Shown in pieces: positions 1 through 35,217 of a DNA stretch of 35,217 nt. The notes beneath the pieces are model-generated. The model did no database searches and was not told where the DNA came from. It was given only the letters and a program-made list of their open reading frames with translations. Within the stretch, counting starts at the first letter, position 1. Each line of letters begins with the position of its first letter. This DNA comes from Clostridia bacterium (lineage in GTDB: Bacteria > Bacillota > Clostridia > Oscillospirales > Acutalibacteraceae): positions 1 through 35,217 of the forward strand of contig JAFYMD010000106.1 in assembly GCA_017556785.1 (NCBI GenBank), read 5' to 3'. The translations under genes were made by a program, and so were the position numbers.

Positions 1-289
1 GATCATCCCATTTGTCCTCGTCTGGTTGCAAACGCCCCTGCACCACCGCCAAATAGACTTTCTGCATCTTGCCGTTTTGCACCTGCTTCGACAACGCAGC
101 CGCAGCCGATTTGGTTTTTGCGTAAACCATAACACCACCGGTTTCTTTGTCCAACCGATGCACGGGATATAGGATCGGGCACGCCAACTGTTCTTGTAAC
201 AACGCGGGTAACTCGTGCTCCGATTCCACCCCTTGCGGCTTCACGCAAACCACATATTCATCCGTTTCTTTTATTACTGTCAACTTCAT
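1..289 (-). CDS. RluA-family pseudouridine synthase; only the N-terminal 96 codons are present because the gene continues past the left edge
   Basis: Hand translation of the minus strand from ATG 289-287 gives MKLTVIKETDEYVVCVKPQGVESEHELPALLQEQLACPILYPVHRLDKETGGVMVYAKTKSAAAALSKQVQNGKMQKVYLAVVQGRLQPDEDKWDD. The frame is open to position 1. HRLDKETGG matches the catalytic-Asp HRLDxxTSG motif of RluA-type synthases. It is absent from the ORF track because it has no stop codon in the window. Its ATG directly abuts the TAA (292-290) of the upstream MATE gene. Confidence 0.75.
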   Translation of the reverse strand, partial: MKLTVIKETDEYVVCVKPQGVESEHELPALLQEQLACPILYPVHRLDKETGGVMVYAKTKSAAAALSKQVQNGKMQKVYLAVVQGRLQPDEDKWDD

Positions 290-1633
290 TTAAAAATCCA
301 ACCGTTTCAGCACCGTCCGCAAGAAGAACAGACACATGCAAAGCGATAAAATCTCGGCAATGGGAAATGCCCACCAAATATGATTGACGTTACCGCTGAG
401 AGAAAGCAAATAGGCGGCAGGTACCAGCACCACCAACTGACGACCAATGGAAACAAACATGCTGTAAAAGCTTTTGCCCACTGCTTGACACACACTGCAA
501 ATAACAATGGACACGCCGGCAAATACAAAGCAAAGAGAAATGATGCGGAACGCAGGTTCGCCAACCGTTAAATCGGTTTTAAATAGGTTGAGCAGTTGGT
601 CGGGAAAAAGCTGGAACACCAACAAGCCGACCGCCATAATGGAAGTAGCATACACAACGCTTAGTTTAATTGTTTTAATGATACGATCGCGCTTCTTTGC
701 TCCCAAATTATATGCTATAATCGGAACCATTCCGTTGTTCAGACCGAAAATAGGCATAAACACGAAACTTTGCAATTTAAAATACACGCTAAACACCGCA
801 ACGCCGATCCCATTTGCCAACGGACGTAAAATGTTGTTTAACGAAAAGGTCATGACCGAGCCGATGGCCGACATAATAATCGACGGCACCCCAATTAACA
901 AAATATGACCCAAAAGACGAAAATCGGGAATCAAATTGTGTATTTTCAAATGCAGATCGGGATTCCGTTTTATATTGCACAACAAGCCAACGACACCTGC
1001 CACCATTTGTCCTATAACGGTAGCATATGCCGCACCTTTTATACCAAATTCAGGGCATCCCAACCAGCCTTCGATCATAATCGGGTCCAAAATAATATTG
1101 GTAATCGCCCCTGCTCCCTGCGTAACCATAGACAGCATGGTACGTCCGGTAGATTGCAACAATCGTTCCATAATCACCTGCATAAACAAACCGATGGAAA
1201 GCACACAGCATATTTGCAAATAGTCTTCTGCAAAGCCAATCACATTGGCTTGATTGGACTGGGCGCGAACAATGGGCGACGTTCCGAAAATACCAACAAG
1301 CAAAAACAGCACGTAGCAGGCAAATGCCAACACAATCCCCTGCATACCGATTTTGTCGGCTTTGGCTTGATTTTTTTCTCCCAGCGAGCGGGAAAGCAAG
1401 GCATTTACCCCCACCCCGGTGCCAACCGCCACCGCGATCATCAGATTCTGTACCGGAAACGCCAATCCCAAAGCAGAGGTCCCCACGTCACCGGCATACC
1501 GTGCCACAAAAAACGTGTCCACTACGTTGTACAAAGCTTGTACCAGCATAGAGATCATAATGGGAACAGACATATTTAAAAGCAATTTGTTTTCGGGCCA
1601 AGTGCCCATTTTATTTTCTTTTACGGCTGTCAA
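290..1633 (-). CDS. MATE family multidrug/oligosaccharidyl-lipid type efflux transporter
   Basis: The track ORF is 290-1654. The protein is polytopic and hydrophobic. Its N-terminal block ENKMGTWPENKLLLNMSVPIMISMLVQALYNVVDTFFV is typical of MatE proteins. I place the start at TTG 1633-1631 for two reasons. AGAAGGTGA (minus strand, 1649-1641) lies 7 nt upstream of it. The predicted promoter would start transcription near 1659, too close to the track TTG at 1654. ATG at 1609 is an alternative start. Confidence 0.9.
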   Translation of the reverse strand: MTAVKENKMGTWPENKLLLNMSVPIMISMLVQALYNVVDTFFVARYAGDVGTSALGLAFPVQNLMIAVAVGTGVGVNALLSRSLGEKNQAKADKIGMQGIVLAFACYVLFLLVGIFGTSPIVRAQSNQANVIGFAEDYLQICCVLSIGLFMQVIMERLLQSTGRTMLSMVTQGAGAITNIILDPIMIEGWLGCPEFGIKGAAYATVIGQMVAGVVGLLCNIKRNPDLHLKIHNLIPDFRLLGHILLIGVPSIIMSAIGSVMTFSLNNILRPLANGIGVAVFSVYFKLQSFVFMPIFGLNNGMVPIIAYNLGAKKRDRIIKTIKLSVVYATSIMAVGLLVFQLFPDQLLNLFKTDLTVGEPAFRIISLCFVFAGVSIVICSVCQAVGKSFYSMFVSIGRQLVVLVPAAYLLSLSGNVNHIWWAFPIAEILSLCMCLFFLRTVLKRLDF

Positions 1634-1665
1634 AACCAATTCACCTTCTTGCAAAAATACGATTT

Positions 1666-1694
1666 ATTATATCACAAACCATCCCTCTTGTAAA
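1666..1694 (-). promoter_or_regulatory. Putative sigma-A promoter of the MATE/pseudouridine synthase operon
   Basis: The minus strand reads TTTACA (1694-1689), a 17-nt spacer, then TATAAT (1671-1666). The -10 is preceded by TGa, giving an extended -10. Confidence 0.55.
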
Positions 1695-1726
1695 CCCGAG
1701 ATTTTACTCCCCCCAAAAAAATCAAG

Positions 1727-1755
1727 TGGATTTTTCACTACTGCTATGGTATAAT
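1727..1755 (+). promoter_or_regulatory. Putative promoter of the dockerin-metallophosphoesterase gene
   Basis: TGGATT (1727-1732), a 17-nt spacer, then TATAAT (1750-1755) with an extended TGg at 1747-1749. The -35 is weak. The RBS AGAGGAG precedes ATG 1808. Confidence 0.4.
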
Positions 1756-1807
1756 GAAATGGCACACGCAGGATGCCACAAGCAAGAAATCATAGAGGAG
1801 CAAAATC

Positions 1808-3163
1808 ATGAAGCGATTTTTGTCGATACTGCTGATTTTTAATTTTATAGTGACCATTTCCACCACCTCGCAAGCCATTCAAACACCCGCTTACATCTAC
1901 GGTGACGTAGACCGTGACGGCAAAGTTACCGCCGCCGATGCGCTTGTTACCCTACAAGTTGTGGTGGGAAAAACTTATTTGGAACGAGACGGTTACTATG
2001 CCGCCGACGTAACGGGCGATGTTTTTACCTTGGGGTATTTTGACCACACCGCCGAAGATGCCCTGCTCATTTTAAAATACGTTGTGGGCAAAATCAATCG
2101 TTTCCCTGCAGAAGATTTGGATCCCAACGCCCCCCCTGCCACGCCCGATTTCACCCCCGACGGGGTCTTAACGTCGGGGCAAGAGGTTGATTTTGTATTA
2201 GACATTCCCGAAGGGCGAAACATTAAAATTTTGCAACTGTGTGACCTGCAACCCACCTATCTGGAAGCGGGCGAGGTCACCCGCCACGGATACAGCGGTC
2301 CTTTTGGCGCCACCATGAGCCAAACGGTGTGGCCCTATGTGACCGAAGCAATCAACGCCACAACCCCCGACTTGATCGTATTGAGCGGTGACAACGTGGA
2401 GGGGGCTTTTGACGACACCGGCGCCGAATGGGAAGAACTCTGCGATATGATGGATTCTTACCAAATTCCATGGATGGTTCTGTTTGGCAATCACGACCGT
2501 GAAAGCATAGTCGGTACCACTTGGCAAAAAGCCATGTTAGCACAAAGCGAATATTGTCTGTTTGCCTCGGCTGATTGTACGGGGGATTCCAACTACACCG
2601 TAGTCCTTCGTCAAGGAGGCGAATACAAGTACGTTTTGTGGGCGCTGGACACCAACGGCACCAACGCCGCCTTGCTAAACGGAAATCCCCAAGCCGATTT
2701 AATTTGCACCGAATCGGGTCTGCAATCGGATCAGATCAACTGGATCAAAAACACCGCCTACGGCATTGAGTACGATTTGGGAAAACAGATTCCCTCGCTC
2801 ATGTTCATGCACATTTCTCCCGCTTGCGCTTCAACTGCGCTGAACAAATATTATCCCGAATATATGGAACTTCCCTTTACCCCCACCGAAGAGGGCGACT
2901 TTGGTATTACCACCGAAATTCCCGGGGGTTGGGGCAGCACCGATTTGGACAAAATCGCCGCCAACATGGGATGCAAAGGTATGTTTTTCGGGCATCAACA
3001 CCAAGTAGCTCTCAGCATTGTTCAAGATGAGATTCGCTATACGTGGGGGCTAAAAAGCAGTACCAATTCGTATTTGGATCGCACCATGGTCGGCAGTACG
3101 TTAATTACCATAGATCAAAACACAAACCAATTTGACGTAACCTATTTGTTCAGTCATTTGTGA
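1808..3163 (+). CDS. Secreted metallophosphoesterase (calcineurin-like) with an N-terminal dockerin module
   Basis: Signal peptide MKRFLSILLIFNFIVTISTTSQA. A dockerin pair follows: GDVDRDGKVTAADALVTLQVVVGK ... AADVTGD...TAEDALLILKYVVGKINRFP. Phosphoesterase motifs are LCDLQ (variant of DxH), LSGDNVEG (GDxx), FGNHD, FMHISP and FFGHQHQ (GHxH). Confidence 0.85.
   Translation: MKRFLSILLIFNFIVTISTTSQAIQTPAYIYGDVDRDGKVTAADALVTLQVVVGKTYLERDGYYAADVTGDVFTLGYFDHTAEDALLILKYVVGKINRFPAEDLDPNAPPATPDFTPDGVLTSGQEVDFVLDIPEGRNIKILQLCDLQPTYLEAGEVTRHGYSGPFGATMSQTVWPYVTEAINATTPDLIVLSGDNVEGAFDDTGAEWEELCDMMDSYQIPWMVLFGNHDRESIVGTTWQKAMLAQSEYCLFASADCTGDSNYTVVLRQGGEYKYVLWALDTNGTNAALLNGNPQADLICTESGLQSDQINWIKNTAYGIEYDLGKQIPSLMFMHISPACASTALNKYYPEYMELPFTPTEEGDFGITTEIPGGWGSTDLDKIAANMGCKGMFFGHQHQVALSIVQDEIRYTWGLKSSTNSYLDRTMVGSTLITIDQNTNQFDVTYLFSHL
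1898..2107 (+). other. Dockerin module (N-terminal position, second Ca-loop degenerate)
   Basis: Residues 31-100 of the 451-aa protein. The first repeat DVDRDGKVTAADAL is canonical. The second repeat is interrupted: DVTGDVFTLGYFDHTAEDAL. Confidence 0.75.
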
Positions 3164-3178
3164 TAACCAAAAAACAAA

Positions 3179-3220
3179 ACAGGCTTACCCGCCACTTACA
3201 ACGGGAAAGCCTGTTTTTTT
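3179..3220. terminator. Bidirectional rho-independent terminator between convergent genes
   Basis: ACAGGCTT (3179-3186) pairs with AAGCCTGT (3207-3214), with inner CCCG/CGGG pairs. It is followed by a T-run (3214-3220) on the plus strand and preceded by an A-rich run, which reads as a T-run on the minus strand. Confidence 0.75.
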
Positions 3221-3222
3221 CA

Positions 3223-5028
3223 TTAGGTTTGTAAACTTCTGAAGCGATAAAACTCGCCTTTTTGATCAACCAACTCTTGCCAGGTACCGTACTCAACGCA
3301 TACGCCGTCCTTGATGACCGCGATTTTGTCGGCATTTCGAATGGTAGAAAGGCGATGCGCCACAATAAAGGTAGTACGATCCTTTGCCAATTTGTCTATA
3401 GAATCTTGAATCAGTTTTTCCGAAACGGTATCCAGCGCGGAAGTGGCTTCGTCAAAAATGATCACCTTGGCATTTCGTATTACCGCACGAGCAATGGCAA
3501 TTCGTTGACGTTGCCCGCCCGACAGTTTGTCGCCGTGTTCCCCTACCATGGTACTCAATCCGTAGGGAAGTTTGTCGATCACTTCTTGCAAATTGGCTAT
3601 CCGAATCGCCTCTTGCAGTTGTTCTTCGGTGCATTCTTCCATACCAAAGGTAATATTATCACGAATCGTACCGGAAAAAAGCACCGACGTTTGCGGAACC
3701 GTGGCAATATGCGAACGGTAACTTTGCAAATCCAGTTCGGTCATGTCCTTGCCGTCGATCAGCACCTTGCCTTCGGTCGGCTGATAAAAACCGATTACCA
3801 TGTTCAGCACGGTGGATTTTCCCGAACCCGATTCCCCAACCAACGCAATGGTTTCTCCTTTGTGAACGGTTAAATTCAAGCCATTTAACACGGGATGCGG
3901 ATCATCGTGGTAATGGAAATGCACGTTTTGGAATTCGTAAACCCCTTCCAGCGTTTCCATTTTTTCTTTTCCTTTGTTGTCTTCCACGTCCATGGCCCAC
4001 ATAATGTCCCCTATGCTTCGTACCGATTCAAAACCACGGGTAATGATGGGAAGCAGGGCTATGACCGCCGTTACCTGCGCCACAATGGTGGCAAAGTAAG
4101 ATTGGTACATGGTAATGTCCCCAATGGGAATTTGTTTGGTGTAAGCAAGATACCCGGTAAACGCAAGACACACCAATTGGAAAAACTGAAACGTTACCCA
4201 ACAAATGGCACCGAATACCGCATTGATACGGTCCAAGGCGTGACCGCTGGTAGCCATGCGAAACAAATTTTGATTTAACCGAGTCAACGCAGTATTTTCC
4301 AACGCGTGGGCTTTGGTTACGGGAACCAACTCCACCATTTCCATTACTTGACCGGAAGTGTTTTCCACCTCGTGGCGATAGTCAGCATTCACCCGACGGA
4401 GTTTTTTGCTAAACGCCATCATAATAATCACCGCGACAGGCACCGAAACTAAAAAGAACACGAATACCACGGGACTGCGGGACAAGGTTACACACAACGC
4501 CACACCGCCGCTGTACAAAATAGAAACCGCCGTAGTAAACACGCTGGAGGTCATAGCCTCTATGTTTTCCACGTCGCGCATGATTTTGGACTGAATTTTA
4601 CCCGATTTCATTTCTTTGTGAAAGGTAATAGACAGTTGTTGCAGTTTGCGCGCCATAGATGCTCGCAAATTCAACTCTGCTCGGCGAATCGCCACGCTTC
4701 GATTTTTGGTGCACATAAAGGTAGACCACACGTTTTGCAAGATCAGTACCCCCAAAATCCCCGCATTGATCCAAAGATAGGTCAAGCTGTATTGCTCGGA
4801 ATAGGTAGCGGCATTGATAATGTTGGCGGTAATAATGGGCATAACAATAACCGGCGAATGTTGCAACAAATAAAAAAGCACCGATTTACACAACGACCAA
4901 TAGTTCCCCTTAAAAATCCGAAACAGGATTTTTACAGGGCTCTTACCGCACTCTAGAAAGGTGCGGTAAAAGGCTTCTTGGGTGTGTTCATCGGTTCTGA
5001 CTTGTTTGAAATCATTTTGTTTCATCAT
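3223..5028 (-). CDS. ABC transporter, fused permease/ATPase (type I exporter, MsbA/LmrA-like half-transporter)
   Basis: 601 aa. The N-terminal half has six hydrophobic segments. Walker A is GESGSGKST, the signature is LSGGQRQR, and Walker B is IIFDEATSALD. The H-loop is present (VAHRLST). The RBS AAGGGGG precedes ATG. Confidence 0.9.
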   Translation of the reverse strand: MMKQNDFKQVRTDEHTQEAFYRTFLECGKSPVKILFRIFKGNYWSLCKSVLFYLLQHSPVIVMPIITANIINAATYSEQYSLTYLWINAGILGVLILQNVWSTFMCTKNRSVAIRRAELNLRASMARKLQQLSITFHKEMKSGKIQSKIMRDVENIEAMTSSVFTTAVSILYSGGVALCVTLSRSPVVFVFFLVSVPVAVIIMMAFSKKLRRVNADYRHEVENTSGQVMEMVELVPVTKAHALENTALTRLNQNLFRMATSGHALDRINAVFGAICWVTFQFFQLVCLAFTGYLAYTKQIPIGDITMYQSYFATIVAQVTAVIALLPIITRGFESVRSIGDIMWAMDVEDNKGKEKMETLEGVYEFQNVHFHYHDDPHPVLNGLNLTVHKGETIALVGESGSGKSTVLNMVIGFYQPTEGKVLIDGKDMTELDLQSYRSHIATVPQTSVLFSGTIRDNITFGMEECTEEQLQEAIRIANLQEVIDKLPYGLSTMVGEHGDKLSGGQRQRIAIARAVIRNAKVIIFDEATSALDTVSEKLIQDSIDKLAKDRTTFIVAHRLSTIRNADKIAVIKDGVCVEYGTWQELVDQKGEFYRFRSLQT

Positions 5029-5093
5029 GATTTCCCCCTTAGCCGTTTAAAAAAACAAAACGGTGGCTTTGGTTGATGATTCACTTCGCTTTT

Positions 5094-5122
5094 TGTATAT
5101 CACACTATAAAGAAAAAGTCAA
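5094..5122 (-). promoter_or_regulatory. Putative promoter of the ABC exporter gene
   Basis: The minus strand reads TTGACT (5122-5117), a 17-nt spacer, then TATACA (5099-5094), preceded by TGa. The -35 lies inside one arm of the upstream terminator hairpin. Confidence 0.4.
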
Positions 5123-5151
5123 TGGTTTTGTAAAAAAACCATTGACTTTTT
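5111..5151 (-). terminator. Rho-independent terminator after the DUF4838-like gene
   Basis: A perfect 16-bp stem, AAAAGTCAATGGTTTT (5114-5129) with AAAACCATTGACTTTT (5135-5150), and a 5-nt loop. On the minus strand it is followed by TTTTTCTTTAT. Confidence 0.65.
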
Positions 5152-5167
5152 AAAAATGTATTTTGGG

Positions 5168-6790
5168 TTAAGCAAGTTCCGCCATTTTATCGGTCACAAA
5201 ATTGTCCACCGTGATTTTCCATTCTTCCACCCGCACCAAACCGCTCTTACGGGCTTGGTCGGCAAATTTGGCAAGCATGGCTTTGCGGTTTTCTTTGGTG
5301 TCGTACTTCAAACATACACCGGTGTAGTAAAGAGGTAGACGGGCGGTTTTAACACGGAACAAGGTTTCGGGGTCGGCTGCCACCGCTGTTTCGGCTTGAT
5401 CGAACAACTCGCTATACTGAAAGAACAGTTCTTCGGTCATAAAGGTTTCGGCGGCATCTTGGGGTTCGCCGAAAATATTTAAAAGACCGCCACCTGCTTC
5501 CATGGCATCGTGCATTACGTTGATATATTCCAAAATAAAGGGAGCGGCTTGTTTATAATACCCCTCTACAAATTCACGGATTACCTCATTTTCGTCCCGA
5601 TAAGGATCCCACATCATTTTGGCAAGCAAATAGCCCCGCAGTTCGCAGAATTCGCCCCCTTCTTCACGGTTGCATTGACTGAACAGCGAACGCACGTTGT
5701 TTTCTACGAAATAGCGAATGTTTTTCGGGATCACCCGCAGATTGGGGAAAGGATTCACCAAATTATGGAACTGAATGCAGTAATCCCACAAGAACAAATT
5801 CCCGCAGATTTCTTTCCAATCCAACATAGCTTGACGGTTGTTCACCGTACCGGGTTGCATACATTCCCCAAAGGGAGTGCCACGGTTGGATTCAATGTTG
5901 CACAACATGATTTGCACGTTGTCGGCAGGTTTCATGTGCTTGGGCGCTTTGGTGGAATATTGATATGCCAGCGTAGAAATAATTTTGTCGGGGAACTCGG
6001 CCGCCACCTTGTTAACAAAGGTAAGCAGAGAGCCCATGGGAGCTTCTTCACGGTCGTCCAACTTTTTGCACTCGTCGCACAAGCAATGGTAGCCGCTATC
6101 GTTGGAGCTCACCGACCAATATTTGGCTTGTGGCTTTTGATCCATGAATTTTTTCAGGTTTTTTACCGCAATGTCAAACACGTCGGGATTGGTGCAACAA
6201 ATTTGGGTGAATTCTTTTTGACGGCCGCCGTTAAAATAGGCAAAGTATTCGGGATGCTCGTCATAATATTCTTTCACCGGCACCAGTTTGTCAAAAGAGT
6301 GATCCCAAAATCCCCACTCGGCATGATCCCACATAGCGGTCATTTTGTGCTTTTCGGCAAAGGTTTTGTCCACAAATCCTTTATAATACACCTCGCGGTA
6401 TTGGAGGATTGGCTGAAATTCATAATCGTCAAACAAGACCGACAAATTGGCGTCAAAGGGGACGTATTCCACGTCTTTGGTGTAATAACGGCACCCTACG
6501 ATCCGTTCCAAGAAATCGTATACCGCATACACGGCGGCTTGCTCATTTTTGGCTTCAAAAATCAGATTTTTGCCGTTCAAGTGATAGGCAAAGCCGGCAT
6601 CACCATGATCGACCTCTACAAAAAATACAAAAGGACGCACGTCTTCTACCGGCGAAACCGCAAGACGGCCGCCTGTGATTTTTTCAATGTAATTCAAAAA
6701 AATGTCGGTGGCGCGGGCCCAATCATTTTTCATAACTACCGCATAGGGTTTTTTGTTTTCGGTAAACACAAAGGGAAGGATACTGCTCAT
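5168..6790 (-). CDS. DUF4838-like protein (putative glycoside hydrolase-related, GH20b-like N-terminus), cytoplasmic
   Basis: 540 aa with no signal peptide. Blocks such as HSFDKLVP, CTNPDV, WSVSSNDSGYHCLCDECKKL and LWDYCIQFHNLVNPFPNL...NVRSLFSQCN...GEFCELRGYLLAKMMWDP match my recollection of DUF4838 proteins. The RBS GAAAGGAG precedes ATG 6790. Confidence 0.65.
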   Translation of the reverse strand: MSSILPFVFTENKKPYAVVMKNDWARATDIFLNYIEKITGGRLAVSPVEDVRPFVFFVEVDHGDAGFAYHLNGKNLIFEAKNEQAAVYAVYDFLERIVGCRYYTKDVEYVPFDANLSVLFDDYEFQPILQYREVYYKGFVDKTFAEKHKMTAMWDHAEWGFWDHSFDKLVPVKEYYDEHPEYFAYFNGGRQKEFTQICCTNPDVFDIAVKNLKKFMDQKPQAKYWSVSSNDSGYHCLCDECKKLDDREEAPMGSLLTFVNKVAAEFPDKIISTLAYQYSTKAPKHMKPADNVQIMLCNIESNRGTPFGECMQPGTVNNRQAMLDWKEICGNLFLWDYCIQFHNLVNPFPNLRVIPKNIRYFVENNVRSLFSQCNREEGGEFCELRGYLLAKMMWDPYRDENEVIREFVEGYYKQAAPFILEYINVMHDAMEAGGGLLNIFGEPQDAAETFMTEELFFQYSELFDQAETAVAADPETLFRVKTARLPLYYTGVCLKYDTKENRKAMLAKFADQARKSGLVRVEEWKITVDNFVTDKMAELA

Positions 6791-6826
6791 AAGGGAAGAC
6801 TCCTTTCACATATAAACTACAGTTTT

Positions 6827-6855
6827 TTAATAACACATCTACCGCTTATTGTCAA
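6827..6855 (-). promoter_or_regulatory. Putative promoter of the DUF4838-like gene
   Basis: The minus strand reads TTGACA (6855-6850), a 17-nt spacer, then TATTAA (6832-6827), preceded by TGt (extended -10). Confidence 0.5.
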
Positions 6856-6861
6856 GAGGTT

Positions 6862-6921
6862 TAGCAAAAAAAGAATAAAGCAAAATCGCAACGGAAACCA
6901 TTTGGTTTTCATTGCGATTTT
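6862..6921 (-). terminator. Rho-independent terminator after the phosphomutase gene
   Basis: AAATCGCAA (6883-6891) pairs with TTGCGATTT (6912-6920). The inner stem is GGAAACCA/TGGTTTTC. On the minus strand the hairpin is followed by TTTGCTTTATTCTTTTTTT. Confidence 0.65.
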
Positions 6922-6930
6922 TATGCGTTA

Positions 6931-8595
6931 TCATGATGCTTGAACAATACCTTCTACGGTTTGTTGCAGGGTTTGGATCTTTTCTTTTGCGATCTGCTTG
7001 GTTTCACCATTGGCAAACAGATAAAATTTCAGTTTCGGCTCTGTGCCGGACGGACGAATGATCACCGAACATTCATCGTTTAGCTCAAATGCCAACACGT
7101 CGGATTTCGGCAAGCCGTCTACGCCGGCCAAATAATCGGTACGATTTCGTAGGTTAAACCCGCCAAACGAATCACCGACACGGCGCATAGAAACCATAAA
7201 ATCTTTCATTTTTTGCATTCCTACTTCCCCTTCAAAGGTAAAGGAAAGAAGGGAATTCAAACTATATCCGTAAGTATTGTAAATTTCGGCCAGTTTTTCG
7301 GCAAGGCTTACGCCGAGGGATCGATAAAAACCGCACATTTCGCAAATCAAAAGCGCCGCATTCACACCGTCCTTATCTCTTACGTGAGAGCCGCTTAAAT
7401 AGCCACAGCTTTCTTCAAAGCCAAAGAGATAGCGTTCCTTTTGTCCCGCTTGCTCCAATTCACCGATCTTCTCGCCAATAAACTTGAAACCGGTCAGCAC
7501 GTTTACCATCTCTACCCCATAGTTTGCGGCAATTTTTTCGGCAAGCAAAGTGGTTACAATGGTTTTTACACAAAGGGGATTTTGGGGCATGGTTCCCATT
7601 TCGGTTTTTCTGCGGCAAATATAATCAAACAGAAGAATGCCTACCTCGTTGCCCGTGAGCAATTGATAATCATTTCCTTGCTTTACGGCTACCCCTACGC
7701 GGTCGCAGTCGGGGTCGGTAGCAAGCAAAATTTCGGCATTGTGCTTCTTGGCGTAGGTTAGTCCCAATGCCATGGCTTCGGGCATTTCGGGATTGGGAAA
7801 CGGGCAGGTGGGGAAATTTCCGTCGTGCTCTGCCTGTTCGTTCACCACAATGATATTTTGATACCCGTTTCGCTTCAAAATATCGGTCACCGGCTCCATG
7901 CCTGTGCCGTTAAGAGGCGTATAAACCACCGAGATGGTTTTGTCGGTGTTCTCGGCAAGAGACAGCTCGGTTACCGAAGCAATGAATTTTTCATACACTT
8001 CTTCGGGAACTTCATGGATCTTCTCCCCTGCTTGTTCGGGCAAGGATTCAAAATAGCCGAGACGGGAAATTTCATGGTAAATTTCGTCCGCCGCTTTGGT
8101 GGTTATCTGACAACCGTCTGCCCCATACACCTTATAGCCGTTATAAACGGCAGGATTATGGGAAGCGGTTATCATAATCCCTGCGTTGCATCCCAACTCC
8201 CGAACCGCAAAAGAAAGGGTCGGGGTCGGAAGAGGACGGTTGAATAAAAATACCGTAATATTTTTGTTGCTTAACACCTTGGCCGCGGTTTCGGCAAACA
8301 GTTTGGATTTGATTCGTGTATCGTAACCAATGGCGACCTTTTTTTCGCCCGAACCGGTATTCGAAATAAAATTAGCAAGTCCCAAGGTGGCACGAGCAAC
8401 GGTATATACGTTCATGCGGTTGGTGCCCGCACCGATTTTGCCACGAAGTCCTCCGGTTCCAAACTCCAATTCTTTAAAAAACGCATCGTTGATTTTAGCT
8501 GAATCGTTTTTGATTGCCAACAGTTCTTCTTTTAAATCTGCATCGGCCAAGGCATTTTGGCACCATTCTTCAAACAAATTGTTGATATTTGCCAT
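6931..8595 (-). CDS. Alpha-D-phosphohexomutase (phosphoglucomutase/phosphomannomutase, PgcA-like)
   Basis: All four superfamily motifs are visible. They are the active-site Ser loop ITASHNP, the metal loop DPDCDR, the sugar loop GFEESCG and the phosphate loop RPSGTEP. I start it at ATG 8595 (MANINNLF) because GAGGAG lies 6 nt upstream. The track start at 8613 adds 6 codons without an RBS. Confidence 0.9.
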   Translation of the reverse strand: MANINNLFEEWCQNALADADLKEELLAIKNDSAKINDAFFKELEFGTGGLRGKIGAGTNRMNVYTVARATLGLANFISNTGSGEKKVAIGYDTRIKSKLFAETAAKVLSNKNITVFLFNRPLPTPTLSFAVRELGCNAGIMITASHNPAVYNGYKVYGADGCQITTKAADEIYHEISRLGYFESLPEQAGEKIHEVPEEVYEKFIASVTELSLAENTDKTISVVYTPLNGTGMEPVTDILKRNGYQNIIVVNEQAEHDGNFPTCPFPNPEMPEAMALGLTYAKKHNAEILLATDPDCDRVGVAVKQGNDYQLLTGNEVGILLFDYICRRKTEMGTMPQNPLCVKTIVTTLLAEKIAANYGVEMVNVLTGFKFIGEKIGELEQAGQKERYLFGFEESCGYLSGSHVRDKDGVNAALLICEMCGFYRSLGVSLAEKLAEIYNTYGYSLNSLLSFTFEGEVGMQKMKDFMVSMRRVGDSFGGFNLRNRTDYLAGVDGLPKSDVLAFELNDECSVIIRPSGTEPKLKFYLFANGETKQIAKEKIQTLQQTVEGIVQAS

Positions 8596-9644
8596 TATAA
8601 CTCCTCGGTGCACAAAGCGAGCAGTTCATCCACGTGAGCGGTAGCAACACACTCAACCGTATCACTTGCGCCATAGTAAATTTTCACCTGACCGTCATCT
8701 TCCAAAATCATGCCGCCGGGGAAAATCACGTTTTGTCTGAATCCCTCGTCGGTTTCATAGGGAAGTTCGGGAGCGATCAAAGGACTCTTGCTCATACCAA
8801 TTACCTTGGAAGGGTCTTCCAAATCCAGCAGAGCGATCCCTGCGGTATAGCGCTTAGTCCAGGTAAGATCCCAAGTGGTTTGCCCTCTGCCTTCTCGTTC
8901 CACGTCAACCGCGTGGAAGGTAATCAACCAGCCTTTATCGGTTTTCACGGGAGGGGCGGCAGGGCCGATTTTGTTGTTGGCATACGGTACGTTTTCGACC
9001 CCCAGCACCAGTTGGCTTTCCCCCCAGAATTTCAGGTCGGGAGATTTGGAAATCCACATATCAAAGCGGTCTCTGCCGCCGCGACCGTATACAGGGAAAG
9101 GCCGTTCCAAACGATAGTAATATCCTCCGATTTTTTCGGGGAAAAGCACCATGTTGCGGTTGTCGGGCACGGTTGCGCTAATGATTTCGTAACCGGAAAA
9201 ATCGTCCTTTACCTTGGCAATTGCCCCACGAATACCATGATGAGTGTCCATAGCAAGGCAAAGATAAATCTCACCGTCGATCACGGTCAATCGGGGATCA
9301 TACAAGCGCAAAATGTCGGGTACGTCTTTTTCTTTCCCCAGCATATTTTTGCCCACTTGATAGTCCACCAGGGGAACTTCTTTTACCTGCCAATTGGTAA
9401 CACCGTCATCGCTGAAAGCAATGCCAACGGAAGTCCCTTTAAACCCAATTTTTTGGTTAACAAATTTATCGCTGTCGGTTCCGTAATCGTTACGGAACAC
9501 CATCACGTATTTTCCGTTGATTTTTTCAACGCCTGCGTTAAAAATCAAAGCGGCGTCATAAGGAATATCATCCTTGGTTAAAATCGGTTTTTCTAATTTT
9601 TTAAGACAATCTGCACTTTTCAGAATGGGTTCCCAAATAGCCAT
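8595..9644 (-). CDS. GH130 family beta-mannoside phosphorylase-like protein
   Basis: About 349 aa and cytoplasmic. The N-terminus KPILTKDDIPYDAALIFNAGVEKINGKYVMVFRND and the overall five-bladed-propeller-like repeat pattern resemble GH130 enzymes (mannosylglucose, mannooligosaccharide and Man-GlcNAc phosphorylases). Start is at ATG 9644 (MAIWEP); the track start is a TTG 9 nt upstream. The stop TAA overlaps the downstream ATG (TAATG at 8597-8593). Confidence 0.75.
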   Translation of the reverse strand: MAIWEPILKSADCLKKLEKPILTKDDIPYDAALIFNAGVEKINGKYVMVFRNDYGTDSDKFVNQKIGFKGTSVGIAFSDDGVTNWQVKEVPLVDYQVGKNMLGKEKDVPDILRLYDPRLTVIDGEIYLCLAMDTHHGIRGAIAKVKDDFSGYEIISATVPDNRNMVLFPEKIGGYYYRLERPFPVYGRGGRDRFDMWISKSPDLKFWGESQLVLGVENVPYANNKIGPAAPPVKTDKGWLITFHAVDVEREGRGQTTWDLTWTKRYTAGIALLDLEDPSKVIGMSKSPLIAPELPYETDEGFRQNVIFPGGMILEDDGQVKIYYGASDTVECVATAHVDELLALCTEEL

Positions 9645-9682
9645 AAAAAACAACCTTTCTTTATTTTAAAATTTTCAATTTG

Positions 9683-9711
9683 ATTATACAATATGGAATC
9701 ATATATTGCAA
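9683..9711 (-). promoter_or_regulatory. Putative sigma-A promoter in front of GH130-phosphomutase
   Basis: The minus strand reads TTGCAA (9711-9706), a 17-nt spacer, then a consensus TATAAT (9688-9683). It sits about 40 nt upstream of ATG 9644. Confidence 0.6.
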
Positions 9712-9723
9712 GAATAAAACGAT

Positions 9724-10851
9724 TTATTGATTCGAGGCAACTGCTTGATAGGCAATATGCAACCAACCTGCATGCTCTTGGTTACCGGTGTCGGAGCCGC
9801 CCCCTTCGGGCAACCAGCTTTCCCGTACCACTTGGTCGCAACAATCTTCCAAGAAAATCAGCAATTCTTGCAAGCGGTCGGTATAGCCCATTTTTTTGCA
9901 ATACATCATTTCCCAAGCAAGCCCTTTGCCCAGCACGTGGGTACCTTTGGCGGCAGGGGCAAGTTCGGTTTCAAAGGCGGTGAAACTGTCTAACATTTGG
10001 TATTTGCCATAATATTCCACATAACCGTATTTCAGATAAGCCTGATAGGTGTTCTCTAACATCTCGGGGTCGGCGGCATACCAATCGCAACTCATGGGAG
10101 CCAAATTCACCCACGAAAACCCGAGAATATCCCGACGGGCCGCGTTGGGATTGGCATCAATAGACTTTTGACTGCGACCAATAAGCTCGGCATACATCTT
10201 TTTGCCGTCTACCTCTCCTACCAGGAAGTTATGCACACCCTTTACAATGGTAGCGGCGGCAGATTCCCACACCTTGGCGTTTTCGGGGTCAGTTTCGGCT
10301 ACCAACTGTGCCAACTCGTGCAAGGCTTGGGAAGCGTACACGTTGGTGAGCAAGTCGTAGCATTGGAAATACGAACGGTCACGGGAATGCTCTAAACTTT
10401 GGTTAAACAACAAACCGTAGGGATTATCCAAAGCCCCATTTTGCAAAAAGTAGTGGGCAAAGATTGTTACCCGCTCATAGGAATTTTCCAAAAATGCCTT
10501 GTTTTCGTCGGTTTTGGGAGCGGTGTTGGCAAAGGTCACCCACGTATGCAAAAAGAAGAAGGTGGCATCTGCCTGACATTTCATGCAGGGATTACGATGG
10601 GCAGGGTCCAGCACGTGAATAAGATAATCAAAGCCGTGTTGATTGTGATAATCCACGGTGTATTCCATGATTTTGCGGGCAAGGTCATAGTCCCCACGCA
10701 AAACGTGGCACAGTGCGTGTACCGAAGCATCCCGTCCGTACATGCCGCCGTAAGCACCCGTTACCGAAGTGGCGGCATAGCCGTCTTCCCGAATGCGGTC
10801 GGCCAGGGAACGATAGGTGTTTTCAAACAGCAAATGAATTTTTTCGGTCAT
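9724..10851 (-). CDS. Uncharacterised enzyme-like protein, paralog 1 of 3 (putative six-hairpin glycosidase-like fold), cytoplasmic
   Basis: 375 aa with no signal peptide and the RBS GAGGAGAA. It shares these blocks with 10921-12057 and with the middle of 12072-15020: GMYGRDASVH, LEHSRD, YDLLTNVYASQALHELA, GFSWVNLAPMSCDWY, GKGLAWEMMYCK and GGGSDTGNQEHAGW. Confidence 0.8.
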   Translation of the reverse strand: MTEKIHLLFENTYRSLADRIREDGYAATSVTGAYGGMYGRDASVHALCHVLRGDYDLARKIMEYTVDYHNQHGFDYLIHVLDPAHRNPCMKCQADATFFFLHTWVTFANTAPKTDENKAFLENSYERVTIFAHYFLQNGALDNPYGLLFNQSLEHSRDRSYFQCYDLLTNVYASQALHELAQLVAETDPENAKVWESAAATIVKGVHNFLVGEVDGKKMYAELIGRSQKSIDANPNAARRDILGFSWVNLAPMSCDWYAADPEMLENTYQAYLKYGYVEYYGKYQMLDSFTAFETELAPAAKGTHVLGKGLAWEMMYCKKMGYTDRLQELLIFLEDCCDQVVRESWLPEGGGSDTGNQEHAGWLHIAYQAVASNQ

Positions 10852-10877
10852 AGTAATTTCTCCTCATAAGGGATTGC

Positions 10878-10912
10878 GACAAAACCACCGACCAAACAAA
10901 GTCGGTGGTTTC
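10878..10912 (-). terminator. Possible weak terminator or attenuating hairpin between paralog 2 and paralog 1
   Basis: AAACCACCGAC (10882-10892) pairs with GTCGGTGGTTT (10901-10911) around an 8-nt loop. The T-tract on the minus strand is short (TTTTGTC) and lies partly within the stem. Confidence 0.4.
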
Positions 10913-10920
10913 CGTAGCAA

Positions 10921-12057
10921 TTATTGTCCCAATTCGGGATAAATGGTTTTATGGGTATACAGCATCCAACTGGCGTGTTCTTGGTTGGCGGTGTCCGAGC
11001 CGCCGCCCACGTAGTGCCAGGTTTCACGATACATATCTTCGCTGAAATCTTCCACGAATTTGGTCAGTTCCGCAAGACGTTCGGCGTAACCCATCTTTTT
11101 GCAATAGAGCATTTCCCAAGCAAGACCTTTCCCGATAACGTGACCGCCACGGGTAATGGGCGCAAGGTCGGTTTCAAATTGGGTGCAAACGTCCAACATA
11201 TAGTTGGTGTTGTAATAATCGCAAGCGCCGTATTTCAGATACATTTGATAGGTGTTTTCCAAAATTTCGGGGTCGGCACCATACCAATCGCAACCCATGG
11301 GAGCAAGGTTCACCCAAGAGAAGCCGCGAATATAGCGAGTAGTAGCATTGGCATTTTCGTGCACTGCTTTGTGGCTACGACCGATGAGTTCGCAATAGAT
11401 TTTTTTGCCGTCTACTTCGGCGGTCAAGAACTTATGCACACCGCCCACGATTTTGGTGGCGGCCGCTTCCCATTTTTTAGCATTTTCGGGGTCGCAATCG
11501 GCTACAAAGGTTGCCAATTCGTGCAGGGCTTGAGAAGCATACACGTTGGTGAGCAGGTCGTAGCAATAAAAGTAAGAGCCGTCGCGGGAATGTTCTAAAC
11601 ATTCGTTATACAACATTTCATAGGGGTTATCCAAATTGCCGGCATCCAAATAATAGTTGGCAAATTTTTGAATCATGCTGTAAGAACTTGCCAAAAATGC
11701 GTCTTTTTCGGGAGAAGCAGGTGCGGCATTCATATACATCACCCAAGCGTGGATGAAGAAGAAAGCGGTATCGGCTTGCTTACGCAAGGAAGGAGGGGCA
11801 TCGTTTTCGTAGATGACGTGAATCGCGAAATCGTAGCCGTGGGTTTCGTGGTAGCCGATGATATAGTTCATCAGTTTACGGGCTTGTTCGTAATCGCCGT
11901 GGGCCACGTGACACATGATTTGAATGGAAGTATCACGGCAGAACATACCGTTATAGTGACCGGTAATAGAAGTATCGGCATAGCCGTCTTCGTGGGTGCG
12001 GTCAATCATGGATTGATAGGTTTTGTTATACAAAGAAATTGCTTTTTGCGTTACCAT
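10921..12057 (-). CDS. Uncharacterised enzyme-like protein, paralog 2 of 3, cytoplasmic
   Basis: 378 aa with no signal peptide. The upstream gene's stop TAA is followed immediately by AGGAG and, 9 nt later, the ATG, indicating operon coupling. A 75-aa central block (LEHSRD...ELIGRS) is 59/75 identical to paralog 1 by hand alignment. Confidence 0.8.
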   Translation of the reverse strand: MVTQKAISLYNKTYQSMIDRTHEDGYADTSITGHYNGMFCRDTSIQIMCHVAHGDYEQARKLMNYIIGYHETHGYDFAIHVIYENDAPPSLRKQADTAFFFIHAWVMYMNAAPASPEKDAFLASSYSMIQKFANYYLDAGNLDNPYEMLYNECLEHSRDGSYFYCYDLLTNVYASQALHELATFVADCDPENAKKWEAAATKIVGGVHKFLTAEVDGKKIYCELIGRSHKAVHENANATTRYIRGFSWVNLAPMGCDWYGADPEILENTYQMYLKYGACDYYNTNYMLDVCTQFETDLAPITRGGHVIGKGLAWEMLYCKKMGYAERLAELTKFVEDFSEDMYRETWHYVGGGSDTANQEHASWMLYTHKTIYPELGQ

Positions 12058-12071
12058 AGCAAGAGTCTCCT

Positions 12072-15020
12072 TTAGAACGTAATGTCAGCATACAGCATGT
12101 TATGGTCAGAGTGACCGTTGTTGACCATGGTGCCTTTGCCTACCGTCCATTTTTTGCATACCACAATGTTGTCAATGGCGCCGTCTTCGCCGTTGGTGAC
12201 AAAGGTGTTGGTAGCATTGTTTACAATGTTGCCGCCGAACACGTTAAACGCCGCGAAATTAGAGCAGTTAAAGTCGCCGGTGATAATGAAGTTGTCCAAA
12301 CCGCTCAAACGATCGGCAATTTCTTGAAATTGACCCGATTGCAAGCTGGTCCAAGTGGTGTGGGTATTAAAGAAGTTTACCATTTGGGTGCCCACCTGAA
12401 TCACAGCATGGCCGCATACCCGTTGTTCTTCGGTACCCGAGGGCAATTGGAAGGTGCTGTAGCTTTTAATGGGGTATTTGGATATAATGGCGTGACCGTA
12501 GGCACCGCCTTCTAAATCAATGGCTTTGGAATAGCCGTAGTACCAACCAAGCTCGTCTGCCAACAACTTGGCTTGGTCTTTTTTGCCGGTACGAATGGTG
12601 TTGTTGTCCACTTCTTGCAAGCCGACAATATCCAACCCGGCATCGGTAATATCTTTGGCGATGGTAGCAGCAGAGGCATCACTTAAAATATGAATGTTAA
12701 AGGTAGCAACTCGCAGGCCGTTCACTTCTTCCACGGGAGGTTGTGCGTTGGGGTCTTTTTTGGTCAGTTCGGGGTGGCAATATTTATGAGCAAACAACAT
12801 CCAGCTGGCGTGTTCTTGGTTGGCGGCGTCAGAGCCGCCGCCGCTGGCTTGCCAGGTTTCACGATACATTTGGTCGCTGTATTTTTCAATGAACGCTTCC
12901 AGCGTACGAATGCGATCGGTATTCCCTACCATTTTGCAATACATCAATTCCCAAGCAAGGCCTTTCCCAATGATTTCGCGAGCGCGAACGTTGGTGGAAC
13001 CGGTGTAGTTGGTGTGTACTTCCAGCATTTTGTATTTACCAAACCAACTGCCTGCGCCGTATTTCATATACAGTTCGTAGGTGTTAGCCATAATTTCTTC
13101 GTCCATGGCATACCATTCGCAACCAACGGGAGCCATGTTTACCCAAGAAAATCCTTGTACAAATTTATCGTTTTCAATGTCGATCAACTCGGCATACATC
13201 TTTTTCCCGTCAATTTCGGTTACCAGATGCTTGTGAACACCTTGTGCGATCAAGTCTGCCCCTTCTCGCCACGCTTTGGCACGGGCGGGATCTTTGGTGG
13301 CAAAGTATTTTGACAACTCGTACCATGCCTGAGAAGCATATACGTTGGTCAGAAGGTCGTAGGAATTCCATTCTCGTTTATCGCGAGAGTGTTCCAAATA
13401 GGGGTTTTCCATCAATCCTTTTTCCCGATTGAAATACATATCGTCAATAAAGTAATCGGCAAAATCTTTGACCTTGTCTTCACTGGCATTCAGCAAAGCG
13501 GTTTTTTCAGCCGAAGCGGGCGCTTTGGTCGCATACATATACCAAGCGTGTAAGAAGAAGAAGGTGGTGTCGGTTTGCAGTTTATCGGAATAGGGCTTTT
13601 TGTTTTCCTGCATGATGTGCAGCACGTAATCTTTTTTGTATTCCTTGTGATAATCCACAATATACTTCAAGATCTTGGCGGCGTAATCATAATCTCCCTG
13701 GGCTATGTGTGCCATAACTTGAATGGAGGAGTCACGGCCAAACATACCCACGTAAGCCCCGTTGAGCGAGGTTTGAGCATACCCGTTTTCATGAGTGCGG
13801 TCTAACATGGATTGATAGGTTTCGGCATACAGCGATTGCCCTTTTACCGAATACAAGGGCAATTCGTGCGTTACGGGTTCAATGGGATCGTCGGCAGTTT
13901 CTTTGTCTGCGGGGAATTTGTCGATTTTACCTACCACATGTTGCAGTACCAGCAAAGCATCAGCGGCAGAAATATTACCGTCGTCATCTACGTCGGCCAA
14001 TTCTTTTTGTTGGTCGGTCATGGCTACCTTGCCAACCACTTGCTTGAGAATCATCAACGCATCAGCCGCAGAAATTGCGTTGTCTCCATCGGGATCACCG
14101 TACAACGGTTTTTCAGAGACGTTGTCCAACGCGTTAAAAGCCTTTACCGCATCCACATAGGTTTGATAATTTTCAACATCATTTACACCGGTGGCAAAAA
14201 CGTAATGGTACAGCATTTGGTCGATTTTCACCAAAGCATCCCGAGAATCGGTGGTAATGGTACCCAGGGCAGTAATGGCATCTTCAATGTCGAACCGTTC
14301 TTTATGTTCTTCACGGTAGATCAGATCTTCGATTCTGTTTTTGCAATAAATCAATTTTTGAATATCTACCACCTTACCACGATCACTGCTGTTCATGGCA
14401 ACGTATTCGTTATAAAGGCCCATAACCCGTTCTTGGTCAGCCAAGGTAATTTCTTCCACCGCAGGCAAAGCGGCAATTTTTTCCGACAATATCTCATAAG
14501 CGGGACGGGTATCTGCAGCCGCACCGATCAATTCAAAGGCTGCAACGGTATCACCAAACCGTTTCCATCCTCCGTCGTTGTTCCAAGCGGTACAGGAATA
14601 CCCGGTAACCGTTGTCATGCCGTTCCACACCGCACGATTGGCAGTATGAACGGAAAAAGAATACCGTTCACCCGCCGTCACGGCTACGGCCGTAGAGAAG
14701 AGCAGTTCAAACCAATCGGTTTTTGCATCAACAAGAGTTAGGGTTTCGGTATAAATTTGAGTACCCGTGTCGGGCGTACCGGAATATACCGTAACATCAA
14801 TGGTGTTATTGGCAGATTCGTTTGCCAAATATACTTTGATTCCTTCCAGAACCTCCGAACCCGGCACGAATTCTTGACCTGCCATATTGGCACCGCTGAT
14901 TAAAAAAAGCGGAGTAGTCGTGTTTGTGGACGAGGTAAAGGCTGTTTCTGCTACGGTAGCAGTCACCATAACCGAAAAGAACATTACCAAGCACAAAACG
15001 GTGGCAATCAAACGTTTCAT
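12072..15020 (-). CDS. Secreted 982-aa multidomain protein: signal peptide, beta-sandwich-like module, helical repeats, internal dockerin, paralog-3 enzyme-like module, C-terminal EEP (endonuclease/exonuclease/phosphatase) domain
   Basis: I start it at ATG 15020 (MKRLIATVLCLVMFFSVMVTATVAE, a classic signal peptide) with AGGAGGA 8 nt upstream. The track start at 15083 adds 21 implausible codons. Domain evidence is given in the separate entries below. Confidence 0.85.
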   Translation of the reverse strand: MKRLIATVLCLVMFFSVMVTATVAETAFTSSTNTTTPLFLISGANMAGQEFVPGSEVLEGIKVYLANESANNTIDVTVYSGTPDTGTQIYTETLTLVDAKTDWFELLFSTAVAVTAGERYSFSVHTANRAVWNGMTTVTGYSCTAWNNDGGWKRFGDTVAAFELIGAAADTRPAYEILSEKIAALPAVEEITLADQERVMGLYNEYVAMNSSDRGKVVDIQKLIYCKNRIEDLIYREEHKERFDIEDAITALGTITTDSRDALVKIDQMLYHYVFATGVNDVENYQTYVDAVKAFNALDNVSEKPLYGDPDGDNAISAADALMILKQVVGKVAMTDQQKELADVDDDGNISAADALLVLQHVVGKIDKFPADKETADDPIEPVTHELPLYSVKGQSLYAETYQSMLDRTHENGYAQTSLNGAYVGMFGRDSSIQVMAHIAQGDYDYAAKILKYIVDYHKEYKKDYVLHIMQENKKPYSDKLQTDTTFFFLHAWYMYATKAPASAEKTALLNASEDKVKDFADYFIDDMYFNREKGLMENPYLEHSRDKREWNSYDLLTNVYASQAWYELSKYFATKDPARAKAWREGADLIAQGVHKHLVTEIDGKKMYAELIDIENDKFVQGFSWVNMAPVGCEWYAMDEEIMANTYELYMKYGAGSWFGKYKMLEVHTNYTGSTNVRAREIIGKGLAWELMYCKMVGNTDRIRTLEAFIEKYSDQMYRETWQASGGGSDAANQEHASWMLFAHKYCHPELTKKDPNAQPPVEEVNGLRVATFNIHILSDASAATIAKDITDAGLDIVGLQEVDNNTIRTGKKDQAKLLADELGWYYGYSKAIDLEGGAYGHAIISKYPIKSYSTFQLPSGTEEQRVCGHAVIQVGTQMVNFFNTHTTWTSLQSGQFQEIADRLSGLDNFIITGDFNCSNFAAFNVFGGNIVNNATNTFVTNGEDGAIDNIVVCKKWTVGKGTMVNNGHSDHNMLYADITF
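12075..12722 (-). other. EEP (endonuclease/exonuclease/phosphatase) domain
   Basis: Residues ~767-982. Motifs are LRVATFNIH, DIVGLQEVD, GHAIISKYPI, NFFNTHTTW, IITGDFNC and the terminal SDHNMLYADITF. These are the canonical EEP fold motifs (N/E metal site, GDFN, SDH). Confidence 0.8.
12765..13859 (-). other. Paralog-3 copy of the uncharacterised ~375-aa module
   Basis: Residues ~388-752. Motifs are GMFGRDSSIQ, LEHSRD, YDLLTNVYASQAWYELS, GFSWVNMAPVGCEWY, GKGLAWELMYCK and GGGSDAANQEHASW. The 75-aa central block is 42/75 identical to paralog 2 by hand alignment. Confidence 0.8.
13911..14105 (-). other. Dockerin module (internal position)
   Basis: YGDPDGDNAISAADALMILKQVVGKVAMTDQQKELADVDDDGNISAADALLVLQHVVGKIDKFP. 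Both Ca-binding loops are canonical. Confidence 0.85.
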
Positions 15021-15054
15021 AAAAAAAGTCCTCCTATTACTTGACATTATCTCT

Positions 15055-15083
15055 ATTATAAAGTAAATTATAATAGAAAACAA
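15055..15083 (-). promoter_or_regulatory. Putative promoter of the 982-aa gene / paralog operon
   Basis: The minus strand reads TTGTTT (15083-15078), a 17-nt spacer, then TATAAT (15060-15055). It lies about 35 nt upstream of ATG 15020, in the divergent intergenic region shared with the AraC gene. Confidence 0.45.
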
Positions 15084-15135
15084 GAGTTATATTTTGCTTT
15101 TTTCATATATTTTTAACTTTCGGAGGGCAAATACG

Positions 15136-15984
15136 ATGGCAATTATTTTTCACGAAGTCAGTCAAATCTTTACCGACACCTTACCCGGCATTTCTTTAAG
15201 CCATCAAGAAGCCAAGGTCAGCGGCGGACATTTGCCTCCTCATTGGCACGAACGAATGGAAATATGGTTGATTCGCGAAGGGAAAATGACCATTTCTTGT
15301 GACCGAGACATCTTTGACGTGGGTGCCGGTGACGTATTGATCTTCAATCCCGGGGAAGTACACTCCTGTCGCGTAACCAAAGCCCCCTCGTCCATTGAGT
15401 GTGCCATTTTTGATCTGACCTCGTTGTTGACCAATCGTCCCGCCGACATTGACCCGCTGATTCGCTCCATTTCTTCGGGGAAGGTGCGATTCCAACACAT
15501 TGTAAGAAAAAACGAAGACGTTCATCAATTGATCGAACAACTGACCGCATGCAACCACACCACCCCTATCAACATTATGCGGGCAGAAGGTTTGCTGCTG
15601 CAATTGCTGTCGGTCTTGCTGGAAGGGTACGTTTCGGTAAAAACCTATTCGGTTCCTCACCATTTGCAAGAAGTCAGCAGTTTGCTGGAATACATCCACG
15701 AACATTTGGCTGACGATATTTCGCTGGAAAACCTGGCCAACCGCGCTTGTATGTCCCCCTCGTATTTTTGCCGATGGTTCAAGGGTGCCGTAGGGGAATC
15801 TCCCATGGCCTACGTGACCACGTTGCGCATCAACAGGGCCTACGAACTGTTGTCAAACGGCTGTTCGGTCACCGAAACCTGTCACAAAGTCGGCATTGAC
15901 GATCTCAACAACTTTAATCGGCAATTTCGCAAGCGAGTAGGTGTTTCCCCCTCTAAAATAAAAGCCGAGACCAAACGCGGATGA
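15136..15984 (+). CDS. AraC family transcriptional regulator (cupin sensor + HTH)
   Basis: The N-terminal cupin is HWHERMEIWLIREGKMTISCDRDIFDVGAGDVLIFNPGEVHS. The C-terminal AraC double HTH is LENLANRACMSPSYFCRWFKGAVGESPMAYVTTLRINRAYELL...NNFNRQFRKRVGVSP. Start is at ATG 15136 (MAIIFHEV) with GGAGGG 8 nt upstream. It is divergent from the 982-aa gene. Confidence 0.85.
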   Translation: MAIIFHEVSQIFTDTLPGISLSHQEAKVSGGHLPPHWHERMEIWLIREGKMTISCDRDIFDVGAGDVLIFNPGEVHSCRVTKAPSSIECAIFDLTSLLTNRPADIDPLIRSISSGKVRFQHIVRKNEDVHQLIEQLTACNHTTPINIMRAEGLLLQLLSVLLEGYVSVKTYSVPHHLQEVSSLLEYIHEHLADDISLENLANRACMSPSYFCRWFKGAVGESPMAYVTTLRINRAYELLSNGCSVTETCHKVGIDDLNNFNRQFRKRVGVSPSKIKAETKRG

Positions 15985-16031
15985 TTGGCACGGCAATTGT
16001 CAAATTCTATGGAAAAAAGTAAAATATCGTC

Positions 16032-16060
16032 TTGCAAACCGTTCCAATCAATGGTACAAT
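16032..16060 (+). promoter_or_regulatory. Putative promoter of the DUF1846 gene
   Basis: TTGCAA (16032-16037), a 17-nt spacer, then TACAAT (16055-16060), preceded by TGg (extended -10). Confidence 0.6.
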
Positions 16061-16087
16061 AGAATTTGTTTTTAGGGGGGCGACGAA

Positions 16088-17572
16088 ATGACAAAAGGTT
16101 TTGACAATGACAAGTATTTGGCCATGCAATCCGAACACATTCGAGGACGCATTGACCAATTCGGCGGTAAGCTGTATTTGGAATTCGGCGGCAAATTGTT
16201 CGACGATTTTCATGCGGCTCGGGTATTGCCCGGCTTTTTACCCGACAGCAAACTGCAAATGCTGTTGCAACTGAAAGAACAAGCCGAAATTGTAATTGTA
16301 ATCAGCGCCACCGCCATTGAAAAAAACAAGGTGCGCGGTGACCTGGGAATCACCTACGACCAAGACGTACTGCGATTGATCGACGCTTTTCGCAGTGTAG
16401 GCTTGTACGTGGGTAGTGTTGTGCTTACCTGTTTTGCCTACCAACCCGCCGCTGAAGCATTTCAAACCCGATTGGAAAAATTGGGTGTACGGGTATACCG
16501 TCATTATGTCATTTCGGGGTATCCCTCCAACGTTGATCTCATCGTCAGCGATGACGGTTACGGAAAAAATCAATACATTGAAACTTCTCGTCAATTGGTG
16601 GTGGTCACCGCTCCCGGACCGGGTAGCGGCAAAATGGCAGTTTGTTTGTCTCAGCTGTATCACGACCACAAGCGTGGCGTACAAGCAGGCTATGCCAAAT
16701 TCGAAACCTTCCCTGTTTGGAATCTGCCGCTAAAGCATCCCGTGAACATGGCATACGAAGCCGCCACCGCCGATTTAAACGACGTAAATATGATCGACCC
16801 TTTCCACCTGGAAGCCTACGGCAAAACCGCCGTGAACTATAACCGCGACGTGGAAATTTTCCCTGTGGTCAGCGCCATGATGGAACGAATCTTGGGGGAA
16901 TCGCCCTATAAATCCCCCACCGACATGGGTGTCAATATGGCAGGCAACTGTATTGTAGACAACGACATGGTTTGCCAAGCCGCCAAAAGTGAGATCGTAC
17001 GGCGTTACTACGCCGGGTTGTTGGCGCAAAAAAACGGCAACGGCTCCGAAGAAACGGTGCGAAAATTGGAACTGCTTATGAAGCAAGCAGGCGTTACGGT
17101 AGCTGATCGCAAAGTCGTTGCCGCCGCCAATACCCGAGCCGAAGAAACAGGCGAGCCCGCCGCCGCCATAGAGCTGCCCGACGGTCGTATCATTACCGGC
17201 AAGACCTCACCCCTTATGGGTGCTTCTGCCGCTTTGTTGCTCAACGCATTAAAAGCTTTGGGAGGCATTGACAAAGAAATCCACCTGCTGTCCCCGGTGA
17301 TTATTCAACCCATTCAGCACCTGAAGGTCGACCACCTGGGCAACCACAACCCCCGCTTGCACACCGACGAAATTTTGTTGGCGTTGTCTATTTCCGCCGC
17401 CACCAATCCCACCGCTGAAGTGGCAATGCAACAACTCAATCTGTTAAAGGATTGCCAAGTGCACTCCTCGGTAATTTTATCCCCCGTGGATCAAAAAACC
17501 TTCAAAAACTTAGGAATACAACTGACCATGGAGCCGGTTTATCAATTCAAAAAACTGTTCCACAAAAAATAA
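16088..17572 (+). CDS. UPF0371 / DUF1846 family protein (conserved, function unknown)
   Basis: 494 aa. Blocks are FDNDKYLAMQSEHIRGRIDQFGGKLYLEFGGKLFDDFHAARVLPGF, VVTAPGPGSGKMA, GYAKFETFPVWNLPLKHPVNMAYEAATADLNDVNMIDPFHLEAYG, SPYKSPTDMGVNM and DHLGNHNPRLHTDEILLALSI. These match the highly conserved UPF0371 family known from streptococci and clostridia. Confidence 0.9.
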   Translation: MTKGFDNDKYLAMQSEHIRGRIDQFGGKLYLEFGGKLFDDFHAARVLPGFLPDSKLQMLLQLKEQAEIVIVISATAIEKNKVRGDLGITYDQDVLRLIDAFRSVGLYVGSVVLTCFAYQPAAEAFQTRLEKLGVRVYRHYVISGYPSNVDLIVSDDGYGKNQYIETSRQLVVVTAPGPGSGKMAVCLSQLYHDHKRGVQAGYAKFETFPVWNLPLKHPVNMAYEAATADLNDVNMIDPFHLEAYGKTAVNYNRDVEIFPVVSAMMERILGESPYKSPTDMGVNMAGNCIVDNDMVCQAAKSEIVRRYYAGLLAQKNGNGSEETVRKLELLMKQAGVTVADRKVVAAANTRAEETGEPAAAIELPDGRIITGKTSPLMGASAALLLNALKALGGIDKEIHLLSPVIIQPIQHLKVDHLGNHNPRLHTDEILLALSISAATNPTAEVAMQQLNLLKDCQVHSSVILSPVDQKTFKNLGIQLTMEPVYQFKKLFHKK

Positions 17573-17581
17573 TTCAAACGC

Positions 17582-17625
17582 AAAAAACGATCCCCGAAAG
17601 CAACCGTTTTCGAGGATCGTTTTTC
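17582..17625. terminator. Bidirectional rho-independent terminator between convergent DUF1846 and GH13 genes
   Basis: AACGATCC (17586-17593) pairs with GGATCGTT (17614-17621). The inner stem is CGAAA/TTTCG. An A-run lies upstream and a T-run downstream. Confidence 0.75.
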
Positions 17626-17629
17626 ATTC

Positions 17630-19495
17630 TTATAACCAATCAAACAACACCAATCCACCGCTCATGGGAGGCAACAACAAGTCATTGTCCGTGCACTCTC
17701 CCAGCAAGGTCGTAAGGTGTTTTCCGTTGCGCGGCAGGGAAACTGCCGTTTTTTTGTTACCGCGGTTGACCGCGACCAACAAGGCTTGGTTGTCTGCCAC
17801 ACGCATATACGCTACCGTATTTTGATCGGCATACAACGGCACCATGTCGCCTTCCTTCAACATCGGCAGTTCGGTTCGCCATGCGCCCAATCGCTTATAC
17901 CATTCCTTCAGTTTGGGACACGGAGGCGTGTTCCAAGCCATGGGTGCACGGTTAAAGGGATCGCCGTACCCTTCCATTCCCAATTCGTCACCGTAATAAA
18001 CGCAAGGCACACCGGGTAGGGTGTACTGCAACAACGTTGCCAACTGCACCATGGCTTCTCCCCGCTTATATTGGTCAGCGTGCAAGCGAGTCTTGGACTG
18101 CCATGCCCGATCTCGTCCTTGCTCCGCCTCCCCTGCCAATGCGGTGATCAACCGCTTGGTGTCGTGAGTGCCCAAGTGATTCATAAGGGTGTGCAAAGCG
18201 GGGGCAGGGTAGTTTTCTGCCACCGTCATGACCGTTTCCAAAAAGGCATTGCCGTCGCCGTTGCGCACAAAATCAAGTACCGCATTGGCAAAGGGATAGT
18301 TCATAACGCTGTCTAACTGCGTTCCCAACAAATAACTGCGGCGGTTGCCGTAACTGATTTTGGTGGTGGCGTCTTCCCACACCTCTCCCAAAATCATGCC
18401 TTGCGGGTGATTGGCTTTGACACCGCGCCGCAAATAGTCCAAAAACAGGTCGGGCAATTCATCTGCCACATCTAACCGCCAACCGTCGGCACCTCGGTTC
18501 ATCCAATAGGCCAATACGCCGTCGTGCCCCGTAATAAACGAAAGGTAGTCGGGGTCGGTTTCGTTGACTTCGGGCAGGGTTTGAAATCCCCACCAAGAGT
18601 GATATTTTTCGGGGTAGTTAATAAAGGTGTACCAAGAGCGATAGGGGGAATCGGGACGATTGACTGCACCGTTTGGTTCGTACCGCAGTTGTTTGTTAAA
18701 GTACACGCTGTCGCTTCCCGTGTGGGAAAATACGCCGTCTAACAAAATACGTATTCCCACCGCATGAGCGGCGGCGCACAAATCTTTGAAATCTTGCTCG
18801 GTTCCCAAAAGCGGATCAATCTTTTTGTAGTCGGCGGTGTTGTACCGATGATTGGAATGTGCCTCAAAAATAGGATTTAAGTAGAGGCAGGTAACCCCCA
18901 ACTCTTTGAAATAAGGGAGTTTGCTTTCTATCCCTTTTAAGTCTCCGCACCAATAATCGTTGTTCAGACGACAGGGCTCTTGCTCGGTTTTGTCTACGTT
19001 AAAGGCAGGTTGTCCCACAAATTCAGAGTACAAATACCGCTCGGCGGGCACGTTTTGTTTTGGCGTACCCGAAGCACAAAATCGGTCGGGAAAAATTTGG
19101 TACATAATACCGCCTTTTAACCAATCGGGGGTCTGAAAGTCGGCACGGTACACCGTCAATTGCCATTCGGGGCCGTCGGCTTGCATAATTCCCGCGCCGC
19201 CTTTTCCGCAAGTGAGCGGATTGTGACCATAGGGGGTGTCGAAGTAAAAGTGGTAAAAATACAACCCTGCTTCGTTGGGGGTGATGATACACTCCCACCA
19301 CCAGCCGTTTTGGTCACCCTCTAAGGTGCGCCAAACGTCTTGCCATATTTCTGCTTTGCCGTCTTTGTGATAAATCAGCCAAGCACGACTGCAATCTAAG
19401 GGCAAATATAGCTTAAAACTGACAGGAGTCCCCGCCGTAACCGCCCCAAAAGGGGTTTTATAGCGGGGATCTTGTGAATAGTAAGGGGTTTTCAT
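17630..19495 (-). CDS. GH13 alpha-glycosidase (neopullulanase/cyclomaltodextrinase-like), cytoplasmic
   Basis: 621 aa with no signal peptide. The four GH13 conserved regions are DGVFSHTG (I), GWRLDVADE (II, nucleophile Asp), GEVWED (III, acid/base Glu) and NHLGTHD (IV). It has an N-terminal beta-domain typical of neopullulanase-type enzymes. Only 3 nt separate it from the glgP stop. Confidence 0.9.
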   Translation of the reverse strand: MKTPYYSQDPRYKTPFGAVTAGTPVSFKLYLPLDCSRAWLIYHKDGKAEIWQDVWRTLEGDQNGWWWECIITPNEAGLYFYHFYFDTPYGHNPLTCGKGGAGIMQADGPEWQLTVYRADFQTPDWLKGGIMYQIFPDRFCASGTPKQNVPAERYLYSEFVGQPAFNVDKTEQEPCRLNNDYWCGDLKGIESKLPYFKELGVTCLYLNPIFEAHSNHRYNTADYKKIDPLLGTEQDFKDLCAAAHAVGIRILLDGVFSHTGSDSVYFNKQLRYEPNGAVNRPDSPYRSWYTFINYPEKYHSWWGFQTLPEVNETDPDYLSFITGHDGVLAYWMNRGADGWRLDVADELPDLFLDYLRRGVKANHPQGMILGEVWEDATTKISYGNRRSYLLGTQLDSVMNYPFANAVLDFVRNGDGNAFLETVMTVAENYPAPALHTLMNHLGTHDTKRLITALAGEAEQGRDRAWQSKTRLHADQYKRGEAMVQLATLLQYTLPGVPCVYYGDELGMEGYGDPFNRAPMAWNTPPCPKLKEWYKRLGAWRTELPMLKEGDMVPLYADQNTVAYMRVADNQALLVAVNRGNKKTAVSLPRNGKHLTTLLGECTDNDLLLPPMSGGLVLFDWL

Positions 19496-19498
19496 GGG

Positions 19499-21901
19499 TT
19501 ATTTAACCGCGGTGCAATGCCAAATATCTCTGGCGTAATCTTCTACCGCACGGTCGGCGGCAAACCGCCCCGACATGGCGGTATTGGTAATCGCCATGCG
19601 ATTCCATACAGCGGGTTTTTGGTACAATTCGCTTACTTTTTCTTGTGCACGGCAGTAGCTTTCAAAGTCAGCCAATACCATGTAGGGGTCACGATGAAGC
19701 AAAGAGTTGACCACGTCGGGGAAATAGTGCCCGTCAATGCCTGCGCTGATAAAGTCAATGGCTTGACGAATACGAGGATTGTTGTAGTAGTATTGGGTGG
19801 GATTGTAACGAGATTTGAGTTCTGCCGCTTCGGGGGTGCTCATACCAAAAATTACAATATTGTCGTCGCCCACAGCCTCGTGAATTTCCACGTTGGCACC
19901 GTCTTCGGTACCCAAGGTAACCGCACCGTTGAGCATGAGTTTCATGTTGCCGGTACCCGAAGCTTCGGTACCTGCCAACGAAATTTGTTCACTCACGTTG
20001 GCGGCGGGTACCAACAATTCTGCCAAGGTTACGCGGTAGTCTTCCATATACACGATTTTCAGTTTGTCTTTTACCGCGGGGTCGTTTTCAATGTGCTTAG
20101 CCAAGGTGCAAATCAATTGAATAATTTGTTTGGCAAGGAAATACCCCGGTGCGGCTTTTGCCCCGAAAATATAGGTTTTGGGGGTGAATTCGGCATTGGG
20201 ATTGTTTTTGATAAACAGATAATCGTCAATAATATGCAACACGTTAAGATGTTGCCGTTTGTATTCGTGCAACCGTTTGATTTGGATATCGAAAATGGAT
20301 TCCAAATTGCAGTCGCCACCACCGTGACGGCTGATGTATTTTGCCAAACGGGCTTTGTTGTTTTGTTTGATTTTGTGGAAGGTTTCTTGTACCGTGGCAT
20401 CGTCGGCGTATTTCATCAATTCTTCCAGCTTGTCGGCATTGTAAATATAATCGTTGCCAATCAAATCGGTAATCATAGCCGCCAGTTCGGGGTTGGCTTG
20501 GTTGAGCCAGCGACGATGAGCAATACCGTTGGTTACGTTTTTGAATTTTTGAGGGGTCAAGCGATAAAAGTCGGCAAATACGCTGTCTTTTAAGATTTCG
20601 CTGTGCAATTGAGAAACCCCGTTTACGCTGTGGCAAGCGGCTACTGCCATGTTTGCCATGCGCACCACACCGTCGGCCAAAATCGCAGTGCGTTCTACCA
20701 AGCCGGCGTCATAGGTTTGATTCCAAACCCGTTCCCGATGACGATTGTCAATTTCGGTGACGATTTGGAAAATACGGGGTAGACGTTCTTTAAACAAGTC
20801 CATGGGCCAGCATTCCAAAGCCTCACGCATAACCGTGTGGTTGGTGTAGGCAATGGTGCGGGTGACAATATCCCAAGCGTCGTCCCAAGTGTAACCGCAT
20901 TCGTCCAACAAAATACGCATCAATTCGGGAATTGCCAATACGGGGTGGGTGTCGTTGGTGTGAATGGCGGCTTTTTCGGGCAGATTGTCCAACGTACCGT
21001 AACGTTGCAGGTGGTCACGAACAATGTCTTGCACCGAAGCCGATACCAAAAAGTATTGTTGACGAAGGCGCAAAGATTTACCTTCATAGTGGTTGTCGGC
21101 AGGGTAAAGCACTTGGCTGATTACAGTAGCCATAGCATTTTGTTGCATAGCGCGCATATAGTCCCCGTCGTTAAACAGTTTCATGTCTAAACCGGGAGCT
21201 TCGGCACTCCAAAGCCGCAAAACCGACACCCCTTTGCCGTCTTGCCCTGCAACCATCAGGTCGTGGGGAATGGCTTTAATAGGTGCATAGTTTTCGTGTT
21301 CTACGTGGTGATGGTGACCGTCCCACCAATCTCGCACATAGCCGTCAAAACGAACTTCAATGGCTTGTTCGGGGTGGTCAATAAACCATACCTCGCCACC
21401 GGGAAGCCAAAAGTCGGGCAACTCGGTTTGCCAACCGTCGATGAGTTTTTGACGGAAAATACCGTATTCATAGCAAATAGAATACCCCATGGCAGGGTAA
21501 CCGTCGGTGGCAAGACCGTCTAAATAACAGGCTGCCAAACGACCTAACCCACCGTTGCCCAAACCGGCATCCGGCTCTTGATCAAAGATTTTTTCCAACT
21601 TAATGTCAAAATCGCTCAGGGCTTGTTCAAAAGAATCCATCAGCCCTAAGTTGGAAAGGTTGTTTTTCAGCGAGCGACCCATCAAGAATTCCATGCAAAG
21701 ATAATATACCTGCTTGGCATCTTGCTTGGCGGCACGCCCCATAAAATCGTTGCGACCCTTTTGCAACATGTCTTTTACAATCAAAACGATTGCTTTGTAA
21801 TAATGCTCGTTGGTGGCTTCGTGGGGGGTTACGCCGAAGTAGTGAGAAAGTTTTTGTAAAATCAATTCTCGTGCTTCGGACGAAGATAAACGGTAATCCA
21901 T
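19499..21901 (-). CDS. glgP: Glycogen/maltodextrin phosphorylase (GT35)
   Basis: 800 aa. The pyridoxal-phosphate lysine motif is EASGTGNMKLMLNGA. Other typical blocks are GLGNGGLGRLAAC, NDTHP and HEYKRQ. The RBS GGAGG precedes ATG 21901. Confidence 0.95.
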   Translation of the reverse strand: MDYRLSSSEARELILQKLSHYFGVTPHEATNEHYYKAIVLIVKDMLQKGRNDFMGRAAKQDAKQVYYLCMEFLMGRSLKNNLSNLGLMDSFEQALSDFDIKLEKIFDQEPDAGLGNGGLGRLAACYLDGLATDGYPAMGYSICYEYGIFRQKLIDGWQTELPDFWLPGGEVWFIDHPEQAIEVRFDGYVRDWWDGHHHHVEHENYAPIKAIPHDLMVAGQDGKGVSVLRLWSAEAPGLDMKLFNDGDYMRAMQQNAMATVISQVLYPADNHYEGKSLRLRQQYFLVSASVQDIVRDHLQRYGTLDNLPEKAAIHTNDTHPVLAIPELMRILLDECGYTWDDAWDIVTRTIAYTNHTVMREALECWPMDLFKERLPRIFQIVTEIDNRHRERVWNQTYDAGLVERTAILADGVVRMANMAVAACHSVNGVSQLHSEILKDSVFADFYRLTPQKFKNVTNGIAHRRWLNQANPELAAMITDLIGNDYIYNADKLEELMKYADDATVQETFHKIKQNNKARLAKYISRHGGGDCNLESIFDIQIKRLHEYKRQHLNVLHIIDDYLFIKNNPNAEFTPKTYIFGAKAAPGYFLAKQIIQLICTLAKHIENDPAVKDKLKIVYMEDYRVTLAELLVPAANVSEQISLAGTEASGTGNMKLMLNGAVTLGTEDGANVEIHEAVGDDNIVIFGMSTPEAAELKSRYNPTQYYYNNPRIRQAIDFISAGIDGHYFPDVVNSLLHRDPYMVLADFESYCRAQEKVSELYQKPAVWNRMAITNTAMSGRFAADRAVEDYARDIWHCTAVK

Positions 21902-21951
21902 AAAAGAACCTCCGATAAGATAAAATTCTCCATAATATAAATTATACCCAC

Positions 21952-21979
21952 ATTATATAATATATTGCTAAAAAATCAA
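21952..21979 (-). promoter_or_regulatory. Putative promoter of glgP-GH13 operon
   Basis: The minus strand reads TTGATT (21979-21974), a 16-nt spacer, then TATAAT (21957-21952). A second TATAAT lies at 21946-21941. Confidence 0.45.
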
Positions 21980-22063
21980 GAGGGGAAAGAATGAATTGAA
22001 ATAAAAAACAGCAAATTGCACAAAAAACGATGGTTTTTTCACTTCCGAAGGAATCGCTATAGA

Positions 22064-22095
22064 TACCAAAAGCCCACCGCTTGTCGGCGGTGGGC
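22064..22095 (-). terminator. Rho-independent terminator after the small membrane protein gene
   Basis: The minus strand reads GCCCACCGC-CGACAA-GCGGTGGGC followed by TTTTGG. The stems are at 22072-22080 and 22087-22095. Confidence 0.7.
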
Positions 22096-22153
22096 CTCAG
22101 GTGGGCAAATCGTTCTTTGAAATACAGGATATTTGTGCTGACAAGCCGTTGGA

Positions 22154-22663
22154 TTACAGGATCGACATCAAGATCAATCCCAATACAAATACGCCGGCAC
22201 CAACGGCGGTAGGGAACCAAATTCCCAGCTTGAATTCGGGAGTCCAGCCGAGCTTTTTGCAGTTGGCCATAAATTGGATGCAGTAAGCGATGTATCGGAT
22301 GGGAGTGACCACTACACCGATCAAAATGGTTAAGAACAGTTGGAGCACCAGCATACCCAATTTGCCGCCTAGGTCAGGATCGTAGGTTTTGTGTCCGTCG
22401 GCATAGGTGGTGACAATTTGGTAGTCGTAATTAAAGATGTTTTTGAAGCCATACCGTCTCACTGCAATCACAGAAGGAACGGAAATGATCAAGGCGCCTG
22501 CCAGGGAAAGAAGCGGGGTTGTTTTGAAACCGATGATAACGAGGATCCAACCAACGCAACAAAACAGGATAATCTTCCAGATTTCTTTTAAGCCATGACT
22601 CATTTTGTCAAGGGCTTGGTTTTCCGAAGGGTTTAGTTTTTGCTCATTGATTTGTTCGTTCAT
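22154..22663 (-). CDS. Small integral membrane protein, function unknown (about 4 TM segments)
   Basis: Start is at ATG 22663 (MNEQINEQKL) with GAAAGGAA upstream; the track start at 22711 lacks an RBS. Hydrophobic segments are IILFCCVGWILVIIGF, LLSLAGALIISVPSVIAV, LGMLVLQLFLTILIGVVVTPI and WFPTAVGAGVFVLGLILMSIL. I recognise no family motif. Confidence 0.6.
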   Translation of the reverse strand: MNEQINEQKLNPSENQALDKMSHGLKEIWKIILFCCVGWILVIIGFKTTPLLSLAGALIISVPSVIAVRRYGFKNIFNYDYQIVTTYADGHKTYDPDLGGKLGMLVLQLFLTILIGVVVTPIRYIAYCIQFMANCKKLGWTPEFKLGIWFPTAVGAGVFVLGLILMSIL

Positions 22664-22770
22664 GGGTAACATTCCTTTCATTTTGTTTTTGTGGGAACGC
22701 AGATGACACAAATATCCGATTTACCGCTTTTCACCAAACAGAAGTATCAGAGGAATGTTTGATCATCTTC

Positions 22771-22799
22771 ATAGTAGCATAATTTGTCGAATTTTGCAA
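22771..22799 (-). promoter_or_regulatory. Putative promoter of the membrane protein gene
   Basis: The minus strand reads TTGCAA (22799-22794), a 17-nt spacer, then TACTAT (22776-22771), preceded by TGc (extended -10). Confidence 0.45.
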
Positions 22800-22810
22800 G
22801 GAGTTTGGCA

Positions 22811-22852
22811 AACAAATAAATACACGATGATTTCTTGTGAAACCATCGTGTT
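22811..22852 (-). terminator. Rho-independent terminator after nagA
   Basis: ACACGATGATTTC (22822-22834) pairs with GAAACCATCGTGT (22839-22851), 13 bp with 1 mismatch, around the loop TTGT. On the minus strand the hairpin is followed by ATTTATTTGTTTG. Confidence 0.6.
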
Positions 22853-22858
22853 TCAGGT

Positions 22859-23923
22859 TTATAGGGAATGAAAATTGCCTTCCACACAGGTGGCAAGGGG
22901 GTTGAGAGAATCGTCCATCACTACAAAGTCAGCGTCGTAGCCTGCGGCAAGCTTGCCCTTTGGCAGTCCCATCACGGTGGCGGGGGTGGTGCTGGCCATT
23001 TGGATGGCATCTTCTTTGGGGATCCCGAATCGGATGGCTTGCTTAACACAATACAGCAGGGTAGCGGTAGAGCCTGCGATGGTTCCGTCGGCAAGACGGG
23101 CGGTGCCCTCTTTTACAAACACCGTTTGACCACCTAAATCATACTGACCGTCGGTCAGCCCCGTGGCGCGCATGGAGTCGCTGATGAGGATCATCCGCTG
23201 TGGACCAAAGGCTTTATACAGCATCATCACCACGGCGGGATGCAGGTGGAATCCGTCGCAAATGACCTGTACGTAAGCATCCTTTGTGAGCGCCGCCCCC
23301 ACGGGACCGGGATTGCGGTGGTGGAGAGGCTTCATGGCGTTAAAGGTGTGGGTCAGTCCCACAGCGCCTGCTTCAAAAACCCGGAAAGCCAAATCGTAAT
23401 CGGCGGCGGTGTGCCCCAAAAACACGGGGATAGAGGAATCTTTGATGGCTTGCAATGCGCCATCGATTTCAGGAGCGAGAGTAATCAGCCCCAAGTGATG
23501 ATAATGGGATAAATGCTCAAAACGGGCGGCGGTAATGGCCTCTTCTGCCTGTGCCCCCTTATAGGCGGGGTTGATGAACGGTCCTTCCAAATGATACCCC
23601 AATGCTTTGGCACCGGTGGTTTCAGGCAATATAGCGGTCGCTTTTTCAATCGCTTCTTTTGCCATGGACATGGTGGTAGGATACCAAGGAGTCACCCCGT
23701 TTTGCAAATAAAAACGGCTCATTTCCTCTAAGCATTCATTCCCGTCCATCACGTCCAAGCCTATACAACCATGGGAGTGAATGTCAATCAGGCCGGGAAT
23801 AACCTCTTGTCCGTTCAGGTCAATTCCCTCTTCCGCGGTTTTTCCGAAAAAAGCAAATTTTCCGTTTTCTACCCCAAAATCAGTAACAATTCCGTTGATG
23901 CATGCGTTTTTGTAAACCGTCAT
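22859..23923 (-). CDS. nagA: N-acetylglucosamine-6-phosphate deacetylase
   Basis: 354 aa, amidohydrolase fold. NagA blocks are LIDIHSHG, GYHLEGPFI, ITLAPE, GHTAADY, THTFNAM and ISDSM. The start overlaps the nagB stop (ATGA). Confidence 0.9.
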   Translation of the reverse strand: MTVYKNACINGIVTDFGVENGKFAFFGKTAEEGIDLNGQEVIPGLIDIHSHGCIGLDVMDGNECLEEMSRFYLQNGVTPWYPTTMSMAKEAIEKATAILPETTGAKALGYHLEGPFINPAYKGAQAEEAITAARFEHLSHYHHLGLITLAPEIDGALQAIKDSSIPVFLGHTAADYDLAFRVFEAGAVGLTHTFNAMKPLHHRNPGPVGAALTKDAYVQVICDGFHLHPAVVMMLYKAFGPQRMILISDSMRATGLTDGQYDLGGQTVFVKEGTARLADGTIAGSTATLLYCVKQAIRFGIPKEDAIQMASTTPATVMGLPKGKLAAGYDADFVVMDDSLNPLATCVEGNFHSL

Positions 23924-24642
23924 CCCTCATACGCCTCTTTATCACACAAAATGGTTACGTTGGGGTGCATTTTCAGGAACGTAGCGGGACAATCGGTGGT
24001 CACCAAATCGTTTTGCAACGCTTCGATCACCGCATGTTTGTTTGCGCCCGAAATGATGCAAACGATTTGACGTGCTTTCATAATGGTGCCCATACCCATG
24101 GTAACCGCTTTGGTCGGCACGTCTTCTTTCTTTTCAAAGAAACGGGCATTGGCATCAATGGTATCGTCGGTCAAATCGGTCACGTGCGTGCCCGCCACCA
24201 ACGCGGTGTCCGGTTCGTTAAAGCCAATGTGACCGTTGCGGCCAACCCCTAACAGTTGCAGGTCAATGCCACCCTTGGCATCGATCGCAGCATCGTAAGC
24301 CGCACCTACGGTTTCCACGTCCTTGGCGGTGCCGTCCGGCACAAAGGTGTTGGCTTTGTCAATGTTAATGTTGTCGAACAAATTTTTGTTCATAAAATAG
24401 CGATAACTTTGGTCATGGGCGGGGTCCATGGGATAATATTCGTCCAAGTTAAAGGTGGTGACGTCTTTAAAATCAATCACCCCTGCTTTGTTTTGTTCTG
24501 CCAAAAATTGATACAGACCCAAGGGGGTGCTACCGGTGGCAAACCCCAAAACAGCATCGGGCTTTTCGGTAAGCAGGTCAACATACAATTTGCCTGCGGC
24601 GGCGGACATTTCTTCATAAGAGTTGCATACAATGATTTTCAT
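23920..24642 (-). CDS. nagB: Glucosamine-6-phosphate deaminase
   Basis: 240 aa. Blocks are MKIIV...GFATGSTPLGLY, FNLDEY and DLQLLGVGRNGHIGFNEP, which are canonical NagB motifs. Confidence 0.95.
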   Translation of the reverse strand: MKIIVCNSYEEMSAAAGKLYVDLLTEKPDAVLGFATGSTPLGLYQFLAEQNKAGVIDFKDVTTFNLDEYYPMDPAHDQSYRYFMNKNLFDNINIDKANTFVPDGTAKDVETVGAAYDAAIDAKGGIDLQLLGVGRNGHIGFNEPDTALVAGTHVTDLTDDTIDANARFFEKKEDVPTKAVTMGMGTIMKARQIVCIISGANKHAVIEALQNDLVTTDCPATFLKMHPNVTILCDKEAYEG

Positions 24643-24669
24643 AATAGGACCTTCTTTTATTGTCTTAAT

Positions 24670-25668
24670 TTATGGATTGAATGGCGGGCGTTTACCCACC
24701 ACAACTTGTAAAATGACGAGGGCATCGGCGGCAGTCACCCTGCCGTTTTGGTCGGTGTCGGCAGCAAGAGTTTGGGAATAAATGAGGTAGATGCGGCCCA
24801 CTACCGATTTTAATACCTCTAAAGCGTCGGCGGTATCAACCACACCGTTTTCATCCACGTCCCCCAAGGGGAAGAGAGGTTCGACGGGCACGTCGGCTTG
24901 TTTGGTTTGCGAGAATAACCAGCTCACTTGGTCGGCGGTGCGGAAGGCACGGGACCAACAACCGTGACCCAAATCGTCGTATTCGGTGTAAGAGATGTTT
25001 CCACCTGCTTCTTGAATGGCCGCTACTATGGCGCGGGTACCTGCCACCGGCACGGTGGGGTCGTCGGCGCTGTGATAGGTGCGAATGGCAACGTTGGTCA
25101 TCCGCTTTGCCTGATCAGGATCACCGCCGCCGCAAACCGGAATGGCAGCCGCAAAGGTGTTTGGGTAACGGGCAAGCAAATCCCATGTGCCGTAGCCACC
25201 CATCGAAAGCCCCGAAACGTATAGTCGGGTGGCATCAATTTTGTAGGTGTTTTGTAAGTCGGCAAGCAATTCCATTACCGCTACCAAATAGGGGGAGGGA
25301 GGAACTTTGTCGATCGCATAGGTTCCGCGGGTTGGGGAAACATTTACCCAAGGCTCCATGGATTGAGGTACAATCACAATGGTGTCGGTACGTTGATTCA
25401 AAACTGCCCGCACCAGCTCTACACCAACAGAAAGCTGATCCTCATTGTCGTTGCCGCATTCCCCAATGCCGTGCAGGTGAATGAACACCGCATAGCCGTT
25501 TTCGGGGGCATCGCCTTCGGGTTTATAAAAACGATAAGGGAGCTCGGTGTCATCCGAAGCGAAAAAGGTTTCGGCGGTCATGCCGTAAATGGTGTCATCG
25601 GCTTGGCAGGGAATCACCATTGTGCCAAGTAATGCGAAACACAAAAGAAACGAGAGGAATTTTTTCAT
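24670..25668 (-). CDS. Secreted alpha/beta-hydrolase esterase (COG4099-like) with C-terminal dockerin
   Basis: Signal peptide MKKFLSFLLCFALLGTMVIPCQA. Other features are FIHLHGIGECGNDNEDQL, the nucleophile elbow GLSMGG and a late HGCW His. The dockerin is at the C-terminus. The RBS AAGGAG precedes ATG 25668. The gene lies 27 nt upstream of nagB on the same strand. Confidence 0.8.
   Translation of the reverse strand: MKKFLSFLLCFALLGTMVIPCQADDTIYGMTAETFFASDDTELPYRFYKPEGDAPENGYAVFIHLHGIGECGNDNEDQLSVGVELVRAVLNQRTDTIVIVPQSMEPWVNVSPTRGTYAIDKVPPSPYLVAVMELLADLQNTYKIDATRLYVSGLSMGGYGTWDLLARYPNTFAAAIPVCGGGDPDQAKRMTNVAIRTYHSADDPTVPVAGTRAIVAAIQEAGGNISYTEYDDLGHGCWSRAFRTADQVSWLFSQTKQADVPVEPLFPLGDVDENGVVDTADALEVLKSVVGRIYLIYSQTLAADTDQNGRVTAADALVILQVVVGKRPPFNP
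24673..24864 (-). other. Dockerin module (C-terminal)
   Basis: GDVDENGVVDTADALEVLKSVVGRIYLIYSQTLAADTDQNGRVTAADALVILQVVVGKRPPFNP. Confidence 0.85.
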
Positions 25669-25795
25669 TATTACAACTCCTTTTCAAATGCATATTTTCA
25701 GTATACCATATTTTTTGGAAAATGAAAGATGAAAAACAAACTTTTTTCCTCAAAAAATCATTCAAATTTGACCTTTTGAAATAATTTGATTTAAA

Positions 25796-26554
25796 TTATT
25801 TGTTGGTGCCGACAAATTCGCTGGGGGTAATGCCTTGCAAATTTTTAAAGGCACGATTAAAACTGCGAATGGTTGAGAATCCGCTTCTGGCCGCCACTTC
25901 GGTTATGGTCAGGTCGGTGGTGCGAAGCAAAGATGCCGCCAAATCCACCCGATACTGATTAACCAACGTGCAAAAGTTCATGCCGAAATTGTCCTTAATA
26001 CAGTTGGAAAGATAGTGGTAGCTGTACCCCAAATTTTCTGCTAATTGCTCCAAACGCAAGGTGCCGTCAAGATTTTGGCTAATGTATTCAATCACCTTCT
26101 CAATCAAATGGTTGTTTTTGTGGGAAGAAGGTTGCACCTCACATTGCGCACTCGCTTGGGCACACAGGGCATACAACACGCTTTTCCAACCGAACACGTC
26201 TTTTGGTTCGGGCAGCGAAAACAATTTTGGCTCGTTGGGACGAAAAACAGGATCGACAAATTCCTTGTCGTTGATAAACTTATAAAACTCATTGACATAA
26301 ATGGGGTCAAAAATCAACATAATCGCATCCGAAAATTCGGGTGTGTGATAGCTGTGGGATTGATTTGGCAACACCAAAACCGCTTCTCCCTCACGGATTT
26401 CATAGGAAATATCGTTGACCGTACAAGAAATGTTCCCTTCACAAACGTAAAAAAACTCAAAGCTATAATGCATGTGTCGTCCAAAGGTCATGCTTTGCAC
26501 CCGCTCGGCGCGAATTAAGCGATTCAAATGAGAAGCGTTGGCTTCGTATTGCAT
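25796..26554 (-). CDS. AraC family transcriptional regulator (cupin + HTH)
   Basis: 252 aa. The cupin is HMHYSFEFFYVCEGNISCTVNDISYEIREGEAVLVLPNQSHSY. The HTH is LEQLAENLGYSYHYLSNCIKDNFGMNFCTLVNQYRVDLAASLL...IRSFNRAFKNLQGITPSEF. The RBS GGAGGTGG precedes ATG 26554. It is divergent from the GH116-like gene. Confidence 0.85.
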   Translation of the reverse strand: MQYEANASHLNRLIRAERVQSMTFGRHMHYSFEFFYVCEGNISCTVNDISYEIREGEAVLVLPNQSHSYHTPEFSDAIMLIFDPIYVNEFYKFINDKEFVDPVFRPNEPKLFSLPEPKDVFGWKSVLYALCAQASAQCEVQPSSHKNNHLIEKVIEYISQNLDGTLRLEQLAENLGYSYHYLSNCIKDNFGMNFCTLVNQYRVDLAASLLRTTDLTITEVAARSGFSTIRSFNRAFKNLQGITPSEFVGTNK

Positions 26555-26588
26555 AAAACCACCTCCAACATCTTAACTTTTGTCTATA

Positions 26589-26635
26589 ATGATACAACCA
26601 ATGTCTTGCCTTGTCAAGGATATAAATTTTATAAT
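26589..26635. promoter_or_regulatory. Back-to-back divergent promoters (AraC gene on minus, GH116-like gene on plus)
   Basis: Plus strand: TTGCCT (26606-26611), an 18-nt spacer, then TATAAT (26630-26635). Minus strand: TTGACA (26617-26612), a 17-nt spacer, then TATCAT (26594-26589). The two -35 hexamers are directly adjacent and lie within the near-palindrome CCTTGTCAAGG. Confidence 0.5.
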
Positions 26636-26655
26636 GTAACAAAGGAGGAATCATC

Positions 26656-29600
26656 ATGAAAATGAAACGAAGTATCTCTATGATTTTGGTGCTGGTTTTG
26701 CTTTTGTCGGTCGTGGGAGTGGCTCTTCCCATTACGGCAACCGCAAGCAATACGGCGGAGGAGTTGGACTATATGTATTTGAAAAACTTAAATGGCCCTT
26801 CGGGGGTCGCCTTAGGCGGTATTGGGGTTGGGTATTACGAAATCGATCCTACAGGCACGGTCACCCGAAACTGTGTGAACAATATTCACAAATCCTTTGC
26901 CGACAAGCCAAACGGCTTTTTGGTGGGGGTATGGGACGGTAAAACCGCCACCCGTTTACAACGGGACAGTGCCACCACCTACGGTATGAAAGGGTATGCC
27001 GACAGTTATTATACCGGCTTGTGGCCCTATATGAACATTGACTTCAAAAATAGCCATTCCGGCACGGCCGACATGGGTTTTTCTGCTTATTCAGGACTGA
27101 CCGCTCACAACGTAAAAGACAGTTCTTTACCCGTAGTGTATTACGACGTCGTGTTAAAAAATGACGGTAGCTCGGCCAAGACCATGTCCACCATACTGAC
27201 TTGGGGTGACTTGATTGGTCGTGGCATGCGTGATTCGGACAAAGAAACCTTGTCCGACTTAAACGGTGAATCGGAAGATTGGTACGATATGCCCACTCCC
27301 CAAACCTATGCCAAAGGGGTACAGGTTTCAAACGGCGGCACGACCTATACCGGTGTTATGCAATATGCCAAAGGACAATTGTTACCCGAACGTGCTACCT
27401 TCCAAAACTACAACAATGCCTTTATGATTTTGGCAGAAGATACTGCCGCCACCGACGTTACCATTTTAAAGAATTTTAACGTTGCTAGCAGCAACGCTTT
27501 GTCCTCTTATACTTCTTCGGGCCGATTGAATGCTTACGATGCAGGGGAAGTGGCCTTGTCCGCCCCCACCAACGGTAGCCGTACCACCACCAACGGCAGT
27601 GCGGTTGCGGTATCTGCCAGCGTACCTGCCGGACAATCGGTGACCGTAAAATTGATGGTTTCTTGGTTTGCTCCCGAAATTATCGAGGCGCAATATGCAG
27701 GTATGCACCGATTCTCTACCTGTGATTTTAATAAATATTATCATAATTCTTTTTCTACCATTGAAGCCATGACTTCCTATGCCATCGGCATTCGGGATGC
27801 CCAAAGAGCAGGCATTCGGGAGTGGCAAGATCCCATTCTCAACAGTTCCATGCCCAAGTGGTTGCAATTCAAACAAATCAACAGCGGTTACACCCTGTAT
27901 AGTTGCGGTGTACTGAACAAACGGGGCAATTTCTCTACCTTAGAGGGGGAAATGGGCGGCTACGGCGGCACCATGGACCAAAAGATGAGTTCTTACCCTG
28001 TATATGAAAAATTATTCCCTCAATTAAACTTGACCGAAAACCGTCAGTTTGCCAACGTAACAGGGTCAAACGGCGAGATTCAACACTTTGACATTCACTA
28101 CTATTACGGAATGTCTGACTATGAAAACAAAGACAATCCCACCCCTGCCGGCAGTATGATCGACAACTCCGGCACCTGGATGATGCAAATGTGGAATCAC
28201 TATCGGCAAACCGCCGACGTCACCTATTTGCAACAATATTATTCGGTGATGAAGCAGTCCATGAAATTCCTGCAAGCACGTTGTCCTGCAGGTACGCACA
28301 TTCCTTCTTACAACACCACCTATGACGATTATTCCCATCCCCAAGTGATGGTCTATTCGGGTACCGTATGGCTGCACATGCTGGATTTGGCACAACGTTG
28401 GGCAACTTTGATGGGCGAATCCGACCAAGCCGCAGCCTATGCCGCCGAATACAAGGAAGCCTTTGATGATGTGAACCTCTACTACAAGGCCTGGTCAGCC
28501 GACCTTGGCTACGATGCGTTTTATGCCTACGGCAGTAACGGGGAATTCCTTTCCTCCAACGGTCAAAGCGGCAACGTAGAAAGTGCCATTATGTTCTCGG
28601 GGGCTATGGCAGGGCAGTTCATCAGCCGTATGAACGGACAAGGGGACGTGGTTCCCTTTGACCAATTCGTTTCCCACATGAAGACCTTCCTGCAAACCTC
28701 GGTGCAACAAACCAACGATTACATGGCACCGAAGGTTTATAACATCCGTACCGAGCAAGGGTTGGATTGGCTCAGCTCCAACTGTTGGCCTTTCTACCTG
28801 GAAAGCTATGGCGGCATGGCAGCCATTCAAGCAGGGTATTTGGAAGACGGTTTGGAAATTTTGGAACATACCTCTTTGGTAGACCTGCGATTGGGCTACA
28901 CCTGGACTCGTAGTTTGTGGAGCCGCGCTTATATTACCTATATGACCGCTCCCGTTAGCTGGATGATCGGTGACGTGTTGGCAGGCGCCAGCGTAGATGC
29001 TCCCAATCATACCTTGACCTTGGGACCCTCTTGCTTGGCAAGTGAAGGGGTAGGCGTTAGTGATAACCTGACCGTTACCCTTTACTATCCCAAATATTGG
29101 GCAACCGTGAACTACAACAAAACCAGCGGTTCGTTTACTTATAAGATCATCAAAACCTTCTACGAAAACGGAGAACAACCCATTACCATCAACAAGGTGA
29201 TCGCTTCCCCCGCAGGGGTTCAAACCGCCGATGCCCAAACCATTACGCTGGATAGCACCTTTACGGTGACCGAAGGAGCGGTGTTGGATTTGTCGGCAAC
29301 CATGGACAAATTCCAAGGGGTGACCAAAGAAAAACTGTTGCAACCCGTGGCAGAATACGAGCCTCCCAAAGAGGAAGTGGTTGCTAACGGTACAGGGCTT
29401 ACCACTCGTCTGACCGCAAACGGTCAAACCACGTCCCTGCCCAAAACCGAAAGTGTCAACCTGCGATTTAACAAAGACAATCTGCCTGCCGAAAATGTAA
29501 CCGATGCTTACACCTTGGAACTGCAAGGACGCATTTTGCCCAAATACAGCCAAAAATATCAGTTGCTGTTTGAATATACGGGCAATCCGGACGATCTGAT

Positions 29601-31425
29601 TATTGAAATCGACGGCAAAGTAGTAACCGACTACGGCAGCGATATTTCGGCGGTGGAATCCCAACAATTCACCCCAACGGCAGGCTGTGCCCTGCGGGTG
29701 GTTACCATGGGGCTGGAAGGGGGCAACCTCTATTCGGTAAAGATCACCTACAAAGGGGACGTGTCCGATGCTACCGACGATGTGCTTCGCTTCCTTTGGT
29801 GGTCCACCACGCAACAAATGAGTCTGGTCATCAAAGAACGGATGTATCCCGTGATTCAGTTTGACGAAATAATCAACGGGGTAGAATATACCGACGGTAC
29901 GGTGCAAGTGGAAAATGAACACGTGGCGTATACCACCCCCGGCACCTATGCCATTTACAGCGGCATCGACTTTGGCGCAGGCGGAAAAGATTATCTCTTT
30001 AAAATCCGCGCCGCCGCCATTCGCAACGAATTGTCTCAAGGGGGCACTTTGCAGATCCGTCGGAACGACAAAAACGGCGAGTTGCTGGGTAGTCTGGAAT
30101 TTACTCCTACCTCCGATACCGGATGGGGTAATTATCAATGGTTCACCACCTCTCTGCACAGCGATCAGGGATTGCAAGGCTTCGAGGATATTTGTCTGGT
30201 GTTCCAACCTGTGGTCAGCAACGGATTTTTGATGAACTACGATCAGTTAACCTTCCTCCGTTCGGGTGTGGGTGGCAAAATTGTAGATGCCACCTCGGTT
30301 ATCGACGGGAAATCCTACACCGATGCCACCGCCGAAATTGAAGGCGACCACATGGCTTGGACCGGGCCGAACACCTATGCTTTGTATACCGGATTGGACT
30401 TTGGCGAAACCGCCCGAAACTTTACCTTTAAGATCAAGGCAGGCGCCATTAACAACGAGCACTCTCAAGGCGGCACCATGGAACTGCGGCTTGATGGGGA
30501 AAACGGTACGCTACTGGGTGTGTTGGACTTTACTCCCACCGGCGATTGGGCAAAATACGAGGAACAAACCCTGCAACTGAATCAACCCTTGTCGGGAGTA
30601 CAAAATATTTGTCTGGTATTTAAGCCGGTCAGTTCCTTCTTGTTTAACTACACCACCTTCACCTTTGAAGGGGAGCGCATTCTTTCTTCCTTTGACAAGT
30701 TTACCGACGTGTCAACTCCCATCTATCATTTAGGATTAGCGGGGGCAACCGAATCGGATAGTCATTGGACCGATTATCGCTATATTGCCCAAGAAATCGT
30801 GCCTACCAAGGCGGATTTGTACGGTGCGGCATTGGCATTAAATCTCACCGCAGGTAAAGCAACCGTGCATATGGAATTGCGGGAACAACTGAACGGAAAT
30901 GCCGTGGCAGTAACCGAGCAAACCATTGAAAGCAAGGGCAACGGCGTGGCATTTTATGATGTTCGTTTTGATGAAAAAGTCACCGTAGAGCCGCAAAAAC
31001 TGTACTATCTGGTGTATTACCTGACCGCACGGGAGGCAGGCAACGTTTGTATTGTCCACGGTGCTAATTTGGGTGCCAATAAGGCAGAATATATCGGTTA
31101 TGTGTGGAAAATGGCAGACGGTCAACCTGTTTCTTATTCCGCAGGGGACAAGAATCTGACCTTTGGCTTTGAATTGATTACCACGGCAGAAGAACCCGTG
31201 AATCCGCCTGTGGCAATCCCCTACGGCGACGTAGACGGTGACGACAGAGTCTCTGCCACCGACGCTTTGGAAGTGTTAAAATCGGTGGTAGGCAACGTGA
31301 CCTTGACCGAAGAACAAACGGTGCTTGCCGACGTGGACGGAGATGAGAAAATCTCCTCTGCCGACGCACTATATATCCTAAAAAAAGTAGTTGGTAAAAT
31401 CGACAAGTTCCCGGTGGAGGAATAA
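26656..31425 (+). CDS. Secreted 1589-aa GH116-like glycoside hydrolase with PA14-like module, two CBM6-like modules, a further beta-sandwich module and C-terminal dockerin
   Basis: Signal peptide MKMKRSISMILVLVLLLSVVGVALPITATA. The GH116 N-terminal-domain signature is ALGGIGVGYYEI ... GLWPYMNIDF ... VKDSSLPVV. A DUF608-like six-hairpin region follows: LEGEMGGYGGTMDQ, EIQHFD, NTTYDDY and VWLHMLDLAQRWATLMG. The RBS AAAGGAGGAA precedes ATG 26656. Confidence 0.75.
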   Translation: MKMKRSISMILVLVLLLSVVGVALPITATASNTAEELDYMYLKNLNGPSGVALGGIGVGYYEIDPTGTVTRNCVNNIHKSFADKPNGFLVGVWDGKTATRLQRDSATTYGMKGYADSYYTGLWPYMNIDFKNSHSGTADMGFSAYSGLTAHNVKDSSLPVVYYDVVLKNDGSSAKTMSTILTWGDLIGRGMRDSDKETLSDLNGESEDWYDMPTPQTYAKGVQVSNGGTTYTGVMQYAKGQLLPERATFQNYNNAFMILAEDTAATDVTILKNFNVASSNALSSYTSSGRLNAYDAGEVALSAPTNGSRTTTNGSAVAVSASVPAGQSVTVKLMVSWFAPEIIEAQYAGMHRFSTCDFNKYYHNSFSTIEAMTSYAIGIRDAQRAGIREWQDPILNSSMPKWLQFKQINSGYTLYSCGVLNKRGNFSTLEGEMGGYGGTMDQKMSSYPVYEKLFPQLNLTENRQFANVTGSNGEIQHFDIHYYYGMSDYENKDNPTPAGSMIDNSGTWMMQMWNHYRQTADVTYLQQYYSVMKQSMKFLQARCPAGTHIPSYNTTYDDYSHPQVMVYSGTVWLHMLDLAQRWATLMGESDQAAAYAAEYKEAFDDVNLYYKAWSADLGYDAFYAYGSNGEFLSSNGQSGNVESAIMFSGAMAGQFISRMNGQGDVVPFDQFVSHMKTFLQTSVQQTNDYMAPKVYNIRTEQGLDWLSSNCWPFYLESYGGMAAIQAGYLEDGLEILEHTSLVDLRLGYTWTRSLWSRAYITYMTAPVSWMIGDVLAGASVDAPNHTLTLGPSCLASEGVGVSDNLTVTLYYPKYWATVNYNKTSGSFTYKIIKTFYENGEQPITINKVIASPAGVQTADAQTITLDSTFTVTEGAVLDLSATMDKFQGVTKEKLLQPVAEYEPPKEEVVANGTGLTTRLTANGQTTSLPKTESVNLRFNKDNLPAENVTDAYTLELQGRILPKYSQKYQLLFEYTGNPDDLIIEIDGKVVTDYGSDISAVESQQFTPTAGCALRVVTMGLEGGNLYSVKITYKGDVSDATDDVLRFLWWSTTQQMSLVIKERMYPVIQFDEIINGVEYTDGTVQVENEHVAYTTPGTYAIYSGIDFGAGGKDYLFKIRAAAIRNELSQGGTLQIRRNDKNGELLGSLEFTPTSDTGWGNYQWFTTSLHSDQGLQGFEDICLVFQPVVSNGFLMNYDQLTFLRSGVGGKIVDATSVIDGKSYTDATAEIEGDHMAWTGPNTYALYTGLDFGETARNFTFKIKAGAINNEHSQGGTMELRLDGENGTLLGVLDFTPTGDWAKYEEQTLQLNQPLSGVQNICLVFKPVSSFLFNYTTFTFEGERILSSFDKFTDVSTPIYHLGLAGATESDSHWTDYRYIAQEIVPTKADLYGAALALNLTAGKATVHMELREQLNGNAVAVTEQTIESKGNGVAFYDVRFDEKVTVEPQKLYYLVYYLTAREAGNVCIVHGANLGANKAEYIGYVWKMADGQPVSYSAGDKNLTFGFELITTAEEPVNPPVAIPYGDVDGDDRVSATDALEVLKSVVGNVTLTEEQTVLADVDGDEKISSADALYILKKVVGKIDKFPVEE
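29390..29830 (+). other. PA14-like module
   Basis: YTLELQGRILPKYSQKYQLLFEYTGNPDDLIIEIDGKVVTDYG...LEGGNLYSVKITYKGD...LRFLWWS. This fits the PA14 pattern (DD..i.iDG, Y.v.i.Y, l.W). Confidence 0.55.
29869..30675 (+). repeat. Two tandem CBM6/CBM35-like modules (29869-30265 and 30277-30675)
   Basis: Copy 1 reads INGVEYTDGTVQVENEHVAYTTPGTYAIYSGIDFGAGGKDYLFKIRAAAIRNELSQGGTLQIRRNDKNGELLGSLEFTPTSDTGWGNYQWFTTSL...ICLVFQP. Copy 2 reads IDGKSYTDATAEIEGDHMAWTGPNTYALYTGLDFGETARNFTFKIKAGAINNEHSQGGTMELRLDGENGTLLGVLDFTPTGDWAKYEEQTLQL...ICLVFKP. This layout is typical of CBM6-type sugar-binding modules. Confidence 0.65.
31222..31413 (+). other. Dockerin module (C-terminal)
   Basis: YGDVDGDDRVSATDALEVLKSVVGNVTLTEEQTVLADVDGDEKISSADALYILKKVVGKIDKFP. 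Confidence 0.85.
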
Positions 31426-31439
31426 TCCATTTTACCCTT

Positions 31440-31478
31440 AAACTCACCCTCTTTCCCGAGGGTGAGTTTTTCGTTTTC
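31440..31478 (+). terminator. Rho-independent terminator after the GH116-like gene
   Basis: ACTCACCCTC (31442-31451) pairs with GAGGGTGAGT (31458-31467) around a 6-nt loop. It is followed by TTTTTCGTTTT. Confidence 0.8.
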
Positions 31479-31494
31479 CTTGGATGATTTTCCC

Positions 31495-31523
31495 TTGCAC
31501 ATAAGATTGCTTTGGTGTATAAT
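31495..31523 (+). promoter_or_regulatory. Putative sigma-A promoter of the last gene
   Basis: TTGCAC (31495-31500), a 17-nt spacer, then a consensus TATAAT (31518-31523). The RBS GAGGAGGA lies 6 nt before ATG 31567. Confidence 0.6.
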
Positions 31524-31566
31524 CAAAATAGATATATATACCTATTATCTTTGAGGAGGATGTGCT

Positions 31567-34500
31567 ATGAAACGCTTACTCACGTTTGTGATGGTTTTGT
31601 GCTTGCTTTGCTCATTGGCAGTGCCTTTTGACGCATCAGCCGCCATTCCGCTTGACCAGTCTATTGACGGACTGAACAATACCTCTTTGGTCGTTTTGCC
31701 TGCCGGGAACACCGGTACCAATTATCCCAAAGGCAAAATCGTTACCGACAACTATACCGAAGGTGACGGCAGTTTATATTCCAACTGGCCTGCGCCCGCC
31801 AGCGGAACTCTTGCAGGAACCCAAAACGGCATCAACATTTCCCTTGTTGGTGTAGGCGGCAGTGCGGGGCTGAATATTGCCGCCGCTACCTACGTTTCTT
31901 TTGACCTGTATCTGCATGGGGTAAGCTTTACCGCCGGTAAAGATGCCCTGATTCGTTTTGGCTCGCAAGCCTCGTGGAACTCCACCGACTTGGGCTCGGT
32001 TTATTTTACCGACCAAGCCAAAAATATGAAAGAGGGTTGGAACCACTTTACCATTCCTCTTCCTGCTTCTTGGAACCACACCTCGGTAAAAAATATTTGG
32101 ATTGCTTTTGACAACGGCTGTACCGCTGTTACCCTTACCGCGAATGATGCTTATGTATTGTTAGACGACCTGCGGTTGTTAAACAACGAGGGGAAAGCCA
32201 TTAACGACGTGCGTAACCAAGCCAAGCCGGTGATTGCCGCCATTGCCAAGGCATATAAAACCTCTGCCAAGGCCGATATTACCGCCGCTCGCAATGCTTA
32301 TAACGCTTTGTCTGCCGCCGCTAAGGCTTACGTAACCAATTTGGATAAGTTGGATGCCGCCTCGGTTGCTTATGACAAGCAATTCCGCTCGCTGGATACC
32401 CTTGTGGGTATAAATGGGGGCAACGGCACCCAAAACCGCACCATTGAACCGACCAACTATATGGAAGGCAAAGGTGCCGGTAAATGGGAATATACCGCCG
32501 CTTCCAATGGGTTGTTCTGGTATGTATATTGTGATAATCACACCACCGACACGGTGGGTATGGATATTTCCGGTGCGGAATATATCGTCTTCGACTTCTT
32601 TGTCAGCAATGCTTCTGCTTGGACGTTGGCAGGGGACACCCGCATCAACTTCCGTGACTCCACCGACGGGTGGAATTCCAAGGCGGGACAGGTAACTGCC
32701 ACCAATATGAATAACACCTTTAAAGCCATGAAAACCGGTTGGAACCATGTGGCTTTGCCCATTGACCGCTCTGCCGCCACGGTAAATAACGTGTGGGGAT
32801 TTCGTATGTATTTTGCCAGCGGTACGGCACCTGCCGGTTTTTATACCATGATTGACGACATTCGGTTTGTAAGCGCATCCTACGTAAATAGTCAACACTA
32901 TGCCGATACCATTGCCGCAAAAAAGGTTGCCGCCCAAATCGGTTCCTTGCCCAACAGCGCTTCGGCTGCTCAAATTCATTCGGTGCAAAATGCGTATTTT
33001 GCCTTAACCGATGCGCAACGTCCCTTGGTTGCCAATATTGCTCATCTGAACAAACTGGTGAACAACCTTTCGGCAACTTCGGTGAATATTCAATATCGTC
33101 ACCTGAACAACGCCGAACGCACCTCTCAAGAAGCCGCTACTACCACCGAAACCACCACCATGCGGGTAGAAGGTACGGGGGCCGCTAAATTCGTGCACGC
33201 AGTTGACCGCACCAACGGTTTGTATTGGTATGTATATTGCGAATCTTCTGCCGCCTCTACCGGCACCAATATTGCAGGGGCAACCCATATTACCTTTGAC
33301 TTTTACGTCAGCGATCCCTCAAAATGGAGCATTGGCACGGCAGATATGCGTCTGTCGGTACGGAACGTTGCTTCCACCACGTGGGACAACTCTTGTACCC
33401 AGGTTTCTGCCGCCAATATGAAAACCGCATTCTCGAACGTAAAACAAGGGTGGAACCATATTGTTATGCCCTTGGAATCTTTGTTGACCAACGATGCTTT
33501 CGCATTCCGTATGTATATGACCGGCGGTAGTGCCAAGCAAGGCTTTTACACCATCATTGACGACGTTCGGTTTGTGAACCGCACCTATCTTGCATCGGCA
33601 GACTATGCTGACCGTATTGCCGCCAAAAAGGTTTCGGGTTTGATTTCTCAACTCACCTCCCAAAGCGGTTCCACCCAAATTTCTGCCGCCCGCACCGCTT
33701 ACAATGCCTTGACTACCACCCAACAAGGCTACGTTTGCAACTACGATTGGCTTACCGCTTACGAAGCAGGTAACGCCCCTGCAGGAAGCGCTCAACAAAC
33801 CTTCCAAACCATTCCTGCCGAACATTTAGGAAATCTGGCAGGCTATGCCAAGGGCGAATTCTCTTTGGCGATTTTAAGTGACTTGCACTATGCCGTAAAC
33901 TGGAATAGCCAACAAAAAGATATTTACTTCAACTCCATGAAATATATTTTGGACCGTGCTGATTCCGAAAACACCCTCATGACCATTCAACTGGGGGATA
34001 TGACCAGCGGTAACCGCTATGCCGAATGGCTTACCGTGCGCGAAGGTTTCCAAATGCTGGTAGACGGCGGCATGCCCTATGCCACCACCATTGGTAACCA
34101 CGATATCGGTAGCGGTGCCAATGCAGCCTATAATGCCTTCTTGCCTTACAGCGAGCAGGTTGCCGAAAACCCCTATTTGGCTGGCGCCAAAGAAGAAGGC
34201 AAAACCGACAACTTGTACTACACCTTTAAGGTGAACGGTGTAAAATACATGGTGCTTGTGCTGGCTTGCTATCCCAAAGATGCGGTGCTCAGTTGGGCAG
34301 ACAGTGTGGTAAAAGCCCACTCGGATTACAACGTAATTTTGGTTACCCACTCTTACCTGCAAATGAAAAACGGTACTTTGGGTTACACCGAAGAAGTGGA
34401 AGCCCTCGCCGCCGGTTTTAAGGGCATTAACGTGTGGAATAACCTGATTAAAGGTAATCCCAACATCTTTATGACCTTCAGCGCCCACAACTCCTATCCC

Positions 34501-35217
34501 GAACCGGGTAAAAACGGGGTTGGCTTGTTGACCTCTAAAAACGATGCCGGTCGCAACGTATACCAATTCTTGGTACCCGACCCTCAAAACTATGAAAACA
34601 CCTACGGCGGTTTGGGTAGTTTATTCATGCTTCGTTTCTCCAACGCAGGCAAAACCGTAACCGGTGAATATATCGCCACCCGCTATAACAAAGACTTTAT
34701 TGGTTACGGCACCAACAATTTCAGCATTACCCTTGACCCCATTCCCGACTACACCGCCATGGCCAAAGCGGTAGATGACAAAATCGCCGCCTTGCCTTCC
34801 AATATTACCCTTTCTAATGAAGCAGCGGTTACCGCGACGCGAAGCGCTTACAATGCGTTGGTAAACGAAGCCAAAGCCAAAGTAACCAAATTGAGTGTGC
34901 TCACCGCCGCCGAAACCAAGATTGCCGATCTGAAAGCGGCAAAAACGGTACAAGACAAGATTGCCGCTTTGCCCTCTACCATTGCGCTTACCAATGAATC
35001 GGCGGTTACTGCGGCACGGAGTGCATATAACGCCTTGACCTCCACCCAAAAATCTTACGTAACCAACCTAAGTAAGTTGACTGCCGCCGAAACCACCATT
35101 ACCAACCTAAAAGCGGCAAAAACGGTGCAAGACAAGATTGCCGCCTTGCCTTCTACCATCACTCTAAACAATGAATCGGCAGTTACTGCGGCACGGAGTG
35201 CTTACAATGCCCTTACC
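31567..35217 (+). CDS. Secreted protein of at least 1217 aa (3' end outside the window): three CBM-like beta-sandwich modules, a metallophosphoesterase domain and tandem 59-aa helical repeats
   Basis: It is not in the ORF track because it has no stop codon. I translated the frame by hand from ATG 31567 to 35217 and found 1217 codons with no stop. The signal peptide is MKRLLTFVMVLCLLCSLAVPFDASA. The long minus-strand ORFs listed here have low-complexity G/V/R-rich translations and are shadow ORFs. Confidence 0.85.
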   Translation, partial: MKRLLTFVMVLCLLCSLAVPFDASAAIPLDQSIDGLNNTSLVVLPAGNTGTNYPKGKIVTDNYTEGDGSLYSNWPAPASGTLAGTQNGINISLVGVGGSAGLNIAAATYVSFDLYLHGVSFTAGKDALIRFGSQASWNSTDLGSVYFTDQAKNMKEGWNHFTIPLPASWNHTSVKNIWIAFDNGCTAVTLTANDAYVLLDDLRLLNNEGKAINDVRNQAKPVIAAIAKAYKTSAKADITAARNAYNALSAAAKAYVTNLDKLDAASVAYDKQFRSLDTLVGINGGNGTQNRTIEPTNYMEGKGAGKWEYTAASNGLFWYVYCDNHTTDTVGMDISGAEYIVFDFFVSNASAWTLAGDTRINFRDSTDGWNSKAGQVTATNMNNTFKAMKTGWNHVALPIDRSAATVNNVWGFRMYFASGTAPAGFYTMIDDIRFVSASYVNSQHYADTIAAKKVAAQIGSLPNSASAAQIHSVQNAYFALTDAQRPLVANIAHLNKLVNNLSATSVNIQYRHLNNAERTSQEAATTTETTTMRVEGTGAAKFVHAVDRTNGLYWYVYCESSAASTGTNIAGATHITFDFYVSDPSKWSIGTADMRLSVRNVASTTWDNSCTQVSAANMKTAFSNVKQGWNHIVMPLESLLTNDAFAFRMYMTGGSAKQGFYTIIDDVRFVNRTYLASADYADRIAAKKVSGLISQLTSQSGSTQISAARTAYNALTTTQQGYVCNYDWLTAYEAGNAPAGSAQQTFQTIPAEHLGNLAGYAKGEFSLAILSDLHYAVNWNSQQKDIYFNSMKYILDRADSENTLMTIQLGDMTSGNRYAEWLTVREGFQMLVDGGMPYATTIGNHDIGSGANAAYNAFLPYSEQVAENPYLAGAKEEGKTDNLYYTFKVNGVKYMVLVLACYPKDAVLSWADSVVKAHSDYNVILVTHSYLQMKNGTLGYTEEVEALAAGFKGINVWNNLIKGNPNIFMTFSAHNSYPEPGKNGVGLLTSKNDAGRNVYQFLVPDPQNYENTYGGLGSLFMLRFSNAGKTVTGEYIATRYNKDFIGYGTNNFSITLDPIPDYTAMAKAVDDKIAALPSNITLSNEAAVTATRSAYNALVNEAKAKVTKLSVLTAAETKIADLKAAKTVQDKIAALPSTIALTNESAVTAARSAYNALTSTQKSYVTNLSKLTAAETTITNLKAAKTVQDKIAALPSTITLNNESAVTAARSAYNALT
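31642..33760 (+). repeat. Three ~705-bp (about 235-aa) diverged tandem units, each a CBM-like module plus a helical AARxAYNAL segment
   Basis: The GWNH codons recur at 32038, 32740 and 33451, giving offsets of 702 and 711 bp. Motifs shared by units 2 and 3 are G(L)(F/Y)WYVYC, (I)(V/T)FDF(F/Y)VS, GWNH(V/I), FRMY and GFYT(M/I)IDD(I/V)RFV. Unit 1 is more diverged (YVSFDLYL, EGWNHFTIPL, YVLLDDLRLL). Confidence 0.65.
33856..34740 (+). other. Metallophosphoesterase (calcineurin-like) domain
   Basis: Motifs are AILSDLHY (DxH), IQLGDMTSG (GD), IGNHDIG (GNHD), LVTHSYL (H) and FSAHN (degenerate GHxH). Confidence 0.7.
34780..35217 (+). repeat. In-frame tandem repeat with a 177-bp (59-aa) period, at least 2.5 copies, truncated by the window edge
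   Basis: The KIAALPS codons start at 34780, 34957 and 35134, exactly 177 bp apart. The repeat unit is KIAALPS(N/T)I(T/A)L(S/T/N)NE(A/S)AVTA(T/A)RSAYNAL...(K/S)(V/Y)T(K/N)LS(V/K)LTAAET(K/T)I(A/T)(D/N)LKAAKTVQD. Copies 2 and 3 are also clearly similar at the DNA level. Confidence 0.85.

Follow-up and report, generated by a model that had tools for sequence, protein, structure and literature searches.

Genes and transcription units of the locus

The window (i.e., the whole stretch of 35,217 nucleotides analyzed here) originates from an uncultured Acutalibacteraceae gut bacterium (Clostridia). All domains and positions called from the sequence in an earlier note were reproduced with Pfam and NCBIfam (Table 1). 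These include three extracellular phosphoesterase domains (Metallophos in g02 and g20, EEP in g09), all on signal-peptide proteins with dockerin or CBM-like modules, as well as a GH116-like enzyme, a triplicated module, an esterase, GH130, a phosphohexomutase, NagA, NagB, a DUF4838 protein, and two AraC regulators (g10 and g18). Dockerins were confirmed on four proteins within 35 kb (g02, g09, g17, and g19); the g02 dockerin scored 25.2 bits (cut-off 22.9) and matched PDB dockerin 4uyp (E = 4e-6). The proteins g06, g05, g15, g16, and g04 lack a signal peptide and are predicted to be cytoplasmic. The window contains no visible cohesin or scaffoldin, no GH76, GH92, GH99, or GH38, and no kinase. 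As previously stated, it also contains no sugar importer: g03 is an ABC protein of the exporter type, with TMD and NBD fused, and g01 is a MatE pump. The proposed look at the flanking genome brought none to light on the left side either, where longer contigs extend the sequence by no more than a pseudouridine synthase and one further dockerin protein.

Transcription-unit prediction yielded at least five separate units across the 35-kb window, with glycogen genes (GH13 and GT35), DUF1846, a MATE pump, and an ABC exporter located between units. One predicted unit (g09 to g04) encodes a surface module-EEP protein, two cytoplasmic modules, GH130, a phosphomannomutase (PMM), and DUF4838. In another predicted unit (g18/g17 to g15), the dockerin esterase is grouped with NagB and NagA. 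Predicted terminators set g02, g19, and g20 apart as independent units; g02 is apparently monocistronic, with terminators on both sides, while g20 runs past the window end, any dockerin beyond position 35217 lying outside our view.

Table 1. Features of the window, with coordinates in nucleotides of the window.
Feature	Position	Strand	Basis or remark
g02, secreted dockerin metallophosphoesterase	1808..3163	+	signal peptide, Pfam
g02 Metallophos, aa 180-399	2345-3004	+	
Terminator-like hairpin, end of g09-g04 unit	5113..5151	-	17 pairs
g04, cytoplasmic DUF4838, GH20-like	5168..6790	-	Pfam, 323 bits
g05, phosphohexomutase (PGM/PMM)	6931..8595	-	Pfam PGM_PMM domains I-IV
g06, predicted GH130 beta-mannoside phosphorylase	8595..9644	-	Pfam, 112 bits
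g07, second cytoplasmic module copy	9724..10851	-	58% identity to g08; conserved residues kept
g08, cytoplasmic copy of new (α/α)6 module	10921..12057	-	AF2 and Foldseek
g09, secreted multidomain enzyme	12072..15047	-	signal peptide; domains by Pfam
g09 EEP phosphoesterase PF03372, aa 793-994	12102-12707	-	Pfam
g09 GH125-like module	about 12765-13844	-	
g09 dockerin	13938-14102	-	Pfam
g09 DUF4082-like domain (weak)	14637-14852	-	Pfam
g10, AraC-family regulator, divergent from g09 operon	15136..15984	+	Pfam HTH_18, HTH_AraC, AraC_binding
Hairpin, terminator after g15	22822-22851		
g15, NagA GlcNAc-6-phosphate deacetylase, overlaps g16	22859..23923	-	TIGR00221, 260.9 bits vs cut-off 225.65
g16, NagB glucosamine-6-phosphate deaminase	23920..24642	-	TIGR00502, 259.6 bits vs cut-off 236.9
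g17, secreted CE1/PHB-depolymerase-like esterase	24670..25668	-	Pfam, NCBIfam
g17 dockerin	24712-24867	-	
g18, AraC regulator, divergent from g19, upstream of g17	25796..26554	-	Pfam
g19, secreted distant GH116-like enzyme	26656..31425	+	GH116 N-terminal domain, partial DUF608, PA14, two CBM6, dockerin
Terminator after g19	31440-31469		
g20, secreted, three CBM-like repeats, 59-aa linker repeats	31567..35217 and beyond	+	signal peptide
g20 Metallophos, orphan, aa 767-936	33865-34374	+	

A GH125-like module family and its partners

The triplicated module (g07, g08, and the middle of g09) belongs to a rare family, represented by 68 clusters among 5.8 billion proteins; the three window copies share 47–58% identity and retain 48 of the 50 residues conserved across the family. 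Neither Pfam nor PDB gave a significant sequence match for the module; the best Pfam match of g08 was GH125, below threshold (E = 0.031), and a search with the family profile found no solved structure. The AF2 model of g08 (pLDDT 93) presented an (α/α)6 barrel whose best Foldseek matches were GH125 structures, including BT3781 (E about 1e-8; TM 0.66–0.71, a range in which GH125 is barely separated from GH116, GH15, GH63, and GH100 barrels). In profile searches, the rhamnosidase six-hairpin model fit some family members better than GH125 did. The module shares with GH125 (CpGH125, SpGH125, and BT3781) the (α/α)6 fold, as its best structural match, and similar gene neighbors, but is only 11–13% identical and shorter (370–380 aa vs. 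about 425 aa). These data support the module as an unclassified GH125-like family of putative six-hairpin glycosidases with the predicted shape of an alpha-mannosidase; we know of no enzyme activity for any member.

In other genomes, where gene context covered 10-kb flanks, the module recurs in fusions or clusters with esterases and with phosphoesterases of the EEP or metallophosphoesterase (MPE) type. The g09 architecture is kept in five loci (L006, L008, L010, L011, and L014), with the EEP doubled in three of these, and module-EEP fusions occur in at least seven loci. In L022, the module, EEP, and a g17-like esterase are joined in one 2069-aa protein, whose C-terminal esterase domain is 41% identical to g17; this one fusion protein is the tie between the g09-g04 and g17-g15 operons. 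Among MPEs, a protein combining MPE, CBM4_9, dockerin, and SGNH (DUF4886) domains adjoins a secreted module protein in L024, an MPE-CBM4_9 protein lies within the module cluster in L032 and L033, and a small MPE is found in the L017 cluster. In L017, L019, and L021, a GH38 gene is located directly upstream of the module, together with an ABC importer and a ROK kinase, an order mirroring the published GH38-GH125 gene pairing (PMC5215778). A GH2 beta-mannosidase-type gene and an ABC importer are found near the module in five loci, the cytoplasmic module adjoins GH130 in a second lineage (RUG14132), and an AraC gene adjoins module genes in 13 non-redundant loci. The co-occurrence suggested for checking across genomes was found for the module with mannoside enzymes, phosphoesterases, and esterases, but not for g19 or the MPEs of g02 and g20, as detailed below.

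The EEP catalytic motifs (QE, NTH, GDFN, DN, and SDH) are invariant. A structural model of this domain (pLDDT 67, i.e., moderate) matched BT3783 (3mpr) at ranks 5–7 (E = 3e-10), while most of its structural neighbors are TDP2 and nucleases. The sequence profile matches DNase I, sphingomyelinase C, and exonuclease III, and at this level sphingomyelinase/DNase I-like proteins are closer to the EEP than BT3783 is.

Cytoplasmic enzymes and a proposed catabolic route

The PDB entries nearest g06 are TM1225 (1e-40), UhgbMP (1e-31), and Lin0857 (3e-31), with RaMP2 also among its best GH130 matches; TM1225 and RaMP2 are beta-1,4-mannooligosaccharide phosphorylases. UhgbMP and BT1033 act on Man-beta-1,4-GlcNAc (GH130_2), and Lin0857 is a beta-1,2-mannobiose phosphorylase. 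Like GH130 phosphorylases, g06 keeps the catalytic Asp and, when aligned to UhgbMP, the YDPR motif and three basic phosphate-binding positions; it differs in being about as far from the beta-1,4 group as from the beta-1,2 group, with NCBIfam equivalog scores all far under cut-offs (165 vs. 550). The g05 start overlaps the g06 stop (TAATG) and a ribosome-binding site (GAGGAG) is visible, a layout that predicts translational coupling of GH130 to PMM. Downstream of GH130_2 phosphorylases, it is established that mannose-1-phosphate is passed to PMM and GlcNAc to NagA/NagB, and the gene set of the window would follow the same logic. A goat MAG (L014) has an operon that is otherwise syntenic but lacks GH130 and PMM, and in it the DUF4838 gene directly follows the cytoplasmic module; both genes are also missing from L006, L008, and L010. 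DUF4838 is carried by families GH163 and GH185 (PMC10570127).

The partners of the module in other genomes and its fusions with phosphoesterases and esterases make the two transcription units look like one pathway. Together, the GH125-like fold, the mannoside-enzyme partners, the fusions, the GH130-PMM coupling, and the g17-NagB-NagA unit make a mannose/GlcNAc glycan bearing phosphate and acyl groups a reasonable substrate class. The two linked operons probably strip and consume phosphorylated, acylated glycans of this type, although we give only even chances to the two AraC-associated units forming a single catabolic route. The mannose/GlcNAc phospho-glycan proposed in the earlier note is partly supported. 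Domains, fold, gene order, fusions, and co-occurrence are what the analysis showed, whereas each enzyme specificity and the glycan itself (N-glycan, fungal phosphomannan, or another phospho-glycan) are our inference. Outside the cell, the dockerin-anchored g09, with its GH125-like (α/α)6 glycosidase and EEP phosphoesterase, and the dockerin esterase g17, which would take off acyl groups, may unmask and trim the polymer. By analogy with B. thetaiotaomicron on yeast phosphomannan, where an alpha-mannosidase and the EEP phosphatase BT3783 are used (PMC4978465; PMC4599007), g09 could remove a mannose cap and then the phosphate beneath it. An importer with genes elsewhere in the genome would bring fragments into the cell. 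There, g07 and g08, the two paralogous modules, would remove alpha-mannose, GH130 would phosphorolyze the leftover beta-mannoside to mannose-1-phosphate, and the coupled mutase g05 would convert this to mannose-6-phosphate; the GH20-like DUF4838 protein would free GlcNAc, with NagA and NagB converting GlcNAc-6-phosphate to fructose-6-phosphate. Fungal or yeast mannoprotein glycans (phosphomannan and high-mannose N-glycans) appear to be the most likely substrate; we know of no acylation of yeast mannan, and the esterase would therefore be unexplained if yeast mannan were the substrate.

The combination of GH130, EEP, and GH125-type enzymes is known from the B. thetaiotaomicron yeast alpha-mannan locus MAN-PUL2 (BT3780 GH130, BT3781 GH125, and BT3783 EEP phosphatase; Cuskin 2015, PMC4978465; PMC4599007). 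Both loci combine a six-hairpin alpha-mannosidase-type enzyme, an EEP-fold phosphoesterase (for phosphorylated mannan in MAN-PUL2), and GH130, and BT3781 and BT3783 rank high in the structural searches with the module and the EEP, respectively. However, the window belongs to a Gram-positive host with dockerin display rather than SusC/D, its glycosidase does not match GH125 significantly by sequence, and its EEP, which is of another sequence subgroup, forms one protein with the glycosidase; its GH130 is a PMM-coupled predicted phosphorylase whereas that of MAN-PUL2 is a hydrolase, and it lacks GH76, GH92, GH99, and GH38 but adds an esterase. The Streptococcus pneumoniae N-glycan locus (GH38, GH125, GH92, GH20C, ROK, and an ABC importer; PMC5215778) resembles the predicted route in cytoplasmic exo-trimming of imported oligomannose, in a GH38-GH125 pair comparable to the GH38-module pairs above, and in a GH20-like hexosaminidase (DUF4838 in the window). 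It differs in that the window has no GH38, GH92, ROK, or importer, would handle the beta-mannoside by GH130 phosphorolysis, and has surface glycosidase paralogues fused to a phosphoesterase. As in the window, type I dockerins are found on secreted glycan-active enzymes in Ruminococcaceae/Acutalibacteraceae cellulosomes and the Ruminococcus bromii amylosome. Unlike those systems, with plant-fiber or starch enzymes, the window shows no cohesin or scaffoldin, and its cargo comprises a glycosidase-phosphoesterase, an esterase, and a metallophosphoesterase.

Alternative readings and neighboring genes

The nuclease- and sphingomyelinase-like matches of the EEP and the generic matches of the MPE profiles (Mre11, GpdQ-like proteins, and diphosphonucleotide phosphatase) would suit phosphoesterases that are unrelated scavengers of extracellular DNA, nucleotides, or phospholipids and merely share dockerin display with an ordinary N-glycan-core/beta-mannoside salvage pathway. 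Dockerin-MPE proteins are common: among 45 multidomain relatives of g02, 7 have a dockerin. The earlier note's background statement that phosphoesterases are rare in loci of the plant-fiber cellulosome type is therefore not supported. We consider scavenging unlikely; at least seven loci encode the EEP and the glycosidase module as one covalent fusion, once with an esterase as well, and the independent recruitment of EEP and MPE folds beside module genes is hard to explain without a common substrate.

The reading of the whole 1808-35217 span as a single co-regulated dockerin-displayed system for one phospho-glycan (g02, g09, g17, g19, g20, and both cytoplasmic sets), as put forward in the earlier note, is not supported, and we consider it improbable. 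It draws on the clustering of four confirmed-dockerin proteins plus g20 in 35 kb, on the MPEs in the L024, L032/L033, and L017 clusters, and on the closest g19 homologue, which has a GH38 gene at a distance of 7 kb. Against it, the prediction gives five or more units, with terminators setting g02, g19, and g20 apart and with glycogen genes and efflux pumps in between. The MPE domains of g02 and g20 show no relationship, either mutually or with those of L024, L032, and L017. The g02 family is broad (1457 representative clusters; first motif D-x-Q invariant), and g02- or g20-type MPEs were seen close to the module in no genome other than those of the window's species and of L009, a 96%-identical relative. 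The AraC/GH116-like pair (g18/g19 type) is kept in L057 and L058, and g19 homologues have only their own divergent AraC as a constant partner, with no NagA/NagB, esterase, MPE, or module nearby; g19 thus appears to represent a separate regulon. g02 is a possible accessory to the pathway, but g02, g19, and g20 are neighbors without a demonstrated link to it; the proposed phospho-mannan/GlcNAc system takes up no more than a part of the 35-kb window.

A microbial cell-envelope phospho-glycan, rather than fungal mannan or N-glycan, could also be the target, as a nutrient or in own-wall remodeling; candidates include teichoic-acid-like or secondary cell-wall polymers (ManNAc-beta-1,4-GlcNAc-P linkage unit), actinobacterial lipomannan/PIMs, and protozoal lipophosphoglycan. 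An esterase, phosphodiesterase, and glycosidase would suit acylated, phosphodiester-linked polymers, the EEP profile has sphingomyelinase-like matches, an Acyl_transf_3 gene follows the module cluster in L006, L008, and L010, and the Actinoallomurus iriomotensis module homologue is the last gene of an operon with amino-sugar genes and GlcNAc 2-epimerase. This context is kept in no other actinobacterial locus, however, teichoic-acid-specific enzymes such as GDPD are absent, and the GH38, GH2 beta-mannosidase-type, ROK, and ABC importer neighbors fit known N-glycan/oligomannose routes, making an envelope target rather improbable. A locus for plant acetylated beta-mannan (glucomannan), like the Roseburia/Faecalibacterium mannan loci, is very improbable despite GH130 with PMM, a CE1-like esterase, and the matches to TM1225 and RaMP2, as GH26, GH5, and GH113 mannanases, an epimerase, and an importer are absent, NagA/NagB, DUF4838, EEP, and GH125-like modules would have no role in plant mannan breakdown, and related operons do without GH130 and PMM.

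Gene content and predicted transcription units

Six-frame ORF calling with Pfam and NCBIfam scans resolved 20 genes in the window, g01–g20, and every coordinate given in the earlier note proved correct. Its observation that no sugar importer is present was confirmed for all 20 proteins by the Pfam and NCBIfam scans; longer contigs from the same organism added, on the left side, a pseudouridine synthase and one more dockerin protein, and nothing else. The nearest genome was an Acutalibacteraceae MAG (L009; L-numbers designate comparison loci from other genomes), with 96% protein identity. A signal peptide and a Dockerin_1 match above threshold were found together in g02, g09, g17, and g19, while g20 is incomplete at the window end. 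Scans of the window for tRNAs, Rfam families, and tandem repeats found nothing, and no family match was found for g14, which is located directly downstream of the NagA terminator. In a contig of the same species (L001, ENA ERZ28653778), the AraC gene equivalent to g10 is split into ORFs of 155 and 132 aa and the GH130 gene is broken into ORFs of 118 and 238 aa; the split genes, located at locus coordinates 5954–6922 and 12414–13462, are intact in other contigs and could represent strain-level inactivation or an assembly error.

Genes and other located features of the window (MPE, metallophosphoesterase; EEP, PF03372 phosphoesterase; PMM, phosphomannomutase; module, domain shared by g07, g08, and g09)
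Feature	Coordinates	Strand	Content or position
g01			MatE pump
g02	1808-3163	+	Signal peptide, dockerin, MPE
Terminator-like hairpin			Between g02 and g03
g03			ABC exporter, TMD-NBD fused
Terminator-like hairpin	5113-5151	-	After g04
g04			DUF4838
g05			PGM/PMM
g06			GH130
g07, g08			Module, 375-378 aa; no significant Pfam, NCBIfam, or PDB sequence match
g09			Signal peptide, weak DUF4082, dockerin, module, EEP
g10			AraC
DUF1846/GH13/glycogen phosphorylase stretch	16088-21901		Separates the two operons
Bidirectional hairpin	17581-17626		19 pairs; bounds this stretch
g11			DUF1846
g12, g13			GH13, glycogen phosphorylase (GT35)
g14	22154-22711		Small membrane protein (predicted), 185 aa
Terminator-like hairpin	22822-22851	-	After g15
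g15, g16			NagA, NagB
g17			Signal peptide, esterase, dockerin
g18			AraC
g19			Signal peptide, GH116 N-terminal domain, partial DUF608, PA14, 2x CBM6, dockerin
Terminator-like hairpin	31440-31469	+	After g19
g20			Signal peptide, three CBM-like repeats, MPE, 59-aa linker repeats; continues past window end
Linker repeats	34761-35217		Three tandem 177-nt repeats at the end of g20, running off the window

The four strong terminator-like hairpins predict five transcription units, with boundaries that come from consensus scans and are predictions rather than measurements: g09 to g04 with the divergent AraC gene g10; g18/g17 through g16 to g15; and g19, g20, and g02, each separate. No evident role in the system could be assigned to g01, g03, or g11–g13 (DUF1846, GH13, and GT35). 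The DUF1846 protein scored 835 bits to PRK13663, and in L012 and L014 its gene is found in synteny with the AraC/g09 pair.

Among the cytoplasmic enzymes, g06 matched Pfam GH130 with 112 bits (cut-off 26), and its nearest GH130 proteins are phosphorylases (TM1225, 1e-40; UhgbMP, 1e-31; Lin0857, a β-1,2 enzyme, 3e-31), whereas GH130 hydrolases matched at 1e-11 or worse. When aligned to UhgbMP, g06 keeps the YDPR aspartate and three basic phosphate-binding positions (YDPR, NRN, RP, H), residues for which the rationale has been described (PMC4599007). It is thus a predicted mannoside phosphorylase, with β-1,4-Man-GlcNAc, β-1,4-Man, and β-1,2-Man as candidate linkages; the best NCBIfam match, a β-mannobiose phosphorylase model, reached 165 bits, below its cut-off of 550. 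g06 and the mutase gene g05 overlap by their stop and start codons, respectively (TAATG). Curated cut-offs were exceeded by both NagA (g15; TIGR00221, 260.9 against 225.65) and NagB (g16; TIGR00502, 259.6 against 236.9). The DUF4838 protein g04 (323 bits) lacks a signal peptide and in this resembles the cytoplasmic cluster of DUF4838 proteins; GH163 and GH185 have DUF4838 as their GH20-like catalytic domain, and some of these proteins form a known cytoplasmic subgroup (PMC10570127). A PDB sequence search with this domain gave nothing useful.

Sequence and predicted fold of the shared module

The module belongs to a very small family, with 68 clusters in a set of 5.8 billion proteins; all but a few, from Cohnella and actinomycetes, come from gut Clostridia. 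Most members were found in MAGs from the guts of ruminants, horse, deer, and Hadza. The copies in the window are 47–58% identical to one another and keep 48 of the 50 family-conserved positions; eight carboxylates are invariant or nearly so in the family (D42, D96, D167, E223, E315, E345, D355, and E360). From a 32-sequence alignment, AlphaFold2 predicted an (α/α)6 barrel (pLDDT 93, pTM 0.93), and the top nine Foldseek matches of this model in the PDB were all GH125 structures (E 1e-8 to 2e-7, TM 0.66–0.71), including CpGH125, SpGH125-type, and BT3781 structures, at an identity of just 11–13%. The GH116 catalytic domain, GH15-like proteins, GH100, and GH63 ranked close behind.

Neither phmmer nor the 32-sequence profile found GH125 structures by sequence; a PDB search with a single module sequence gave nothing useful, and the profile matched no solved structure. 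Pfam GH125 (PF06824) matched g08, alone in the window, below its cut-off (E 0.031; 13.6 against 23.4 bits), and 7 of the 32 relatives touched a rhamnosidase six-hairpin model. Because the barrel model is confident and sequence matches were sub-threshold or absent, the module is, as modelled, a six-hairpin glycosidase-like family covered by no current model; GH125 is its nearest structural neighbor by predicted fold and not a demonstrable homologue.

Module neighborhoods and fusions with phosphoesterases and esterases

Module neighborhoods were compared at 41 genome loci with 10-kb flanks and on several metagenome contigs; neighboring ORFs were grouped by all-against-all BLAST, and recurrent ones were annotated. 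An AraC regulator recurred at 13 module loci. A GH38 α-mannosidase gene directly precedes the module in L017, L019, and L021, in clusters that also hold an ABC solute-binding protein and permease, a GH37/63-like enzyme, and a small Metallophos_2 protein, with a ROK kinase also present in L021; the window itself has no GH38-module pair. These pairs mirror the GH38-GH125 pairing published for Firmicutes N-glycan loci (PMC5215778) and, by analogy, give the strongest indication so far that the module may act on α-mannosides. A GH2 enzyme with β-mannosidase Ig domains and an ABC importer were found in L034, L036, L037, L047, and L049, and GH130 and a HAD hydrolase are located beside the module in RUG14132 (L005). 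Because the operon of a goat MAG (L014) contains equivalents of g09, g08, and g04 without g07, GH130, and PMM, GH130-PMM is an accessory block and DUF4838 the steadier partner.

The architecture of g09 (signal peptide, DUF4082-like domain, dockerin, module, EEP) is kept in L006, L008, L010, L011, and L014, three of which have a tandem EEP duplication. In a roe-deer MAG (L022), one secreted 2069-aa protein contains the module, interrupted by a lectin-like insertion, followed by an EEP and an esterase with 41% identity to g17; this fusion ties g09 to g17. L024 encodes a secreted DUF4082-module protein and, two genes away, a 1526-aa protein that has an MPE, two CBM4_9 domains, a dockerin, and DUF4886, an SGNH-hydrolase family (PMC9487903). 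The secreted-protein cluster that holds the module in L032 and L033 also encodes a FIVAR-MPE-CBM4_9 protein. A glycosidase, a phosphoesterase, and an esterase are thus combined at least three times, via differing phosphoesterase and esterase folds, suggesting that the substrate carries phosphate as well as acyl groups. This recurrence most strongly argues for the central idea of the earlier note, a phosphorylated glycan as substrate.

The EEP domain of g09 scored 59.8 bits to PF03372 (cut-off 24.5), and its catalytic motifs (QE, NxH, GDxN, DN, and SDH) are invariant. Profile matches were uncharacterized bacterial EEPs (3teb, 3g6s), sphingomyelinase C/β-hemolysin, and DNase I; BT3783 (3mpr/4c1r) was not among them at E ≤ 1, and a single-sequence PDB search gave nothing useful. 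The AlphaFold2 model, from a two-sequence alignment, was of moderate quality (pLDDT 67, pTM 0.73), and its structural matches were 3teb, TDP2, and 4ruw, followed by BT3783 (3mpr) at ranks 5–7 (E 3e-10, TM 0.62, for a model with pLDDT 67).

Several further neighbors were observed. Three loci from related genera, L006 (11221–14939), L008 (20440 onward), and L010 (11482–15228), have two genes after the module cluster that are missing from the window: one for a conserved 886–894-aa protein whose only matches are weak ones to GH14/GH42 (TIM-barrel), the other a membrane Acyl_transf_3 gene. Large secreted β-helix proteins (Pect-lyase_RHGA_epim), one with SLH domains and the other with a dockerin, adjoin module genes in L019 (3738–9524) and L012 (12241–15663) and may be endo-acting partners of the module. 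A CotH kinase-like protein near the L010 cluster (15273–17246) has a dockerin match of 19.7 bits, below the 22.9 cut-off, and independent BLAST similarity to the dockerins of g19 and g02. A GNHD-containing ORF in L037 proved to be a radical SAM enzyme. In Actinoallomurus iriomotensis (L054/L048), a distant 548-aa module homologue is the last gene of an operon with LacI, an SSF transporter, GlcNAc 2-epimerase, NagB-like, SIS, NagA-like, and ceramidase-like genes and an unknown gene; this operon borders a myo-inositol catabolic cluster.

Candidate substrates and extent of the system

The earlier note had read positions 1808–35217 as one dockerin-displayed system for a phosphorylated Man/GlcNAc glycan. 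That reading is partly supported: the comparisons back a two-operon system in the window for a Man/GlcNAc glycan, inferred to be phosphate- and acyl-decorated, with a dockerin-displayed, unclassified GH125-like family at its center. Fungal mannoprotein glycans (phosphomannan, high-mannose N-glycans) would fit best. The yeast-mannan PUL of B. thetaiotaomicron encodes BT3783, an EEP-fold phosphatase active there on phosphorylated high-mannose glycans and itself already compared to TDP2 (PMC4978465), as well as BT3781 (GH125) and BT3780 (a GH130 β-1,2-mannosidase) (PMC4599007). The resemblance of the window to this triad is real at the level of predicted folds and gene content; membership of the EEP in the BT3783 subgroup would go beyond this. 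In contrast to the Bacteroides-type system, no Pfam domain for GH76 or GH99 endo-α-mannanases or for GH92/GH38 side-chain mannosidases was found in the 20 window proteins, and yeast mannan leaves the g17-type esterase unexplained. Microbial envelope phospho-glycans are a serious alternative target. An inositol-linked substrate (GIPC, GPI, or mycothiol-like), prompted by the A. iriomotensis locus, was dropped because the genes around the homologue there, a context seen in that species alone among the loci examined, are found near the homologue at no other actinobacterial locus.

It is possible, if rather unlikely, that the module founds a new GH125-like six-hairpin GH family lacking detectable sequence ties to GH125, that its dockerin-anchored EEP and esterase fusions are undescribed bifunctional "uncap and dephosphorylate/deacylate" enzymes, and that gut Clostridia use them, via cohesin-dockerin, against acylated mannose glycans with phosphodiester bridges on fungal or microbial cell surfaces rather than against plant fiber. 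If the reading of the window holds, the mannan and N-glycan field would gain a glycosidase family that is unclassified but has clear candidate substrates, dockerin display in Acutalibacteraceae would reach phosphorylated, acylated, non-plant glycans, and natural glycosidase-phosphoesterase fusions would be on offer; comparable activities, which uncap mannose-6-phosphate glycans, are used in lysosomal-enzyme glyco-engineering. The combination of module, phosphoesterase, esterase, and mannoside enzymes represents a comparative rule that can be tested genome-wide.

A single 35-kb system was not upheld, given the five predicted units, g19 homologues that pair with AraC alone, and unrelated MPEs. 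g19 matched Glyco_hydr_116N (98 bits) and, partially, DUF608 (positions 101–285 of 361; 36.7 bits), and its best PDB match was GBA2 (E 1e-12, in patches). The partner of its 30 homologues (≤73% identity) is a divergent AraC gene and in no case a NagA/NagB, esterase, MPE, or module gene; a metagenome scan gave a single trivial 1.2-kb match, and an exact-protein look-up gave no record. A binding module common to the g09 N-terminus and the g19 C-terminus was considered, and no similarity was found. Secreted Firmicutes MPEs of the g02 type form a broad family (1457 representative clusters), often within large proteins, of which 7 of 45 have dockerins; in the first metal-binding motif of this family, D-x-Q replaces the canonical D-x-H, invariantly in all 45 aligned relatives. 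The g20 MPE has just two close relatives, both with a dockerin, and its profile gave uninformative PDB matches. Paralogy between the two was rejected, the GNHD motif being their only common feature, as was kinship of either with the unrelated MPEs of L017, L024, and L032; neither type was found near the module beyond the window's own species and L009. The repeats at the end of g20, 74–81% identical and not reported by TRF, encode a helical "DKIAALP...AAR.AYNAL" linker; g09 and its relatives have this motif too, and within g20 it also separates the CBM-like repeats.

Follow-up and report, generated by a model that had tools for sequence, protein, structure and literature searches.

Three back-to-back genes on the minus strand of a contig from an uncultured clostridial bacterium of the gut each encode one copy of a module of about 375 residues, and we asked what this module is and what part it plays in the operon that holds it. 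The window, a stretch of 35,217 nucleotides, contains copy 1 at 9724–10851, copy 2 at 10921–12057 and copy 3 at 12072–15020. Whole-module identities are 58–59% between copies 1 and 2, 51% between copies 2 and 3, and 47% between copies 1 and 3; relatedness at this level lies far beyond chance, and the three copies are paralogues of one module. A preliminary description had recognised the triplication and ended it at 13859, a position that marks only the start of the module within copy 3, the gene itself extending to 15020. The blocks it had quoted as invariant, namely GM(Y/F)xRD, LEHSRD, YDLLTNVYASQA, GFSWVN, GKGLAWE, GGGSDxxNQEHA and GDY(D/E)xA, were found in all three copies. Copy 1 (375 residues, 59% identical to copy 2) retains 24 of 24 key family residues, and copy 2 (378 residues) is the protein that we modelled and whose numbering is used for the module throughout. 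As had been claimed, both of these lack a signal peptide, opening straight into the module with no hydrophobic leader, and are considered cytoplasmic.

The module could not previously be given the name of a characterised family, and our searches bear this out: Pfam, NCBIfam and PDB sequence searches returned no significant match, and the source databases offer no name beyond 'hypothetical protein'. The family comprises approximately 330 clusters at 50% identity, spread over gut Oscillospirales, Cohnella and actinomycetes. Among 98 full-length members, conservation reaches 100% for D96 and K310, 99% for E345, 97% for E155 and E223, 96% for D167 and E360, and 95% for D355, while Asp159 is kept in only 42% of the family. 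These eight conserved residues are retained in all nine paralogues examined, where only key positions 151 and 159 vary, in the protein from locus L058. In the copy 2 model the conserved residues map to the N-terminal ends of even-numbered helices, or to loops and strands just ahead of them, which suggests that they share one face of the barrel.

The copy 2 AlphaFold2 model (pLDDT 95.5, pTM 0.94) is a 12-helix (alpha/alpha)6 barrel, in agreement with the earlier guess of a six-hairpin glycosidase. When this model was compared with the PDB using Foldseek, the top seven matches (3qt3, 2p0v, 2nvp, 3qt9, 5m7i, 3on6 and 3p2c; E-values 5e-8 to 4e-7, TM 0.58–0.70) were all GH125 enzymes, at 11–14% sequence identity to the module. 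The GH125 exo-alpha-1,6-mannosidases (CpGH125, SpGH125 and BT3781; PF06824; clan GH-L) are likewise single-domain (alpha/alpha)6 barrels and occur likewise in both cytoplasmic and secreted forms. GH15, GH100, GH116 and GH63 structures follow with E-values within one to two orders of magnitude of those of GH125.

Profile comparisons point the same way. A 49-sequence family profile searched against the PDB matched two GH125 entries alone, 2p0v and 3on6, at the sub-significant E-values of 0.11 and 0.25, with neither MmpH nor any other chain present at E ≤ 10. The only glycosidase hint in Pfam was PF06824, which matched one copy at E 0.031 (13.6 bits, short of the 23.4 cut-off) and gave nothing for the other two. 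Alignment of 128 family sequences with 10 GH125 sequences by hhalign scored 48.2 (P 1.5e-5) over 339 colinear columns, compared with 16.3 for a reversed control and 11.5–23.4 for 30 column shuffles; the hhalign probability was 79%, or 36% with a smaller profile. GH125 is therefore the nearest family by four independent methods, so that the weak resemblance noticed from the motifs is upheld, and by these comparisons the module family appears to be a distant relative of GH125.

Both profile alignments pair R41-D42 of the module with R109-D110 of GH125, N171 with N278, W364 with W453, and E345 with E439, the GH125 catalytic base, which corresponds to Glu393 of CpGH125 (PMC9883506). Of the two motif equivalences proposed earlier, that of GMxxRDxS with AMWLRDS is reproduced in both alignments, whereas HSRD lies opposite the GH125 acid motif RPSDD in one alone, the other leaving that motif unpaired in a gap; the second pairing is therefore tentative. 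Glu345 is likely to be the general base, and Glu155, Asp159 or Asp167 are candidates for the general acid.

The same alignments could mean that the module is merely a very divergent GH125 subfamily, which CAZy curators would file there without erecting a new family. The full-length colinearity, the matched R-D motif, Asn, base Glu and Trp, the structural ranking and the similarity of the neighbourhoods all favour this, yet we consider it improbable given the low identity to GH125 structures, the sub-threshold PF06824 score and the sub-significant GH125 chains described above. In addition, the best 150 matches of an exhaustive profile search with the family all have E ≤ 3.5e-29, and PGAP labels GH125 proteins readily while leaving module proteins as 'hypothetical'. 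Neither the RPSDD signature nor the ERKxEIDS block is conserved in the module family, which instead has an invariant set of its own (D96, E155-H-x-R158, D167, K310, W314 and D355-x-x-N-x-E360). The module is also about 50–100 residues shorter than GH125, and in many members a DUF4082 domain interrupts it at position ~86.

It is more improbable still that the barrel is not a hydrolase, being instead an AGE-like epimerase or isomerase, a GH65- or GH94-like phosphorylase, or a lyase. In GH65-fold phosphorylases phosphate takes the place of the catalytic base, whereas the Glu opposite the GH125 hydrolytic base is almost invariant here. An AGE-family structure (3gt5) does appear at Foldseek rank 39, an AGE-type epimerase gene lies with NagA and NagB near the module at locus L055, and GH130 already brings phosphorolysis to the operon; however, Foldseek ranks 1–38 are all glycosidases, and a secreted, dockerin-borne copy suits hydrolysis of a polymer rather than isomerisation of a sugar.

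That secreted copy is a multidomain protein. Its ORF was listed mechanically as 12072–15083 (1003 residues) from a TTG at 15083, but we place its start at the ATG at 15020, which has AGGAGG ahead of it. The product opens with MKRLIATVLCLVMFFSVMVTATVA, which reads as a typical signal peptide (14946–15020, cleavage site approximate) and has equivalents in the leaders of the homologues at locus L001. There follow a weak DUF4082-like beta domain (residues 78–149, 14637–14852; PF13313 E-values 0.0025 and 1.8e-4, under the gathering score), a type I dockerin (residues 328–382, 13938–14102; PF00404 E 2.7e-9), the catalytic module (residues 411–774 of the 1003-residue ORF, 12762–13853; family HMM positions 2–377, E 1.5e-168) and a C-terminal endonuclease/exonuclease/phosphatase (EEP) domain (residues 793–994, 12102–12707; PF03372 E 4e-16). 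The module of copy 3 thus sits behind a signal peptide and a dockerin, as first described; the EEP and DUF4082-like domains had both been overlooked. In many distant family members the DUF4082 domain lies inside the catalytic domain, at the insertion site given above. The EEP domain was modelled with a pLDDT of 96.4, and Bacteroides BT3783 (3mpr) is its second-ranked Foldseek match alongside TDP2 and others, with scores that leave BT3783, TDP2 and nocturnin unseparated.

The operon runs from copy 3 through copies 2 and 1 to GH130, a phosphomannomutase, a DUF4838 gene and a terminator, all on the minus strand. The GH130 mannoside phosphorylase-type gene (8595–9653; PF04041 E 3.6e-32) and the phosphoglucomutase/phosphomannomutase gene (6931–8613; PGM_PMM domains I–IV) lie directly downstream of the three copies, as reported before; the phosphomutase likely starts at an ATG at 8595 that overlaps the GH130 stop codon. 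The best PDB relatives of the GH130 protein are TM1225, UhgbMP, Lin0857 and other phosphorylases. The last gene (5168–6790; PF16126 E 2e-96) encodes a DUF4838 protein in which we found no signal peptide; it is predicted to be a cytoplasmic beta-N-acetylglucosaminidase-like enzyme of the GH163/GH185 type, these being the known activities of DUF4838 (PMC10570127). Just past its stop codon lies a terminator-like hairpin (5113–5151) with a stem of 17 bp and a T run after it. A divergent AraC-family regulator (15094–15984, plus strand; AraC_binding and HTH_18) stands on the other side, and 8 of the 27 Clostridia loci, as well as L001, likewise have AraC genes flanking the module. The operon itself has no sugar importer and no GH38. 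The cytoplasmic DUF4838 gene, the strong terminator and the mannose-related neighbours in other lineages had gone unseen in the first reading.

Those neighbours, together with the DUF4838 gene and the operon-closing terminator, strengthen the idea of a dedicated glycan pathway. The module is accompanied by GH130 and a HAD hydrolase in L058; by a solute-binding protein, a permease and a GH38 gene overlapping the module start in L022 and L026, the latter with a ROK kinase in addition; and, in three Cohnella loci, by an upstream GH2 beta-mannosidase carrying an Ig_mannosidase domain. Mannose-specific neighbours recur across three unrelated lineages. In L056, which we also count in favour of the pathway, GH20, GH18, GH29 and GH3 genes precede the module. 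Bona fide GH125 genes that we fetched adjoin GH38, GH92, GH76, GH130, EEP and ROK genes, so that both families lie beside GH38, GH130, ROK and ABC importer genes and are associated with EEP phosphoesterases. At many module loci the neighbours give no functional clue.

Other loci are not mannose-specific and might suit a different sugar. L057 holds sulfatases, fucosidases, GH106 and a sialidase-like BNR gene, L055 has the amino-sugar genes, and CBM_4_9, DUF642 and GH127 genes also occur among the neighbours. The same fold and hydrolase chemistry might serve another specificity, in which case the nearby mannose genes would deal with no more than a side branch of the substrate; an alpha-L-rhamnosidase-like (GH78-related) or alpha-glucosidase-like (GH15, GH63, GH100) enzyme, or one whose target is an unusual glycan of microbial or host origin, would be candidates. 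The six-hairpin domain of GH78 alpha-L-rhamnosidases (PF17389) has the same (alpha/alpha)6 fold, and distant family members match it partially, some above threshold (up to 33 bits, where the cut-off is 24.5), over model positions ~93–220, about one third of the model. GH15 is hinted at by TIGR01577 (E 0.045), and the Foldseek scores of GH15, GH100, GH116 and GH63 are near those of GH125. GH78 enzymes, however, are large multidomain proteins, PF17389 is unmatched by the window's three copies at E ≤ 1, and the 50 best Foldseek matches include no GH78 structure. As four methods place GH125 nearest and mannose-specific neighbours recur, we regard another specificity as unlikely, though deserving of consideration.

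Several known systems come close to this one. The Bacteroides yeast-mannan locus MAN-PUL2 comprises BT3780 (GH130), BT3781 (GH125), BT3782 (GH76) and BT3783 (EEP phosphatase) (Cuskin 2015, PMC4978465), so that GH130, a GH125-type barrel and an EEP-fold phosphoesterase are clustered in both systems. In contrast, the window's system is Gram-positive and dockerin-based, without SusC/D, GH76 or GH92; its EEP domain shares a polypeptide with the barrel rather than being a separate protein, and is 23% identical to that of the Bacteroides BT3783 orthologue (E 0.17); and its GH130, closest to phosphorylases, is 22% identical to the Bacteroides GH130. In cytoplasmic N-glycan/alpha-mannoside operons of Firmicutes and actinobacteria (ABC importer, GH38, GH125, ROK), GH125 usually occupies the slot that the module fills in L022 and L026; comparable GH125 loci come from Deinococcus (L010; ABC, GH125, GH38) and Streptomyces (L012; ROK, LacI, GH125). 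The barrel here belongs instead to an unnamed family, and the window's operon differs in having neither GH38 nor an importer. The mycobacterial endo-alpha-1,4-(3-O-methyl)mannosidase MmpH is a stand-alone (alpha/alpha)6 enzyme of ~373 residues, structurally near GH15 and GH125, in which the base Glu is conserved and the acid has shifted to another site (PMC9883506); the module resembles it in size, stand-alone barrel and conserved base Glu.

On balance we lean towards an unnamed GH125-related family of glycosidases, which as a distant sister of GH125 would be clan GH-L-like and probably inverting, and whose members are probably alpha-mannosidases. Exo-alpha-mannosidase is the most likely activity, the job that GH125 does elsewhere. 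In the pathway we propose, the secreted, dockerin-anchored copy 3 and its fused EEP phosphoesterase domain would attack an extracellular glycan that contains mannose and may be phosphorylated; fungal mannan, phosphomannan and N-glycans would be examples. After import of the oligosaccharides, cytoplasmic copies 1 and 2 would strip alpha-mannose and the DUF4838 enzyme beta-GlcNAc; GH130 would then phosphorolyse the leftover beta-mannoside to mannose-1-phosphate, which the phosphomutase would convert to mannose-6-phosphate. The module would thereby probably fill the role of GH125 in the breakdown of mannose-rich glycans.

The module is encoded three times in succession on the minus strand, at 9724-10851 (copy 1, 375 aa), 10921-12057 (copy 2, 378 aa) and 12072-15083 (copy 3, 1003 aa as the listed ORF). 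For copy 3, the ATG at 15020 is the biological start; it lies behind an AGGAGG sequence and gives a product whose N-terminus, MKRLIATVLCLVMFFSVMVTATVA, is a typical signal peptide. In copies 1 and 2 the module stands directly at the N-terminus without a hydrophobic leader; the triplication comprises one secreted and two cytoplasmic copies of an unnamed module. A MAFFT alignment of copies 1 and 2 with the middle portion of copy 3 contained 150 invariant columns, and identity over HMM match columns was 59% between copies 1 and 2, 51% between copies 2 and 3, and 47% between copies 1 and 3. The ORF list and this alignment confirm the preliminary description on the three consecutive genes, on the absence of a signal peptide from copies 1 and 2, and on the motifs it quoted, all of which fall among the invariant columns.

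Copy 3 has a composite layout. Its signal peptide is followed by a DUF4082-like domain (aa 78-149; 14637-14852, minus strand; sub-threshold in Pfam), a type I dockerin with the duplicated calcium-binding repeat (PF00404, aa 328-382, 37.5 bits, cut-off 22.9), the module itself (aa 411-774, placed by the family HMM) and a C-terminal endonuclease/exonuclease/phosphatase (EEP) domain (PF03372, aa 793-994; 12102-12707, minus strand; E 4e-16, 59.8 bits, cut-off 24.5). The signal peptide, dockerin and module had been recognized in the preliminary description; the EEP and DUF4082-like domains had gone unmentioned. Separate counterparts of copies 1 and 2, 61% and 82% identical respectively, are present in L001, a comparison locus from another genome, and for this reason the duplication appears, from these sequences, to predate the split between the two genomes. 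A mobile element or chance repeat was ruled out by the 47-59% protein identity, the L001 counterparts and the residues conserved in all copies.

The three genes head a minus-strand operon in the order copy 3, copy 2, copy 1, GH130 (8595-9653), PGM/PMM phosphomutase (6931-8613) and a DUF4838 protein of the GH163/GH185 type (5168-6790), the last three assigned by Pfam. The operon is closed by a terminator with a 17-bp stem (5151-5113, minus strand), and a divergent AraC regulator is found at 15094-15984 on the plus strand. Among GH130 enzymes, the window protein is nearest to phosphorylases such as TM1225, UhgbMP and Lin0857. Should translation of the phosphomutase begin at the ATG that yields MANINN, its start would share one base with the GH130 stop codon (8593-8597), which would suggest translational coupling of the two genes. 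Two characterized families have DUF4838 as their catalytic domain: GH163, whose member BT1035 cuts GlcNAc-beta-1,2-Man in complex N-glycans, and GH185, exemplified by the cytoplasmic 6-sulfo-GlcNAcase Sp_0475 (PMC10570127). The window DUF4838 protein, taken to be cytoplasmic, has no signal peptide and no match among PDB sequences. DUF4838 also adjoins the module in L014, an Acutalibacteraceae locus 96% identical to the window, and in L019.

Outside the operon, a plus-strand gene at 1808-3163 encodes a protein in which a dockerin is combined with a calcineurin-like metallophosphoesterase domain, a second secreted phosphoesterase whose proximity to the operon is consistent with a phosphorylated glycan substrate. 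On the minus strand, a NagA-like amidohydrolase (22859-23923) and a NagB-like glucosamine-6-P isomerase (23920-24642) point to GlcNAc catabolism ~8 kb from the operon, and lie next to an esterase or S9-type hydrolase with a dockerin (24670-25668). An AraC gene (25796-26554) lies upstream of a 1589-aa secreted protein (26656-31425, plus strand) that combines GH116 N-terminal and catalytic regions with a weak PA14, two CBM6 and a C-terminal dockerin. The genes beyond the operon's own AraC regulator (16088-21901), which encode a DUF1846 protein, a GH13 amylase-type enzyme and a glycogen/maltodextrin phosphorylase, appear unconnected with the operon. Four minus-strand ORFs of 168-269 aa (22154-22711, 32179-32988, 33319-33825 and 33874-34587) had no Pfam match at E<=0.01.

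Searches against named families left the module without a name, as in the preliminary description. The only relevant Pfam line was that of PF06824 (GH125) on copy 2, at E 0.031 and 13.6 bits, below the gathering threshold of 23.4; copies 1 and 3 had no PF06824 match at E<=1, and the remaining Pfam lines were sub-threshold noise. NCBIfam gave no GH125 match and only the GH15-type model TIGR01577 (E 0.045), whose 12.3 bits against a cut-off of 820.7, together with the placing of GH15 structures below GH125 in Foldseek, do not support membership in GH15. The GH78 six-hairpin model PF17389 (Bac_rhamnosid6H) did not match the window copies. Distant family members matched it partially (model positions ~93-220 of 339, 19-33 bits), and a search of one member, P0088, against the PDB aimed at this stretch returned dockerin and EF-hand matches only. 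Nothing relevant was found with phmmer for the module among all PDB chain sequences, and neither the family-profile search of all PDB chains (E<=10) nor a single-sequence search revealed similarity to an MmpH-type endo-mannosidase. GH176 is an unrelated family of clan GH-G.

A word-indexed search of 5.8 billion proteins yielded 68 clusters, all unnamed or "hypothetical", and an exhaustive profile search of 1.84 billion representatives yielded 333 clusters at E<=1e-3, of which 241 reached E<=1e-10; RefSeq and UniProt names in the cluster look-ups were "hypothetical" or "uncharacterized". The family was not found described in the searchable literature on GH125-like enzymes, clan GH-L, DUF4082, new alpha-mannosidase families and GH178. 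It is undescribed with respect to Pfam, NCBIfam, the PDB, RefSeq and UniProt names and the searchable literature, while its fold, clan and probable chemistry are of known kinds.

An AlphaFold2 model of copy 2, built from a 49-sequence alignment (pLDDT 95.5, pTM 0.94), has twelve main helices arranged as an (alpha/alpha)6 barrel. In Foldseek against the PDB, it matched the single barrel of GH125 enzymes (CpGH125, SpGH125 or BT3781), and ranks 1-7 were all GH125 entries (3qt3, 2p0v (BT3781), 2nvp, 3qt9, 5m7i, 3on6 and 3p2c; E 5e-8 to 4e-7, TM 0.58-0.70, identity 11-14%, probability 1.00), with GH15, GH100, GH116 and GH63 following within one to two orders of magnitude. The family profile retrieved only two chains from all PDB sequences at E<=10, and both are GH125 (2p0v, E 0.11; 3on6, E 0.25); in this search the family motif TGaYeGMfvRDasiQV was paired with GH125 TGDIHAMWLRDSGAQV.

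We then compared family profiles with a GH125 profile made from ten full-length genes on annotated plasmids, as a 75-aa BT3781 fragment used as seed against the large protein index had returned only fragments of <=132 aa, which were unsuitable for profiles. hhalign was run in local mode with low mact, the global mode having given a meaningless 22-column alignment. A 49-sequence family profile aligned with GH125 over 334 columns (probability 36%, P 3.9e-4), and a 128-sequence profile over 339 columns (family 2-377, GH125 68-465; probability 79%, P 1.5e-5). Since the latter scored 48.2, compared with 16.3 for a reversed GH125 control and 11.5-23.4 for 30 column-shuffled versions, the similarity is real, remote and full-length. 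Both the six-hairpin fold and the faint likeness to GH125 that had been proposed in the preliminary description are borne out by structure and profile comparisons. We consider the module to be, very probably, an (alpha/alpha)6 glycoside hydrolase, and GH125 to be its probable closest known family. GH125 enzymes are metal-independent, inverting exo-alpha-1,6-mannosidases, for which aryl mannosides are poor substrates. The full-length alignment would also fit a divergent subfamily of GH125, with no new family involved; given the sub-threshold PF06824 score on copy 2, the lack of a match on copies 1 and 3 and the low identity to GH125 structures, we regard this as improbable.

The GH125 catalytic base (CpGH125 Glu393, BT3781 Glu439; PMC9883506, PMC4978465) aligned with family Glu345 (copy 2 numbering) in both hhalign runs, a correspondence of aligned profiles and not of superposed structures. 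Both alignments share the equivalences R41-D42/R109-D110, N171/N278, E345/E439 and W364/W453 (family/GH125). The early motif TG(A/H)Y(x)GM(F/Y)xRD(A/T/S)S paired with the substrate-binding TGDIxAMWLRDS of GH125 in three comparisons, the two hhalign runs and the PDB profile search, reproducing the likeness noted in the preliminary description. Its second comparison, of HSRD with RPSDD, the motif that holds the CpGH125 general acid Asp220 (PMC9883506), fared less evenly: EHSRD159 lies opposite RPSDD267 with the 49-sequence profile, but RPSDD falls in a gap with the 128-sequence profile. Collectively, the profile comparisons show a statistically supported, remote homology of the module to GH125, in which the putative catalytic base is conserved.

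Across 98 near-full-length members aligned with hmmalign, D96 and K310 are conserved in 100%, R41, E345 and W314 in 99%, R20 in 98%, E155 and E223 in 97%, R158, D167 and E360 in 96%, and D355 and N358 in 95%; D42 (70%) and D159 (42%) are more variable. In the model secondary structure, the conserved residues lie where even-numbered helices have their N-terminal ends or in the immediately preceding loops and strands, which suggests that they occupy one face of the barrel. In (alpha/alpha)6 glycosidases, the active site is located on that one face. D96, E155, D167, E223, K310, E345, D355 and E360 are kept in nine of nine paralogues from the window, L001 and L058, with positions 151 and 159 altered in L058 alone, and because the paralogues keep the conserved residues all three window copies are probably active. 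A non-hydrolytic role for the barrel is very improbable beside the 99% conservation of E345, the residue opposite the GH125 base.

The EEP domain of copy 3 was modelled with similar confidence (AlphaFold2, pLDDT 96.4), and its top Foldseek matches were all EEP enzymes, with 4ruw first and BT3783 (3mpr) second at E 5.5e-14; TDP2, nocturnin and sphingomyelinase were within about 10-fold of BT3783. BLASTP against the B. finegoldii BT3783 orthologue gave E 0.17, and phmmer against PDB sequences found nothing. Within the yeast-mannan PUL of Bacteroides, the EEP-fold phosphatase is BT3783 (PMC4978465), and the title of its PDB entry 4c1r reads "mannosyl-6-phosphatase". The combination of GH130, a GH125-like module and EEP is a suggestive parallel with MAN-PUL2, the PUL that holds GH130, GH125 and EEP genes, and one that holds at the level of families only. 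Equivalent large dockerin proteins carry two tandem EEP domains in L001 (16058-17341) and L015 (8706-9983), and in P0091, a 2069-aa relative, an esterase follows the EEP domain.

Partner domains elsewhere in the family include FIVAR, SLH, dockerin, EEP, esterase and NPCBM_assoc. In many members the module is interrupted at position ~86-88 by an insertion of 150-600 aa, in which DUF4082 is often found (e.g. P0050, P0053, P0066, P0075, P0078 and P0082), whereas the DUF4082-like domain of window copy 3 is N-terminal to the dockerin and outside the module. DUF4082 may be an uncharacterized substrate-binding partner of the barrel. In the 2447-aa member P0069, FIVAR and DUF4082 accompany two complete modules, both of which are interrupted by long insertions. 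Genome matches came from uncultured gut and rumen Acutalibacteraceae, Ruminococcaceae, Oscillospiraceae and Lachnospiraceae, as well as Cohnella and actinomycetes such as Actinoallomurus, Labedaea and Jatrophihabitans.

Mannose-related neighbours recur around the module in other lineages. L058 comprises the module, GH130 and a HAD hydrolase; two Oscillospiraceae loci (L022 and L026) encode a solute-binding protein, a permease and a GH38 alpha-mannosidase overlapping the module start, with a ROK kinase also present in L026; and three Cohnella loci have a GH2 beta-mannosidase ~600 nt upstream. In L001, AraC and two dockerin-module genes are accompanied by a dockerin-module protein of 1191 aa bearing two EEP domains, and by two cytoplasmic copies; L019 has an EEP-bearing copy, the module and DUF4838. 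L056 combines GH20, GH18, an SSF transporter, GH29, GH3 and the module. Genuine GH125 genes fetched for comparison are flanked by GH38, GH92, GH76, GH130, ROK and an EEP gene, and this comparison places the new family in neighbourhoods resembling those of GH125 in three or more unrelated lineages. A GH76 match in L032 was discounted, as it lies ~8 kb from the family member. With the window operon of GH130, PMM and DUF4838, these recurring neighbours uphold the earlier proposal of a dedicated glycan pathway.

Other contexts are less clear. In contrast to the mannose contexts in Firmicutes, the member from Actinoallomurus iriomotensis (L055, 510-11647) has an amino-sugar context, in the order LacI, SSF transporter, AGE-type epimerase, NagB, SIS, NagA, a ceramidase-like gene, an unknown 497-aa gene and the family member. 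L057 groups sulfatases and fucosidases with GH106 and a sialidase-like BNR gene, and in L002 the module sits among mobile elements. The same barrel hydrolase might act on another sugar, a reading we consider unlikely given the mannose-related neighbours and the kinship with GH125, yet the most plausible of the alternatives.

On balance, we marginally favour an unnamed, GH125-related family of (alpha/alpha)6 inverting alpha-mannosidases in a mannose-glycan pathway. The module would hydrolyse alpha-mannosides with inversion; copy 3 and its EEP domain would trim the glycan outside the cell, copies 1 and 2 would complete its degradation in the cytoplasm, GH130 phosphorolysis would yield Man-1-P and PMM would convert this to Man-6-P. 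We put forward more tentatively a new clan GH-L family in which barrel, EEP and dockerin form a cellulosome-style surface machine with a novel linkage specificity or phosphodiester-glycoside cooperation and a substrate-binding DUF4082 insert. If so, its host would be uncultured gut Oscillospirales and its target mannose-rich, possibly phosphorylated fungal or host glycans; such a specificity or cooperation is not known from GH125, and the DUF4082 insert would be a new module.

As new GH families appear every year, the advance is incremental in kind. Should the prediction be true, CAZy would gain one glycoside hydrolase family, covering about 330 clusters (50% identity) now called "hypothetical". 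It would also close a gap in the pathways by which uncultured Oscillospirales of the gut and rumen, an abundant and poorly annotated group, handle mannan and N-glycans, and genomes that seemingly lack GH125 might use the new family's enzyme instead. Compact alpha-mannosidases with an inverting mechanism are, moreover, useful in analysing glycans and remodelling glycoproteins. The barrel-EEP-dockerin fusion suggests that removal of phosphate or phosphodiester and of mannose may be coupled at the cell surface, an idea that bears on how Gram-positive bacteria attack yeast phosphomannan.

Follow-up and report, generated by a model that had tools for sequence, protein, structure and literature searches.

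A dockerin-bearing fusion of a six-hairpin glycosidase-like module and an EEP phosphoesterase domain in gut Clostridia, with phosphorylated mannose-rich glycans as candidate substrates

What could a bacterium do with a phosphoesterase joined to a putative glycosidase in one secreted polypeptide? This question is raised by a gene found in a 35,217-nucleotide stretch of DNA from a Clostridia bacterium, hereafter called the window. The open reading frame is located at positions 12072-15020 on the minus strand, as are the downstream genes and hairpin of its operon described below, and its boundaries and domain order agree with the initial annotation. The gene starts with an ATG at 15020, 9 nt downstream from an AGGAGG Shine-Dalgarno sequence, and ends with a stop codon at 12072-12074. 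The 982-aa product comprises, from the N to the C terminus, a signal peptide, a DUF4082-like beta-sandwich, a helical spacer, a type I dockerin, a six-hairpin module and an EEP domain.

Reading the sequence directly, we placed the start codon and a Sec signal peptide at aa 1-24 (14949-15020). The predicted signal peptide is MKRLIATVLCLVMFFSVMVTATVA, with cleavage after TVA and before an E residue. The beta-sandwich that follows (aa ~30-170; 14511-14933) is a putative carbohydrate-binding or accessory module, assigned through a weak, sub-threshold Pfam match to DUF4082 (aa 57-128, E 0.0024). DUF4082 was also detected in 15 of the 46 long members of the module family and at loci L017, L027 and L035, and large DUF4082 insertions occur in many family members. 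The spacer, likewise read from the sequence, consists of helical "KIAALP...ITL" repeats (aa ~175-300; 14121-14498), which are multiplied in the relatives P0017 and P0032; FIVAR matches were found in 6 of the 46 long relatives.

The dockerin (aa 306-370; 13911-14105) was identified by both Pfam and solved structures. Dockerin_1 matches aa 307-361 (E 2.6e-9), and aa 306-373 match the solved dockerins 4uyp and 2ccl, with 68 residues aligned to 4uyp. It contains the two calcium-binding repeats of a type I dockerin, DPDGDNAISAADAL and DVDDDGNISAADAL. No cohesin was identified within the window. The internal position of this dockerin had been described as uncommon, which overstates the case for both the source organism and the module family. 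Other dockerins in the window are N-terminal (1808-3163) or C-terminal (24670-25668 and 26656-31425), and those family members that were seen to bear a dockerin have it N-terminal to the module.

The central module (aa 384-755; 12756-13871), delimited by family HMM bounds, is a predicted exo-alpha-mannosidase-like glycosidase. Its AlphaFold2 model is an (alpha/alpha)6 barrel (pLDDT 93), and the earlier label "six-hairpin-like" is therefore right. When the model was compared with the PDB using Foldseek, the best nine matches were all GH125 entries (E 3e-9 to 6e-8, TM 0.66-0.72), headed by the exo-alpha-1,6-mannosidase BT3781. However, these scores barely separate GH125 from GH15-, GH63-, GH116- and GH78-type barrels, which counts against reading the module as a mannosidase. 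At the sequence level, the ~375-aa module has no Pfam or NCBIfam match, and GH125 in particular gave no Pfam match at E <= 0.01; conversely, the module-family profile retrieved no GH125 chain from the PDB at E <= 10. The family has motifs of its own rather than those of GH125 (RD, LEHSRD, YDLLTN, GFSWVN, GKGLAWE and NQEHASW). Its near-invariant carboxylates, identified by conservation, are D178, E234, E314, E344, D354 and E359. The family is small (~330 representatives out of 1.84 billion), is unnamed in the libraries searched, and is spread over gut Clostridia, soil Actinomycetota and Cohnella. We propose it as a candidate new glycoside hydrolase family, and if the module is indeed a glycosidase, it would define one not yet named in Pfam or NCBIfam.

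The sole detectable sequence affinity of the family is a weak one, to the six-hairpin domains of GH78 rhamnosidases. PF17389 matches 7 of the 46 long members as well as P0080, L017 and L027, and a weak profile match to rhamnosidase B (2okx) was obtained. A Rha78A-type Ig domain is present at the N terminus of Cohnella members, and in the structural comparison GH63 glucosyl- and mannosylglycerate hydrolases as well as GH15-type enzymes come out almost level. The module could therefore be alpha-L-rhamnosidase-like or might, like the GH63 glycosylglycerate hydrolases, release a sugar attached to a non-sugar moiety, in which case the mannose-related neighbours would cleave different linkages within a mixed glycan. 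We consider this improbable. The PF17389 matches are weak and partial (best 5e-8), and the window module itself has none. In none of the loci examined was a rhamnose-pathway gene found, and the immediate operon partners of the family are a GH38 enzyme, a GH2 beta-mannosidase, and GH130 with a phosphomannomutase.

In the window, the fusion gene belongs to a six-gene unit. Two open reading frames immediately downstream are related to the central module, as had been noticed initially. Paralog 2 (10921-12057; 378 aa, 51% identity) starts 14 nt past the fusion stop codon and is followed by paralog 3 (9724-10851; 375 aa, 47% identity); both lack a signal peptide and are predicted to be cytoplasmic. 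The next gene (8595-9653) is of the GH130 beta-mannoside phosphorylase type (Pfam Glyco_hydro_130, E 3.6e-32), with TM1225, UhgbMP, Lin0857 and RaMP2 as the best solved relatives of its product. Its end is overlapped by a phosphomannomutase/phosphoglucomutase gene (6931-8613; Pfam PGM_PMM domains I-IV). A DUF4838 gene (5168-6790; Pfam E 2e-96) encodes a GH20-like protein without signal peptide, from a family to which GH163/GH185-type functions have been assigned (PMC10570127). The unit ends at a terminator-like hairpin (5113-5151) with a 17-bp stem and a T run. An AraC-family regulator gene (15094-15984, plus strand; Pfam AraC_binding and HTH_18) is divergently oriented, and a gene of this type is the most conserved neighbour of the module family, adjoining a member in 16 loci. 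The window operon contains no sugar importer, which counts against a role in the use of phosphorylated mannose-rich glycans. A search of the window for GH76, GH92 and GH99 genes revealed none.

Module genes in other genomes have comparable surroundings. At L004, as in the window, module paralogs are followed by GH130, phosphomannomutase and DUF4838 genes. In three Oscillospiraceae loci (L012, L013 and L024), the module gene lies directly downstream from a GH38 alpha-mannosidase gene, behind an ABC importer; the best PDB match of this GH38 is SpGH38, and the next gene after the module in L024 is of the ROK type. All three loci thus show neighbours (GH38, ROK or an ABC importer) of the kind expected for GH125 in N-glycan loci. 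In Cohnella (L042 and L044), the module gene lies directly downstream from a GH2 beta-mannosidase gene, also behind an ABC importer, and L041, L034 and L037 have a member of the same GH2 cluster at most 10 kb away from the module. The place held here by the module paralogs is usually that of GH125 in N-glycan and mannan loci. The module family appears to stand in for GH125 in pathways for mannose glycans; if so, it would supply a missing piece in the final steps of N-glycan and mannan use by Gram-positive gut bacteria. GH38, GH125, GH2 and GH130 form the known enzyme set for the breakdown of high-mannose N-glycans and alpha-mannan (PMC10154615).

The C-terminal EEP phosphoesterase domain (aa 766-982; 12075-12725) was identified by Pfam PF03372. 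As initially proposed, it is catalytically complete, with every canonical motif present. The Exo_endo_phos match (aa 772-973, E 4e-16) scored 59.8 bits, above the cutoff of 24.5, and spans the whole model (positions 1 to 225). Residues N11, E39, H123, D152-x-N154, D186 and D208-H209 (domain numbering) are invariant across 43 homologues. The AlphaFold2 model (pLDDT 97.4) has the four-layer alpha/beta sandwich of the EEP superfamily and matched 258 PDB entries at E <= 0.001, the best of those listed all being EEP-fold proteins. The mannosyl-6-phosphatase BT3783 of Bacteroides thetaiotaomicron ranks second by structure (1e-13; ~19% identity in the structural alignment). By profile, it matches over a partial stretch at 2e-5, no better than sphingomyelinases, and a close sequence relationship to BT3783 was rejected on these grounds.

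The pairing of the two catalytic halves is not a one-off. Among 224 module-containing proteins, 14 carry the module-EEP fusion; they come from at least 7 genomes, and identity falls as low as ~43%. The EEP domain is duplicated in P0005-P0009 and in the divergent P0117, with the catalytic residues kept in both copies, and P0117 alone has an additional alpha/beta-hydrolase esterase domain. In two independent samples (L049 and L050), the fusion is replaced by a separate cytoplasmic pair, an EEP gene and, directly downstream of it, a module gene, both without signal peptides. The EEP link is restricted to one group of gut Clostridia. At ~30 other module-bearing loci, no EEP gene was found within 10 kb, which indicates that phosphate removal is not intrinsic to the module family.

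The nearest relatives of the EEP domain leave room for a lipid substrate. The EEP profile matches Staphylococcus aureus beta-hemolysin and sphingomyelinase C at 1e-5 to 7e-5, level with BT3783, a neutral sphingomyelinase is among the structural neighbours, and the second Pfam match is the PGAP2IP/CWH43-type PF23226. That sphingomyelinases are as close as BT3783 counts against a phosphorylated mannose-rich substrate. The EEP domain might be a sphingomyelinase- or phospholipase C-like phosphodiesterase that cuts a phospho-lipid link, while the module trims alpha-mannose from the head group of fungal or plant GIPC/MIPC, GPI anchors, or actinobacterial PIM/lipomannan. Module paralogs in L015 (from the MAG that also contains L004) and in L045 of Actinoallomurus are adjoined by genes for neutral-ceramidase-like proteins, whose THTH motif aligns with GTHTH in the human neutral enzyme. 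At L045, genes for inositol catabolism and nagA/nagB likewise flank the module, and the esterase domain of P0117 would fit a glycolipid target as well. However, the ceramidase-like link was seen in these two loci only, and in L015 the genes are convergent and therefore do not form one operon. The EEP domain, at 218 aa, falls ~80-100 residues short of the chains solved for sphingomyelinase C and beta-hemolysin (298-317 aa). Moreover, no lipid-handling gene lies within the window operon, whose GH130, phosphomannomutase and DUF4838 genes suit the breakdown of N-glycans or mannan better than that of lipid head groups. We therefore regard cleavage of glycolipid head groups as unlikely. The broader proposal that the pair belongs to a bacterial system dismantling glycosyl-inositol-phospho-lipids, with the ceramidase-like, inositol-catabolic and esterase partners completing the pathway, seems to us still more doubtful.

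The EEP enzymes also include DNase I and ExoIII, and domain shuffling is typical of dockerin-bearing proteins. The EEP domain could be a general extracellular nuclease or phosphatase that scavenges nucleotides or phosphate or clears extracellular DNA, shuffled onto a glycosidase with which it shares no substrate. Stand-alone homologues (40-48% identity) are widespread in Clostridia, several with lipoprotein-type signal peptides, and one (P0353) has its own dockerin. The one genomic context examined for them is unconnected to glycan use, which speaks against phosphorylated mannose-rich glycans as substrates. The window also encodes two other large secreted metallophosphoesterases, one of them dockerin-tagged, which could instead point to general phosphate scavenging. 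Against this, nucleases are the farthest EEP relatives by profile (ExoIII 6e-3, DNase I 1e-2) and are absent from the best 50 of the 258 structural matches. A non-specific nuclease as closest kin was rejected, ExoIII and DNase I ranking below phosphatase- and sphingomyelinase-type entries. The 218-aa domain is a minimal core, shorter than the matched DNase I and ExoIII chains (260 and 268 aa). The fusion is also conserved over a wide identity range, occurs with tandem duplication and reaches a divergent clade, and its replacement by a cytoplasmic gene pair is hard to reconcile with a non-specific nuclease. A shuffled scavenging enzyme therefore has, in our estimate, a low probability.

We favor, with a probability of roughly one half, the reading that the fusion is a cohesin-docked glycosidase and phosphoesterase attacking phosphorylated mannose-rich glycans. 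The recurrence of the pairing in related bacteria suggests that it is probably a two-in-one tool for such phosphate-decorated glycans. Among the phosphorylated substrates first put forward, the gene context favors the mannose-based ones (GH130 and phosphomannomutase here, GH38 or GH2 beta-mannosidase elsewhere) over the rest. The most likely substrates are mannoprotein N-glycans of fungi and yeasts and phosphomannan, while other phosphorylated high-mannose glycans are possible. In the proposed sequence of action, the signal peptide would export the protein and the dockerin would fix it to a cell-surface scaffold, where the DUF4082-like module and the helical spacer would present the catalytic half to the substrate. 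The EEP domain, presumably Mg2+-dependent, would then take off phosphate esters that block exo-glycosidases, and the six-hairpin module, as a GH125 analogue, would trim the exposed alpha-linked mannose. Imported oligosaccharides would be broken down further in the cytoplasm by the products of the remaining operon genes, namely the two signal-less paralogs, the GH130 enzyme, the phosphomannomutase and the GH163/GH185-type hexosaminidase. The GH130 phosphorylase would yield Man-1-P, which the phosphomannomutase would turn into Man-6-P, and the AraC regulator would control the unit.

To our knowledge, no fusion of a glycosidase and a phosphatase for phosphorylated glycans was known before, and a covalent EEP link would be the first. 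The fusion also offers a testable handle on a large group of uncharacterized EEP proteins of Clostridia, several of them predicted lipoproteins. Enzymes stripping phosphate and mannose from yeast-type glycans would be useful for glycoprotein remodelling, and would inform the turnover of yeasts and fungi in herbivore and human guts.

On the favored reading, the fusion would put a known strategy into a new architecture. In Bacteroides thetaiotaomicron, a separate EEP-fold phosphatase, BT3783, is encoded beside the GH125 enzyme BT3781 and processes phosphorylated mannan and N-glycans (PMC4978465), as the initial annotation had stated; phosphatases strip phosphate during the breakdown of these glycans (PMC4978465). 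Like this yeast-mannan locus, MAN-PUL2 (Cuskin et al. 2015, PMC4978465), the window pairs an (alpha/alpha)6 enzyme resembling exo-mannosidases with a phosphoesterase of the EEP fold, here encoded with GH130, phosphomannomutase and DUF4838. By analogy, the two would share the logic of removing phosphate before mannan is trimmed. However, the MAN-PUL2 enzymes are two individual proteins located in the periplasm and encoded in a Sus-type PUL, whereas here a single dockerin-bearing polypeptide is found in a Gram-positive member of the Clostridia. Identity to BT3781 and BT3783 is only 14-19%, and the module is not recognizable as GH125 by sequence. Sphingomyelinase C, beta-hemolysin and neutral sphingomyelinases share the fold and catalytic residues of the EEP domain, but the latter is shorter, fused to a glycosidase-like module and located in a sugar-catabolic operon. 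The resemblance of some family members to GH78, through PF17389 and the Ig domain of Cohnella members, is offset by the missing PF17389 match in the window module and by gene neighbourhoods that point to mannose rather than rhamnose. In contrast to CpGH125-type enzymes, the module family has its own motifs, large DUF4082 insertions in many members and no GH125 sequence match. Nevertheless, it has the same fold as GH125 of Firmicutes N-glycan loci (e.g., CpGH125), and its genes likewise occur after GH38 behind an ABC importer and are followed in L024 by ROK.

The open reading frame at 12072-15020 (-) is genuine and its limits are correct, with an AGGAGG motif 9 nt 5' of the ATG at 15020. Its 982-aa product carries a typical Sec signal peptide at the N-terminus. 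Pfam searches detected a sub-threshold DUF4082 match (aa 57-128), a type I dockerin (aa 307-361) and a full-length endonuclease/exonuclease/phosphatase (EEP) domain (aa 772-973), and residues 306-373 align with solved dockerins. The ~375 residues between dockerin and EEP, hereafter the module, gave no match in Pfam or NCBIfam. They share 51% and 47% identity with the products of the two ORFs directly downstream (10921-12057 and 9724-10851, both (-)), which lack a signal peptide and for which no NCBIfam match was found either. The Pfam matches, the dockerin alignment and the identity to the paralogs therefore bear out the domain order proposed in the initial annotation, which had also considered an internal dockerin to be uncommon; in this organism it is unremarkable. 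Sequence searches of solved structures, run with the full protein, with its EEP domain and with a profile of the module, gave dockerins as the only real matches.

The AlphaFold2 model of the module is an (alpha/alpha)6 barrel (pLDDT 93, pTM 0.92). Foldseek comparison of this model with the PDB ranked GH125 exo-alpha-1,6-mannosidases first, led by BT3781 of Bacteroides thetaiotaomicron (2p0v) and followed by C. perfringens GH125 entries and other GH125-type structures (E 3e-9 to 6e-8, TM 0.66-0.72, 14% identity), with GH15-type, GH63, GH116, GH78 and GH37 barrels close behind. No sequence relative of the module was found among solved structures, the profile giving only a marginal match to a GH78 rhamnosidase. 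As the sequence test for GH125 fails, membership in this family is not claimed. The module family has neither a name in Pfam and NCBIfam nor a solved structure. Searched exhaustively by HMM, 1.84 billion representatives yielded no more than 330 proteins at E <= 0.001, of which 143 pass the stricter cut-off of E <= 1e-30. Many members are long and have several domains. DUF4082 is present in 15 of 46 long ones, and seven of these 46 show weak matches to the GH78 six-hairpin model. Near-invariant motifs peculiar to the family are RD, YDLLTN, GFSWVN, GKGLAWE and NQEHASW, and the carboxylates conserved in an alignment of 26 members (D178, E234, E314, E344, D354 and E359) are candidate catalytic residues. 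Literature searches on DUF4082 and on a newly described mannosidase family returned nothing relevant.

A survey of 185,579 species genomes located the family at 41 loci. Its gut hosts are Acutalibacteraceae, Oscillospiraceae and Ruminococcaceae, represented by MAGs from goat, deer, sheep, horse and Hadza humans, including an Acutalibacteraceae MAG (locus L004) matching the window at 97%. It is also carried by Cohnella and by soil Actinomycetota (Actinoallomurus, Labedaea, Jatrophihabitans and Antiquaquibacter).

ORFs were called and clustered in 46 related loci. The most conserved neighbour of the module is an AraC-type regulator (16 loci), and the informative partners are mannose enzymes in every case. 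In three Oscillospiraceae loci (L012, L013, L024), a GH38 alpha-mannosidase gene is preceded by an ABC importer, and its end overlaps a cytoplasmic module gene; the nearest solved relative of this GH38 is that of S. pyogenes (2e-98), and in L024 the module gene is followed by a ROK gene. In Cohnella (L042, L044), a two-component system and an ABC importer precede a GH2 enzyme and then the module, and in L041, L034 and L037 the same GH2 cluster is at most 10 kb away from the module. The nearest solved relatives of this GH2 partner are true beta-mannosidases (about 1e-127 to 1e-100); compared with these, CsxA scored 3e-17, and a reading of the partner as an exo-beta-glucosaminidase was rejected. 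In the window and in L004, three module paralogs are followed by GH130, phosphomannomutase and DUF4838 genes, the phosphomannomutase gene overlapping that of GH130. The closest solved relatives of the GH130 are TM1225, the N-glycan phosphorylase UhgbMP and beta-1,2-/beta-1,4-mannoside phosphorylases. The DUF4838 protein has no signal peptide, and a terminator with a 17-bp stem at 5151-5113 (-) marks the operon boundary. A distant family member (L046) is accompanied by GH18, GH20, GH29 and GH3 genes.

Two families have DUF4838 as their catalytic domain: GH163, cleaving GlcNAc-beta1,2-Man in complex N-glycans, and GH185, a cytoplasmic 6-sulfo-GlcNAcase (PMC10570127). According to a review of bacterial N-glycan breakdown, demannosylation is carried out by GH38, GH92 and GH125, and the Man-beta1,4-GlcNAc bond is handled by GH2, GH5_18 and GH130 (PMC10154615). 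Together with the mannose-enzyme neighbours, this known enzyme set puts the module in the place usually occupied by GH125. From its fold and gene context, we infer that the module may be an exo-alpha-mannosidase-type enzyme. The weak sequence matches would fit another specificity, GH78- or GH63-like, which we consider improbable as it contradicts the consistent mannose contexts.

Several other genes of the window encode secreted or dockerin-tagged proteins. An alpha/beta-hydrolase esterase with a C-terminal dockerin (24670-25668 (-)) forms a run with nagB (23920-24642) and nagA (22859-23923), and a second AraC regulator (25796-26554) adjoins this run (22859-25668, (-)). A further large glycosidase tagged with a dockerin, a 1589-aa protein (26656-31425 (+)), combines GH116-like N-terminal and catalytic regions, PA14, two CBM6 and the C-terminal dockerin. 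In a 451-aa protein (1808-3163 (+)), a signal peptide and a dockerin near the N-terminus accompany a calcineurin-like metallophosphoesterase domain, and an ORF of at least 1217 aa, open at the window end (31567-35217 (+)), has a Metallophos domain. Counting the EEP fusion, the 35 kb encode three phosphoesterases, of which two or more carry a signal peptide. A DUF1846 gene (16088-17572 (+)) borders the AraC regulator and the module locus, a synteny that is conserved in L003, L005, L008 and L049. Past the operon terminator, an exporter-type ABC protein with fused membrane and ATPase domains is encoded (3223-5028 (-)); the window and loci L003, L004, L005 and L014 all keep this gene downstream of the operon. 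The window operon itself has no sugar importer.

The canonical catalytic and metal-binding residues of the EEP domain are invariant in 43 homologues and in both copies of tandem EEP domains. Its AlphaFold2 model is very confident (pLDDT 97.4). The first structural neighbour is an uncharacterised Beutenbergia EEP protein (4ruw), followed by B. thetaiotaomicron BT3783 (3mpr, 4c1r; deposited as "mannosyl-6-phosphatase") and then by BVU_0621, TDP2, nocturnin and neutral sphingomyelinase; since these neighbours score closely (3e-15 to ~1e-12) at 15-20% identity, their ranking is only suggestive. A single-sequence search of solved structures returned nothing meaningful for this domain, so a deeper profile was needed. 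Built from 43 sequences and compared with PDB sequences, it matched 3teb (1e-9), 3g6s (3e-6), the S. aureus sphingomyelinase beta-hemolysin (1e-5), BT3783 (3mpr, 2e-5; 4c1r, 5e-5), sphingomyelinase C (7cne, 7e-5), TDP2 (4fva, 5e-3), ExoIII (6e-3) and DNase I (1e-2). By these values, nucleases are the most distant relatives of the domain, with no difference in closeness between sugar-phosphatase and sphingomyelinase types. BT3783, a Mg2+-binding phosphatase with the EEP fold, was assayed on phosphorylated high-mannose N-glycans; it is encoded beside the GH125 enzyme BT3781, as a separate protein, in the yeast-mannan locus (Cuskin et al., PMC4978465), in agreement with the initial annotation. 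Among stand-alone proteins, the closest EEP homologues (40-48% identity) occur widely in Clostridia, and several have lipoprotein-type signal peptides. In the one context examined (P0242), the surrounding genes are unrelated to glycan use, so the wider subfamily offers no functional clue.

Whether the fusion recurs, as had been asked at the outset, was answered positively: EEP is present in 14 of the 224 module-containing proteins collected, from at least seven species-level genomes and down to ~43% identity. Fusion loci share a common plan, with an AraC regulator, zero to two dockerin-module genes, the fusion and one or two cytoplasmic paralogs, in this order. Six proteins (P0005-P0009 and P0100) have two tandem EEP domains, each catalytically intact by its residues. 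In this two-EEP clade, a ~890-aa protein with weak GH14-/GH42-like matches (L001 16648-19332, also L002 and L009) and a following acyltransferase_3 gene replace GH130, phosphomannomutase and DUF4838 downstream of the paralogs. In a 2069-aa protein from a roe-deer gut MAG (P0117, L016), the module has a large insertion and is followed by EEP and an alpha/beta-hydrolase esterase domain, the last being 41% identical (E 9e-52) to the dockerin-tagged esterase of the window (24670-25668). In two independent samples (L049, L050), a 218-aa EEP gene lies directly upstream of a module gene, both without signal peptide. A non-specific nuclease would hardly be expected in this alternative arrangement of module and EEP. 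A generic nuclease or phosphate-scavenging role, to which the two further secreted metallophosphoesterases of the window lend some weight, thus seems unlikely for a pairing that is conserved, duplicated and also cytoplasmic.

About 30 other module loci, outside the fusion clade, have no EEP gene at 10 kb or less from the module, and EEP was rejected as a general partner of the family. Given these loci and the widespread stand-alone EEP proteins, the link between module and EEP is real but lineage-specific. In L047 (160-3045), an EEP ORF without its own signal peptide begins 13 nt past a dockerin-module stop codon; this apparent split version was not counted as independent evidence, since a broken fusion, a read-through site or an assembly error could account for it.

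Some loci have a different composition. In L017 (7019-18907), L018 and L021, three or four genes for long secreted proteins stand in tandem (1246, 615, 618 and 1280 aa in L017), which suggests a larger extracellular system around the same module. The two proteins scanned for domains were the first, which carries the module, and the 615-aa one, which contains CBM4_9. In Actinoallomurus iriomotensis (L045 1-19700), a secreted module-family protein ends a run encoding a LacI regulator, an SSF transporter, an AGE-family epimerase, NagB, a SIS protein, NagA, a ceramidase-like protein and a 497-aa unknown; a myo-inositol catabolism cluster directly follows on the opposite strand. The ceramidase-like protein (7012-8268 (+)) and its counterpart in L015 (6733-8013 (-)), from the same Acutalibacteraceae MAG as L004, are ~420-aa relatives of the N-terminal half of neutral ceramidase adjoining module paralogs, and the L015 protein has a THTH motif that in alignment coincides with GTHTH of human neutral ceramidase.

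These ceramidase-like neighbours in L015 and L045 and the adjacent inositol-catabolism genes in L045 could indicate that the target is a glycosyl-inositol-phospho-lipid (GIPC, GPI, PIM/lipomannan) on which EEP acts like a sphingomyelinase. The EEP domain is as near to sphingomyelinases as to BT3783, a PF23226 match was obtained, and P0117 has an esterase domain. This support is thin and located mostly outside the operon, and we hold a lipid target to be doubtful. In broad terms, it is quite probable that both halves of the fusion act on one phospho-glycan. The more specific reading of phosphate removal combined with mannose trimming, with fungal or yeast mannoprotein N-glycans and phosphomannan as best-fitting substrates, is given a probability of about 0.5. 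The fusion would then be a single secreted, scaffold-docked enzyme with two activities, in which the EEP domain would strip phosphate esters off a mannose-rich glycan and the neighbouring six-hairpin module would trim the mannose thus exposed. The cytoplasmic paralogs, GH130, phosphomannomutase and the GH163/185-type enzyme would complete the breakdown of imported oligosaccharides, and the products of the nearby nagA and nagB could process GlcNAc. A strategy of phosphate removal followed by mannose trimming is already known in Bacteroides; what is new here is the covalent fusion, the dockerin-based display in Gram-positive gut bacteria and the module family.

Follow-up and report, generated by a model that had tools for sequence, protein, structure and literature searches.

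A predicted secreted metallophosphoesterase with carbohydrate-binding-like modules from a Clostridia bacterium, probably tethered through a dockerin

The forward frame starting at ATG 31567 of the window, the 35,217-nucleotide stretch analyzed here (Clostridia bacterium contig JAFYMD010000106.1), is a real, strongly conserved gene with a secreted product. The protein is composed of a signal peptide, three ~175-aa β-sandwich modules with a three-helix bundle capping each, a metallophosphoesterase (MPE) domain and 59-aa helical repeats (Table 1). On balance, we lean towards the view that it is a secreted modular phosphoesterase, tethered to a complex and targeted to a glycan.

Table 1. Features of the gene at 31567 and of the region upstream of it (window positions; aa numbering from the initiator Met).
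Feature	Position	Strand	Basis
Intrinsic terminator of the upstream gene	31440..31479	+	Hairpin 31440-31469, then T-run
Sigma-70-type promoter TTGCAC-17-TATAAT (TTGCAC 31495-31500, spacer 17 nt, TATAAT 31518-31523)	31495..31523	+	Direct reading
RBS GAGGAGGA	31553..31560	+	6 nt 5' of ATG
Sec-type signal peptide, aa 1-26	31567..31644	+	Sequence inspection; predicted cleavage after ASA
Module M1, aa 27-206, divergent CBM-like β-sandwich subtype	31645..32184	+	Module HMM, 168.6 bits
Helical tail H1, aa 207-263, with ITAARNAYNAL	32185..32355	+	Helical-repeat HMM, E 2e-17
Module M2, aa 264-440, CBM-like β-sandwich	32356..32886	+	AlphaFold2 model and Foldseek
Helical tail H2, aa 441-503, three-helix bundle	32887..33075	+	HMM, E 5e-18; modeled with M2
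Module M3, aa 504-680	33076..33606	+	Similarity to M2
Helical tail H3, aa 681-737, with ISAARTAYNAL	33607..33777	+	HMM, E 3e-23
Linker, aa 738-765	33778..33861	+	MPE model has low pLDDT here
Metallophosphoesterase catalytic domain, aa 766-1050	33862..34716	+	PF00149 match
MPE motif D772-x-H774	33877..33891		
MPE motif G810-D811	33991..34005		
MPE motif G843-N-H-D846	34093..34104		
MPE motif T927-H928	34345..34356		
MPE motif A973-H974	34480..34494		
59-aa helical repeats, aa 1051-1217, 2.6 units	34717..35217	+	KIAALPS period; cut by the window end

Translation from 31567 to 35217 gives 1217 codons with zero stops, as a preliminary description of this DNA had reported. A stop-free run of this length has a probability of ~4e-26 in random sequence. 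The same description had noted that only minus-strand ORFs were listed here, which is the case over 31774-35049 in the mechanical ORF list; the forward frame is missing because ORFs running off the window end are unlisted. The upstream gene, GH116-like/CBM6/dockerin, is ended by an intrinsic terminator (a scan gave a stem of 12 bp and a loop of 6 nt), which sets the gene at 31567 apart as its own transcription unit. The promoter and the RBS proposed earlier can be read directly, and a promoter scan found 10 of 12 matches in a neighboring register. By inspection, the signal peptide (MKRLLTFVMVLCLLCSLAVPFDASA, followed by A after the cleavage site) has the regions expected from the earlier account: a basic n-region, a hydrophobic core and a c-region with an A-x-A site. 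Inspection revealed no lipobox in it.

The gene is conserved in an independent metagenome-assembled contig (L011), which encodes the same N-terminus and keeps the same frame open for 1097 codons. The two copies are 97.5% identical, with 163 synonymous and 33 nonsynonymous differences and a dN/dS of 0.05. Every module and tail has a dN/dS between 0.01 and 0.09 (M1 0.09, H1 0.05, M2 0.06, M3 0.013), and the value for the MPE domain is 0.024. The terminator, the -35/-10 elements and the RBS are kept in L011, both hexamers and the RBS being identical. Gut MAGs of Acutalibacteraceae and Clostridia are the source of the relatives, one of which (P0001) has an N-terminus identical to that of the window protein. 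M1 is 68-76% identical to its positional orthologue in P0002-P0005 and is absent from the orthologues P0007 and P0009. M3 is the most constrained module, with 53-82% identity across all orthologues, and H3 is kept in all of them. With 81-87% identity in close orthologues, the MPE domain ranks with the best-conserved parts of the protein; the linker in front of it is conserved less than the neighboring parts. No conserved gene neighborhood was found around the relatives, so genomic context lends no support.

The presence of three CBM-like modules is borne out by pairwise comparison. M2 and M3 are 42% identical (E 1e-53), and M1 is 26-32% identical to them (E 1e-15 to 1e-18). The motifs previously said to be common to all three are distributed unevenly. 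GWNH is found in all modules, whereas WYVYC, FDF[FY]VS, FRMY and GFYTxIDDxRFV are restricted to M2 and M3; M1 has in common with them GWNH, FDxY and DDxR only. There are thus three copies, as described, but M1 is of another subtype and is missing from the more distant orthologues. From these comparisons, the array behind the 'triplication' is old and shuffled, and its copies are not equivalent.

Searches of Pfam and NCBIfam placed the modules in no recognized family, with M2 still unmatched in Pfam at E<=10. None of the module copies in the window reached the threshold of any CBM family, and the CBM30 family PF21582 was unmatched. The statement that the modules fit no named CBM family therefore holds at the level of family thresholds. 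They are not wholly orphan, however, and their fold is closest to CBM30. The AlphaFold2 model of M2 (pLDDT 94.6, pTM 0.91) matched type-B CBMs in Foldseek at E about 1e-5 and 10-18% identity, with CBM30 first, followed by CBM28, CBM27, CBM16, CBM22 and CBM29. The CBM30 matches (2c24, 1wzx and 1wmx) have E 2e-5 to 1e-4, TM on target 0.53-0.61 and 14-18% identity. Since the other five families score much like CBM30, the match is at the superfamily level and not specific to CBM30.

At the sequence level, Pfam CBM30 was found in one of 17 aligned module copies (E 0.011). Its matches in P0025, P0052, P0040, P0018 and P0011 sit inside the module-HMM envelopes and are mostly weak and partial; a sequence search with the Pfam-CBM30-positive segment of P0025 returned no CBM30 chain from the PDB. 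Because weak Pfam CBM30 matches overlap the module in distant relatives and the model has a type-B CBM fold, we regard the module, from sequence and model, as a deep, still unclassified branch within the CBM30-type superfamily, a remote link drawn partly from summed weak matches. The modules have a pI of 4.7-6.4 and contain 4-6 Trp and 7-9 Tyr each, a composition that fits CBMs and not polyanion binders. Residues E37, G38, D80, D167 and D168 (segment numbering) are invariant and may form a structural metal site instead of a ligand site.

The module defines a large family. An exhaustive search found 548 representative proteins at E<=1e-3 and 267 at E<=1e-10, usually with 2-14 copies each. An MPE of the window type is present in 20 of the 166 collected module proteins. 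The query profile was itself derived from modules linked to MPEs, which biases any enrichment of phosphoesterases among the partners. In P0014, P0041 and P0054 the modules are joined to EEP phosphatases, and P0014 and P0041 show a sibling architecture (module-EEP-helical repeats-dockerin). The EEP partner matches the mannosyl-6-phosphatase BT3783 (PDB 4c1r) at E 2e-16. Other partners include purple-acid-type MPEs, GH43, GH5, GDSL and SASA esterases, pectate-lyase-like and GxGYxYP domains, and cohesin together with dockerin (scaffoldins). Modules also occur in cohesin-dockerin proteins without a recognizable catalytic domain (P0056, P0058 and P0040).

A helical segment follows each module, as previously described, but the AARxAYNAL signature assigned to all of them is replaced by VQNAYFAL in H2. 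The signature is found at aa 240, 707, 1149 and 1208, with the variant ATRSAYNAL at aa 1090. In the confident model of M2 with H2, the helices of H2 span segment residues 180-196, 204-215 and 228-239. The 59-aa repeats reported at the C-terminus are confirmed by the spacing of KIAALPS (aa 1072, 1131 and 1190). The helical-repeat HMM matches these units at E 2e-23, 6e-27 and 6e-15, and they form one family with H1-H3. No tandem repeat is detectable at the DNA level. The repeat matched no Pfam family at E<0.1, FIVAR, GA and similar three-helix modules included, and no PDB sequence below E 0.16.

The window ends inside these repeats, and the question of an anchor, raised by the preliminary description, is answered through orthologues. 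They run 63-217 residues further, and all six full-length ones end in a two-segment type I dockerin. The window protein is probably tethered in the same way. Four other genes of the window contain dockerins; no cohesin is found within it. With the present gene assigned by orthology, the window encodes three dockerin-linked phosphoesterases, the two others bearing dockerins of their own.

The catalytic domain had also been recognized earlier, and Pfam PF00149 (Metallophos) matches aa 767-936 above its curated cut-off (26.4 bits versus 21.5). Its metal motifs are invariant in 19 relatives, save for H774, which is Q in a distant branch. In motif V (GHxH), the first His is present (SAH974NS) and the second is missing. 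The domain model is mediocre (pLDDT 65, pTM 0.73). Its top Foldseek matches are MPEs, with Mre11 at E 1e-5 and purple acid phosphatase at E 1e-4, but the TM scores reach only 0.42-0.48. The best PDB sequence matches, the dimetal phosphatase 2nxf (E 0.002) and Mre11 (E 0.01-0.02), cover the N-terminal motifs only. Judged by its motifs, the MPE appears to be a dimetal enzyme domain with an intact active site.

Since the relatives clip onto a cellulosome-like surface complex, the window protein is probably an enzyme that removes phosphate from a glycan polymer. Multivalent glycan recognition by the modules, proposed in the earlier account, is suggested by their fold, their acidic and aromatic-rich composition, their CAZyme partners and the BT3783-like phosphatase partner. 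The protein would be exported by Sec and displayed on a cohesin-dockerin, cellulosome-like complex of an Acutalibacteraceae-type gut Clostridium. There the modules would anchor the enzyme to the glycan, with M3-H3-MPE as the invariant core for targeting and catalysis and the outer modules contributing avidity or a second specificity. The helical repeats may keep the catalytic head at a distance from the scaffoldin. The MPE would hydrolyze phosphate mono- or diesters borne by the glycan or linking it, for example in phosphomannan-type substrates or in phosphodiester-decorated cell-wall or host glycans. This would unblock neighboring glycosidases and free phosphate.

A broader reading is possible, and we put it forward tentatively. 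The module may found a new carbohydrate-binding family, and the MPE may represent a novel glycan-phosphate esterase subfamily; joined with the EEP siblings, they may constitute an unrecognized 'dephosphorylation arm' of cellulosome-like complexes. If so, this arm would clear phosphate mono- or diesters from such polymers as phosphomannan, phosphorylated host glycans or teichoic-acid-like polymers, and the complexed glycosidases could then act.

By sequence and fold, the solved structures closest to the MPE include the nucleases Mre11 and SbcD together with Lmo2642, the last of which we take to be a cyclic-nucleotide phosphodiesterase, and the two additional dockerin-bearing phosphoesterases could belong to a general phosphate-scavenging set. 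Both observations would suit a nuclease or nucleotide phosphodiesterase on the cell surface that obtains phosphate and nucleosides from extracellular DNA, RNA or nucleotides, its modules only holding it on plants or particles at sites where the contents of lysed cells gather. We regard this as unlikely. The similarity to Mre11/SbcD is limited to generic N-terminal metal motifs (E 0.01-0.08, TM <0.5), no capping domain of the nuclease type was detected, and acidic modules are ill-suited to DNA binding. In addition, the closest characterized relative of the phosphatase in the sibling architecture acts on glycan phosphate.

It is slightly less likely again that the modules are structural or protein-interaction 'X-modules', not carbohydrate-binding, and that the MPE merely acquires phosphate as an unspecialized phosphomonoesterase, like purple acid phosphatase, its second-best fold neighbor. 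The apparently structural nature of the invariant module residues points in this direction, as do the module-containing cohesin-dockerin proteins that lack a recognizable catalytic domain. Against this, fold and remote homology indicate ligand-binding type-B CBMs, scaffoldins often carry CBMs too, the modules are fused with GH43, GH5, esterases and lyase-like domains, and purifying selection on them is as strong as on the enzyme. Finally, the incomplete GHxH motif, the D-x-Q form of motif I in distant relatives and the modest Pfam score could reflect a catalytically dead scaffold in a protein that is purely an adhesin or binding part of the complex. This seems very improbable, since six metal-ligand positions (D772, H774, D811, N844, H928 and H974) are invariant in the orthologue set and the domain is strongly conserved in both identity and dN/dS. 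PPP-family phosphatases also function with six ligands.

Among known systems, CBM30, the N-terminal module of Clostridium thermocellum Cel9D-Cel44A, is a β-sandwich like the window modules and the best CBM family by fold, and it too is found in dockerin-bearing enzymes. In contrast to CBM30, the window modules each have an obligate three-helix bundle behind them and are joined to phosphoesterases. CBM28, also a fold neighbor of the M2 model, is the only solved family reached by the module sequence profile, via the FDFY and D-x-RF strands and with marginal scores that fall short of any family threshold (3acf E 0.0053, 1uww E 0.048).

For the catalytic domain, the nearest solved structures are Mre11/SbcD and the purple acid phosphatase PPD1 (4hd0, 4o43, 4lty and 3zk4), which have the N-terminal metal motifs and, as far as the model shows, the MPE fold in common with it, at sequence E 0.002-0.08 and TM <0.5. 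In contrast to them, the window protein is secreted and modular, has no capping or DNA-binding domain, and lacks the second His of motif V. PGAP5, Cdc1 and Ted1 are Mn-dependent phosphodiesterases that cut ethanolamine-phosphate off mannose in GPI glycans (PMC4214784). PGAP5 and Cdc1 offer a precedent for MPE-type enzymes acting on glycan phosphodiesters. These eukaryotic proteins, unlike the window protein, reside in ER and Golgi membranes; presumably they have D-x-Q and GNHDIG-like motif variants in common with the window MPE subfamily.

BT3783 of Bacteroides thetaiotaomicron, which acts on phosphorylated mannan and N-glycan (PMC4978465), would be a functional analogue of the proposed role, removal of glycan phosphate letting glycosidases proceed. 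Its fold is EEP (the 4c1r chain is 290 aa long), unrelated to that of the window MPE, and no EEP domain (Exo_endo_phos, PF03372) is found in the window protein.

The Ruminococcus bromii amylosome is one Acutalibacteraceae complex with dockerin-borne enzymes of similar layout. In the Limousia 'mucinolysome' (PMC12997984), as in the predicted window protein, a signal peptide, binding modules and a catalytic domain are followed by a C-terminal type I dockerin; the paper makes no mention of a phosphoesterase or phosphatase, and the pairing of a dockerin with a metallophosphoesterase was not met with in any paper of the literature collection searched. Where these dockerin-borne enzymes of Acutalibacteraceae have a glycoside hydrolase or peptidase as their catalytic domain, the window protein has a phosphoesterase.

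The plus-strand frame at 31567-35217 was found on translation to contain 1217 stop-free codons, a run expected by chance in random sequence at ~4e-26, and is cut by the window end. The preliminary description had noted this open frame, its absence from the ORF track and a near-consensus promoter (TTGCAC-17-TATAAT) with an RBS, and all of these are borne out. The mechanical ORF list carries only minus-strand ORFs over the region, because it omits ORFs running off the window. By inspection, the N-terminus (MKRLLTFVMVLCLLCSLAVPFDASA|A) reads as a standard Sec signal; a lipoprotein signal was ruled out by the lack of a lipobox. The same gene is present on an independent MAG contig (L011, GCA_017548025.1), with an identical start and 97.5% identity. 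All 1097 shared codons are open in L011, and the terminator, -35/-10 elements and RBS are all kept. A frameshift or stop, which the preliminary description had named as what would refute the gene, is absent from this second assembly. The two genes differ at 163 synonymous and 33 nonsynonymous positions (dN/dS 0.05). The ratio is 0.09, 0.06 and 0.013 in the modules M1, M2 and M3, 0.05-0.08 in the helical tails and 0.024 in the metallophosphoesterase (MPE) domain. Judged by these ratios, every region of the gene is under constraint.

Coordinates of the gene's upstream signals and modules and of other genes in the window
Feature	Position	Strand	Remarks
Second dockerin-bearing metallophosphoesterase	1808-3163	+	451 aa
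DUF4838	5168-6790	-	With next two genes, adjoins triplicated ~375-aa family
Phosphoglucomutase/phosphomannomutase	6931-8613	-	
GH130 family protein	8595-9653	-	
~375-aa family, first ORF	9724-10851	-	
~375-aa family, second ORF	10921-12057	-	
Dockerin-EEP protein	12072-15083	-	1003-aa ORF, TTG-called
AraC-type regulator	15094-15984	+	
DUF1846	16088-17572	+	
GH13 neopullulanase-like enzyme	17630-19495	-	
Glycogen/maltodextrin phosphorylase	19499-21901	-	
nagA-like amidohydrolase and nagB-like glucosamine-6-phosphate isomerase	22859-24642	-	
332-aa esterase	24670-25668	-	Peptidase_S9, Esterase and Abhydrolase_2 matches; C-terminal dockerin
AraC-type regulator	25796-26554	-	
GH116-like protein, upstream neighbor	26656-31425	+	1589 aa
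Terminator hairpin, followed by T-run	31440-31469		Ends preceding gene
TTGCAC (-35)	31495-31500		17-nt spacer to TATAAT
TATAAT (-10)	31518-31523		
RBS GAGGAGGA	31553-31560		ATG 6 nt downstream
M1	aa 27-206		26-32% identity to M2/M3, E 1e-15 to 1e-18
M2	aa 264-440		42% identity to M3, E 1e-53
M3	aa 504-680		42% identity to M2, E 1e-53; 26-32% to M1

The modules were delimited by segment-against-segment BLAST, which paired all three (E 1e-15 to 1e-53), as the preliminary description had proposed. The five motifs that it assigned to every module are complete in M2 and M3; M1 has GWNH, FDxY and DDxR only. A helical segment of ~55 aa behind each module and C-terminal 59-aa repeats had also been described; both are present and belong to one repeat family. 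The Pfam scan of the protein returned Metallophos alone (aa 767-936, 26.4 bits, cut-off 21.5), in agreement with the metallophosphoesterase domain reported earlier. The NCBIfam scan gave no meaningful family, and a PDB sequence search with the whole protein was uninformative. Tandem Repeats Finder detected no DNA-level repeat in the gene, whose repeats have diverged at the nucleotide level. Arrays of 10-14 units of the 59-aa repeat, with no beta-sandwich module, are found in P0010, P0015 and similar dockerin proteins outside the window. This repeat matches nothing in Pfam or the PDB; it is apparently a frequent spacer of these Clostridia that has yet to be described.

An alignment of 32 module-plus-tail copies revealed invariant or nearly invariant residues at E37, G38, F79, D80, W106, G128, W129, N130, P135, D167, D168 and R170; in the protein, W106 and W129/N130 correspond to W369 and W392/N393. 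AlphaFold2 on this alignment produced a very confident model (pLDDT 94.6, pTM 0.91), in which a beta-sandwich (segment residues 1-172) is joined to a three-helix bundle. Foldseek against the PDB returned type-B CBMs for this model, all at 9-18% identity. CBM30 was the top CBM (2c24, 1wzx and 1wmx; E ~2e-5, TM on target 0.54-0.61), followed by CBM28, CBM27, CBM16, CBM22 and CBM29. The module sequence profile reached CBM28 chains only, marginally (E 0.005 and 0.048). The window modules matched no Pfam family, in line with the preliminary description, which could not assign them to a named CBM family. A CBM30 Pfam match was found in one of 17 aligned copies (E 0.011). Further CBM30 matches, most of them weak and partial, lie inside module envelopes in the distant members P0025, P0052, P0040, P0018 and P0011. 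The CBM30-positive segment of P0025 did not reach a CBM30 PDB chain by sequence, and since this bridge failed, filing the module as CBM30 was rejected. In its fold and remote homology the module resembles CBMs, but by the tests run it belongs to no named family. We conclude that it represents a deep and so far unclassified branch within the beta-sandwich superfamily of CBM30/28 type.

The metal motifs of the MPE domain are D772-x-H774, G810-D811, G843-N-H-D846, T927-H928 and A973-H974. Across 19 relatives there is no variation in the motif I Asp, GD, GNHD, T-H or the first motif V His. A distant branch has Gln in place of H774, and nearly all of these relatives lack the second His of GHxH. The best PDB sequence matches, to a dimetal phosphatase (2nxf, E 0.002) and Mre11 (E 0.01-0.02), cover the N-terminal motifs only. 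The structural model is mediocre (pLDDT 65), and Foldseek matched it to Mre11 and purple acid phosphatase with TM <0.5. The domain is far from every solved structure.

The rest of the gene was sought and not recovered. A 46-nt word taken from the window end had no exact match in metagenome contigs, a protein-level metagenome scan found no relative, and the genome scan found only orthologues at 72-74%. No record was found for the upstream protein. Relatives occur in an Acutalibacteraceae MAG and in a Clostridia MAG from goat rectum. The protein search returned orthologues at 42-75% identity. All six full-length orthologues (P0002-P0005, P0007 and P0009; 1230-1720 aa) contain Metallophos, end in a type I dockerin that has two calcium-binding segments, and run 63-217 residues past the window-end point. 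Because these orthologues and four other window genes carry dockerins, the anchor expected here would be a type I dockerin. Nothing points to an anchor of SLH or LPXTG type.

M3, its helical tail and the MPE domain form an invariant core that keeps 53-87% identity as far as the most distant orthologues. P0007 and P0009 lack the M1 type, and an additional N-terminal module is present in P0002-P0005. A conserved gene neighborhood was rejected: each of the eight orthologue loci examined (L001, L002 and L005-L010) has different neighbors. Given these differing neighbors and its own terminator-promoter pair, the gene is a stand-alone unit. Gene context offers no clue to function. The upstream neighbor combines the N-terminal and catalytic regions of GH116 with PA14, two stretches of CBM6 and, at its C-terminus, a type I dockerin. 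In L011, the gene at this position is annotated as LRR_5 plus dockerin, so the upstream neighbor may vary among strains.

HMMER, run exhaustively with the module profile against 1.84 billion representatives, recovered 548 proteins at E<=1e-3, of which 267 reach <=1e-10 and 41 reach <=1e-30. The majority are large proteins with 2-14 copies each. A word-indexed profile search with the module alignment gave zero matches, missing even known orthologues, which we took as a prefilter artefact. The MPE domain alone gave a single fragment in the word-indexed search, despite clear orthologues in the database. HMMER recovered the missed orthologues, and negatives of the word-indexed search do not mean absence.

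The family splits into two groups. Group (b) has tandem modules with no helices; its partners are GH43, GH5, GDSL and SASA esterases, pectate-lyase-like, GxGYxYP, purple-acid-type Metallophos, and cohesin plus dockerin. In group (a), modules occur with helical tails and dockerins. Its recognizable catalytic partners are the MPE subfamily, in 20 of the 166 collected proteins, and phosphatases of the Exo_endo_phos (EEP, PF03372) fold in P0014 and P0041, an enrichment biased by a profile built from MPE-linked modules. P0054 has an EEP phosphatase with Listeria-Bacteroides repeats. Scaffoldin-like proteins with cohesin and dockerin, and CBM9-like domains, occur in this group too. Two unrelated phosphoesterase folds are thus found alongside the module family. 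The P0014 EEP domain matches BT3783 (PDB 4c1r) at E 2e-16. BT3783 is a Mg-dependent phosphatase assayed on phosphorylated sugars and a phosphorylated high-mannose N-glycan (PMC4978465). Thus the closest characterized relative of the EEP partner acts on glycan phosphate.

Dockerin-linked phosphoesterase genes number three in the window, including the studied gene (dockerin by orthology). The second dockerin-bearing metallophosphoesterase has an N-terminal type I dockerin and Metallophos. Close paralogy with the MPE of the studied gene was rejected, as the GNHD motif alone aligns. The dockerin-EEP protein has a signal-peptide-like MKRLIATVLCLVMFF 21 codons in. It carries an unassigned N-terminal region, a helical segment that looks by eye like the 59-aa repeat but stays below HMM threshold, an internal type I dockerin (aa 328-382), an unassigned domain of ~380 aa and, at its C-terminus, an EEP phosphoesterase. 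A PDB sequence search with this EEP domain gave no match at E 0.01. Its central domain (aa ~400-790) is the third copy of an uncharacterized ~375-aa family. The other two copies are adjacent, leaderless ORFs with 59% identity to each other and 46-50% to this domain. The family matches no Pfam family; there is a faint GH125 signal (E 0.03) on one ORF only, and the central domain has no PDB sequence match. It may be a new glycan-active family. In the light of GH130 phosphorylases, the genes at 5168-9653 (-) suggest a mannoside or N-glycan salvage cluster.

On balance, the studied protein is probably, if by a modest likelihood, a secreted, scaffoldin-tethered, glycan-targeted phosphoesterase. Its architecture and secretion signal are seen directly, and we infer glycan binding and a phosphoglycan substrate. 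A type I dockerin, by orthology, would tether it to a scaffoldin. With an acidic to neutral pI (4.7-6.4) and plentiful Trp and Tyr, the modules have a composition that fits glycan binding. Homology does not reveal the substrate class of the MPE domain. That the protein is a surface nuclease or nucleotide phosphodiesterase is unlikely; electrostatic binding of a polyanion such as DNA or teichoic acid by the modules is disfavored by their acidic pI. Structural, non-binding modules beside a generic phosphatase scavenging phosphate are, given the CBM-like fold of the modules, somewhat less likely still. A dead enzyme, for which the missing second His of GHxH might speak, is very improbable: intact motifs and strong constraint argue for the predicted MPE domain being active. 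If the substrate is a nucleic acid or small molecule, the protein would be an ordinary secreted phosphatase with unusual anchoring.

Cellulosome-like complexes are understood to consist of glycoside hydrolases, esterases, lyases and peptidases. To the cellulosome-like toolkit, a conserved dockerin-linked phosphoesterase under strong constraint, with its own CBM-like targeting modules, would bring phosphate removal. The ~175-aa module family, confidently modeled and found in 548 representative proteins, is a candidate new CBM family, and the uncharacterized MPE subfamily offers clear mutational targets. Modular dockerin-type enzymes with CBM-like modules are a well-known kind; neither the module family nor the MPE subfamily, nor the two in combination, has been characterized. 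Our literature search found no pairing of dockerin with metallophosphoesterase or 'calcineurin-like phosphoesterase'. Co-mentions of metallophosphoesterase and carbohydrate-binding module, in six papers, were, judging by titles, incidental only. The Limousia 'mucinolysome' study (Acutalibacteraceae, PMC12997984) mentions no phosphoesterase and serves as context only. BT3783, of the EEP fold, is a precedent for a glycan-phosphate esterase (PMC4978465). A further precedent, by function, is PGAP5/Cdc1, whose Mn-dependent phosphodiesterase activity is directed at the mannose of GPI (PMC4214784).
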